Assembly (NCBI GenBank): GCA_037379345.1
Contig: CM074513.1
Coordinates: forward strand, 26,412,001-26,476,000
Reading direction: 5' to 3'
Length of the DNA stretch: 64,000 nucleotides
Source: Perna viridis
Taxonomy: Eukaryota
The position numbers and the translations under genes were made by a program. The notes under the pieces were generated by a model. The model saw only the letters and a program-made list of their open reading frames with translations, searched no databases and had not been told where the DNA came from. The stretch's first letter is position 1, and each line of letters starts with the position of its first letter. Below, one piece after another: positions 1 through 64,000 of the stretch.

Positions 1-475
1 TAACTGACTTGATAATGAGTACAATAAAACATTTCTATTAAAATGACATTACAGTAAAAATCGTGCAATTACTACTAAAATTACTCATAGCAATTGCACA
101 TATAAGTTTATAGATTTTAAAACCATTTCTTATAAGTTTATTCAAGGGAGCGAGGAATCGATTTGTAATGAAAAAAATAACATAATTCAAGAATAACAAA
201 GATAACAGCAAGAAGGGGAAAGTAGACACACACAATAAAGAACATGAAATTAAAAAAAAACATGCTCATAGATTCAAAAATAAATGAGCTCCCAGACTCG
301 ACTAAAAACTGTGAGCATTAGAAAGCACTGGTATTCTAAGGCAATCAAACACTGCAAAGATTATCAAGGAATCTTTGAAAAAGAAAAAGGATGATAAAGG
401 TATCAATCAAGAAACAATGAAAAGCATTCAGTGTGAATTGAAGACATTAATATCCATTTTAAAGATCAATCCTAC

Positions 476-3400
476 CTCCAGTCATACGGGCAACGTGAGA
501 TGACATCGATTTCTTCTTCAGTTCAATACTGTCGGGTCTGGAGCGGCCAACCCATCCTTCCATTGTTTTTTCTGAGACATTTCAAACAAAGGTTATGACA
601 TATCATGATATAATGTGATCCAAACTATGTAAAAGACGTTAAAACATTAATGGAGTTTTCATTCATTTATTTTTCAACATTATTTAAGTGTTTGGTGTTA
701 TTTTAACGGCAAACGTTTTGAAAGGGGTGAAATACTGTAACCTAAGCCAGTACTTCCAAAACGTCTATAGTTGCAACTATGATTTTCTTATTGATATGAC
801 GTGAAATTCCATTCTGTAACATAGAAACAAATAATTTCCATTTGTCTAGCCATAGTCGTCTATTTGTATGGCACGAAATGGGCAATTTATTAGGTTATGA
901 ATACCAAAATATTGACTGAGCCAGCGTCACTCCTTTAACTTCTAGTTTTCATATCATTTCGTTTCTTACGTTCCTAAAAGTTCCTAAGCGTTCGACCTCA
1001 TAAATAATGTAACAGACAACAAACATATAAATCAAACTAAGAGGTACCTATTTTTATTATTGGAATTCTCTCATATGTTAAACCTTTTTATCCTAAATGC
1101 TATTTTAAATATGACTTGTGTTGTATATCATTTATCAAAATTTATACCTTTTTCTGATGAAATTAAATTAAGATCATGAATCCATTTCTGTGTAATCTGC
1201 AATGATAATCGAAGTATATTTCGAGATGAGCTTTAAAATTTTTATTGAAATTCAGTGAAAGATTTATTAAGAGTAATTTCATGAGATAAATGCAGATTCT
1301 GTTGACTATCTGGAAAAAACCTATACAGTACTTTATACGCGTAAAACACTTCTATTAATTTTGAATGGACTGTACAGTAACGGTAGTGTACCTTAATTTG
1401 AAATATTCAAACTTTTCTCATAACAAGTTTTATGACAACTGTAAATCATCATATTATGTATTGACAAAGATTATGACAAATTATACCTTGCAGGGACATC
1501 ATCTGAACTATAATTACACAAATGACAGATAACTTGAAGATGTCATGAATTGTTTAATTTTAATTTCACATATTCATTGTCTAAGTGACTTTAAACTGAA
1601 TAAAGAAAATGTCTTACCACATAACTACCACCGGTTTCTTTTTCTACAGCAACATTCTGTCGGTGTTCGTCGTCAGCAGGGTTTTCTGTACCTACATAAA
1701 CATGACGGGCATAATTTATGATGTGACAGTAGTAAAACTTTATTTGCTACAAAAATGAAATTTATGTCAAAAAAAACACTAAAAATAAATATAAATAAAT
1801 ATTTCGTTCGGCAACGTTCGTACCCACTTGTTCACATTTTGCAATCACAAATGCAAGATTTCAGACTATCAGACGACCTTTACCACGAAAGTGATTCGTC
1901 AATATCATCTGCAGAATTCTTGCCCAACAACACAATACCTTTTTTGCACAACTTAAGAAGTGAAAATACCGATATTTTAAACAAGTTGAAAACAAAGCCG
2001 GAAACAGCAAAAAGAAGACATAGGACAAGTCACGAAAACAAGGAAGCTTAAAAGGTACACAGAAAAATGAGCTGTACGAACCCCACTAAAATTTAGTGTG
2101 AATTGGATGCTCCGAAAGGATTAGCAGTTCCTGCTTTTTTTCCAAGACATTTGCTATGATGCTTATTGAAGGTATGTATTGTGATGGAGCATTATACAGT
2201 AATTACCATCTATAAAGCCAGATAAATCCCTCCCATTCTTGTACACAAAACTGTATATGTCATCTGCTTTATCAACACTGCCTGTAGGTAAACTGTTCAA
2301 AAACAACTGGCAAAGCTCGAACAACTTGCTAGGGTTGTTTGACTTGGCATGAACGAAAACATCACCACCTACAGAGAAAAAAGGTTGTAATTTGCAAGAA
2401 TCTGTGGCAGAAAAGTCAATGCAATGAATTAAAAGTAGGAATGTACATTTCAGTGCATTTTTCTTTCATGTAAACAGGTCTGTTTTCTTTTCCTGCGATT
2501 TAACATTTTCGCGAAACACATTTTGAACACATTCTTAATTATACCATTGTCTTAGTCCAATCAGTAAATTAATTCTCAAATTATTCAGTTAAAACATCAT
2601 TTTTCTTTTAGTGGAAAAAATATTTCATTTTTATTTCAGAAATATTGAATTATTCATCACACACTACTCCAATAAAATCGGCATGTAAAGCTACCAAGTA
2701 ATATACTTCATGTGACAACTTGTCTGAAGTATTTCAGTGGTCATACGTCGAACAGATTCATGTTTGAAATTTGCTTCTTTTTTGTCATAATAAAAATATG
2801 ACTCAAAAATGTATTAATGAACTTAATGGTATATAATGGTACCTACCAGAGCTGGGCATGTCTCCCAGTGCACCTTTTCTGTAAGCATACGTATAGTTTT
2901 GTTTTGGAACACCTCCAAGCTAAAAAAGTAGAACTAACTGTTAAATATAGAGGTTAGACATTTGTTGAATAGTTGGACATGTTGAATTTGAATGTTTTAT
3001 TCAGTAAATGACAATTTTGGAGTGGTGTAAATTACTCTTTACTTGAAAGAGTAATCAAGGGAACCAAGGTTAGGGCGATAATCAAAAGAATGTAATCCAG
3101 GGACAAAGACCAGACATGGAAAACAGACATACACAACAAAGAACATAAACCATGTGTTCATTTATCTGGCAGATTAACAGTGTTTTTTAAGTTCAAAATC
3201 AGTTGCAATAATGGCAATCTTCCTATTCAAAGTGCAACATCTTCATGAACATGGTATATTTGTTATATTTCAATCCTAAATATATTTTAGAATTTCAAGT
3301 TACATTCTAAGCTTTGTATGAAATGTACATCCATACCTGTCTATATGTGGTTGGTCCAAAACCAACACCAGCCCAAATTTCGTCAGATTCGTCCCTCATC

Positions 3401-4783
3401 TTTGGATCAGAAACCTGATCGACCATTGACTGGAGTTTGGCACAAACTCTTCCTACTTCTTTAACGTTTGCAGTTGGTTTTAAGTTGATCCATAGGTACA
3501 TGGCATGGTCTTTCCCTTGTGAGAAAACCTATTGTAATGGAAGTGGTTAATAAAATGTTAGAAAACACATTGATAATTTTTTTTTTTCTGGAAGATTATA
3601 ACGTTTTCACCAGTTTAGTCAAGACTGGAGGGCTAATTTCATTTCTGTTGTTGTAAGGTATCTTTGTATTACTTTAAGTAACTCATGCGTGGCTTTTACC
3701 TTGTTCATTTTATTTTGGTTGAAATTGATTACTATTATTCCTGTTAGCGTTGGAAAATTGTATTTAGATTCAGTCATGGCACCAATTTTACCCTGACAGA
3801 AACACTTACAGACGGTTGGCTAGCTGGAGGTCCGGCGGCATGTACAGGTTTTGGTGTTATCACTTCAACAGCCTCAGATAGTGTAGTTTTGACGTTGTTC
3901 TTGTATAACCAACTCAGGCCAGCCCCTACAGCAACGCTCCCGACTAGTATTGGCCTTCCATAAAGAAGGACTTTAGACCTTCCGGTAGAAATACCACGAG
4001 TGCTACCTAAAAGAAGACAAAAGTTGTATTTGTATGATAGATCAGTGTATACTGGGGAAAACGATGAAGTTGTATCAAGAAACATTTCAGAAGGATTAAT
4101 AGTATTGAAGACAGAAAAATTATCAGAAAGTCTTTCATCAAGTTACCAAAGTATTTCCTATTTAATACATCATATCGTTTAATCTTATTTAAGCAAAGTG
4201 GTATACATGTAAATCATACTTGTTTACATATTATATGATGACACTTGTCATAATTATCTACAATTCAAGATAGATATTGATATGTTTTCTTGAAATAGAC
4301 AAAATTGTCAAGGTATAACTATTTAATGTAGTAAGTAGATAAAAGTAATTAGATTGTGTACTCTTAGGTAGTGTAACGCAAACGTCTAGTTCGGTCATAA
4401 ATGAGAACATATCCCGGATATAAATTTCTGCTTACTCACAAATTTATCCCGACTATGTTGACATTGCAATAAATTTTGTGAGATCGGATATTGAAATGAA
4501 AAAAAAACATCCACATGCATGAACTTCAGTTAAATATATGTCGTAATGAATTCTTAAGGTTCAAATGTCAATACAAATATTGTTTGTAGTAGAATGTTCG
4601 CTCAGGTAGATAGTTGTAAGTTAAAGTGCGTGTCTATATAGTTTAAAAAGTACTTCATGCATAATAAATGTGTCAACATACACTATTGTATTAATTAATC
4701 GATAACACGTTTAATTACTTACTTGTAAATGTTGAGTGAAGTTTCCCGAGCTGTCTAACGCTACCCCTGAGAGCTGCCATCAT
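476..4783 (-). CDS. DyP-type (dye-decolorizing, YfeX-like) heme peroxidase, spliced, 3' end beyond the left edge
   Basis: Exons in transcript order: 4723-4783, 3810-4006, 3337-3528, 2847-2919, 2207-2368, 1618-1691, 1148-1196, 476-571. All introns are GT-AG and phase-compatible, giving about 301 aa. Motifs: AGVGFG, MPSSGGDVFVHAKS, GRDLSGFIDGTENP (GXXDG distal Asp), GGSYVITQKWIHDL, WVGR, SSHVAR (proximal His). The distal-Arg exon must lie outside the window. Confidence 0.93.
3045..3150 (+). mobile_element. Interspersed repeat family A, short copy in a DyP intron
   Basis: AAGAGTAATCAAGGGAACCAAG...ACAACAAAGAACATAAA is shared with copies at 18966, 42403, 49315 and 53182. Strand labels for this family are relative only. 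Confidence 0.8.
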
Positions 4784-4824
4784 TCTTAGTAAGAGATAGG
4801 TTGTAAACTACTTTTGGTTCAGCG

Positions 4825-4837
4825 AAGGTCATGTGAC
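4825..4837. promoter_or_regulatory. Proximal element of the DyP gene: GTCATGTGAC (M-box/CLEAR-like E-box) overlapping an AAGGTCA nuclear-receptor half site
   Basis: Near-palindrome at 4828-4837, about 45 bp upstream of the ATG at 4783. Motif match only. Confidence 0.35.
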
Positions 4838-5149
4838 TTGATATGTCTGACATTGACATTGGCCTATTTTTCTTGCATAATTTTTACTAAAATAAAAAGG
4901 TATTTAAAGCATTATATAGTCGTCATATGCCCCATCTGTAGGCGTTGGCAATTTTTCTAAATTATTGTTGTCTGTACGATTGTATCACAATTGTCGTCTG
5001 CTAAATCAACACAATACAAGTTGAATAATATTATGAGAGTATTTAAGAATTTTTCGCGGTAAACTTCGTTCCATTATACTTTAAAAAGTAATCAACCAAA
5101 ACTAACCTTAGATCCCCCAAGTAATAAATAAATAAAAACTGAGATATCC

Positions 5150-5410
5150 GAGTTCAATAACGGCAAAACAATAAGGGGACAATTCAGACGCATCAAATCC
5201 AAGTAAATGACCAGAACGTAAAAACGGAAAACAAAGACGATCTACATACACAATGTAGCGAACCGAATAAAATACAATACATATATAAAAAAAAAACTGA
5301 AACGTAACACAAAAAAATAAGCGCTACCATTGTGAACTCGCACAAACAACGGAGAATGACACCAGGTGCTCCAAAAGGGTAAGCATGTCCTGCTCTTTTA
5401 CATTGCAAGT
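5150..5410 (+). mobile_element. Degraded repeat related to family A
   Basis: Core CCAGGTGCTCCAAAAGGGTAAGCATGTCCTGCT resembles the internal part of family A and a fragment at about 2060-2135. Confidence 0.45.
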
Positions 5411-6489
5411 GAATAAGTGAATAAAATATGTTATTAACCTTCTACCCCAAATACTTTTAAATATGTCAAAAACTGACCAATTGATTTGAATTAAAGTCGG
5501 GCATCTATACGGGGCCAATATGAAAAAAAGAGGGCCAATACGGCATTTCCGGTCGTTTGACACCACCATTTTGAGTTAAATTTGTTTTTTATGAACTTTG
5601 ATTATCAGATCTAAAAGCTGCAGAAACACACAAAAAAATCTTCCATTTTATACAAAAAGGATCTTTAAGACTGATTAAGGCAAATAAACCTATATGTTCT
5701 TGGTAAAACACGAAAGCGACTGTTCTACAAATCATCTAGTTGAGTTGGTTAAAAAAATTATCAATAAATATGTAATTTCATATTTATTAAGATATAGTAA
5801 CAGTCGGCAACTATAATGAAACTCCCGACACGAGTCACAAAGGCGTCCCATCAAGAACAACGGAGCGAATAATAATTCGCACTTGGGCAATACCATTTAA
5901 TTCAGCAGAGTATCATGATGTTAACAAAAAAGAAAAACGGAAATTGTGGAAAATCATCATCCTCTGAAATAATTAAGATGATCAAAAATCACTATAGAAC
6001 ATAGGACAATACCAATTATATTTATATGAACGCTAGAACATTTGATCTTGAACTTGTTATATGAAAAACTGACACCGTGTCAAGAATGTACTTGAAGTTT
6101 TCAAAGGAAATGAAATGTATCTCTATGTTATTTCGATGCCCTAAAATGATGGTAGTATGACAAAATTTATTTTTTTAATCCTATGAACTCCTTTCATTGA
6201 CTTGCTCTGTTACAGTATGTCAAAAGGAGCTACACCACTGCAGTTCGTAAGTGTCAATTAAATTTGTCAAGTTAATCTGGTTATATGTGGGCTATAAATG
6301 AAGATACCTTGTCTCACTTGTGAAGCAGAAACTTCTTATCGGTCAATCAAATTGTGATGACATACATATTAACAAAGGCTGGACGTATCTATGGTTATGA
6401 AGCTTACCTGAGAGTACCCGTGCGCTTTTGACTACTGCCTAGATTTTGTCAGTTTGGCAATCTTGTTATTACCCTTCAAAAGTAAGGCT

Positions 6490-7440
6490 GAAATACAGAC
6501 AACGAGACAGAAAATAAACGCAGAATTTTAGTAATGCAAGAACGAAAAAGGACTGTAAATTCATGGAACAACATGGGCTGTTCAGTGACACCAATTCTTG
6601 AATGACGCAAAAGGCAATCTGATGAAACGTGAAGGAGACGAACTAGGTAACGCCGCAACATATACACGGGAGAGAGAGGAGGTAGTCACGGACAAAGCTC
6701 ATGAATGTTAAGTTAAGCATAAATCATCCAAGGAGTCAACAGCAAAGAGAGACTGTCCAACACCACGAAACAAGTGGCCAACAGCATCTTCTAAGGAGAA
6801 ATGTTACATTCAGCATTGGCAGGTGTATATGTACACTGAAATACAAAATGTATAGCGTATTTTATACAAAGGCAGCAGAAATAATTCATTTATTTTTTTT
6901 TTAAATCTTGAAGATAAATCATTGTCAAAAAGAAGTTGAGAAATATTTGAGTGATGTATACGATGATCAAGGCAAGGACAATGAGACCAACACAGACTGA
7001 TCAAGACATAAATAAGGAGACTACAAATTACAAGAATTAACTTCAACTTTTAACAATCGGGAGCAGCATCAACACAAGGACCAAACAGTGTCCATACAAA
7101 GTTTATAAGTTCTTAAACATTCCGAAACGGCTTTGGAGAATTGTCAAAGTTGTATGGACAAATCGGTTTTTATTATTTCAGAGGAAGATGGTTCAAAAGA
7201 GTTGAACACTATATCACTTTCCAAAGTTGATGGAAAAATTTGAAGAGGGTTATAACATATCTACTGTATAACGACTATCATTACACATTAGTGCAGATAA
7301 TTGGACTAACAGCGTGCCTAAAACTACTAAGTGTCTTAACAAATTTTAAAAAAGTCGAACACAACAAAGGCGATCTGACTGTCCCATGATTAGATTTGCC
7401 AAACGCTAACGTAAGCATTCACAACATGATTGTAGTATTG
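6490..7440 (+). mobile_element. Highly decayed non-LTR retrotransposon (R2/Hero-like) ORF remnant
   Basis: Frameshifted remnants in the expected order: CKNEKGL*IH..MGC (N-terminal zinc finger, about 6535), GPNSV.YKVYK...LWRIVKVVW (about 7080-7160), and KGDLTVxxLDLxNA..SIH (RT motif A region, about 7370-7425). Confidence 0.55.
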
Positions 7441-8627
7441 CTAGAAACAGGAACTGCTCATCCTCCAAAACCTTGGATAAAATGGGATATATAATGTTCG
7501 TTTTTCTATAAGTACCTAAGTTCGTTCATATTGTACAATTGGTCCTATTGTATTCCGTTTGGTATTCCCGACGTTATTTGGTTTTTGGATTTCCTCTTAT
7601 TTGCACCATCTCTATTGTCCATATCGGATATTTATGTATAGATCAATTCACTTTTGTGACTTTTGGTAATTATTACATGTGCAATAAATACTTTATTTTG
7701 TATTTATTACAGGCAAAATACTATCCTAAAAAGTTTTTCATTATAATCAACTCAAATACTTTTACAAATTATTTACAGAACTAAAGCTGTTAACAGTCTG
7801 TTTATTCAGACAAAGTCATCAAAAAGATTCTCATTTTCTCAGCTGGTACTTTAAAGGACATTTTCATACTCATAGGAGTTTTCTTCTGAATCATATGGGG
7901 GATAAAATGTCGAAAAATCATATAGAATTTGTTCTTTTTTTTATTGTATTACTATACAATATTTTTGGACTATCCGAAATTTGGAAACAACAAACTTTAT
8001 CCCCTGAATGGCAACATTCTACTTTTTCCTAATAGCATTACACAAGACAGTGCAGGCAAAGTACTAGTTATTGGTAAGACAGTGCAGGCAGAGTGTTGGT
8101 AATTACAAATGTAGGATCAGCTCATGGCATCATAGTTACATGAACCAAAAGTGGCAATAAAAACACAAACCACCAAACATATAACTAGAGGTGCAGACAA
8201 TGAGGCATTGACAGTCAGGAGAACACATTTCATAAGTATTTAAATCTTTATTATTACATAAATATTGTATAAATATAACAAATCTAACAATGTATTATCA
8301 CAGTGAATCAATGAAGATGTTTTTTTTTCTATTTTAGGATACCAATGAGTATCAACAAAATATACAGATCGAAAAATTTATCTGCAGTGTTAACAGTTGA
8401 TACAGATAGAGAATCCCAAAATATTCCAAATGAAAATTTAATCACTCTAAACTCAAAATTTAATGTCATGATTTGACTTTGTTAGCCTACAGTCATATAC
8501 TTGAAAGGTGCTTATGTTCATATTTCCACAAAAAAACACAAGCTAGATAGAGTTTACATAATATACCAAGTATATACCAAAGACTTCAGTTTTTAAACAA
8601 ATATATGTCCAAGATTTTTTTTTTGTT

Positions 8628-11600
8628 CTATGAGGCTGATGCCTGGAAGTTGAATCCTCCTCCAACATACTGAGATGCATCAACTCGTGATGGATTTAAT
8701 CCAGCATGACCTGCCTGCATTAATGCCTGTTCTCTTTCTCTGAAGAGCAAAAAAGAATTCAATAAGATAATTAGTAATATTTAATCTTAAAGTAATATTT
8801 TACTGGTAATTCTTCATTATCTTTATTGATGTTGTTAACAGTAGGTAATGCATTTTTATATTCTACAGTTAAATTTCAATAGAGTCTAAAACAAAACATC
8901 CTAATATGATACATCTGATGCAGGCATGTTGCAATAGCATGTTAGATAACATGCTGCATAAATACATCAGAGCGGTAAATCCTTCAAACAAGTTTACAGC
9001 ATAGAAAAGTTTGCAATATATATGATTGGTATTTTCTGTATTAGTCAGATCTATGATGTACATATGTATACACTGCTTAAATCCATACACTACTCGTACA
9101 AATAAGTTTAACATGCAGGACATACATGTCACATCTATACACAATATGCCTATCTAAGCTTCCAAAGCAGCACATATATATAACTGATCCACATGCTACA
9201 CATAAAATGGAAGATTCACACATGCTGCACATATACCAAATTGCACAAAAATGGCATATTATACATGCTGCACATACAATCTAAATCCACTCACTGTAGG
9301 TGCATATCAGATTCACATGTGCATCTACATGTCAAATTTACATTGAAGTACACAATTCTTTTAAAAAGAAATCTAAAAATCTAAAATGAATGTACCCAGA
9401 ACTTATGATATGAAAGTTTGCTTGATGATTATTACACAATGTACACTTTTGACATATTGCACTGACTAAATTATCACATTCAAAGCATAAGTTCTATATG
9501 ATACAATAACATACAGTTCCTATACTTCCAAAACTGATAAAGTTTAACAATTCAAGAGGTGTACTTTCTTTACATCCAGGCACCTAAACACTTACTTTGC
9601 TCTCTGTTCTTTTTTCTTCTGTAAAATGTATTTTTTCTTCACTTCATTTAATTCTCTATCAATTCTTTCTATTTCATATTTATATTCAGTGACTTGGGAC
9701 TCATACATCTGCAGTTCCTGACCCATGGCCTGGAAAACAGATGAATCATTTATCAAAACTGACATCACATTAGATTAAGCAAGATAGTTAATTATTCAAT
9801 GAACTGATACTTGAAATGATTATGATTTCATTTTATTTTATGTTTAAAACAATTCTTTTTTTGAAAATAAATTGTAGCTTCAACTATATGCATATGGATC
9901 TGTCATTAAACCTACTTACTACTGCCAGTATAGTTTCACAACCTTTTTTTTAGTTTGAAATGATTTTACTCAAAAATGCTGTATACATTTTGAGAGCTTA
10001 GCACCTTTGGCCTTTTATCCATATCTTAAAAGTTTATATAATAAATACTCAATAGATTCCAGTGTCATGAAACCAATCTAACTGAACTGACCCGTATCTG
10101 TTTATTTTTCTCCTTCAGCGTTGATGTATAAACCTGTAACTGTTCTGCCACTTCAGGACCAGGCTGTCTAGCAAGCACATGGTTCAATTCAATGTAAAGT
10201 TTTTCTTTCTCCTGTATTAACATTTCTTTTTCTTCCACTTCTTCATTTTTACCAATCAATCGTTTTTGTAAAGCATGGATTTTCTGTATATGTTCATATG
10301 TGCTTGGGTCACTTCCCTAGATTATAAAATTAATATTTATTAGATTTTAATGCCAGAATTTTTACTGTTTTAGAGTAAAAGCATAGTAGAGTATACCAGA
10401 ATATTCTTATTTAAGTTTATCCCTCCCCTTTTGAAGTATTTATAAAATCTCAAACTAAATTTATAATGCTTTCTTGCATTTTCGTTTTGCAATACAGTAT
10501 GTTTCCTTAATTAGTTTTGAATCAAGAAAAGCCTCAATGTAAATGTTCCACGTGGAGAGTTACAACTAATGTGATAAGAGCCCAGTTGCAATTTTTAAAG
10601 CAACTGAATTACAGTTTTCATAATAAGCTGCCAGTGTGACTGAATTATGAAAGCATTATTTGAACCCATGCATCTATCTTTTTACTACATTACCTCAAGT
10701 TTTCTCCATCTATGAATATTCATGGGATTTTCTAACTCCTCCTCAAGAGCAGTACATCTGGTTCTTTCTTTAAGTAATTCTCTTTGAATGTTATAAGTTT
10801 CCATTCTGAAATAAATATATCATGTTTAATGATTTGCAAGAATATCTATTTACTGAGAACTATAAAGATAAAATTAATTTATTAAACCTCAAAATTTCCA
10901 TTATTTTCATGTTATTAGTTAAGTAAATTACATAACACTACTTTCCAAATAATATTTAGCTATCTGAACAATGGATTTAAACATCTTGGTCTACAGTCTT
11001 CAATTCTGAATAGGTAATGAAAACAATTCACAGGAATAACTGTAACAGAAGACATAAGATTTTTTCTAAGAATTGAATGGAGTTATTAGATTTGAATGCT
11101 CTTTTCTCTTTTTCCATTTAAATCTTCACCCTATACCTGAGCTCATCAATATTGGCTACTTTTTTCTCTAGCACAGCTTTTTGTCCCCTAAGTTTACGAA
11201 ACTGAGATTTCAGTAGCCCAATATCCCCCCGTCCTCATGTTGTATTGAGTTTCTCCTTTATTTAAATCTTCACCCTTTACCTGAGCTCATCAATATTGAC
11301 TACTTTTTTCTCTAGCACAGCTTTTTGTCCCCATACTTTACAAATCTGAGATTTCAGTAGCCCAATATCCCCTGTCCTCATGTTGTATTGAGTTTCTCCT
11401 TCATTTAAATCTTCACCCTTTACCTGAGCTCATCAATATTGGCTACTTTTTTCTCCAGGACAGCTTTTTGTCCCCTAAGTTTACGAATCTCCGATTTCAG
11501 TAGTCCTATATCCCCGGTCCTCATATTGTATTGAGTTTCTCCTTTATTTAACATGGATCTTTGGATCTTTATCTTCTCATAAAGTTGCCTTAGCTCATCC

Positions 11601-14600
11601 TTACTTCTAACAAACTGAGTTCCAATTATATCTCTTTCACTGATCACCTACAAATATGTAGTTAGCTTCAATAAAATGTGATCATGTCCAGCTATGATAA
11701 AAGTTTTCTACAAATATTTGTGCATGATTTCTTTAAAAATTGAGAAAATCTGTACATATCACTTAGCAACAGTCCATAATTAATTAATTCCAATTGTTTT
11801 TAGTTTATTAACGTCTAAGACATTTCAATATATTTGGATTCACGGAGAAAGTTTTATATAACTACAATATGAGCTTGTTTAACTTTTATCATCATAATTC
11901 AAGACAAGGGCTAGTATACCACTAATCATAATGATAGAAACCAAGAAACCAGTTTAAATTTTCAAGAATTAATTAAACTTTCAAAAATAATGGAGACTAC
12001 AAATGACATTATTATAATAACCAGATTTTTATAAAATAAGGAAGAGTTTTTTAAGTTACCTGGTCAAGCTCTTTCTTTTGTCTGATTCTCTCCGCGTCAG
12101 CTTCAGCGATGATCTTCAACAACTTTCTCTCTTCTGTCTCCTGAGCAGCAATGAAAGCTTTACACTCACGAGCCTGTTCTTTTCTCTTCTTCAAATCATC
12201 ACGTAATGATTCCTTGTCTTTCTCTACCTTTTTGTTGTCAAAATAAGACTTAATTAAGGAATTCTCTTTGGACTGGATATCCTCCTTCAGCTGACTGATC
12301 AGATGGTACATGTTCTTCAGTTTCTTTGCCATTTCTTGAATCTCTGCCTGTTCAAAGAAAATTGATTTGATGTTGATGGTCAAACAGGGAGATATACTGC
12401 TTATTCCTAATGCATAAGTTCATGCAAGCTAATGAGCAAATAATAATAGTCTTTCTGTTGTTCTAAAATACTGTGAGTTCACATATTCACACAAAACAGT
12501 TAAAAAATTGTGCAAAGAACTACACAGTTGAAGGTTAAATGTCACTCATTTTATGTGATTAGAACTTTGTAACATCACAATAAAATAATTTCTTTCTTAG
12601 ACAGAAGTAATTTCTTGGATGTTTTATGTATCATAACAAAACTTAAGTGTAGATATAGCACTGTTTACTTTCATTCCTACATATTAGAAAAGCATTGTTA
12701 AACTAACCTGAGATTCTATGAGGTTCTTACTATAAACATTTCTATCACTTCTGACAGCCTCATATAAGTTCTGTTGTTGTTTAAGCTTGGTTTCAGCTTC
12801 AGCAATCTTCTTTTTCAGCTCAAAAATCTTCATTTCCTTCTTTTTCACTTCTTCCATGTCGTTCAGAACCTATTTAGAAATTTGAAAATATAAAAAAAAA
12901 AATATAAATTGTATAAAAAATGTACAATTTCAACTAATTTAAAATGTACATTGACTTTTTTTTCTCTTTATTTTTTTTTCCAACTGACATTTCATATTTC
13001 GTATTAAAAACATATTAATAAAACTGAAAAAGATGAAATTGCAAATACAATATTAATGATCCATTTAATGCATATTTACAAATATAGAACTGTTCATAAA
13101 ATCATTAACATTTGTAACATTTGTTTGTTCGTTTGTTTGTTTTTTTTTAATTTTTATTTGCTCAAAGAACAAACCGGATAGGAGACAGGTTATTCCGACT
13201 TACGTGGTCTCCTCCCCTTCAATACAATTTGTCACAACCACTTCAATATAAGCACAGTAGCATGCATCAATTGAACAATCATTTCAAACAACATTTACAG
13301 TCAAAACATTTCTCCTTCTCAATATCAACTTGGCATCAATTTCAATTTACCTGATGTGTGAAATCACTGGCTTTCTGAATGTACTGGTCTCTTTCCTTCT
13401 CAAGTTGGTATATAATTTTTCTCTGCTTTTTGGCTTCTTCCCTAAAGTTTTCAATTTCTTGCTGAAGATGTTTCTTTGAGTTCTCATGGAACTTGACAAG
13501 TTCTTCTTGTTTTCTGGTTGCAGTTTCTGCTTTCATTGCATTCTGAAAGAAAAATATTTAAGTAGAGGTCTTTTTAAGAATCATAAAAATTCTGTAATAT
13601 GTGATACATCCCCAAAAAGGCTACACATTTCAGGGGTCTATATGATGAAATATATAATCATTCATTCCAATCTGTCTGTTCTTAATTAATTCACATGGGA
13701 TATTCAATAGTTTCAATTGTATTTCAGTGTCATTTACATAGTTATCTCCCTTAAATTTTAATTGTATAGTGCATTCTTTATAATTTTATATCTCCTATGA
13801 ACAGGGGTTATATGAAATTTTTGTTTACTTTTACATTTAAACAATATACTAGTATCAAAAATAAAAATATGAATTGCATATTGCATGATTCTCAACTGGA
13901 GTACTACTTAAAGCGTAAGTCATGACAACAAGAATCTACAATAGATCTTTTTCCTGATGTAAAGTTCTGATAATTGTTGTCTTCATCATCAAGTTAGTCA
14001 CTCTCTCCCTCAATTTCAAGATAATAATAACACCTTAGAAAAATGGATTTTCTTCAGGTTTTAGAAGTTAATGAAAAAAAATTGACAACAACAACCTACT
14101 AAAGATTTATTACTTAGCTTTTGCAAAGAAATTAAAGTCCATTCTATAATTTGAAAATTAATGTATACCTTTTTGAAAATGTCCCTATTTCTGGTAAGTT
14201 GTTCAATGTCTTTCTTGTCTTGCTCAGCTTTTTTGTATGCTTCATTCAGTTCTGTGGAGAAAAGTTAAAAGAAAAAATTCAGATAACAAATTTAATGTAT
14301 TTAAACTTTTAAACTTACATTCAATAAAAAACAAAACCACATATCATACCGATAACATCTTAGGAAAAGGGTAGATTTTTTAAAGGTTTTTGATGTTCAT
14401 GGAAAAATTATCTGTCCTGTGCTGTAAATTATGTTAATGTTTTCAGAAGCCTTGATATATTATGGGGCATTGTGATATAAGATGATTATTAAAAGAAATA
14501 TTTCCTGGACCACAGTAAAATTAAATTTTGAAAATTCTTGACGTACGGTTTTGATAATGGTTGTTTTCATCTTTAAGTTTATCTCTCTCTCCCTCAATCT

Positions 14601-17600
14601 CTGCCTTTCTTGATTCAACCTCTCTGATCTTTTTCTGTATTCCTTCTCTCAGTTTGTTTACATGTTGTGTTTCTTTCTTTAGATGGTCCACCTCATTTTC
14701 CTTTTGCTGTAAAAAAAGTAGCAAATATCTGTAATGTTTTACAATAACTTGCATAAAAATTTTTAAATGTACATGTACAATGATTTTGGATGTTGTTGTA
14801 GAATTGTTAAACTATGAAATGGAGCAAAGTTGATTAAAACACAATGGGCTACATCGATGAATTATCCAAAGACATGATATGATACTACCTATTTTGAAGT
14901 GATATGACCCTTTTTCCCCTTTTGGTTGCACTATACAAATGTGATTTAGGTGCACTGTTTAAAAAGATAATGCATTGTTACATATCATCCTTTGCATCAA
15001 CAATTGATGTATACCAGTCTTCAAGCAAATCTCTCAGGCTTGATATAGAAGTTGTGTTGATACTCAAGCCAATTTAGGAAAATGCATTACATTAATCTAT
15101 AATTATAAAATAATATTACATACATGTATTAAACAATTTTAGTCATAAGGGTAACATATCATAGAATCAATATATCATGAAGACAAAACTGTATTCCATC
15201 TGGTGATGCTGTGACTTTTGCTTGTCATTTAATAATCATATCCTACCTTTAACTCATTGACTCTAGATGTGTTTTCAGAAGCTAGTTGTTCAGTAACTAG
15301 AGACAGCTGTTCAAACTCTTGCTGAAGTTTGTGTGACCTGCTGGTAAGGACTTCATAATCCTTTTTTGATCTTTCATTCAGAACCTTAAAATTAAATTAT
15401 GTTAAGTTTTTATATATAAAACCAGCAATCAAGTCTTGATACAAGATTTTCCATGATCAGGTTTTCAACGATATGGGGGCATTTTTATTTTGTTACAGGA
15501 ACTGGGAAGTCTGAAATCTCAAAAGAACCTAATTGAGACTATTTCTGCCCTGCGTGGTATGGAAAAACAGAGGTATACATTTATGTGCAGTTCATTACAT
15601 GTACCCCTTTAAAATGATTCACCTTTGTTAATACCTTATTCATTTGTTTTATTCATCAGTTAAACATACCCTGAGATCTTTTGATTTCTGTTCAAGTTTG
15701 GCAATATCTTCCTTGTAAGCAGAAATCATTTCTTCAATAGATTTACACTCATTTGTTCTTGTTTCCAAGCAAAGTTTGGCATCCCTTAACATCCTTTCTA
15801 CTTTATCTTTCTTCCTCCTCTCTTCTTCAGCATCCTTATTCTTTTCAGTTATATCTTTTTTAAGCTGTAAATCAATAAAGTTTGCAAAGCATTATGTCTG
15901 AAACATATATCATGAACAAATTTTAAATTCTTACAAAGTATTCAATAAATGTGACCAATGTACTGCGACAAAACTAAAATATCTATATGAAATATGGATC
16001 ATCCTGCCATTAAAAATCCTATGTGCAGACATTTGTAACAAGAATTGAACCCTTTTTCTTCATATTGAAAGGTATGAATGATATTTTTAGGGGTTAATAA
16101 AATTGGGTTTACAATGCGATTTTGAACATTCAGAGGCTAGTAAAACTATGATGATATATCAATATACCTGTATTGTATCTTTATCCAATTATAGACTGGG
16201 TCAAGAGTTAAAAATAAATAATAAAGAGTGGATGCAAAGCCCTACACATAATTTTACAGAGCACTTTCTTCTTTCACAGCTAAATTTACTTCATAAATCT
16301 ACCTCTGCTATTTTCTCTTCAGTTTTTGCTCTCTCTTGGTCTAGCTTGTGTTGTTCAGAAAAGGCTTGAGCCAGATGTTCCCTTAGTTTGACAATCTCCT
16401 GAAGTTGTACATCTCTCTCCTTTGTCAGTTCTTCTTTGGTTTTTAACAGCTCATTCACACTACGACAATTAAAATTTTTAAGAACTAGAAACTTTGAATA
16501 ACAAAGAAAACAATATTGTCATCCATTGTTTCAATTGGAGTTATCCATCATTACAGTTGTTGCATTTATCAGTAAGTTAATATTAGTAAAAAAAAATGCT
16601 TAAGAAAGCATAACTGTGACCTTCTTTGTGGTGTCGTTACATCACTTTTAGTTTGATTTTGAAGAATTATCATCATTCTGATTTTATTACTTTGTTGTTG
16701 GGGCCTTTCAAAGCTTATTTAATGATGTGTGATTACATTTGTTGAAGACCTATCGGGAACCTCTGAAAGTGTTTACTATTTTGGATTTAGGTTATATGCT
16801 ACAGTGCATTTGTTGCATTTCGCCATCTCCATTCTTTTTTCCAGTCACTCAAGCTTTAATCTGTGTTATTCAATTTCAAATCAACAAACACAAACTTACT
16901 ACACTGAAAGGAGAATTTTTATTTTTGTGCTGTAGTTGTAGTTTTACCTTTTCTCTTGACCAATTGAAAGCCCAGCTCCATGTTCAATAGCTTTGGTAAG
17001 GTTATTAATGTCCTTCTTTAGAGTAGTAATCTTTTCTCGTGTTTGTCTTTCCTTTTCCCTGGCATTCACTTCATTCTCAGTTGCTTGGGCTTTTTCCTAA
17101 AAGTAAAAGTAAATTGAGTTTTTTTTTGTGCTAAAAAGACAGTGGTAATCTATTAAGTGTCATTGTCCAAAACAATAAATATGAAAAAAGTGACATTTGA
17201 TCAGAAATTCTTTATAAGTAAGGACATAAATAAAAAAAAACTCAAAGAGAGGATAACTGTAGCTGATGAAGATAGTAACTAGTCCTGTTAATTTCCAATG
17301 TTCCTTCTTAGAGTTCCAATGTTTGAACATGACATTAACAAGTGTACTTACTTCCTTTAATTCAGCAATTGTCTGTTGATCATCATGAGATAATTTCTGT
17401 GATGTCTGAACTTTTGCTCTGTTTGCAACAGTCTCTGCATTCAGTTCTCGACATTTTCCCATCAATCTTTTTTCTTCTTCATGAGATTTTTTCAAAGCTT
17501 GGTAAAGCTTTTCATACTCTGACCGAAACTTTTCAAGGCTTCTGTCTCCAGAAAGCTGGGATAGGACCTATCGAACGTATGCGAATGTATAGAAAATGAA

Positions 17601-20221
17601 GACAGAGTCATGTTTTGATGACTTTTCACATTACATGTAAAAACATGTACAAAATGTATGACTATGACTAGGAGTAATCAGTAGATTTAGGAACAAACCC
17701 AGGGGTAAAAATTAGGAAATACAAGCTTGTAGCCCAGACCACATTTGGTTTAATATTTTCTATATGTTCAACTAAATTTTACCAAAAAGTTTGGTATCCC
17801 AACTCAAAACCTAGTAGTCATGGGCTACTGCTAGTTTTAATCCATGAAACCCAAATTATAATATAACATTTTACTTCTAAAGTAAAATTAAGAAACAAAT
17901 AGACAATTATGTGTAAGTGTTTGTAAGAATCAGGCAAAATGGGAAAAATCAGAAACATGCATGTCAAAACCCCACCAATCTGACAATATAATATCACTCA
18001 AGGATACTTTCTCTATTGAAAAAAATACCCTTATTTAATCTCTGCAATAGAATGTTAGAAAAATGAGGTGTTTGACAGAGTTATCTGCCCTTGAAATTTT
18101 CATTTTCATTGCATTTAAATGAAATTATAAACTTATTATACACCAACATGATATGGGAAATATTAATTTTTTTCCTTGATTCTGTTGGTGCATATAGTCA
18201 AAATGATGGATTTTTTTCATACCATGTCTCAACCACTGCCTGATTCTTACAGACACTGACACTTAAGGGTAAGTTAATGCGGTTGTTACATAAAACAAGA
18301 CAGCTGGTAATATCTTTACTTGCATAATGTTGTGAATCAATATCAGATTTAGTATCTATCATTCTGCTTATTGGTGCTTCAGTTTCTTAACTTATATTCA
18401 GAGAAAAATTTATTGTTGAAAAATCCAAAACAGAAGTTGACCTGTGTGTCACATTTTTAAACTAAGTTGTGTTGAGAGATACTTTATATCCCTTTAACCA
18501 TCAATCAATGACAGATAAATGAAACCAATTACTGAATTACAAACCTCAAGAAAATCCTCCTCCATATCTTCAAAGGCTGCATCATCAATATTTGATCTGT
18601 CCACCACAGCCAATTCATTTGATTCCTTAAAAAGAAGACAAAATTGTTTTGAAGGAATTAAACTACCCTTTTACATGCACTTACTAAAAATTTAATTGAT
18701 ATAAAATTTTCATACTTACACAAAACATCAACATAAATGTACAGAATAGCAATAAAGATTAATAAATAGTAGAATTGTTTTTCATAGGTTTGGAAGCATG
18801 AATGGTTACATTATCAACTGGATCCACTATACGTATGGCCAGAAAAGCAACGATATCTGGTTCACAAAATTCAGGGAATTAAAACAGTACCATGGCAGCT
18901 CTATTTTCACATACACACACTATGTATGTACTTTGTAATTGTGATTGTGAACCAAACCAGTCTTGGAAGAATAATCAAGGGAACCAAGGTTATAGCAGTA
19001 ATCAAAATAATGTAATCCAGGAACAAAAAGCAGACATGGAAAACAGACACACACAACAAAGAACAAGAAGTAAATAAAATCAAATATACATACGATGTAT
19101 ACAAGGAAACAAAAGCAAATGAGCAACTTGGACTCCACTAAAAACTTGGAGCATGGACCAGGTGCAAGGCTATGGTAAACGTCCTCTGCTTTTCAAGAAA
19201 TACCCACCGAGTTGCTCATAAAAAGTCAAGTCAAGGGTAGACGAAAGAGGAAAGGAAAACTATGACATGTTCAAATCATAGCTTTTTTAAAAATGGGATT
19301 GCCCAAGAGTCAACAGTATGATGGTGCCCAAATGTTTATGAAAATGAAGTAATCAGTTTTACCTCACAAATGCTGATAAATTAGCCCAAAGACATTTCAG
19401 ACCATTACAATTTGGACAATTCAAACCATATTGATACATCATTAAGATTTTTTAACATATGGAAGGATATAAGAATAATACAACAGGGCTTTCAATTGAA
19501 AGGAGATATGAATTTATGTTTCTTCGGGAGCATTTCAGATTTAACCTGTCTCATATTCCATCTACATATATCTTAAACTGATAGTAACCTAAAAAATTGT
19601 CACAAAAGCTTACTCTAAAACATTAAAAAAAACATGAAAACAACTAAAAGTGAACAACAGTCAAACTGACCAGGGAAATGAGAGTAATACTGACCAAGAT
19701 GATTTCTCCACTACATATATAATGTACATGTATATCTACATTTTTGTTTGCAACTTGCCTCCAGGATCCAGGCTCCAATTTTGTTTTCAGTGACTTAGGA
19801 AATTTCATAGGATTTTCTTAAAAAGGTAAAATAAAACCTAATAAAACCATATCCTATTCAATTTGTAAAACCTGTATTGGGGTCATATGTGCTCATTCTA
19901 CCTTTATAGTTCATAGTCACACCATAAAAAAGTGAGCTCTATGGTTAATACATGTATCTTAATTATGAAATGCTGGATCGGCTGGGGGATAAAACAAAAT
20001 TTCAAGTATGTTGAACCGGTGCTCATTTTTATAGGCACTGCTTATTCCATATTATTGAATGCAATGAAATGAACACTGAATTCTACTATATTTAATTTAT
20101 AATGATTTGTGTCTTTTTTGCATTTGAGTTCAGATCTCATATCAAGAGAACTTTATAAATCACGTTTGGAATAACTTATTATATCAATGGCAATGACAAA
20201 ACTTTAGAATACCTCTAACAT
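8628..20221 (-). CDS. CFAP58: Cilia- and flagella-associated protein 58 (CCDC147) paralogue, divergent copy, 17 exons, about 878 aa
   Basis: Exons: 20213-20221 (ATG TTA GAG; alternative in-frame ATG at 20227), 18545-18625, 17352-17567, 16948-17096, 16303-16459, 15670-15864, 15247-15384, 14547-14706, 14169-14251, 13351-13542, 12708-12869, 12060-12347, 11424-11647, 10694-10805, 10092-10316, 9596-9729, 8628-8739. Sum 2637 nt, in frame. Motifs KCRELNAE, LYEAVRSDRN, ENPMNIHRWRKLE, LARQPGPE, GGGF. Exon 1 is inferred by symmetry with the other copy. Candidate AATAAA at 8247-8252. Confidence 0.93.
11116..11550 (-). repeat. Tandem triplication (about 143-144 bp unit) of an exon 3' end plus its splice donor
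   Basis: Units start at 11116, 11260 and 11403. Only the third is part of the true exon 11424-11647. Confidence 0.95.
16610..16840 (+). mobile_element. Degraded SINE-like repeat (possible Nin-type core)
   Basis: GGGGCCTTT..AGCT...GTTGAAGACC core. A similar reverse-complement core (GGTCTTCAATGA...CAGCTGGTCCC) occurs at 42780-42945. Family name is from recall only. Confidence 0.35.
18966..19275 (+). mobile_element. Interspersed repeat family A, long copy in intron 1 of minus-strand CFAP58
   Basis: About 300 bp of similarity to the reverse complements of 42403-42690 and 49315-49613. Confidence 0.85.
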
Positions 20222-20292
20222 CACCATTTTTCGCCTCTTGTGTGGCTATTTTGATCAAAACATTGGCATCTGTCTGTGTGTCACCATTTTTT

Positions 20293-20307
20293 GTTGTCAT
20301 TGACAAC
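20293..20307 (-). promoter_or_regulatory. RFX X-box-like element for minus-strand CFAP58
   Basis: Perfect inverted repeat GTTGTC-ATT-GACAAC, 71 nt upstream of the ATG at 20221. RFX X-boxes typify ciliary gene promoters. Confidence 0.65.
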
Positions 20308-20694
20308 GTGATAGGAGTACTGTCCCGACCATTTATTCGAATTACAAGTACTTTATCATTTAGCAATGTTATCCGCTAAATATTTTGAGAAAAAAATCTT
20401 CTTAAAACATGTTAAGTGTGTTTTATTAATATTGGTATTTTATTGATGATTTTAATTATTTACTCTGAACTGACAGTGCTTTGTGGTATACGAATACGGG
20501 ATCGAATTGCGCGACATTATTAAAAGGTTTATTTTGCTTTCGAATTTTGGAAATAACTTTCTTGAAATACTTGTAGCCTATATAATATGCGATATAAATC
20601 TTTCATCTTTTGAAAAATATTTTTTAATGTTAGATTTATAGTAGAATTTTGTTTATTGTTGCGAAAATTATTTATTCGAAACTGATATTATTTT

Positions 20695-20709
20695 GTTGTC
20701 CTTGGTAAC
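20695..20709 (+). promoter_or_regulatory. RFX X-box-like element for plus-strand CFAP58
   Basis: GTTGTC-CTT-GGTAAC, 69 nt upstream of the ATG at 20779. Confidence 0.7.
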
Positions 20710-20778
20710 AGAGCTGGAGTAAATTTTGATGGATATTATTTCTGCCCGATTTTGAAGTTTTGCTCGATTTAAGACATA

Positions 20779-23700
20779 ATGGCAGAGGTAAAAATGTCAA
20801 TGCGTGTAAATTTCTTACCGCGCTTTCATTTTAGTGTATTAATCTCAAGAGGTTGTTGAGGACTGTCATCATGTTAATGCATGCATGGCATGTCATTATA
20901 GTCTTCTTCTGCTTGTTCGCCATGTCGGTTATGTGATGCTTGCTCATTAGCAGATATTGAAAATATTTGTTCAGTGTCCCAGCTAGTATTTCAAAGGGTG
21001 CCTTGCAGGTCTTGTAAAAGGGCACTTAAGTACACTGTTGAAATTCAATTTGATGAGTTTAATAAGGTATGGTCTAAAATGTGTAACCCGTAGATGTACC
21101 CATACCAACTTTTCCCCATATCCAAATATTTTTTTGCTAAAATATACATTCTTATGGTATGTTCAGAACTGAAAATTGCATGAGTTGTGAAAAGTATGTT
21201 TCAATTCAATTCTCGTCAAGAAAATGATGTATACTTTTCTAATATTTCTTGTTTATTCAGTTATCTGAAGTCAAAAGGTGTAACAACAATTTATTGACTA
21301 TTTCTCACTGTCCTGTCGAATTTAACGTTTTTCTAAAATCATTAAGAGGTTAAAATTTCACCCTAAGATTTCAGGTAAAGTTTTGAAAGATTTGATATTA
21401 TTTTAAAAAAAGAAGTGATTGAGTTTGAATTCCGCACCATACCTAGCGTCAATCCCCGTACCAGCAAAGAGTGAATAGGATCTTATCCAGAATGAAAAAC
21501 AAAGTCTCATTAAAAGAGTCTGATTCGATTTTAATTTATGGTCAATGAAAATTTTGTTAATTTATGATGTTCTAATGTCCAATATGCATTGCATTAGTAC
21601 AGAGAACAAAAATACTGGACTTTGATTTTTGGGTACAGGAATTTTGGGTGACACGTTTTAGACCTTTTGAAAACAGAAAATCGAATAAAATCAATTTTAT
21701 CAACAAACATTTTTACAATCATTAATTTCTAGCCTAAACATCATGTCATTTTGTAAATGTGTACCAACTTTTAGCTGGAAATAGCTAGTAATAATGAAGA
21801 AATTGGCAAAATGGTATTTGGGTATGGGGAAAAGTTGGTACAGGTATGGGTTAAACATTTTAGACCGTACCCGAGATTAATCCTCTAGCTGCCAGGTGAA
21901 TATATGTGTCCATCACCGGCTCCCTGCAAAGCGGACATATACATGTATGTCCTTTTTTAATGAAAAATAGCCTGTAACTTTTAATCTCCTTCTACCTATG
22001 TTATCGATTCATTAAGGTGTAATAAAATGCACATATGAATATTGGAATATATAAAGTATATAAACATGATGACATAATTTCGTTAATGACATCATGAACA
22101 CTGACTTCACAAATTAGTAAGGAAGTGGTGTGACTCCTGTCATGCTGGGTTACATGTATGTGTTAGACATTCACAGAGAACGATATTTTAAGGATTGAGA
22201 ACAGAACTTCATTGGTAAATGAATAAGACTTCCACCTACTTCCAGTTTTATTTTTTTTCACCTTGTTACTGCTGGAAATATTTCTAAGTTTTTAATGTCT
22301 GTAACAGATGTGTGGTCAGTGTTTAAATCAAAATTTGTAGAAACTTGCATTATATGTTCAGTTTTAAGGAAAAGAAATGCACATCGAATAATATTCGAAC
22401 TGATAGTCATTATGGAAATAGGGACAATTTTACCTCTTGTGAACAAAATTTGATATAAATCTGATAAAGGGTGAGTGTACACAACATTTTTCAATTTATC
22501 AGTATTAATTGATGTCACACTTGTTCCGAAATTGTGGAAATATGTCAAACAATTGTGACGTATGTGACATCGTTAAAAAATTTGATTCTGGCAGCAAGGG
22601 GGTTAAATCATTTCAAATCACTAAAATTAGGTTCTGTCGATTAGAGCTCAGTTACAGGTTACTTACATTCAATCAGCAGTCTACGTTAATCATCAAGATA
22701 AACGGGTAGAATATATTGCAATGTGCACCCATCATTTATAAAGAGGAAAATGAGAAAATGAATACATGTAAGCAATTTTGAAAAAGGGCACATGGCATCA
22801 CTTTAAAAATGGTGGGTTTACTACCCTGTAAAAAAGGCCTACCAGAAATACTGGTGTATGTCACTTGTAAATATAGGATCCAATGCATTTTAGCTATTAA
22901 ATTACAGAATGGTTGAAAAGTAATATTGTATTTACAATATGAAAGTAGAACACATTTCAGTCAAAATTCAAAATTTGCAAGAGTTCAGGAAGCCCTTTTT
23001 GCTAAGACTTTTATCTAATCTGAAGTTTATGCTAGGGATCAAGATGACCAAGCAAAAAAAATGTTAACCTCTTAAGTATTACCATGTGTGACTTAACATG
23101 TATCACAATTTTTCTACTACAAAGTTTTAATCTAACTGACATGGCATATGTATGAACATTGTCTGATTGCTCTTGATATTAAGAAAAAAAATCATCTGTC
23201 AATCCAAATTAGATCCATGCACAATATAATTAACACATGCAGTTATCTTTCCTAATTTTGATATAAGTTAAAAAGCAATTTTAGGATATGAGAGTGGTTG
23301 AAAGATTCATGCTAACAGAATTAAAGAAAGAATAATAATTAAAAAATACATTTTTTGTACTTGCTACAATGTAAAAATTACCCCTGTTCTTTATTTTTTT
23401 GCATTTTGTTGAAAATGTTAATTGTCATGACATCAGAGTATTGACCAACTGTATTTTACATTGTATGTATATGTTTTTCAGGAAAAGGGAGGTAAATCCT
23501 CTATTGATGACAGTGCATTTGAGTCTCTTGAGAAAGATTTTCAAGATGTAAGTATTCAGCTAAATATAGCATGGATTGACTTTCAAAAGACAGGTTAAAA
23601 GTAATAGAATTTATTAGGTGAGCTATTTAAGTTTGATCCAAAATACTCCATATGCATGTACACATGTAAATGTACAGTATTCTCAAAAATATAGCATGTA

Positions 23701-26700
23701 CAACTGCTTGTAAATAAACACTTAAAAGGATGTATTAACATGGGACGTCAAAACTTTTCTGAATGGGATACCATAACTAAACTCCATAAAAATATAAGAT
23801 AATGTATCAAGTCTGTAATTTTATGTGTGAAGTTAAATACATGTAGAATAAATTTTAAAATCCTCATCATCTATGTAATAATTTTTCTACAGGTCCTCAA
23901 CCAACTTACAGGGAGTGATGGCATGGAAAAGTTCAGAGAGCAGTTTGAAAAATTACACAAAGCTCTGAAAAAATCTCATGATGGAGAAAAAAGGTTGATG
24001 CAGAAATGCCGTGAACTGAATGCTGAAATTGTAGCCAATTCTGCCAAAGTAGCAACTGCTTTGAAACTATCTCAAGATGATCAGCATACTATTACAGAAC
24101 TCAAGAAGGTGACAAGATTGTTGGTTAATTATATACTCATTTAACAGTTAATTGCAATACTTCATTTAAGTTATGTTGATTATTATGAATGTGGAAACAA
24201 TTGAGATTAGTGAAAATTGAATAGTGTTTTTCACCACAACTCTTTTAATGATCGTTAATACTAAAGCATGTAGGAATTTTAAGCAATTAGTTTTCATAGA
24301 TACCATTATTTTGATTTCCTTCTGTAGGAATTGGATAGAGTATGGAAAATGGCGGATCAAGCAAATGAGAAAGAAACTAGGGCCAGGGAAACAATCCAAG
24401 ACTTAAGATTGGAAGTGATCAATCTGAGTAAGCTGGTGGAGCAAGGTGCTAATTTAACCATGGGACAAGAACATAGGTAATTCTGAATTACTTTAGATTG
24501 TGAATCAGGCAATAAGAACACACAAATTTTTTCTTGTATTTACAATTAATTACAAATATTCGGGCCAATTTTCTTATAAAATGCATAATGGTAACTATCA
24601 AGCCCTGTAATGGGCAGAATAGAAGTATACAGTATGGCTGATGCTTGGAAGTCAAAATGGAAAATATGCATATATTTATACTACACCCAAAAAACAGTTT
24701 CTAATATATGATGTTACTTGATACTATTTTTAAATTCATTTCACAGTGTCAATGGCTTACTGAAAATTAAAGAAGATTTAACTAAGGAGAGAGAGGAACA
24801 TTTGAAAGAAATAGCAAAGTTACAAGAAGCTTTAGAAAACTCTAGTGCTAGTCAATCTAAATTGGATGCTGAAAAAAGTAAACTGGATGAGAAAATACAA
24901 GAGGTAAATAAAACAAGTACTATCTTTAAAAAAGGATAGCCGACTCATATTCTAGCTTCGTTATTACAAAAATCTGATTAAGATTTTATTTGGTGAACTG
25001 GGGGATCACAGTACTATGTATTTTATTGGTTCATTAAGTAAACTATTTCCAATTATTCAATGTATAAAAGGTTATTCAGTTTATAAAAGTGATTGAAAAT
25101 ATTCTGTACAGCAATGCCCCAAATGGGCCTTAAATTTCACGGTTGCTATTACATTTGTCCAATGAAAGCTATATTGGTTAGGTTGTCATGGTTAAGCATC
25201 ATGAGTTTACTTAATGAACCAACCAGATTTAAATATGTATGTGTAAACTATATCAATTGTTTTATCAAAATATATTTTTTTTAGCTGACTCAAGACATCC
25301 AAATAAAAAATAATGATGCCCAGAGAGAGGCACGAAAGAAAGAAAAGATGGAAAGAGAGCTTAAACAAACAAAAGCAGAATTAGATGCAAAGAATACAGA
25401 GATCAAAACAATGAAAACCACAGCAGATAGAAACTCACAAGACTTATCAAAATTGGAATCACAGCTCAAAGAACAGAAGGTTTGTCTTTACTTAATATGT
25501 GATAATATTTACAAACTGTGTGCAACTGGCAGAGGAGAGTGTGACTAACCTTAGGAGCATACAATACCAGCTTGATAAAATCATGTCCACATTGTCAGGG
25601 GTCCAATTCCACCAGTAGCCTTGGAACCCCAGTCAAATAATGTCCAAATTATAATATCCAAGGCTGGAAAAAGATTTGGTCCTTGCATGTAAAACAGGTT
25701 TGATACTGGTTGCACTATATATAAGGTAAAGGCAGGAGTTATTGCATTTTTCTATTGTGAAAAATGGGAATGGATTGTTGTCACAATAGTTCAGACTCGT
25801 TATATATATCTTTAGCAATATTGAATCTAAATATTTTTTTCAATATCTTAAATACAAAGAATTTGCCTAAAGTGACAAAATTGCAATAATGTATGTTCAC
25901 AATTATTTCTGTATTTATATTAAAAATGTTCTTAATAAAGTGTAAGGGTGTAAGGTATACTTGCATAGTTTTTTACTTACCATATTTGATATTTATATAA
26001 ACCTTTTTTTAGGGCTCACATTTACCAATTTGTTATTTATTCATATTTTATTTGTTTTTATTTCCTTTTTTAACTTTTAAACGTGTCTGTTGTTCACAAT
26101 TTCATTCTTACCTATTTTTTTTCAGTTCCTTTTTTACCTTTTAAATGTGGCTATAGTTCACAAATTCATTATTCATACCTTTATAAATAGCTGATGTCTG
26201 AAAGAGCTATTAAAGATGCTGACATGCAGACCACAAGATTACAGAAGCTGCAACAGGATTATGAAAACCAATTACAAAACTTTGAACAGCTGAATTCTGA
26301 ATTCCAGTCAAGACAAACTGAACTCAAGGTGTGACCATTAGTGAAATTTTAGTTTGTTTGTTGTTTTTTTTTTTTTTTTTTGCAGAAAGGTTAAGATATG
26401 TTAAAATGTATTGTAATTATGATTAATTGGAAATTGAATTTTGCTATTTTAACCATGAACCATTGATTAATAAAAATTCATAATTTTCTGTGGATACTGG
26501 AAAACAGAAAACATTCTTGATACAGTACAACTGTAACAATGGAGGTTTCTTTCAGCCACATATAAGAAAAGATGAATCATTTTGAGAAAGTGGTTTTAAA
26601 AGAGATATTTACTCTTCATAATGTTGTTAGGTAAAGGGGGATAACTCAACTACAAAAAGTAATTTACTCAGTTTAATATGGCTACAATATAATCTATATA

Positions 26701-29700
26701 TTGTGGACTCATGAAAATTGAGCTTGACATTTTTTTTTAGATTTTCATTAAATATAGGAACAAGCCTAGTAAAAAAAGAAGATAAATATAATGAATTAAG
26801 TCCACAAAGAGTTGAAAGCATATTCTATATAGTTCTATCTTCAGTCATAATTTCAGTTTAACTAACTTCAATTTTACAGCAAAAAGATGATGAGATCAAC
26901 CAACTGAAGAAAGAGACAACAAGATTGAACAAAGTAAGGGAGACAATCCAGCGAAGACTCAGACAGGTTGAAGATTTGAAAGGAGAAGTAGAACAACAGA
27001 AAGAAACACTAAAAAGTCAGAACTTAGCTTTGGAAAGAGGTTAGTGTGATGAAATATGTATGTGATAAGAAGAATTAAAACAATTAATATTTCTTTTCAT
27101 TTGCTTGTTGGTTTTTTAACAATAAAAACCATTCTGCTGTTTACTGAAAAAGAAATGTTTGTCCAATACCTGTCAAAGATATCAGTGATCAATGAATTTT
27201 TCACATTCTATCATTGGGACCCTATCCATTTCTTATGAATAATGTGAGACTGTATTGATTCACTATTAGATGAATAAAAAATCTACATTGATTAATTATT
27301 AAATCTGTTCAAATTTTTTATCGATTGAAATTCTGTTCCTGAATGTAGTAAATTATGTTTTATTCAAATTACTTTTTTTCTAAACAGACCTTGATGCTAC
27401 CATAAAGAAGGTTGATGGTGGAAAGAAAGAAAATCAAGACATTCAGAAGAAATTTGAGACAGAGAAAAAGGTAGCTCACATGTATATACATTTGGCCAAA
27501 AGAATGTATTGCTCGTAACATTAGGATTCATATAATAAATGAAAAAAAAAACATTTGTATGTGAAATTTCATTATACATGACCTGTTTATGCACCATCAA
27601 ATCAGTTTTCTTTGCTAGAATTTTTGATCGACAACATATTTGTCCAGTGTAGCAGACATGTTTTTCAATAGACTGTCAGCATTCCAATGGGGAAAAATGT
27701 TCTCTGCTACTCAGTGACCCATTTCTTTACTCTTATGAGGTAGACTTTAAAGCTGATTTGATAAAAAAGCAGGAACATGGTTCAGCCAGATCCTTTGATC
27801 TCATTTTCCCCTATATAGATGATGTATTGTCTTTAAATAGTCCCAGTTTCAGATATTTTATACCCCAAAGTACTTTAGATAAAGGACACTACAGACAGTA
27901 TGAAGTCAGCTTCATATCTTGACCTACTTTAAGAGATCAATAGAAAAGGAAAACTCATGACTAAACTATACAACAAACATGATGACATCTCAATCAGTAT
28001 TGTCAGGTTTTTTTTTATCCACCTGATCGACTTTCTCTGGTATATAAAGATATACATGTAGTAGTTACGTATTTGGCTTTGTCATTGTGAGGCATATTTT
28101 GTCAAGAAATGTTGACATGTTGAAATTTTATTCCTCCTTTTCAAGCATTTACTCCATTTAGATAGTAAATGACATTTTTGTGTATTTTACAGTCATCAGA
28201 GAAAATGAAGAATGAGTTTCAGAAAAGGTTTGAAGAAATGGCTGCTGATATTAACAAGTTCAAAAAAGCAGAGTCTGATATTGAAAACTACAAAGATGAA
28301 GCTCAGAAACAAAGAAAGATCATTTACCAGCTTGAGAAAGAAAGAGACAGGTACATCAATGAAGCCAGTGATCTCACTCAGAAGGTAAGTTTTGTAGTTT
28401 TCTACAGTGTTACAAGAAAAAAACTAATTTCTGCATATTTCATGATACATATTTGTATAGTTATATAATATATATCCTTATAGGATGTCATTTTTATGTT
28501 TTCTATCAGAATTTTAATACAGAGTTACTTTTGTTTGAAAAAGTACATTGTTTTGAATAAAACTGTAAAAGTTTACAATATATGAGTGCATTTATAAGTT
28601 TAAGGTAAAAGGGAGATAACTTATTTTTTCATAAGAATTCTGGTAATAAATTCCTAAACATACATAGAAGAGTTTATTTGTAAGACATGAATTAAGTCTC
28701 TAGACTTGTACATTGATGAAAACTCGCAATCACTGTCCATAAAAATTTATAAAAAATTGTTCTGATTATCTCCCTGTATGTGTAGGTTTTGGAACACATG
28801 GAGTTGGTAAAGACAAAGGAAATGAAGATTTTTGAGTACAAGAAGAAAATTGCTGAAGCAGAGACTAGATTAAGACAACAACAGAACTTGTACGAGGCTG
28901 TCAGAAGTGATCGTAACTTGTACAGCAAAAACTTGATTGAATCACAGGTGAGTTGATTTTCTAAAATAAATTGTGTATCTTTCTCACAACAGTATAGAAA
29001 GGTTAAATATGGAATTTGTGAAATGACTTTTAGCCTATAATATCTCACTTTTACATGAATAATTGTCCAAGTAACTGGCATGCACAACTTAACTGGATGT
29101 TTGAAGGATCTCACATTTAACAATTTAAAAGTCTCAAGCCCACAAGAGCAATAGTGATATTGCAATGGGTTAATCTGATTAAGTATAATACTGTGGCCTT
29201 ATAAAACATTTTTTTTTGGTCCTTAGACTGTCTCCTTCAATTTAATAGGGCACTTCTAATTAATAATGTAAATTGTAAAAAAAAATAATTTATAGGGAGT
29301 ACAATTTTTTTAAAATACATCCTTCTTTCACTGTTTTCAATAAATAATTACTAAGAACAAAGTAAATGATTTTAATACCGAAGTCAAAATTATTAAGAAT
29401 CATTTTACATCTTTATTATCAAATAGAATAAGGATATACTTTGAAGTGATTTCTTGAATATAAATTTGTTTCTGACTACAGGATGAAATTACTGAGATGA
29501 AGAAGAAACTGAAAAACATGAACCATTTGATAGATCAACTGAAAGAAGATATCCAGAACAAAGAAAATGCAATAGTCCAAGCTGCAATCAATGCCAAGAA
29601 ACTGGAGAAAGACAAAGACATCCTGAAATCTGATAGGGACAAGAGTAGACAACAAGTCTTGGAAAGCAAGGATGTCATCAACAACCAAGCTGCTGAAGAG

Positions 29701-31672
29701 AAGAAACTGTTGAAAATCATTGCTGAGGCCGATGCTGAAAGAGTCCGTCAGAAGAAAGAATTAGAACAGGTGATCAGTGAAAGAGATATTCTTGGTACAC
29801 AACTTGTGAGGCGTAATGATGAGTTGGCCCTGCTTTATGAAAAGATCAAGATTCAGCAGTCTACCCTAAACAAGGGAGAAATTCAGTACAATCAGCGTCT
29901 GGAAGATATTAGAGTTCTGAAACTGGAGATCAGAAAATTGAGAAGAGCTAATAATATCCTTAACAAGAGTGTGGCTAATGTTGGAGATCTCAGGTAAGAG
30001 CTGATGTTAATAAACAGTTGTTTTTAAATAAAAAGGAATCCCTGAACCCCTTTTTGTTGCTTTAAGTCCATAATTCTAAAACAAAAATCCAAAATGAACC
30101 TCTTCAAGTGTGGACAAACATTATTCTAAAAATTCATACAAATCCATTGAAGCTTTGTTGAATTATCATATGTTTTTATGTTTTCTTTTTCTTTTCTTTA
30201 AAAATGCATCTGAATTAATAATTATTTTTTGGTTTTTAGGCGTGAAGTGTACCATATCCAGAGAGAGCTGCTGAGAGAAAGGACTAGATGTAAAGCATTG
30301 GAAGAAGAATTAGAAAACCCAATGAACATTCACAGATGGAGGAAACTGGAGGTAATTTTGAAAAATGAAAAACAAACATTAATATTTAAGAAAATTGAAG
30401 AAAACACCTCTTGTCAATTTTATTTACAGTTTTGATATAACCCTTCTGGTCCCAGTTTTTCAACTTGTTAACCAAAAGATAATGTGTATGAAATTTCTTT
30501 ATCTATTTTATAAAAAAAATAGGTGCAGTAATTAATCATAAAACAATAAACTTATATTTTAAAATTTTACAGGGTAGTGACCCAAGCCAGTACGAGATGA
30601 TCCAGAAGATCCACACTCTCCAGAAACGTCTCATCTCCAAGACAGAGGAAGTAGTGGAAAAGGAGCTACTTATCCAGGAGAAAGAGAAATTATATTTAGA
30701 ACTAAAACACATCCTGGCCAGACAACCAGGGCCTGAAGTTGGAGAACAGCTACAGATATACCAACAAACACTCAAGGAAAAAACCAAACAGATGAAGGTA
30801 GAATATATTACATACGATGTCCGTTTGTTGACTTTTGTTTGTACAGAATTTGTAAATGATGGCATCAAAAAGTATTATAGAATGCCTTTCCTTGTTTGAC
30901 TTCAATTACAGATATTTATCTCTCACTGGATTCTTGTTACAAGATTGAAGTAATAACTTATTTTCTCATATTCATCATTTTTTCTTCACTTCTTAAGCAA
31001 TGGTTTTTTTACGTTATTTTCAGTCCATGGCATCCGAACTGAACATGTATGAGTCCCAGGTCAGTGAATACAAGTATGAGATAGAGAGAATAGCCAGGGA
31101 ACTTCAAGAAGTCAAAAAGAAATATTTCGTCCAGAAAAAGAAAGAACAACAAACAAAGTATGTATTTGTATTGAAATAATATGTGTGATTTCATATACAA
31201 ACAATTATTTTGTATTTTATATAAGTACAAGTTTCCAAAATTGAGAAATGAAAGCAGTATAATATTGTGTTAAATTTTTAAAGTCTATATAGTTTGTTAT
31301 TGACAAGATTTCTTTCAATTTCACCTTAAAACAAAAAAAGTTTTACATACCCATAAATTTCAAGCAGAAATCTAAAAAATAAAAAAATAGCAAAATCTTA
31401 ATGATATTGCAACATTAACTGATATAACTGATTTTAATTACCATCAAACTTGCAACAACATAAGATGAATAAATAATACTTCTGGAGAAAAGAGTTTCAC
31501 AAAAAATCTGTTGCTTTTATAATTTGCAAAGCATGGTGTTATTCTGTTTTTCAGGGAAAGAGAGCGGACCCTAGCACAAGCAGGAGCACCAGTTATACAG
31601 CCTCAACGTACAGATGGGCCACGGTTCACTGGAGGGGGCTTTAACTTAAAGTCATCGAAAGGGGCAGCATAG
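20779..31672 (+). CDS. CFAP58: Cilia- and flagella-associated protein 58 (CCDC147), conserved copy, 16 exons, about 875 aa
   Basis: Exons: 20779-20787, 23482-23547, 23893-24108, 24328-24476, 24747-24903, 25285-25479, 26191-26328, 26880-27039, 27388-27470, 28193-28384, 28786-28947, 29482-29993, 30240-30351, 30573-30797, 31024-31157, 31555-31672. Sum 2628 nt. N-terminus MAEEKGGK..SAFE, plus ERDILGTQLVRRNDELALLYEKIKIQQS, HRWRKLE and C-terminal GPRFTGGGF. AATAAA at 31958 and 32112. Confidence 0.96.
21065..21872. mobile_element. Non-autonomous DNA transposon with long imperfect TIRs (possibly Mutator-like)
   Basis: Left end GGTATGGTCTAAAATGT...ACCAACTTTTCCCCATATCCAAATA is the inverse of right end TATTTGGGTATGGGGAAAAGTTGGT...ACATTTTAGACCGTACC. 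Flanks GAGTTTAA and GAGATTAA resemble an imperfect TSD. Confidence 0.75.
21881..22602. mobile_element. piggyBac-type non-autonomous element with TTAA TSD
   Basis: TTAA|TCCTCTAGCTGCCAG ... CTGGCAGCAAGGGGG|TTAA. The 15-bp TIR matches at 12/15 positions; TTAA at 21877-21880 and 22603-22606. Confidence 0.7.
27600..28010 (+). mobile_element. Decayed Penelope-like element reverse transcriptase fragment in a CFAP58 intron
   Basis: Translates with stops and frameshifts to EFLIDNIFVQ...IPMG...FLYSYE...YIDDVLSLN...IKDTTDS..SASYLDL...TKLYNKHDD (RT motifs B, C, D, E). Confidence 0.85.
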
Positions 31673-34600
31673 CAAAGGCTCAATTTAGAAGACAAACATT
31701 TTCAAATTTAAGAAGTTTATATTCCTTTCCAAATACTTCCATACTAAGAACTTTTTCTTAAATTCTCTCCATTCAGTTTAATTTAATTTGTTTTGGAATT
31801 TCCAAGTGCTTTGATATTAAAGCTTAGATTTTGTTCTTTTTTGTACTTTGTTATATCTGTATATTTCAGGCCTGTAAAGGCTCATGGAAATCATGCAAGA
31901 CTCGTACAGTTCCAAGCAAAGTTCTTGCAAATGCTTGAGCCTCTGGCAAAAGAAAACAATAAAAATTCCATTCATCTATTTATTTTTCCATTTGATCTTA
32001 CTATAAATCTATAATTCCCCCAAAATTCGCACATGTAATTGTTGGAACTTTAGAGCCCTGACATTTATAATGAAACAACATTGATTTGGAACTACAAGTC
32101 TTGTGGATGCGAATAAAGAGTAATTTATTGAAAATTTTTATCAATGACCATATTAAATGTGTTGTTTGTAGGAAACATTTATGTAAATCAACTCCTTTAC
32201 ACCTGTATCTGTGATATTTTAACTATTAAACTATTCTTTGTTTACTATTTTTTTTTCATTTCAAACCTGTATGACCATGTATATGCCCCACTGGACCAGT
32301 TCTATCACAAATGAAGTTTTTTATCACAGTTACCAGTTCTATTGGCTTGTAACATACATTTGTAGGTGGCTTGGATGCATATATAATTTCTCCTGATACT
32401 TTTTACAGGCTATTAGTTTTATTCCTGGGTGATGAATGGGACAAAGTATACCATTAACGTATCAATTCTGCTGCTCTACTAGAGTTTAGGTTAAGTTCAG
32501 TTATACATGTAATCTTGTTCCCCCTTTTTGGGGGGTTTAATTGTACTTTTTGGTGTCACTCTCATATGATATGGTATCTTGTATGATTATGTTTATCAAT
32601 AGGATTTGTCATTTATTGCAAATCATGACAATCAAGTGAAACATCTCTTGTAACTTTGGTCAGGATTTCATTGAAGAGGTTTTTGTGGCATGAGGTGTCT
32701 GCATATCTCTATTTTACTAAAATAAATTAATACAACTTACCTAACTCTGGTACTTGATCAATACTGCATGTCTGACAAATCTAATAAGCTCTATTTTTTT
32801 TGTGACCAAGTGAATCTGCCCAAAGTTTATGATGCCACCTGGTACTATACCACATCCCATTTCATAAACAAACTATAGTATGCAGACATGAAACCTATGG
32901 AAGAGAATATGTGATATCAATGTAAAAAAATGGGAGAAAAAATTCTGCATATGTTTATTCAAAATTCCACATTTAAATGAAAATAATGTGAGCAATTAAT
33001 ATTGATTTTGCAGAACGCTTACATCATTTCGGTACTTCAGGAGGAAAGAATCATATTAAAAAAAAATATGTACTTATCAAAGTAAATGTTTGTATCTTTC
33101 AAACTCCTCTATCAGATATATATATTTGTGATAATATTTAAATACCCCTGTCTATTGGGATGGAACTAATAGAAATATCTTTGACACACCATATGCTATC
33201 GCCTATTTATGGTATATATATTAAATATTGTCAGTGTCTATCCGTCTACCCCTGTAGAAATTCATCAGACTCCGTCCATCCACTTTAGAACGTCTACCCA
33301 TACAATGGATTTATTGTCTCCTACCATTTGCAGTCGATAAGCTGGCGATTCTGGTCTTTGCACGACGGAATAACATTAAAACCATAATATATTTTTATGC
33401 CCCCCCGCAACTAAAAGTTTATTCATAAAAAGGGGAGAGGGTTTAATGATTTTGCACAACAATTCAAAAATGCTTGCATGTATTAAAATGAAACTTAAGG
33501 GAAGTTTTTGTATCTATGGTGGGAAGCTCCCTTTCATTTTTTGAATAATTCATTTTTTTCTTATTTGAAAACACCTGCAACAAATTGCGTCATACGTCAG
33601 AATTTTCGCGATGGTATTTGATACAATATAAATACTTTTTTTAAGGTATACATCGTTTAAAAATATTTTCATCTACATATTATGTGTTCCTCTTCATGCA
33701 CATGCATATATGATTATGAAGGATTTATAGAAAACTCAGTATAAATTTGTTTATTTATTGCGTTGCCCAAGTGTCAACAGACATACCTTTCATGTGCGGG
33801 CGCATCATCTGTGTCGTTTCTAGGATAGTCCTACTTGAGTGTTTTAACAGTCGGGTTTAATTAGAGTGCGGGGCATCACTTTGTCCAGTTTATGCAATAC
33901 ATTTACTTTATTTTTAAGTCAACGTATTTTCATTATTCATTTCTTACTCTCTAGGAAATTTAAGAGGTTGCTCCAATAAATGTATTAATTTATACAAATA
34001 CATAAAATTTTTGACACAATTACTCGTAAATGTGCCGAATTTAAACAGCATTTGCGTAAAATGTATTTGATAGATTTATTTCTCAGTGGGTTAAGGCTCT
34101 TAAACGCATCTGATAACGTGTTCAATATGGATTTGCGTCAGTTTTTAATATAAATAACGAGAAAAGGTCATTTAAAAAATCAACTGTGTGCATTTTTATC
34201 TCATTTCTTTAGAAAATTATGGTATAAGACATTGCGTGGACTAATAACTAACATTTGCTTATAAATTGAAGTTGTTTCCCTTCCAAAGTATAAGTTAAGT
34301 TAACATTTTAGGGTCAAATTTAAACGATTACAATATTTTGAGTACTTTTATCCAAGAAAAGTATCTTCAAACGCTTCGTAAGCTTGAATTTACAACGACT
34401 TGACTTAGAACCGCGTTAAATGTTCTCAAGGATTTAAACATAGCATTCCAGCTGAATTTGTCAATGAGAGATAATATTTTCTGTTTGTTATTATATTTTA
34501 AAATTGATGGAATGAGAAATCGCCATCAATTTATCAGTTGTTAGTTTACATTGCCTGAGGTAAAACAGTTTGTAGCTTAATCTGGAATTATCTGCGTAAT

Positions 34601-37539
34601 TCAAAAATAAACATATTGTAGAGCAGTGAGATCTATATGTACACAATGAATTTTCTAAAGTATTTGACTAATAGCTGGCCGTAGCGGTAATGAGGTCTCC
34701 TGGTTCGTCTTAGGTTGTAATCTGGTCTTCAGATAAAGCTTCATCCTGCTGTGCAATAATATCAACTAGTCAAAATCCTGCAAATTCATCTTTTCTAAAG
34801 GCGTTTCATTTTTTTTTCAAGAAGTATATAGATTAGGAATTAGATCTTAAGCAAATCTGTTCAAGTTTTATTCTAATATCATTTTCGTTGTAGTAAACTT
34901 CACAAGTTACCCACGATTTACTGCACGTTTACATGCCAATGTTGTCCTTTTGCCTACAGGCAACATATAAGGACAATGCTTTTTATTTTCCGTTTTGCTG
35001 ATCATAGAACTTTTCACTTTTCATATTCGCTTTGCTGACCATTTCTCATATTTGTTTATATTCACATATACATTCAGTCGTTTAGACCAAAATAAAGGTT
35101 TTAAAAAAATGAAATACGTATTGCAACGTGTGATGCAAAAAGTCTATATATGCTAAAAACGTAAACGATTTATGCACTGTCACCGTGAATATAATTGATT
35201 AAGTCTTAATATGACAATTTTGTTAACACATTTTCATATTCTTTATAAAACCCTGTATCCAGCTGTTTCTCGTGTGTTATAAATTGACTCAAGAATCCTC
35301 ATGTCTTACTTTGGATTAACTTAATCTGGGTCTATCATACTACCCCGTCCCTCTGCTGTTATGGCGGATGACCTTTAACCTCCAATAATTCCTTGATATC
35401 GAGTTCCATGTTTGTTGATACAGTCATGCTGATAAAGCCCTTATATTCCGACCCTTTCACAGCTCAAAGGGAGGACTTACTATGTCTAATGATATTTAAA
35501 TCATGAATCATAGTCTCGATTTAGGTTCTCCTTGAAATCACCGAAGAAATCGATCATTCATTTTGTAAGAGTTATTGAAACATGATCCAAATTTCTTTGT
35601 ACCGAAAAAAACTGTCAAAAACAGAATGGAAAAAACTAAGAATTATAACAAAGTGTGCAACTGTGTCCCTGTCCAGAGGAACCAGTTTAACTTGCATTTT
35701 TCCCTCTAACCTTTCTCGGTTTTACATTTTTGTTGGTACCAGTTTAAGATTAAAACCATGAATCCTTGACTTTAATTGAAAGTATATGTCTTATGTGGCG
35801 AGAAACTAAATTGCATGTTCGAATGGGGATCTTTCACATTTCTCATCATTATCATATTCCACTTAAAGAACACAGTAAACGCAGAATGATCTATAAATTA
35901 CCATTTTGTGCCTGCTGCAGCCAAGACGACACAGTTCCAATCATTAATCACCGCAAAAGATTGAGTGCGAATTATGATATTCAAGACTTCCTACGCCACA
36001 CCAAGTCAGTACGACTGATCAATTGGGCATTGAATATAAGCAATGAAAACCCTAGAACATCGCTGGGACTAATTGCATTTTTTTTTTATAATGCTTTACT
36101 TTAAATAACAAATAATGCGAACAATTCAAAAAAAGACAAAAGAAATGCCAATCATTCGTCAGTATGAGTTTGCTTTGTATATTTGATATTTATTAGCTTA
36201 TCTTACAAAATACGGATTAAGGTGTTACAATTAGCACTAGTTGATCTGAGTAATATCAGAAAATCATATTTCATTAAGTCTGCACCTTGTAAACACGTTT
36301 CTAACTGCATTTTATCTTATTTCATGACTTTCGAGTTCCATTTACCTGAGGCTTCAGAAAATTTATTGTTTACATCTGGTGTTGTACCACCATAGAATGG
36401 AAATTAAGAGTTTCCAAATTAAACACTGTTTACCCACCGAAGGTGCACTGTTTTGAGTCAACACTCAACCTTAATGATTATTTCTGATAATTCTTATTAA
36501 TTGTTACGATTGCCTTTAATATAATTGATAAATCAATGGTAAAGGACAATATTGCCGGAAACATCTTATCTATGAGAGCTAAAGGTTGTTAACGGTAGCC
36601 GTCCATATGACGGCGTTCTCACATATACTTATCATGAAATAGACACTTTCAGGTACTTAATTGTAAATTATCTAACTAGTGAAATCGTAATTTTTCTTCA
36701 ATTGGTCATTAAGTTCATGCTGTGATTTTTATATTGCAATTTATAATATCATTATTAGAAGAAACAAATATCTCCCTTATTGCAAAATGTAAACCACAAA
36801 AATATACTTAAATGTTATGGAATAAATTACACGTACTTTAATTTGTTTGTTTGTTTCTGTATCGACTTTGTTTGTTTTTTATCTTTTATTTCTTTTTATT
36901 GGATGTTTGTTATTATTTTTTTTCTTTTTGTTGTGAAGGTGATGCTATCTAAAACTTTTGTCTTCTTTTGTTTACAATTTTTCTTTTCTCATCTTTGTAT
37001 TCAAAATTTGTGGTCCATTTTCGCACGTAAAAATAAAAGATGCTACTAATAAACATTTAACATTTCAAATTATATATTTTATATACGAAGCATAGAAACA
37101 AGCAACAATCTGTGTCCAATACCTTAACTCACATTTTGCAATTTTTACTCTGAATTTCATTCGCTTTAGCAAAATTTCTGTTTGACAACAATATAATTAA
37201 ACGAGTTGCATAAATCTGCTTATATGATATCATGACATTTCTTGTCATATATGCCTGGTTTTGTTTTGTTTTTTTTTTTTTTTTGGAATATTTTTTCTTA
37301 GTTCGTTTCCGTAAAATATCTCAATTAAAAGCTGAAATAAGGGACAATCGAGAAAATAAATAAAATGTTCTACACAAACTGAAATTATGGTTTTGTGAAA
37401 TGATGATGATGTGTTTATAGATGTTTTGTTTTATTCTTTTATTAAATTAAACAATAAAAAAATAGTCTAAAACAACTATCGTGTTTACATGTCATTAAAA
37501 CAGTACAAACAAGCAATCCTGTACTGTTTCTATTACCTC

Positions 37540-37834
37540 CACTTAAATGTGCGGTAGAGATTTCTAATTTTACCGAACAATTTAGTTACTTCAGGGTACT
37601 ATATAGCTTGCAATAATGGCTTTAATCAGAACTTAAAACAATCTAAACATGACGTTCACTATAGACAATTTATCCTCTTCATGAGATGTAAACAGTTAGT
37701 TTCACACCACTTATCTCCTGCTCAAACATAACAAAATAGATTAGCACAAATGTAAATATTATATATTTGAGGGCTTTTCACGTTTTATCCAATCGTAAGA
37801 CCGCCCTCGGCTATATATCAGCGTCCCGCACGTG
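37540..37834 (+). promoter_or_regulatory. Putative NK3 promoter
   Basis: CCAAT at 37789, GC box CCGCCC at 37801, TATATA at 37812, CACGTG at 37829, and NK-type CACTTA at 37540 and 37708, all 220-510 bp upstream of the ATG. Confidence 0.45.
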
Positions 37835-38052
37835 TAAAATCAATCATATGTAATGTAATCTCTGTAATATGCCACAAATATAGTGTCGTTAAAGTCAATG
37901 AAAACACAAAGTAGGAGGAGCAATTTGCATTATCATATCTTGTTTAAAATCAAATCAGAACTAAATTGTATTGTCAATACACACGGTCATGTTATCTATA
38001 TATAATTGATAAATATGACCGAACCGCATAGTACTAACATTAAAAACAACAG

Positions 38053-44227
<6,175 letters not shown>

Positions 44228-46675
44228 CGTTTTTGTGTTTTATAGTTGTTCCAATTGTGAAAAAATATAATAAAGCTTTTGTCGTTGCATTGCAGTTTCG
44301 TTTAATAGAAAAAAACATATATGATCGGAATTATACCGGTTTAGCGAAATTTGCACTGCATACACCATAAACATATACAATCATACAAGATTAACGAAGG
44401 CTAGACATTTCTGACTTTGGACGGGCAAAAAGACGCTGCTGGGTAAAACTATTTTGTTGGGATTTCTTATTTTTTTTATTTACCTGTAGCGATGGAGACA
44501 ATATAAATCAACAAAACACGCACATTAAATGTAAACGTCTTTTAATTAATCGAGGTGTACTAATTTTCGCTATCTTTGCGGTGGACTATAAAATGCGAAA
44601 AACAGAATCTGCAAAACTGATTTGTAACAATATGTAACATTCATCATTGCTTTTAAACCTCGAAAATGAATACCGGCAAATAGATTCACTTGACACAATT
44701 CGCGAAATTAATACGTTTACAGTAATATACCAAATATAATATAAATCAACAAAATCTGTAGATGTATTAATTTTCGCGGTGTAATAATTTTACCTATTAT
44801 CGTAATGGACTAAATATGGCAAAAATGTCTTTACATTTTTTATTAAAGCGCGAAAATTGATACCTGCGAATATGTTCACTTGACAGAATCTGATAAAATT
44901 GATACCTTTACAGCAACAAACCAAGCATAATACAATTAATGATGAACCCAGGACTAATAGAGTTACTAGATGCAAACTCTAGACATCAATTAATTGATCA
45001 AGAGCTGATGCTTTACATATAGAACGTCAGTCAAAACCCGTCCCACTCAAGGTTTAGCATAATGATAGCCTTTAATGTACAAGAAAAGCATAAGACGTGT
45101 GATGCCAATTTCGATGGATGCTCGTTTGAAGTGATTGATCTTGATTTCAAAAATTGAGGAACTTTATCAATGTGCAAGATCAATCTTTGAAAAAAGATCA
45201 AATTCTTGTTAATTGAACAGCATATTTTTTAAACTTATGAACTTACATTACCATTAAAGATAGCATGAACTATATGAAGAAAGCATAACCCTTGTCACGT
45301 CTGCAATAATGATTCAAAGTAGGATATGCGCTACAAAATATAGCTGACAATTGAAAGAATAATACGACATCGTTCTTAAAAAAAATGACATTACTTCTAA
45401 TTCCATTCGGGGATAAAAAAGGTTTTTGTCTTATAATGCATCTAATCTTTTAATAGAACACTGGTAGTTTAATGATTTTGATTTTATGCTAGTTACGGAA
45501 AAATTGATCACGATTCTGATTCAGTACTTTCTCAAAATAGAGCTCACTCCACATTTTAATGAAGTTAATCCGGTTAGGAAGTGAACAATAATGCCAAGCA
45601 TATGGACTTGTTTGTCATTATTATCATCATAAATATGGTTAGGAGAACAGATTGTTAACAATGAATAGTACTTGCATGTGACGGCTTAATCGTATTCCAT
45701 GATTCTTAAGCAGAGGATGCGAGAATGAGTTGTCCAGAGTAAAACTTCGTTGCACGAAACAGCCCATTGACCAACTCCGGAAATTAATACTTACAAATTA
45801 GTATCCCATTCTGCGACTAAAGAATTGTCTTTTTTAATTTGCATCTGAAATGTATTAAAAGTTCATTTGTTGATGAGCGAATTCAAGAATCTGGAGTTGT
45901 CTTAATTGAAATATCAATTTGAAGAAGGCCAGGTACGTTCTGCTTTTGAAATGGCCAGATCAGTATTGATGAAAATACAAGCGGAAAAGATTATATAATT
46001 TCTTTCTACAACTGCCCAAAATTTTCTGACTGTTGTGACATCAACGTTGAATTAGTAGATTGTATAAAATGATAAAATGTTTCAAAACTGATTCCTTATA
46101 ATTATCTGTCTGCAAAATTATGTTTGTGTCTATCCCATGATGTTGAAGTTGAAGTACGATCAAGAGTGCATATTTAACGGAATAGAATATATTTGGGAAT
46201 AACACTTTTATTTTTAACCATTTTCAAAACTGTGAAATATTTTTATTCTGATAAAATTTCAAAACTGAAATGATGTTGCAAAATAAACACAATAACCAAT
46301 ACAAGAATAACAAGTCGTCTTTTTGACAGCAAAGTTTTACCTTTAATACAGTAATACTAAACGTTTAAAACAATTCATGTGAAGACACACTTATTGCCTA
46401 CCGTATGTACGAATGACAGCATGTGCTGCAAAAAACAAATCACATTAAAGTTTTGTCAAATTGTCCATAAAATGATGAACATAATCATTATACCAAGTTT
46501 GAATAATATTGGTTCAATACTTATTGAATGGCACAAAATAGGTACTCTCAACAACGTAAAGGGGAAATTGCTAGGTCCAACATGCTTGAAAATGTAGAAC
46601 ATTTCTGTCATACTCCTCCAAAATAGGAGCTGCACATTTTTACTGTGTATGCAAATACTGTTCAAAGTTATAATA

Positions 46676-46927
46676 TAGCCTATCTGGCCGAGTGGTCTAC
46701 GGCGCTGGACTTAGTGCAGGCGGTGTTGCCATAGATGTCACAGAGGTACGAGTTTGAGTCCCGGGGAGGGAACGACCAAAAATTTGCATCGCAAATTTGA
46801 CAGTTCTAACATCGTTGGGAATTTTCAGACCCTCCTATAAGTTTACGTTATCTGCCCTGTGTCAATTTGATCCGATGGAGCAGTGTAGCGAATAGAGTCG
46901 TCACATTCTGAGACGTTTATATATATA
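46676..46927 (+). mobile_element. tRNA-derived SINE-like repeat family B, copy without the 5' extension
   Basis: A box TGGCCGAGTGG, B box GTTTGAGTC, tRNA-Leu-like D arm, ends in (TA)n. Confidence 0.85.
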
Positions 46928-49314
46928 GACCGTATGCATTTTTTATAATACTGATTCAATACTGTTTGAGTTGTTAATTACACATAATAGGTACTGTCTA
47001 TGACATATAGAGTAACAAAAAACTTCAACATGCTAAAAATATCGGAATCAATTCAGTAAATTTCGTAAGATGCGCATGTTCAATAGAACATATAAAAAAC
47101 TGTGAAGAAGATTGGAAAATATTGCTTTAATACTTTTTGAGTTATATTCAAGATATTAAAGTAAGACAAAGTGGGTATCCCCTAAGAGTAACTTCACCGG
47201 TGGAGAAGCGGGCCATAAAAAACTTAATCTTTAAAATGTTGATACTGTCTGAATGTGTGAATAGCTTAGTACTTGTGACTATACTTCTTTACAGATAAAC
47301 CAGGGTGTGATGTGTTTGTTCGTTTTGCTTTGTTTTGTATTTTTGTTTTCAAATTTTGATTACATCTAATTTAGTTGTAATTTTGTTTGTGTGTCATTGC
47401 CTTGTGTTATCCTTTATTTTATTTAGTGTTTCTTTATCTTTCAATTTGGATTTCAATTATAACTAAACAGAACTACATTTTAATCGTCACTTTAGATTAT
47501 GTTATTACAAATTAGGAAACACAAAAAATGCTAGACCTAAACTAACAAAAGTACACCTGATGGCTCAACCAACTTTAAGAGGAGTGACCGAGTTGAATGT
47601 ATTTGCTGAAAACGTATCATATGAGAAAAATAATGAACGAAATATGTTCAGAACACTTTTAAGGAAAGTGTTGCAAACGTACGAAACATCCAGAACTGGA
47701 AGCGTTGTTATAAATTGTTACAAATACAATTTATCATTAATTTGAAGAGATGAGTAAGTTTATTTTTTCTATTTTGAAGTCCAACCAAATTCCCTCAAGA
47801 TAATTCAAGAAATTTATAATTTTTGCTGTTCTAGAGAATATATTAGTGATGAAATTAGACTTTCAAATTAAAACGAACAATATGTGACACCATCTCTTTT
47901 AGGGAAATTAATACTTATTAACGAGAAGTTTTGCATTTTAACTAACATTTTTTTCAAATAAAAATAAATAAAATTGCATTATACGAAGCCACTCCTACAA
48001 AATTAGTAGAAGATGTTAATAATCTAAAACAATTAAATGAAATCCATTTTCATTCCAATTAGGTTAGATTTCCGCAGGTAATACTCAATCTGTATAATAG
48101 GCTTGAGAAATTACACTGTAACAATTCGAGTTAGAGAAATAAACAAAGACGAATTACGTGTGAAAAACTCTTTTCCTAAATGCAAATTATTTCGTAGTTT
48201 TCAGTTTAAAGATACGGATTATTTTCTATGCAAACACTTTTCCTTACCGTTTCCTTACCAGTTTTTGTTTGCCTAATATCTTATGATATAATTTTGTTTG
48301 ATGGTTAAAAGCACAGAAATTAATTATCTTCGTTTTGTACAGATTGGGGTATGATTACCATTAATTGGTTAATTGGATGTAAATGAATATAGATTTCAAA
48401 TGTTTCTTTTCAATGCAAGTGTATCAAAAAGTATTTGATTAATGAAAAATGCATAACTGTGATGTCATCATATTGGTTCATAGAAATAAAATTATTTACA
48501 TCTGTACTTTTCGGAAAATTTTTTTTTCGTAGTATTTTCGATATAAGCAATAATTCCAACTGATTAAATGTCAGCGATTGGGACGAAAAGTGTCTTTTTT
48601 ACAAAAAGAAATCAGAAATAGTATTACTTTATGTCATGCTTTGTTTTCATTTCAAAAACGTTGTTCAATTATTTATTATAAACTTGTCTATTGGGGTGAT
48701 AGGGAATCTATGATATATGTAAAATATTTATTGCGAAGTTACTAAATAACCTCACACCTCTAATTAATCATGCATATGATATCACAAGGCTTAAGTTTAT
48801 ATGTGATAATTACACTGCGCACTAAAATGAAACGCGAAGAAATAATTTGCTTCTGACCAATCATTTAGTTTAATCCAACGGTAAATGGTCTTTATTCTCA
48901 ACCACCACATTCATATGGGTAATACAATTCAAGCATGCCGCAACGCAAATATCATAAATGTATAACACCAACCAAATACAATGACCACTTATAAATATTT
49001 AAACTTGGCAAAACATTTCACGCTCAGAAATCAATGAAAACTTGCAGGTTTACTTTGATAAGAGTGTCTCTGTTTGAAAAGTATGTGTTTCTTTTTGATG
49101 TTTGAGAATTTATATCCAGAATAACAGAAAATGTAAAACAGTTGACAAATTCGATATATGATGAATGGGTACGTCTCAAAGAAGAGATGCATAACCTAAA
49201 CAAAGCTGAAAAAATATTTTTGATTACACAATTAAAATTTGGAATTACACCGAAACAAAAACATGATCTAATTTGATCGTTAAGGCGTATTCAACTGAAT
49301 CATGAAAACCGTTT

Positions 49315-49613
49315 GTTCAACGTGTCACAGTTTTCCTTTCCTCTTTCGTTAACCCGAATTTGCCATTTTTATGTGCAGCTCGATGGGTGTTTCTAGAAAA
49401 GCAGAGAACGCTTACCCCACCGGTGCACCTGGTCCATATTCCCAGTTTTCAGAGGAGTCCGAGTTGTTTATTTAATTTTGTTTCTTTGTACATATCATTT
49501 TGGTAATTTTATGTTCTTTGTTGTATTTGTTTGTTTTCCACGTCTGGTCTTTGTCTCCGGATTGCGTTCTTTTGATTTCCGCTAGAATCTTGGTTCCCTT
49601 GATTACTCTTTCA
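49315..49613 (-). mobile_element. Interspersed repeat family A copy
   Basis: Aligns with 42403-42690 over its full length. Confidence 0.85.
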
Positions 49614-50374
49614 ATCAGGTTTTTGATATTTTATGGATCTACGTTGTGTCTGTTTTTGTCATATTTACTTAGTATTCTTATCTTAAAAATGACAAAGACT
49701 GGCAATTAAATGTTTAACTCCACTTTTCATGAATATTTTATGGGGTAGTTTCTACTTACCGCTATTTATACTTTCATTACTTATAGAATAGTTAACATTA
49801 AGATCATCGATTTTGTTAAAAAATGTTTATGCTTCAGTTCATCATTTTTATCCGCTTTAAAAAATCTACTACAGAGGAAACATTCAAATTAGCCATTTAA
49901 CACCTTCAAGTTAATAACAATTACATGAGCTTGATGACAGATGTACGTCCATTAGCACGTATGTTCATCTGTCGTAAGTTCTAAACAGTTGTTTTGGCGA
50001 AAGGTAAATTATTATTTTGCTACTTCCAAAGTGAAAGTGCTTTATTTCAATTAGAAACAAAAAGCATGATGACAGCATAATGCAAATTTAAGCAGTCTGT
50101 ATTTTCTATTAAATTACAGTTCATTTTTCTGTTAAGTTCATGTTCTCTATCGTTTTGATAACACAATTGCCCAATTTTAAAATTTCTTTTTATTGTTGCA
50201 TTTGATTGATAGACAAACTTCATTATTTACAAACCGAAATTGAGAAATGACATCAAGAAAATGGGCAGTTTTGACAATTTATTTAAAAATTAACAAAATA
50301 TGCTACTTTTGTCTTATGTTGTTAAATGTTATGCCTCCATACCATTCCATCGAAATATCCTTTATATATATATA

Positions 50375-50690
50375 ATGTCTCAGAATGTGACAACTCTATT
50401 TGCTACACTGCTCCATAGGATCAAATTGATACAGGAAAGATAACGTAAACTTATAGAAGGGTCTGAAAAATTCCCAACGATGTTAGAACTGTCTAATTTG
50501 CGAAGCAAATTTTGGTTGTTCTCTCCGCGGGACTCGAACTTGTATCGCTGTAACTCTATGGCAAAACCGCCTGCACTAAGTCCAGCGCCCTAGACCACTC
50601 GGTCAGCTAAGCTATATAAAAATATAGCTTTCGCTGGCAGGGTCATTCCTCTTTGTAGGATTAGCTATGGCTGTAACTTAGTACACGATG
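50375..50690 (-). mobile_element. Family B copy, inverted, with partial 5' extension
   Basis: Reverse complement of about 50738-51055; abuts (TA)n at 50363-50374. Confidence 0.9.
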
Positions 50691-50692
50691 CA

Positions 50693-51062
50693 TATCCTAC
50701 ATAACAACACCTAGATGAACTGTCCCGTACTACCATACATCGTGTACTAAGTTACAGCCATAGATTAATCCTACGAGGAGGAATGACCCGGCCACCGAAA
50801 GCTATATTTTTATATAGCCTAGCTGGCCGAGTGGTCTATGGCGCTGAACTTTGTGCAGACGGTGTTGCCATAGATGTCACAGCGGTACGAGTTCGAGTCC
50901 CGGGGAGGGAACGACCAAACATTTGCATCGCAAATTTGAGTTCTGACATTGTTGGGAATATTACAGACCCTTCTATACGTTTACATATCTTCCTTGCATC
51001 AATTTGATCCGATGGAGCAGTGTAGCGAATAGAGTCGTCACATTCTGAGACGTTTGTATAAT
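50693..51062 (+). mobile_element. Family B full-length unit (about 125 bp extension plus tRNA-like part plus tail)
   Basis: Starts TATCCTACATAA; contains A box and B box (GTTCGAGTC); ends GAGACGTTTGTATA. Confidence 0.9.
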
Positions 51063-51100
51063 ATTGATTTGTTGTGACATGCATCATTAATTTGATCCTC

Positions 51101-51400
51101 TATCCTACATAATAACACCTAAATGAAATGTCCCGTACTACCATACATCGTGTACTAAGTTACAGCCATAGATTAATCCTACGAGGAGGAATGACCCGGC
51201 CACCGAAAGCTTTATTTTTATATAGCCTAGCTGGCCGAGTGGTCTAAGGCGCTGGACTTTGTGCAGGCGGTGTTGCCATAGATGTCACAGCGGTACGAGT
51301 TCGAGTCTCGCGGATGGAACGACCAAAAATTTGCATCGCAAATTTGACAGTTCTAACATCGTTGGGAATATTTCAGACCTTTCTATATTTATATATATAT
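51101..51400 (+). mobile_element. Family B tandem copy, 3'-truncated into (TA)n
   Basis: Near-identical to 50693-50975. Confidence 0.9.
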
Positions 51401-53181
51401 TAAATTTATGACATACAAACTGTCATAAGAGTTTGTTGGTAGAAGAATGTGGATGTTACTTATTTCATAAGAACCAACCTAAATTTGGGGATTTAGTTTA
51501 TGAAAAAAATCTAGTTTTTATTATGTCATTATTAAAATATAGCATCACGTTTACGGAAAAAGAATTATTAAGAAATTATCAATACCGCTTTTTGATTCTT
51601 AAAAAAAACTTTTTTAAAAACAAAACAGTTCATGGTATTTTGGGGCTGATTGTGACTTTTATAGTCTCCACCTCTTTTAATTTCAAGTGCAGCATGATGC
51701 ATATTTGTGAAACATTATATGCTAGTATACCTTAAACAGTGTTTTGGAAGCTTATAATGCCTAAAATGGCACTATCAATTAAAGATCTATCAGTACAAGT
51801 TAAGCAGTAATATTATATAGCTAGCATGTACATAATGCTTAACAGCTTACGCAAAAACATTAATCAAAATAAGACTATTCCATGTATGTCATTATAGTCT
51901 TATCATAAGATAAGCCAAGACCATAGCATATACCAATCTGACTTAAGATCAATTTTAGTTTCCATTCAGTGATATTGATAAATTTCAGTGATTTGCCAAG
52001 CAAAAACGTTTTTTACGAAAGACGAATTCCATTGTAATAAAAGAATAAAAGGCAATCCTTAGTCAAGACAAGATTGTAGGGCTCAGTTACTTTACTAATT
52101 ATTTCTCATCATTTCAGCATTCGTTTACTATTTATTAAATTGAATTAATTATTATTATAGATGCACCAGTCTCCATTAATTCGCACATTGCACGACGGTT
52201 TATAGCTGCAATGATTTTATAACACCAAAATATCATTCTGAACTTCATCGTTTTATAATATAATTTGATTTCTTACAGGTCTTCCCTATGGTAGGGTATC
52301 TGAGCAAAATTGATATTGTGTATAACTTGTATGGAAGTGGAATAATACTTACGACAATTGATCCACTATTCGCGATTGAATTTTTCTCCAAAACTAAATA
52401 ACGTTTTGATTGTGAATTTGCTATATTTGGACTGGAATCTGTCGAAGTAAATTATAGTATATTATCTGGTTTTTGGATAGGTGATATTTGTACTATTTTG
52501 CATTGGACATTTTACATTTTTTATAATCTATTCAGTAACGAAGCATTTCTGCCAAAGCAGGCTGAGAACGGACATGACACAAAGTTCACGGTAATCGACA
52601 TTGTCTGTTATTAAAAGACAAATCGAGTTGCTTATGTCTTCTTCATATAAATCAGGCTTGAAATGCTAAGTTAAAGGACAAAAATACATGTTCGTTAAAA
52701 GCAAAAGTACACTATGGCCATAGATTTTTCAATGACTAATATTATTCATTTTCAATAGTAATCCAGCTAAACAGATAAGTGTACGTTTAAAACAAGCGCG
52801 TAACAAACAAAAACTTTAATCATTCTTGAAATATTCATATTGTAACGTGTAAGTAGTGGGAAACGTATTTGTGTATGTATATAAGGGACTATTTGTTTAC
52901 GAGAATCTCTGACTTTATTGCATTTTCAATAAATTTTGTCAATATCATAAACTTATAAAGATATTTGTATATACACTACAGGTGTATGTCAAAAGTAAAT
53001 ATCAGATTCCATGTGTATCTATCATGTTCAAAATGATGATGGGTAAGTCTGTTTTGTTTAATTTGCATTAGTATTAAGATATCATTGCATTACCATTTAC
53101 GAAATATTTGATAATATATATTTTTTAATATAAATAACTTCAATTTTGAGTGAGAGTAATTTGATCGCATTTGTTATGTAT

Positions 53182-53346
53182 AAGAGTAATCACGGGAACC
53201 AAGGTTATAGCGGTAATCAAAAGAATGTAATACAGGGACAAAGGCCAGACATGGAAAACATACATACATAACAAAGAACATAAAGTAACTAAAATCATGC
53301 ATACAAAGTAACAAAAGCAAATGGGCAACTCAGACTCCACTAATAA
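53182..53346 (+). mobile_element. Interspersed repeat family A copy, truncated
   Basis: Shares the AAGAGTAATCACGGGAACCAAG terminus. Confidence 0.8.
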
Positions 53347-55019
53347 GTGGCTTTTTCTAGCTGGTTACATTCTACTTCATATTACATTCTAATTGCGTAA
53401 TTAATATAAGATTGATGAAATTTGGTTACATTTACTGAAAGTTAAGAAATTATTGTGTCTATTTAGATGCTGGATTTTGGGAACATTAAGGTGGTTAATG
53501 ATACAATATTTGAAAACTTGAAATTGTGCCTGTTTTCCAAGAATTCGAAGTAGTTTTGAAGATATCAATGCTAAGTCCTGATTTCACATAGATTCTTGTT
53601 AAGTTATCTTAACAATTTATGATATTTTGTACATGTATTGATGTTTTATCAAGAATTCTTGTGAGTTGATATGGCACTAAAATTGTTCTAAAACTTTTAT
53701 TCTTTCATAGTTGCAGATGAAGGAATCTACAAAAAATATCAAATCATTCGCAGAATGAGTGAATATATGAAGTTTCGTTTATTGCTTCAGCGGGTAAGTT
53801 ATCTCTTTTAATGAAAAGACCGTTTAGTATTTTAAAACTTTAATGCACCACCTCGGAAATGGTTAGCATATTAATCATGAGGTCTTATTGGTAGTATTGT
53901 ATTTATAGATGGTTTATTGGAATAAGGGAGATAACTACAGACGGATTCAAGAAAAAAGAATTTATTGTATTACGTGAAAAAGTGAAAACCATGATTAGGG
54001 CGATATTCAAAACTCAAATGTCGAAGAACAAAAAAAACGAGTACATGTAATAGATTGGGAGTGGTGCAATGGCCATGTTAAAACTCAAACATAACTACCC
54101 CGTCTTTATTGGTTTCAGAGCGTTTTAAAAGTTAAGTACTTACATTGAAGTTAAAAAACTACAAATATTGTAAAGATAGAAAAAGAACGGATATGGTGAA
54201 ACGTAACAAATGCACAAGATTATAATCTGAATATAAAATAGTAAATAACTTTCAGATATCATCATAGATTGGTCTTCAATAAGTGTAAAGTAAGCTCTGG
54301 AGGGCCCCGACAATAAAATAAAATCCACGGTAATTCAACGATGACAATTCTTCGAAATCAAATTAAAAAGAAATGTAATGATACAAAGACACATTAAAGA
54401 CCAACATCTGTCCTGACTGTGGACAGACGCTTGAATTTTACGGTTGCGTTTAACTAGTTTTTTAAGGCCTTGGTAATCTCCTTTGATATAAGGTCGGAAA
54501 TGTACTGAAACAACAAACACACCCTTAAATTCATTCAATAATACATCCAATTCTCTCCATGAAATACCTCAACACACACTACATAGACAAATAAGATATC
54601 CACTTAAAGAACGCTCGCTGTTACTAAAAGTGGTAAATATACAAGATCGATGTAGTTGAATACTAAAAAAATACTGATTTTTTACGTAGAGGTGAAATTA
54701 TGGATCGAATATCTCTATTTGTGAAAAGAATGTTCAAAGAATAGACATTAATTTGAAAATCGTATCTTTTACCAATAAAGATAACGTTTCATTATCTCAT
54801 TAATACATTAAAAACCGAAGACATGCGTCCTTTTATTAACCTTCTTCGACTATATGAATAAAAATGTCTTCCTGAATTTAAGTAAATCGTTGTACAAAAG
54901 GTGTTTATATAAAAGGAAGTGATAACATATAATTTCTGCCCAGGACTCATAATTTTCTATTCCATTTGAGTTTATATTTGTTTTGTTCGTTTCGTGGGAA
55001 AGTTGATTCAGAACTACTC

Positions 55020-55162
55020 TACTATGTGCACAGTGCGTATTACTGTACAATGTGTATAGTGCGTATTACTATACAACATGTATGGTTTGTATTACTGTAT
55101 AATGTGTACAGTGCGTATTACTTTACAATGTGTATAGTGCGAATTTCTGTATAATGTGTACA
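55020..55162. repeat. Minisatellite, 26-bp unit, about 5.5 copies
   Basis: Unit approximately GTGCGTATTACTGTACAATGTGTATA. Confidence 0.9.
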
Positions 55163-55648
55163 ATAATACAAACAAACTTTTAATGGTTAATGGTCTTCTT
55201 TTTGGAAGGACATTCAGTTTTAATGTTGATTCGCAAGATCATTTAAATGTTTACATATTATATTGCTTTAAGTCTTTTTGTCAGAATAAATTAAAACAAA
55301 TTTTAATCGTTTATTTTAAATGCATGTGCAGGTATATTGAGAACACAAAACATTATTTTATCATAAATTGTATTGATGATAGTTAAATAATTGTTGTTCT
55401 ATTCTATACAGATCAAATAATGATCAAGTCTTTCAAAATTTACCCAAAGAAGACATTTAAAATTTGAAGATAATAAACAAAAGTTTTACAAAGAAATGCA
55501 AATGATCGTCTTTTTCGTTTGTTTGAACATGAACTGAGAAATAATACAATCCCAAAATTGCACATTGAACTTGTGAATCATATAAGAGTGTATTAATTGT
55601 TTATACGATGTAATCTGATATTATTTAATATAAACAACCATATGTATA

Positions 55649-55807
55649 TGCATCGCAAATTTGACAGTTCTAACATCGTTGGGAATTTTTAAGACCTTTC
55701 TATACGTTTATATATCTTCCCCGTATCAATTTGATCCGATGGAGCAGTGTAGCAAATAGAGTCGTCACATTCTGAGACGTTATATATATATATATATATA
55801 TATATAT
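55649..55807 (+). mobile_element. Family B 3' fragment followed by (TA)n microsatellite
   Basis: TGCATCGCAAATTTGACAG...CACATTCTGAGACGT then a TA run. Confidence 0.88.

Positions 55808-64000: not shown

Follow-up and report, generated by a model that had tools for sequence, protein, structure and literature searches.

The window analyzed here, a 64,000-nucleotide stretch of the genome of the mussel Perna viridis (GenBank assembly GCA_037379345.1, contig CM074513.1, forward-strand positions 26,412,001 to 26,476,000), contains eight exons of a nine-exon gene on the minus strand (window positions 476-4783); the ninth exon lies beyond the window start. The gene product is a 386-aa dye-decolorizing peroxidase (DyP) of the B/P class with all catalytic residues intact. 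The features are listed below, in window coordinates except for exon 9:

4723..4783, minus strand: exon 1 (61 nt), opens the basic leader and codes for Met1 through the first base of codon 21
3810..4006, minus strand: exon 2 (197 nt), remaining leader, hydrophobic segment, linker and Q-P-S
3984..3998, minus strand: R24-G-I-S-T28, candidate matrix-processing-peptidase site of the R-3 type, recognized by conservation, cleavage putative
3903..3950, minus strand: hydrophobic segment I40-Y55, uncharged and Gly-rich, which may be a stop-transfer or sorting signal
3834..3845, minus strand: V75-H-A-A78, conserved Phi-x-A-A, candidate second processing site or structural cap
3337..3528, minus strand: exon 3 (192 nt), codes for the DyP domain's first strand and helix
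2847..2919, minus strand: exon 4 (73 nt), placed by sequence, RNA joints and shared introns
2207..2368, minus strand: exon 5 (162 nt), GFID(G) at 2219-2208, whose D228 (2210-2208) is the distal Asp
1618..1691, minus strand: exon 6 (74 nt), placed by sequence, RNA joints and shared introns
1148..1196, minus strand: exon 7 (49 nt), invariant Q256 and H260
476..571, minus strand: exon 8 (96 nt), with H295 (497-495) as the proximal heme ligand, and R298
1..475, minus strand: the portion of intron 8 (606 nt in total) inside the window
L003 9869-9613 (G000:C3:26411613-26411869), minus strand: exon 9, 131 nt before window base 1

The borders of exons 1 to 8 are all GT..AG, and the reading frame is kept throughout. 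Exon 1 begins with the ATG at 4783-4781 and is followed by the donor gtaagt; read contiguously in the genome, the frame extends upstream only as far as an in-frame TAG at 4810-4808. All eight introns, including those at the leader exons, are represented by exact joints in RNA contigs from four studies, and a single 1,506-nt contig spans exons 9 to 2; the exon 1-exon 2 joint (L004 4706/5423) is present in contigs of three runs and the exon 8-exon 9 joint (L004 569/1176) in all four. The gene is transcribed and spliced as modeled. The first-pass annotation, made from the letters of the window, had attached the leader exons 4723-4783 and 3810-4006 to the DyP exons, and the RNA joints confirm this; its other sequence statements (exons, N-terminus, hydrophobic stretch, GFIDG, proximal His) all check out. 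The distal Arg and an uninterrupted downstream frame, on which that reading depended, are both there: exon 9 carries R315 (in 'EIVRQSMPFG'), D360 and the TGA stop codon, and the frame has no internal stop. Among the four RNA runs examined, none showed an alternative 5' coding isoform. Two minor joints (L004 1853/3743 and 637/3789) were treated as mis-joins because their short sides measure 22-23 nt and contact a high-copy repeat, and 31 nucleotides from the 5' end of an RNA contig had no match in the window or the genome, whether searched whole or as halves. A genome search with exon 9 as the protein query indicates that the gene is single-copy. An Rfam search of window positions 1-6000 produced no match, and a sigma-70/terminator scan, irrelevant for an animal gene, stayed at chance level. 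An interspersed repeat lies in intron 8, around positions 139-318.

This mussel gene, present in one copy, is orthologous to the metazoan B/P-class DyP heme peroxidases of "subclass P1". The catalytic domain of ~300 residues retains every family-invariant residue, namely, D228, R315, H295 with D360, and R298. An alignment of 95 sequences of the family yields 16 residues that are invariant and 38 that are near-invariant, and the mussel protein has all of them; the invariant ones include D222, F226 and D228, the proximal His H295 with its acidic partner D360, the propionate-binding R298, and R315, where 'IVRQSMPFG' aligns with 'IVRQSLPYG' of KpDyP. Exon 9 alone matched 41 DyP chains in PDB (best E 5.8e-11), and matches to B-class DyPs in PDB reached E values down to 1e-39. 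The DyP-type peroxidase superfamily is defined by Pfam PF04261 and PF20628; Dyp_perox_C was detected above the cut-off in P0193 (2.6e-33) and P0182 (1.1e-31), orthologues that are 80-81% identical to the mussel gene model. Single exons gave no Pfam match, and a search for PF04261 across the whole genome was empty because introns interrupt the domain. The AlphaFold model of P0193, an orthologue rather than the protein of the window itself, consists of two ferredoxin-like alpha+beta domains (pLDDT 88.5), and the top Foldseek matches of this model are all DyPs (best E 2.5e-31), with a target TM-score of 0.91 against VcDyP (5de0). The mussel protein shares this fold and about 30% identity with the bacterial B-class DyPs YfeX of E. 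coli (5gt2), VcDyP of Vibrio cholerae and KpDyP of Klebsiella (6fks); the GXXDG Asp, the distal Arg, the proximal His/Asp and a domain of ~300 residues are common to all of them. Unlike these cytoplasmic enzymes, which start at the domain ('M..PQ..'), the mussel protein carries an additional ~85 residues on two exons, and its coding sequence is interrupted by eight confirmed introns.

The gene is not novel: its orthologue in molluscs and many other invertebrates is annotated as a "DyP YfeX-like" protein (NCBI "dye-decolorizing peroxidase YfeX-like", e.g., in Mytilus galloprovincialis). This family was noted in schistosomes in 2009 (PMC2764848) and has been published as "subclass P1" (PMC9719856, Biochem Biophys Rep 2022); given this and the NCBI annotation across molluscs and other phyla, the initial statement that DyPs are not a standard animal family is not supported in that form. 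Mytilid orthologues are 80-81% identical to the mussel protein and colinear with it end to end (the Mytilus protein, 80% over 386/387 residues). The position and phase of introns 3-7 are common to Lingula (brachiopod), Saccoglossus (hemichordate) and Trichoplax (placozoan), and the locus shows no difference from the exon structure of these genes; exon 3 has the same size and both borders in all three. The phase-0 intron after Q-x-S, at the end of exon 2, is common to Lingula and Saccoglossus, and exon 2 has a matching exon in Trichoplax. The sharing of introns 3-7 implies that the gene is old and vertically inherited. The gene tree (a quick maximum likelihood tree of 62 rows, with a midpoint root only) agrees with the animal phylogeny, with protists basal and bacterial-type sequences outside; SH-aLRT values are 99% for the eukaryotic clade, for Metazoa and for the placement of the mussel protein within Bivalvia beside Mytilus. 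In keeping with subclass P1, the mussel protein groups with sequences of metazoans and protists and not with bacterial class P. Intron conservation and the tree rule out recent horizontal transfer or contamination, and the shared introns together with the tree bear out the original view of an old, intron-rich, animal-encoded gene.

What is likely to be new here is the analysis of the conserved N-terminal extension and its probable processing, the gene itself being already known. The extension of ~80-85 residues is absent from all bacterial-type relatives and is divided from the domain by an old phase-0 intron: exon 2 ends in phase 0 precisely at the start of the bacterial-type domain. A strict rule finds it in at least 79 of 135 full-length homologues; it occurs in essentially all complete metazoan orthologues and in Trichoplax, and is similar in Naegleria and other protist members. 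Classes B and C are said to be "produced without N-terminal extension" (PMC8230527), a generalization that does not hold for the eukaryotic P1 clade. Dictyostelium discoideum DyPA, a eukaryotic B/P-class DyP with a solved structure (7o9j, PMC8230527; 1e-10 in the match to mussel exon 9), differs in having neither extension nor introns, a DFIDG motif, a cytoplasmic location by EYFP fusions and membership in subclass P4 rather than P1. The P1 paper (PMC9719856) does not mention the extension, "mitochondri" occurs in it 0 times, and a mitochondrial reading of the extension was not proposed in the literature that we found.

The layout of the extension is conserved across 68 orthologues from several phyla. 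Residues 1-39 of the mussel protein form a leader with seven K/R and no D/E; the first acidic residue is at position 65 (P about 2e-4 at the acid frequency of the domain itself). Among the 68 orthologues, the leader averages 36 residues, 7.3 K/R and 0.10 D/E, with basic peaks at columns 6, 10, 13, 20 and 24 (i, i+4, i+7, i+14, i+18); the amphipathic moment of the mussel sequence alone is weakly above that of shuffles (p 0.07-0.10). The motif R-x-Phi-S-T is found in 40 of these orthologues versus 5.4 expected from shuffles (R 96%, Phi 91%, S 63%, T 76%). There follows the hydrophobic segment I40-Y55 (Kyte-Doolittle 15-mer mean 1.89), with columns 39-55 nearly charge-free and G43 conserved at 96%. 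About 22 residues after this segment, inside an otherwise variable linker, lies Phi-x-A-A, present in 51 of the 68 orthologues against 4.8 expected (Phi 94%, A 99%, A 90%). ESM Atlas produced no usable match for residues 1-86.

Another line of evidence comes from published two-dimensional gels (2-DE). A DyP spot of 30.4 kDa, pI 6.00, was reported from Mytilus edulis gill (PMC5302490) and one of 27.0 kDa, pI 5.7, from Dreissena (PMC11036304). The predicted values are 42.1 kDa and pI 8.9 for the precursor, 39.4 kDa and pI 7.2 for the form cut by the matrix-processing peptidase (MPP) only, and 33.9 kDa and pI 6.0 after a cut at Phi-x-A; a cut right after the hydrophobic segment would likewise yield a pI of about 6.0. 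The soluble 27-30 kDa gill form of pI 5.7-6.0 therefore fits only forms that have lost both the leader and the hydrophobic segment, although both gel masses are below even that of the bare domain (33.4 kDa). The Mytilus identification is weak (two peptides, score 59; PMC5302490), as is the Dreissena one, from a study that reports many truncated proteoforms (PMC11036304). Furthermore, 2-DE favors soluble proteins of pI 4-7, so that a basic or membrane-bound form could be missed.

Several proteins of the intermembrane space, namely, yeast Ccp1, cytochrome b2 and cytochrome c1 and mammalian Smac/DIABLO, have a bipartite presequence, in which a basic matrix-targeting leader is followed by a hydrophobic sorting segment and, after a second cleavage, a soluble mature protein is released. 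The mussel DyP is alike in layout, with putative processing and a putative location in the intermembrane space. We consider the chances about even that the extension is such a bipartite mitochondrial signal and that, once it is cleaved, the DyP is a soluble enzyme of the intermembrane space that removes respiratory H2O2. Under this scenario, the first ~80 residues, on the two exons missing from bacterial DyPs, would make up the signal: the acid-free, basic, amphipathic leader would drive import and be cut near R24-x-Phi|S-T; the uncharged Gly-rich segment would arrest the precursor in the inner membrane; and a second cut, C-terminal to this segment and ahead of the domain (perhaps at the conserved Phi-x-A|A), would free the heme-b enzyme, now soluble and about 34 kDa in mass, into the intermembrane space, where it might remove H2O2 made by respiration, in the manner of yeast cytochrome c peroxidase; Ccp1 is a heme-b peroxidase of the peroxidase-catalase superfamily, and the two enzymes have no sequence or fold relationship. 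The spacing of Phi-x-A-A from the hydrophobic segment exceeds that usual for inner-membrane-peptidase substrates, and since the V75-A78 stretch is modeled with a pLDDT of about 85, the motif may serve as a structural cap instead of being cut. Mitochondrial targeting, part of the first-pass annotation, thus draws support from the acid-free basic leader, R-x-Phi-S-T and the Gly-rich segment kept over 68 orthologues, while localization as such is still inferential: no localization experiment on any P1-clade member was found in the literature, and no DyP entry in the searched portions of the Acanthamoeba, Andalucia, Naegleria and Euglena mitochondrial proteome papers and supplements (the Naegleria accession was incompletely checked). 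The head-to-head pairing with mitochondrial GrpE seen in Lingula was dropped as evidence, the mussel GrpE being 3.5 Mb away. Peroxisomal targeting was rejected: the C-terminus (...KKMA) is variable among orthologues, with no SKL-like tripeptide.

The foremost alternative, an unlikely one, is that the hydrophobic segment is an ER signal or type II signal-anchor, so that the DyP domain would be lumenal or extracellular, perhaps after signal-peptidase cleavage. A secretory function has been proposed for EmDyp, a cestode (Echinococcus multilocularis) member of the same family that is longer (434/461 aa) and occurs as two isoforms through alternative 5' splicing, the long one with a predicted N-terminal hydrophobic transmembrane helix that its authors, in the one paper to comment on such a feature of an animal DyP, read as an export signal; this signal is, however, a prediction of the preprint. 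Four distant members of the clade (P0049, P0022, P0076 and P0096) do start with classical short signal-peptide-like N-termini, whereas the hydrophobic core here begins, atypically, only at residue ~37-40, after the conserved acid-free, Arg-periodic leader with its R-x-Phi-S-T; by the heuristic that an ER signal has a short n-region and a strongly hydrophobic core, an n-region of 36-39 residues does not qualify. A type II orientation would agree with the positive-inside rule, and the pI after a cut directly behind the segment suits secretion as well, but the segment is short (~16 residues), Gly-rich (3-5 Gly) and moderately hydrophobic (Kyte-Doolittle mean 1.66), with no conserved small -3/-1 pair directly after it. 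Conserved N-glycosylation sequons or Cys pairs were not noticed on inspection by eye of a few orthologues.

Next, and quite improbable in our view, comes a soluble matrix enzyme, for which the ~80-residue extension would be an unusually long presequence whose Gly-rich segment fails to arrest. Heme b is made on the matrix side, the leader features apply equally, the segment is marginally hydrophobic (1.2-2.1) and gels show a processed soluble form. Yet the conserved Arg expected at -2/-3 of the candidate downstream cut is absent (columns 73-76 have at most 14% K/R), and MPP alone therefore cannot explain the loss of ~80 residues; in addition, the strict conservation of a charge-free 17-residue segment from Placozoa to molluscs is hard to explain without a sorting role.

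Still less probable is that MPP removes the leader and the segment stays as a permanent inner-membrane anchor (N-in), with the domain facing the intermembrane space. The leader and the uncharged segment, flanked by R/K-P and Y-K, are kept in 68 orthologues, the aromatic and Lys residues at the C-terminal end of the segment resemble a membrane-interface belt and, given that 2-DE under-represents membrane proteins, an anchored pool could coexist with the soluble one. However, neither gill 2-DE study reports a spot of 39.4 kDa, pI 7.2, AlphaFold predicts no helix at residues 40-52, and 3-5 Gly in the core disfavor a stable transmembrane helix. The soluble 27-30 kDa form makes a cleaved sorting signal the more likely identity of what had originally been taken for a membrane anchor.

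As for function, EmDyp is a heme-binding protein that acts as peroxidase and catalase and is induced under aerobic growth (bioRxiv 10.1101/2022.11.07.515413); among animal DyPs, heme binding and H2O2-dependent oxidation have been demonstrated only for this protein. The least probable proposal, compatible with any localization, is that porphyrinogens are oxidized for heme or shell-pigment synthesis: YfeX, reportedly a porphyrinogen oxidase in E. coli, is among the closest PDB relatives, coproporphyrinogen and protoporphyrinogen oxidases act at the intermembrane-space side and some homologue entries are named "porphyrinogen peroxidase," but these names are automatic annotation, the gene is also found in shell-less flatworms, hemichordates, placozoans and amoebae, the protein is found in gill, and EmDyp acts as a general peroxidase/catalase. 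The suggested link to shell pigment or porphyrins is accordingly not borne out, and nothing in this analysis favors porphyrinogen oxidation over general H2O2 removal.

To return to the bipartite signal, we put forward more tentatively, and with somewhat less than even confidence, the broader conjecture that a heme peroxidase of the mitochondrial intermembrane space was ancestral to all eukaryotic P1 DyPs, those of Naegleria and amoebae as well as those of placozoans, molluscs and hemichordates. The two-exon bipartite presequence would then be older than the divergence of animals. In most invertebrate phyla the enzyme would fill the role that cytochrome c peroxidase has in fungi; vertebrates would have lost it, and no DyP would have been assigned to an organelle before it.

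Recognition of the extension would correct the published generalization that B-class DyPs lack one. If the localization is true, this would be a clean case of a bacterial-type enzyme acquiring an organelle signal on separate exons, and most invertebrate phyla would have a mitochondrial heme peroxidase that is missing in vertebrates and in textbook accounts of animal antioxidants. Such an enzyme would bear on how intertidal, hypoxia-tolerant animals, such as mussels, cope with bursts of respiratory H2O2, and on parasitic flatworms, which have no catalase and in which DyPs, absent from the host, have been proposed as drug targets.

Examination of the minus strand at the start of the window reveals a nine-exon gene for a B/P-class DyP peroxidase, the last exon of which lies in the 10 kb preceding the window (L003).

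Exons of the P. viridis DyP gene (window positions unless stated; exons 1-8 with AG/GT borders and an unbroken frame)
4783-4723, minus strand, exon 1
4006-3810, minus strand, exon 2
3528-3337, minus strand, exon 3
2919-2847, minus strand, exon 4
2368-2207, minus strand, exon 5
1691-1618, minus strand, exon 6
1196-1148, minus strand, exon 7
571-476, minus strand, exon 8
L003 9869-9613, minus strand, exon 9, outside the window, joining exon 8 in phase

When the minus strand of window 1-5400 is re-read, the N-terminus, hydrophobic stretch, GFIDG motif and 'SSHVAR' with the proximal His all match the first-pass annotation, and the model breaks off mid-domain at the window edge. Exon 9 encodes 'EIVRQSMPFG' (with the distal Arg), 'GLFFIGY' and 'DGVSDD' followed by a TGA stop, and completes a product of 386 aa; the gene is single copy in the P. 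viridis genome. Words from the 5.9-kb locus were present at a fraction of 0.24-0.38, approximately the exon share, in 14 probable RNA runs from five studies. Contigs of four RNA runs from four studies, placed on the locus sequence (L004, window position plus 700), confirmed all eight introns at exactly the predicted positions, with CT..AC borders, that is, GT..AG on the minus strand (L004 joints 569/1176, 1271/1848, 1896/2318, 2391/2907, 3068/3547, 3619/4037, 4228/4510 and 4706/5423). The joint between exons 1 and 2 was seen in three runs and the other seven joints in all four, and a single contig of 1,506 nt spans exons 9 to 2; being assembled contigs, these data speak to presence and structure, not to expression level or tissue. 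The doubts attached to the first-pass annotation, namely that the leader exons (4723-4783 and 3810-4006) might not be spliced to the DyP exons, or that the distal Arg might be missing or a stop interposed downstream, are removed by the RNA joints and by exon 9, respectively.

Several peculiarities of the locus were encountered along with the gene model. A contig from one run (X1) departs from the genome after 'ag', 1 nt before the ATG (window 4784-4786); its 31 extra letters, without a match in the window or the assembly at up to 2 mismatches, could represent a 5' UTR exon, unassembled DNA or a chimeric contig. Intron 3 contains, at window ~3040-3150, an interspersed repeat of ~110 bp without an Rfam match, of which at least 1,746 candidate copies are spread over the genome; the 95-98% identity of the best 40 copies and a depth above 100,000 in each of the four RNA contig sets mark it as a young, widely transcribed element. 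A low-depth joint of the GT..AG type, seen in three runs (L004 1853/3743, window 1153/3043), connects the end of exon 7 with the edge of this repeat and, with a short side of just 22 nt, probably reflects mis-joining through the repeat and not an isoform. Intron 8 holds a second, older interspersed repeat (window ~139-318; at least 1,588 candidate copies, with every chromosome represented, and 71-83% identity across ~100-180 bp). On the plus strand, some 1-2 kb ahead of the window (L003 8080-8972), ORF fragments with the look of WD repeats ('...IALGDSCGNVCLYRYP...', '...KDGHYVISVGGKDSCIIQWKIV') appear to belong to a neighbor gene that converges on the DyP 3' end.

The search tools were given single exons or natural orthologues, mainly P0193 and P0182, and the joined model was used for local comparison, alignment, mass and pI calculation and tree building. 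Exon 9 alone matched 41 DyP chains in the PDB (best E 5.8e-11), the best of these from class B (Acinetobacter 7yzt, Dictyostelium DyPA, VcDyP and YfeX), and an exhaustive search with this exon retrieved 276 proteins at E ≤ 0.001, some of them full-length at ~380 aa. A word search with the homologue P0006 yielded 482 relatives, including proteins named 'dye-decolorizing peroxidase YfeX-like' by NCBI in Mytilus, Pecten, Magallana, Haliotis, Aplysia and many other molluscs, along with members from Lingula, three hemichordates, annelids, bryozoans, a nemertean, Priapulus, Trichoplax and many flatworms. Over its whole length, the joined model aligns colinearly with P0193 (386 aa, 81% identity) and the Mytilus galloprovincialis protein (387 aa, 80% identity), which indicates that the exon model is right. 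Residues 85-384 of P0193 match KpDyP, VcDyP and YfeX at ~1e-39, Pfam Dyp_perox_C is recognized in this orthologue at 2.6e-33, and its AlphaFold model (pLDDT 88.5) has VcDyP 5de0 as the best Foldseek match (target TM-score 0.91). In an alignment of 95 animal, protist and bacterial-type sequences, 16 columns, including D228, H295, R298, R315 and D360, are invariant; the P. viridis protein retains all 16, as well as 38 of the 38 near-invariant residues. The P. viridis locus is an ordinary orthologue of an already catalogued family and almost certainly encodes an expressed, catalytically competent DyP of the eukaryotic subclass P1.

The description of this gene as an old animal DyP was borne out by shared introns and by the tree. 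Exon structures derived from the respective loci show the same exon sizes, 192-73-162-74-49, in P. viridis, Saccoglossus, Lingula and Trichoplax, with introns 3-7 in identical alignment columns and phases in all four species. Intron 2 (phase 0, directly after Q-x-S) is common to the three bilaterians, and intron 8 to P. viridis and Lingula, with the Saccoglossus intron one column off in the same phase. In Trichoplax, the gene model is incomplete, starting exactly at exon 3; the leader exon was found upstream (position 2315-2509 of the Trichoplax locus, L008) and contains, as in P. viridis, the P-ΦΦΦ-G…GG…Y-x-Y segment (Φ, hydrophobic residue), Φ-x-A-A and the Q-x-S/GT end. In a quick ML tree of 62 rows, midpoint-rooted for drawing only, 13 bacterial-type sequences without the extension are separated at 99% from the eukaryotic clade, the base of which is formed by Naegleria, an MMETSP protist and an amoebozoan-like sequence; support is 99% for Metazoa, 98% for molluscs, 97% for bivalves and 99% for the P. 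viridis protein with Mytilus. This topology agrees with the published composition of subclass P1, that is, Amoebozoa, Excavata, SAR and Metazoa without tunicates and vertebrates (PMC9719856). By its introns and the tree, the gene is old and vertically inherited; the P1 ancestor may have come from the mitochondrial endosymbiont or through another early transfer.

Gastropods possess a second, divergent paralogue of 397-431 aa with a longer linker (P0253, P0260, P0265 and P0266 from Aplysia, Lymnaea, Bulinus and Biomphalaria; P0019, P0026 and P0036), which is absent from the P. viridis genome. Its GXXDG motif reads GFLDN or GFYDC, and in P0019 and P0026 the distal Asp and the distal Arg have been lost as well; peroxidase function may thus be gone from some copies. 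Three very divergent proteins (P0048, P0069 and P0073; 468-497 aa) combine a short basic leader, a 'G..TYG/SVYKT.LGG' segment and large insertions, with no GXXDG or proximal-His motif recognizable by simple pattern matches. In Lingula anatina, DyP is arranged head-to-head with the gene for GrpE, a mitochondrial matrix co-chaperone, with ~155 bp between them (Lingula locus L007, 944-2846 vs 3001); the pairing is not kept in P. viridis, where GrpE is located at C3:22.89 Mb, 3.5 Mb off.

Bacterial-type relatives start at the domain itself ('M..PQ..'), and of the 135 full-length homologues at least 79 satisfy a strict rule requiring a basic, acid-poor leader plus a hydrophobic 15-mer, most of the remainder being just below the threshold or truncated models. 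Across 68 orthologues, acidic residues reach at most 5% in every column of residues 2-38, and basic residues peak at columns 6 (90%), 10, 13, 20, 24 (96%), 29 and 35; the leader averages 36 residues with 7.3 K/R and 0.10 D/E, the latter being zero in 61 sequences. A conserved R24-x-Φ26-S27-T28 (R 96%, Φ 91%, S 63%, T 76%) is followed by an almost uncharged segment, columns 39-55 (Φ40-42 99%, G43 96%, further Gly, ending in Y55-K56), a variable linker (57-74), Φ75-x-A77-A78 (94%, 99% and 90%) and the opening of the domain, Q84-P-S-V87. The pattern R-x-Φ-[SA]-[TS] is present in 40 of the 68 sequences vs 5.4 expected from shuffles, and Φ-x-A-A in 51 vs 4.8, counts from related sequences that measure conservation rather than independent events. 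In mitochondrial import, a basic, amphipathic leader that is free of acidic residues and has Arg at -3 of a Φ/S site is characteristic of a matrix-targeting signal processed by the matrix-processing peptidase (MPP); stop-transfer signals of the inner membrane and sorting signals for the intermembrane space place a moderately hydrophobic, uncharged segment after such a leader. The P. viridis extension resembles in layout those of cytochrome b2, c1, Ccp1 and Smac, in which a hydrophobic sorting segment lies behind the leader; similar N-termini are present in Naegleria (XP_002676075) and other protist members.

The published work on DyPs found here does not describe a mitochondrial-type bipartite extension: class B and C DyPs are said to lack N-terminal extensions and Dictyostelium DyPA was shown to be cytoplasmic (PMC8230527), the P1 paper contains no reference to mitochondria (PMC9719856), and the equivalent hydrophobic helix of EmDyp, the Echinococcus multilocularis enzyme, was interpreted as a putative secretory signal peptide (Echinococcus preprint). 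From the features of the extension, the P. viridis DyP quite probably goes to mitochondria; the more specific model, a soluble intermembrane-space enzyme, might equally well prove right or wrong.

The first-pass annotation regarded the hydrophobic segment as a membrane anchor. In the AlphaFold model of P0193, residues 1-52 have pLDDT below 50 and no helix, a helix spans 53-70, and pLDDT is at least 83 from ~61. The protein was detected in bivalve gill by two independent 2-DE studies: Mytilus edulis spot 134 (30,364 Da, pI 6.00; two peptides, score 59; PMC5302490) and Dreissena rostriformis bugensis spot 1184 (27,023 Da, pI 5.7, lower under cadmium; PMC11036304).

Predicted mass and pI of the Mytilus orthologue
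Full precursor, 42.1 kDa, pI 8.86
MPP-only processed, still anchored, 39.4 kDa, pI 7.17
Cut after the hydrophobic segment, 36.5 kDa, pI 6.04
Cut after Φ-x-A, 33.9 kDa, pI 6.03

The values predicted for the Dreissena orthologue are similar. The two spots, weak identifications with masses below the 33.4 kDa of the bare domain, are compatible only with forms from which both leader and hydrophobic segment are gone, which speaks against the anchor. Many truncated proteoforms were reported in the Dreissena study (PMC11036304), and gels of this type favor soluble proteins of pI 4-7, such that a basic or membrane-bound pool could go unseen. On balance, transient sorting is a more likely role for the segment than permanent anchoring.

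With regard to function, EmDyp, which comes from an animal without catalase, binds heme, oxidizes DAB and luminol, acts as a catalase in gels and is induced by aerobic growth (Echinococcus preprint). By analogy with this homologue, and given the intact active site, H2O2 removal would be the best-supported activity of the P. viridis DyP. Porphyrinogen oxidation, if it occurs, is suggested by the YfeX precedent and automatic names, and the proposed link to shell pigment is contradicted by the presence of the gene in shell-less phyla and of the protein in gill. The original sequence observation stands with one exon added, and its interpretation is supported in part. What emerges is a new, testable reading of the P1 family, as peroxidases with a conserved bipartite, mitochondrial-type and probably cleaved signal.

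What the first reader, a model, noticed from the sequence alone, without database searches (positions are those of the whole stretch)
8628..31672. Head-to-head pair of intact, deeply diverged CFAP58 paralogues
Seen: both copies are full length (about 878 and 875 aa) with matching internal exon lengths (216, 149, 157, 195, 138, 160, 83, 192, 162, 512 or 288+224, 112, 225, 134). Introns show no evident similarity and proteins differ substantially, so this is an old retained inverted duplication, not an assembly artefact. Established: CFAP58 is an axonemal coiled-coil partner of CCDC146/MBO2, needed for sperm flagella and single-copy in human. Inference: two interchangeable subunits for different axoneme types (for example sperm versus gill or larval cilia) or different doublets.
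Basis: partly seen in the sequence, partly recalled or inferred. Interest (0 to 1): 0.75.

Follow-up and report, generated by a model that had tools for sequence, protein, structure and literature searches.

The report
Mussel-specific head-to-head CFAP58 gene pair
Mussels carry two neighbouring copies, pointing away from a shared start region, of a gene for a cilia scaffold protein; both copies are intact and switched on, so mussels are a natural test of how such duplicates shape cilia.

Summary
Two intact CFAP58 genes lie head to head: the plus gene at 20704-31672 (16 exons, 875 aa) and the minus gene at 8628-20298 (17 exons, 880 aa, or 878 from the second ATG).

They are the only CFAP58 loci in this 723-Mb genome. 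Their proteins are 58% identical, and synonymous sites are saturated.

Spliced contigs of 1.6-3.2 kb for both genes occur in 4 of 4 transcriptome-like runs. Their 5' ends lie about 405 bp apart, and an X-box-like motif sits at each end.

The pair is not ancient. In trees the two types are sisters inside pteriomorph bivalves (98/94 support). Both changed fast after the duplication (stems 0.41 and 1.01 substitutions per site) and have been conserved since: 93% and 90% identity to the Mytilus orthologues.

Five Mytilus species already carry both genes on one contig. RefSeq calls both 'CFAP58-like', with consecutive accession numbers in three species. My paper searches found no description of the pair.

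Divergence is reciprocal: each copy keeps ancestral segments that the other has rewritten.

The function is inferred. Co-expressed paralogues probably sit at different places in one axoneme, or pair with each other, as proposed for Chlamydomonas FAP58/FAP189.

A word search of the scan's notes found nothing on other DNA.

The parts
20704..31672 (+). Plus CFAP58 gene (conservative copy), 16 exons, 875 aa; 3' UTR beyond 31672 not mapped
   Evidence: Exon chain. It is 92.8% identical to the Mytilus plus-type protein P0384.
8628..20298 (-). Minus CFAP58 gene (divergent copy), 17 exons, 880 aa (878 from the second ATG); 3' UTR below 8628 not mapped
   Evidence: Exon chain. It is 94.6% identical to P0310 and 89.6% to the Mytilus minus-type P0350.
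20299..20703 (.). Shared divergent promoter region between the 5' ends of the two mRNA contigs (about 405 bp)
   Evidence: Contig ends lie at 20283-20298 (minus) and 20704-20713 (plus) in 4 of 4 runs. Contig ends are not proven transcription starts.
20293..20307 (.). X-box-like palindrome GTTGTCATTGACAAC at the minus 5' end
   Evidence: The pattern was written after seeing the sites. Its centre lies about 79 nt from ATG 20221.
20695..20709 (+). X-box-like motif GTTGTCCTTGGTAAC at the plus 5' end
   Evidence: Its centre lies about 77 nt from ATG 20779.
20704..20787 (+). Plus exon 1 (5' UTR and ATG GCA GAG, ATG at 20779)
   Evidence: Joint 20785|23480 with GT..AG ends in 4 of 4 runs. Candidate 'MAE|GTAAAAAT'.
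23482..23547 (+). Plus exon 2 (66 nt)
23893..24108 (+). Plus exon 3 (216 nt)
24328..24476 (+). Plus exon 4 (149 nt)
24747..24903 (+). Plus exon 5 (157 nt)
25285..25479 (+). Plus exon 6 (195 nt)
26191..26328 (+). Plus exon 7 (138 nt)
26880..27039 (+). Plus exon 8 (160 nt)
27388..27470 (+). Plus exon 9 (83 nt), rewritten in this copy
   Evidence: It is 22-33% identical to five reference CFAP58 proteins, against 44-52% for the minus exon.
28193..28384 (+). Plus exon 10 (192 nt)
28786..28947 (+). Plus exon 11 (162 nt)
29482..29993 (+). Plus exon 12 (512 nt; one exon where the minus copy has 288+224)
   Evidence: Pfam CFAP58_CC at 220 bits.
30240..30351 (+). Plus exon 13 (112 nt; holds ALEEELENP)
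30573..30797 (+). Plus exon 14 (225 nt)
31024..31157 (+). Plus exon 15 (134 nt)
31555..31672 (+). Plus exon 16, coding part up to TAG
20213..20298 (-). Minus exon 1 (5' UTR and ATG GTG ATG TTA GAG, first ATG at 20227)
   Evidence: Joint 18624|20212 (GT..AG on the minus strand) in 4 of 4 runs. Candidate 'MVMLE|GTATTCTA'. P0310 and P0350 start MVML/IE.
18545..18625 (-). Minus exon 2 (81 nt)
17352..17567 (-). Minus exon 3 (216 nt)
16948..17096 (-). Minus exon 4 (149 nt)
16303..16459 (-). Minus exon 5 (157 nt)
15670..15864 (-). Minus exon 6 (195 nt)
15247..15384 (-). Minus exon 7 (138 nt)
14547..14706 (-). Minus exon 8 (160 nt)
14169..14251 (-). Minus exon 9 (83 nt)
13351..13542 (-). Minus exon 10 (192 nt)
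12708..12869 (-). Minus exon 11 (162 nt)
12060..12347 (-). Minus exon 12a (288 nt)
   Evidence: Pfam CFAP58_CC at 104 bits.
11424..11647 (-). Minus exon 12b (224 nt)
   Evidence: Pfam CFAP58_CC at 76.5 bits.
10694..10805 (-). Minus exon 13 (112 nt; holds ALEEELENP)
10092..10316 (-). Minus exon 14 (225 nt)
9596..9729 (-). Minus exon 15 (134 nt)
8628..8739 (-). Minus exon 16, coding part up to TAG

Best explanation
This is a mussel-lineage (Mytilidae) pair of CFAP58 genes, made by a local inverted duplication of the single bivalve CFAP58 gene.

Shown:
- The duplicated unit included the promoter and exon 1.
- Both daughters then changed quickly. The minus copy changed about 2.5 times more than the plus copy.
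- The changes are complementary. The plus copy keeps the ancestral C-terminal third but has rewritten exons 9-10. The minus copy keeps exons 5, 9 and 10 closer to the ancestor and has changed the rest.
- Since then both have been held by purifying selection, and the two genes have stayed on one contig in Mytilus.
- Both are transcribed outwards, from 5' ends about 405 bp apart, and both mRNAs are in the same samples.

Inferred:
- Each 5' end carries an X-box-like motif, which would suit RFX control as in other cilia genes.
- Each protein is a long coiled coil of the FAP189/FAP58/MBO2 kind. In Chlamydomonas that protein lies on the A-tubule as an L-shaped docking ruler for inner-arm dyneins.
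- Because the two are probably made in the same ciliated cells, they most likely occupy different doublets or regions of one axoneme, or form a mixed dimer.
- A split of one copy for sperm and one for gill is less likely.
For: Identity:
- Pfam CFAP58_CC matches both copies.
- The genome holds only these two loci: 3 exon matches and 7 of 7 PF21771 matches, all in this window.

Intactness: all splice sites are AG/GT and the phases fit.

Expression:
- Spliced contigs of 2721-3104 nt (minus) occur in 4 of 4 runs.
- Plus contigs are 3230-3243 nt in 3 runs and 1598 nt in the fourth.
- Each shows the first-intron joint, in 4 of 4 runs from 4 studies.

Age:
- Careful trees join the plus-type and minus-type with 95/95 support (42 rows) and 98/94 (35 rows). 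The joint clade sits inside Pteriomorphia (95/88 and 91/87).
- Without the plus row, the minus clade still falls inside bivalves.
- Holding plus with scallop, pearl oyster and oyster while excluding minus costs 9.94 lnL, p-AU 0.029.
- Stems are 0.41 and 1.01, against 0.01-0.12 for other bivalve end branches.

Constraint:
- Window versus Mytilus identity is 804/866 for plus and 780/871 for minus.
- The minus type keeps 307/369 columns that are invariant in 32 other animals, but matches the majority at only 259/501 variable columns.
- pN is 0.26 against a saturated pS of 0.86.

Reciprocal divergence.

Neighbourhood in Mytilus: both genes lie on the same contig, with consecutive RefSeq numbers in three species.

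Promoter:
- Contig ends are about 405 bp apart.
- Two X-box-like sites occur, against 0.27 matches expected.
- The first exons mirror each other as ATG-NNN-GAG|GTA.

Function of the family: passages read in PMC10266980 and PMC11151096.
Against: - All RNA evidence comes from assembled contigs of runs whose RNA nature the tool only guesses. It shows presence, not level or tissue. Only the first two exons of each gene were laid.
- The tissues of the runs are unknown to me, so co-expression in the same cells is not shown.
- The usual X-box pattern with a 2-base spacer gave 0 matches. The 3-base-spacer pattern was written after seeing the sites.
- The two mussel stems are the longest bivalve branches, so long-branch attraction could inflate their sister support. 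The AU p of 0.029 is modest, and the group was named after seeing the tree.
- No DNA of orthologues could be fetched, so no dN/dS per branch exists.
- No structure, partner or localisation was tested.
Confidence: 0.6

Rival explanations
1. One reading: the two proteins are interchangeable subunits used in different axoneme types. One would serve sperm flagella and the other gill or larval cilia.
For: Precedent: the Drosophila Y-linked gene ORY is listed with autosomal paralogues CG6059 and CG5882 and with human CFAP58 as its orthologue (table passage in PMC7824794). The ratio of contig word depths, plus to minus, differs between runs: 2.7, 0.95, 2.1 and 1.35. The tool warns that such depths cannot rank genes.
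Against: Both mRNAs are present in 4 of 4 laid runs from 4 studies. The 5' ends lie only about 405 bp apart, with mirrored motifs, an arrangement that usually goes with co-regulation. Reciprocal divergence means neither copy equals the ancestral protein, which fits partners better than substitutes.
Confidence: 0.25
2. The duplication is ancient (before bivalves, or before molluscs), and the minus type was lost in every lineage except mussels.
For: The minus copy is about equally far (60-66%) from every other animal's CFAP58. It is only 58% identical to its neighbour.
Against: The trees place it as sister of the mussel plus type, inside pteriomorph bivalves. It stays inside bivalves without the plus row. 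The AU test disfavours the nearest older placement. No minus-type protein outside Mytilus-like mussels appeared: 3 of the 120 listed hits and 3 of the 40 fragments were minus-type. The two genes are adjacent and share every intron position, including the mirrored first exon.
Confidence: 0.06
3. The minus copy is a redundant, slowly decaying duplicate with no role of its own.
For: It is the faster-evolving copy (stem 1.01). It has changed 62 of the 369 columns that are invariant in other animals.
Against: It has 17 exons with intact splice sites and an open frame of 880 codons. Its first intron is spliced in RNA-like contigs. It is 89.6% identical to the Mytilus orthologue. Of 877 columns, 734 are invariant among six minus-type proteins. 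Its changes avoid invariant columns: 17% of them changed, against 48% of variable columns.
Confidence: 0.03

Closest known systems
[quoted passage not shown] Examples: M. trossulus XP_063434532.1 with XP_063434533.1; M. californianus XP_052102029.1 with XP_052102027.1.
   Same: These are orthologues of both window genes, 92.8% (plus) and 89.6% (minus) identical. Both lie on one contig in each species, with consecutive accession numbers in three species.
   Different: They come from another mussel genus. I could not check their orientation or promoter. Database names do not distinguish the two types, and I found no paper that discusses them.
Chlamydomonas FAP58 and FAP189 (with MBO2/CCDC146)
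   Same: This is a lineage-specific duplicate of the CFAP58 gene. Going by gene ids, the two algal genes are neighbours (Cre13.g584300 and Cre13.g584400 in the table passage of PMC11151096). The authors propose an MBO2/FAP58 heterodimer and a FAP189 homodimer on different doublets or regions (PMC11151096, PMC10266980; passages read).
   Different: The algal pair is about 80% identical; the mussel pair is 58%. The duplications are independent. The algal proteins have cryo-EM and mutant data; the mussel ones have none.
Human and other mammalian CFAP58 (single gene) with its old paralogue CCDC146
   Same: Same family and length, and the same ALEEELENP-type motif as the ALSXXLENP contact to the MIA complex named in PMC10266980. 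CFAP58 is modelled on bovine sperm doublets (PMC11779644, legend passages).
   Different: A single CFAP58 gene. Here the canonical gene itself has split into two diverged genes.
Sinanodonta woodiana (freshwater mussel, Unionida) loci ACJMK2_006491 and ACJMK2_006492
   Same: Two CFAP58 genes with consecutive locus tags on one contig. One is conservative (end branch 0.01) and one is fast (0.32).
   Different: A separate duplication. The fast copy groups with unionid CFAP58, not with the mytilid minus type. It is far less diverged, keeping 360/369 invariant columns.
Drosophila ORY (Y-linked) with autosomal CG6059 and CG5882
   Same: The family is listed with human CFAP58 as orthologue and has several paralogues in one animal (table passage in PMC7824794).
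   Different: Much more diverged (29% identity to CFAP58 in that table) and dispersed in the genome. I did not test its relation to the mussel genes.

Membership tests
CFAP58 (Pfam PF21771, CFAP58 central coiled coil) | Match to PF21771 above its curated cut-off of 27 bits | tested here: met
   Plus exon 12 scores 220 bits. Minus exons 12a and 12b score 104 and 76.5 bits. Full-length relatives P0367 and P0310 score 374 and 366 bits.
CFAP58 (Pfam PF21771, CFAP58 central coiled coil) | Colinear, full-length similarity to named CFAP58 orthologues | tested here: met
   The plus copy is 77-79% identical to bivalve CFAP58 and 67-71% to cnidarian. The minus copy is about 65% and 58-62%.
CFAP58 (Pfam PF21771, CFAP58 central coiled coil) | Placement inside the CFAP58 tree at the position expected for the species | tested here: met
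   Both types sit inside Pteriomorphia, in a gene tree that otherwise follows the animal phylogeny.
CFAP58 (Pfam PF21771, CFAP58 central coiled coil) | Conserved ALSXXLENP-type contact motif to the MIA complex (motif taken from a legend in PMC10266980) | tested here: met
   ALEEELENP is present in plus exon 13 and in minus exon 13 of the window. My pattern did not match the relatives' minus-type proteins P0310 and P0350; P0310 reads ...ELQNP.
CFAP58 (Pfam PF21771, CFAP58 central coiled coil) | Location on axonemal doublets and pairing with CCDC146 | not testable with these tools
   No proteomic, structural or complex-prediction tool for two chains was available.
Divergent (head-to-head) gene pair with a shared promoter | Opposite strands, with 5' ends less than 1 kb apart | tested here: met
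   Contig ends lie at 20283-20298 and 20704-20713 in 4 of 4 runs. Contig ends are only a proxy for transcription starts.
Divergent (head-to-head) gene pair with a shared promoter | Correlated expression of the two genes | tested here: inconclusive
   Both are present in 4 of 4 laid runs. Contigs give no levels, and the tissues are unknown.
RFX/X-box-controlled cilia gene | An X-box close to the transcription start | tested here: inconclusive
   The usual 2-base-spacer pattern (recalled) gave 0 matches with up to 1 mismatch, against 2.58 expected. A 3-base-spacer form occurs at both 5' ends and nowhere else in 64 kb: 3 matches against 0.27 expected. That pattern was written after seeing the sites.
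Paralogue-based axonemal asymmetry (FAP58/FAP189 type) | Lineage-specific duplicate of the CFAP58 gene, with both copies retained and expressed | tested here: met
Paralogue-based axonemal asymmetry (FAP58/FAP189 type) | Different distribution of the two proteins among doublets or along the axoneme | not testable with these tools
   This needs cryo-ET, paralogue-specific labelling or proteomics.

The most novel reading that the evidence does not exclude
The two mussel proteins are obligate partners rather than substitutes. Either they form a plus/minus heterodimer, or they form doublet-specific or region-specific dimers. Either way, mussel cilia and flagella would gain a built-in asymmetry of inner-arm dynein docking. 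This would be an animal parallel, evolved independently, to the MBO2/FAP58 versus FAP189 arrangement proposed for Chlamydomonas. Because each copy has rewritten segments that the other keeps ancestral, neither alone could replace the ancestral CFAP58.
Probability: 0.3. Interest if true: 0.65.

Novelty: new member of a known kind. Interest (0 to 1): 0.4.

Why it matters
CFAP58-family coiled coils are thought to act as rulers that decide which inner-arm dyneins dock where on each doublet. The idea that paralogues of such rulers create axonemal asymmetry rests mostly on one alga.

Mussels offer an independent animal case with three advantages:
- Both copies are strongly diverged (58%) yet conserved since the duplication.
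- The divergence is reciprocal.
- Mussel gill cilia and sperm are classic, accessible motility preparations.

For genome annotation, the result means the two 'CFAP58-like' entries in mussel genomes are distinct orthology groups, not alleles or redundant models. The finding is otherwise ordinary in kind: a lineage-specific tandem duplicate of a cilia gene.

Tried and rejected
1. I aligned one full-length homologue with all window exons as separate rows, to use as a search profile (A1). MAFFT stacked the fragments on the C-terminus. The alignment was not used for anything.

2. The usual X-box pattern with a 2-base spacer gave 0 matches.

A metagenome scan with minus exon 12a returned 57 loci. 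None was minus-type: the best full-exon match was 63%, and partial matches reached 83% over 36 residues. So I have no per-branch dN/dS, only protein-level constraint tests and a saturated paralogue comparison.

4. The paper search was badly posed (any 2 of 6 terms) and returned papers without CFAP58. I ignored it and repeated the search properly.

5. I did not use contig depths to rank the two genes, as the tool advises. I report them only as 'same order'.

6. The shares of words held by 17 RNA-like runs (0.14-0.24) are at or above my estimate for the exons of both genes together (about 0.13). Expressed repeats in the introns (bins 17748-18347 and 18948-19347) could add words, so I do not count this as proof.

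7. Three readings were considered and rejected. An assembly artefact is ruled out by saturated synonymous sites and the presence of both types in Mytilus. An ancient duplication is ruled out by the trees. A decaying copy is ruled out by the constraint tests.

8. I did not look for CCDC146 copy number, having no query from a tool. I did not predict structures, because only single chains can be folded here.

9. I did not open supplementary files of PMC11151096 (Tables S4, Figure S4) or the extended data of PMC10266980. They may hold the FAP58/FAP189 alignment and abundance data that bear on the comparison.

Full report
WHAT IS THERE

The window is G000:C3:26412001-26476000 of a 723-Mb assembly in 46 contigs. 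A translated comparison of 22501-32500 with 8001-18500 gives a colinear series of matches on opposite strands, 34-80% identical.

With phases tracked, all 13 of 13 internal exon lengths fit: 216, 149, 157, 195, 138, 160, 83, 192, 162, 512 or 288+224, 112, 225, 134.

Upstream of the 216-nt exon each gene has a short coding exon that starts at a splice acceptor and has no usable ATG before it. These are 23482-23547 in plus and 18625-18545 in minus. So a further 5' exon was expected in each gene.

Pfam's CFAP58 central coiled-coil model matches both copies far above its cut-off. A search of the whole assembly finds no third locus. The plus 512-nt exon gives 3 matches, and the Pfam model gives 7 of 7 matches inside these two genes.

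Summed exon by exon, the proteins are 507/873 = 58% identical. The only length differences are in the first shared coding exon and the last. Nucleotide similarity is confined to exons: 8 exon matches at 67-78%, plus one 41-base match. Synonymous differences are saturated (pS 0.857) while pN is 0.261. This is not an assembly duplicate.

All searches with window sequence were made exon by exon.

EXPRESSION AND 5' ENDS

The run search with 15200-25199 listed 23 runs:
- 17 runs that the tool guesses to be RNA, from 6 studies, held 0.14-0.24 of the sampled words.
- 3 runs of one sample held 0.62-0.81 and are probably the source DNA.
- 3 runs held next to nothing.

I laid four RNA-like runs from four studies on 17548-23547. 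All four are assembled contigs, so they show presence and joints, not levels.

In 4 of 4 runs one contig of 2721-3104 nt covers 20212-20283/20298 and continues at 18624-18543. It skips 1587 bases whose ends read GT..AG on the minus strand.

In 4 of 4 runs another contig covers 20704/20713-20785 and continues at 23480-23547. It skips 2694 bases with GT..AG ends. This contig is 3230, 3243 and 3237 nt in three runs and 1598 nt in the fourth.

These joints fix the first exons:
- Plus: 20704-20787, reading ATG GCA GAG|gt, which gives 875 aa.
- Minus: 20298-20213, reading ATG GTG ATG TTA GAG|gt.

Seven of the eight contig lengths fit full-length mRNAs, but only their first 141-169 bases lay inside my stretch. 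Word depths of the two contigs are of the same order: 76, 76, 45, 31 for minus against 206, 73, 93, 42 for plus. The tool warns against ranking by them.

THE PROMOTER

The two contig 5' ends lie about 405 bp apart. At each end there is an X-box-like site with a 3-base spacer: GTTGTCATTGACAAC at 20293-20307 and GTTGTCCTTGGTAAC at 20695-20709.

These are the only matches to that pattern in 64 kb: 3 matches counting both strands of the palindrome, against 0.27 expected, and 0 of 100 shuffles reached 3. I wrote that pattern after seeing the sites. The usual 2-base-spacer consensus, which I recalled, gave nothing. RFX control is therefore an inference.

Each site's centre lies 77-79 nt from its ATG, and the two first exons end in mirrored ATG-NNN-GAG|GTA. 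So the duplicated unit included the promoter and exon 1.

WHO ELSE HAS IT

A full-library search with the plus 512-nt exon gave 1608 proteins at E up to 0.001, with the best 150 listed. Of the 40 full-length proteins among them, 36 scored higher on the plus copy. The nearest was a cephalopod CFAP58, and a search with it brought named CFAP58 proteins from many phyla.

Identity to those proteins:
- The plus copy is 77-79% identical to bivalve CFAP58 (Argopecten, Ruditapes, Sinanodonta, Solemya), about 75% to gastropod, chiton and brachiopod, 72-73% to echinoderm, and 67-71% to cnidarian and 70-71% to amphioxus.
- The minus copy is about 65% identical to all molluscs and 58-62% to cnidarians.

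A search with minus exon 12a (12060-12347) found 40 fragments, of which only 3 are of the minus type at 86-92%. One of their clusters holds a full-length 879-aa protein from a 2767-nt Logan contig, P0310. It is 94.6% identical to the window's minus exons.

A search with P0310 listed 120 of 870 hits. Three are minus-type, all from Mytilus (trossulus, coruscus, edulis; 85-89%). The next hits are ordinary CFAP58 at 65% or less.

[quoted passage not shown] The plus type is likewise annotated in Mytilus.

Within each species the two types lie on the same contig:
- M. trossulus, on contig 96324366: ...532 next to ...533/534.
- M. californianus: ...027/028 next to ...029.
- M. galloprovincialis: ...818/819 next to ...820, and VDI21120 next to VDI21121/21122.
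- M. coruscus and M. edulis: both types lie on one contig in each species.

Two points here are my inference: that consecutive numbers mean neighbouring genes, and which species two of the four accessions sharing one sequence belong to. I could not see orientation.

The pair is thus conserved and already annotated in Mytilus. Four paper searches found no description of it. This is negative evidence from the held library only.

WHEN IT AROSE

Trees were built from database proteins only, under a site-heterogeneous model.

With 42 rows, the gene tree follows animal phylogeny. The plus-type row and the six minus-type rows are sisters (ultrafast bootstrap 95, SH-aLRT 95), inside Pteriomorphia next to scallop, pearl oyster and oyster (95/88).

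With 35 rows, three of them plus-type and four minus-type, support is 98/94. The stems are 0.41 (plus) and 1.01 (minus) after a shared stem of 0.08. Other bivalve end branches are 0.01-0.12 and the crown branches of both types are 0.1 or less.

Long-branch attraction is the obvious worry, since these are the two longest bivalve branches. I applied these controls:
- Without the plus row, the minus clade still lands inside bivalves.
- Holding plus with the other pteriomorphs and excluding minus costs 9.94 log-likelihood units, p-AU 0.029. The group was named after the tree was seen.
- At 5 of the 54 canonical-invariant columns changed in all minus-type rows, the plus type shares the minus residue.
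- The genes are adjacent and share every intron position.

An exon-level tree of the 512-nt exon region also paired plus with minus exon 12a (97, quick method). Minus exon 12b was unresolved.

I conclude that the duplication happened in the mussel lineage after it left the other sampled pteriomorphs, and before the window's species split from Mytilus. I cannot date it more finely. Logan rows carry no names, and I saw no deep-branching mytilids by name.

CONSTRAINT AND PATTERN OF CHANGE

Since the split from Mytilus, the plus protein differs at 62/866 positions and the minus protein at 91/871.

Of 873 well-filled alignment columns, 369 are invariant in 32 CFAP58 proteins from cnidarians to bivalves. 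The figures below come:

| Protein | Invariant columns kept | Variable columns matching the majority |
|---|---|---|
| Plus type | 332/369 (90%) | 66% |
| Minus type | 307/369 (83%) | 52% |
| Scallop | not computed | 86% |

The minus type's changes thus avoid invariant columns: 17% changed, against 48% of variable columns. Of 877 columns, 734 are identical among six minus-type proteins. That is the signature of purifying selection after a burst, not of decay.

Of the 54 invariant columns changed in all minus-type rows, 45 are fixed to a single residue.

The divergence is reciprocal:
- Of the 37 invariant columns changed in the plus type, 22 lie in columns 353-616 and none in 617-880. The minus type keeps the ancestral residue in 24 of the 37.
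- Of the 54 changed in all minus-type rows, the plus type keeps the ancestral residue in 42.
- Exon by exon against five reference species, the minus copy is the closer one in exons 5, 9 and 10. For exon 9 the figures are 44-52% against 22-33%.
- The plus copy is far closer in exons 2, 4, 6, 8 and 12b-16.

HOW IT PROBABLY WORKS

These points come from passages I read:
- It contacts the MIA complex through a conserved ALSXXLENP stretch and carries inner dynein arm b.
- Its paralogues are proposed to be distributed unevenly so as to create axonemal asymmetry (PMC10266980).
- FAP58, about 80% identical to FAP189, is proposed to pair with MBO2/CCDC146 on some doublets, and FAP189 with itself on others (PMC11151096).
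- CFAP58 is modelled on bovine sperm doublets (PMC11779644).

Both window copies keep ALEEELENP.

Three facts lead to my reading: the shared promoter region, the presence of both mRNAs in every run laid, and the reciprocal divergence. From these I infer that the two mussel proteins are made together. They would then divide the ancestral role within one axoneme, by sitting on different doublets or regions, or by pairing with each other.

Drosophila offers a loose precedent in the Y-linked ORY (PMC7824794, table passage).

That human CFAP58 defects cause sperm flagellar malformation is recalled. It is reflected only in titles in the listing.

VERDICT

It is a real, expressed, conserved, lineage-specific paralogue pair of a known family. 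It is already present in public annotation but was not described in the papers I could search.

Its kind has a precedent in the literature (FAP58/FAP189). A second case, seen here only in annotation and my trees, is the unionid pair in Sinanodonta, which the trees show to be a separate duplication. Interest is moderate. The reciprocal divergence and the mirrored promoter make it a good natural test of the paralogue-asymmetry idea.

Noticed in passing
window 11115-11551: There is a tandem repeat of period 143, 3.0 copies, 91% matches. The 3' part of minus exon 12b, with its splice donor, is triplicated into the following intron. The extra copies read as exon-like ORF pieces. Because 143 is not a multiple of 3, including a copy would shift the frame. 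The relative's mRNA-derived protein P0310 shows no such insert.
   Followed up: partly
window 29482-29993 versus 12060-12347 and 11424-11647: The plus copy has one 512-nt exon where the minus copy has 288+224. Many ORF fragments of other species' CFAP58 genes stop or start exactly at that point. The intron therefore looks ancestral, and the window's plus gene has lost it. Some relatives' fragments span the point on long genomic contigs, so the loss may be shared by part of the mussels.
   Followed up: partly
window 17748-18347 and 18948-19347 (introns 2 and 1 of the minus gene): These bins reach summed contig word depths of thousands to 100,000 in all four RNA-like runs. They show many partial contigs at 95-99% identity and many irregular joints. 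They look like members of abundant, expressed repeat families rather than part of the gene.
   Followed up: no
window 38053-38367 and 43859-44227, plus strand: An ORF holds a homeodomain (Pfam PF00046, E 3.8e-21). From memory its sequence looks like an NK3/bagpipe-type homeobox. An upstream ORF with an FSIDSIL-like motif may be its first exon. It is the next gene downstream of the plus CFAP58 gene.
   Followed up: partly
database proteins P0243/P0358/P0398 (Sinanodonta woodiana): This freshwater mussel has CFAP58 genes with consecutive locus tags (006491 and 006492). A second pair, with near-identical or identical products, lies on the same contig: KAL3864718.1 and KAL3864719.1, the latter tagged 006376. 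One copy of each pair is fast-evolving (branch 0.32 against 0.01). In my trees the duplication is separate from the mytilid one.
   Followed up: partly
database proteins P0385-P0387, P0397 (Mytilus): The 90% cluster of the Mytilus plus-type CFAP58 also holds piggyBac-derived proteins of 576-578 aa and a 1440-aa M. edulis model named CFAP58. The 1440-aa model is probably a fused gene model that drew the transposase proteins into the cluster.
   Followed up: no
database proteins P0350 versus P0376 (Mytilus trossulus minus type): The annotated isoform X2 (845 aa) differs from X1 (883 aa) only by lacking the last 38 residues, which correspond to the last coding exon.
   Followed up: partly
trees: Octopus CFAP58 sits on a very long stem (1.3 substitutions per site). 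It keeps 314/367 invariant columns. So it is about as diverged as the mussel minus type.
   Followed up: no
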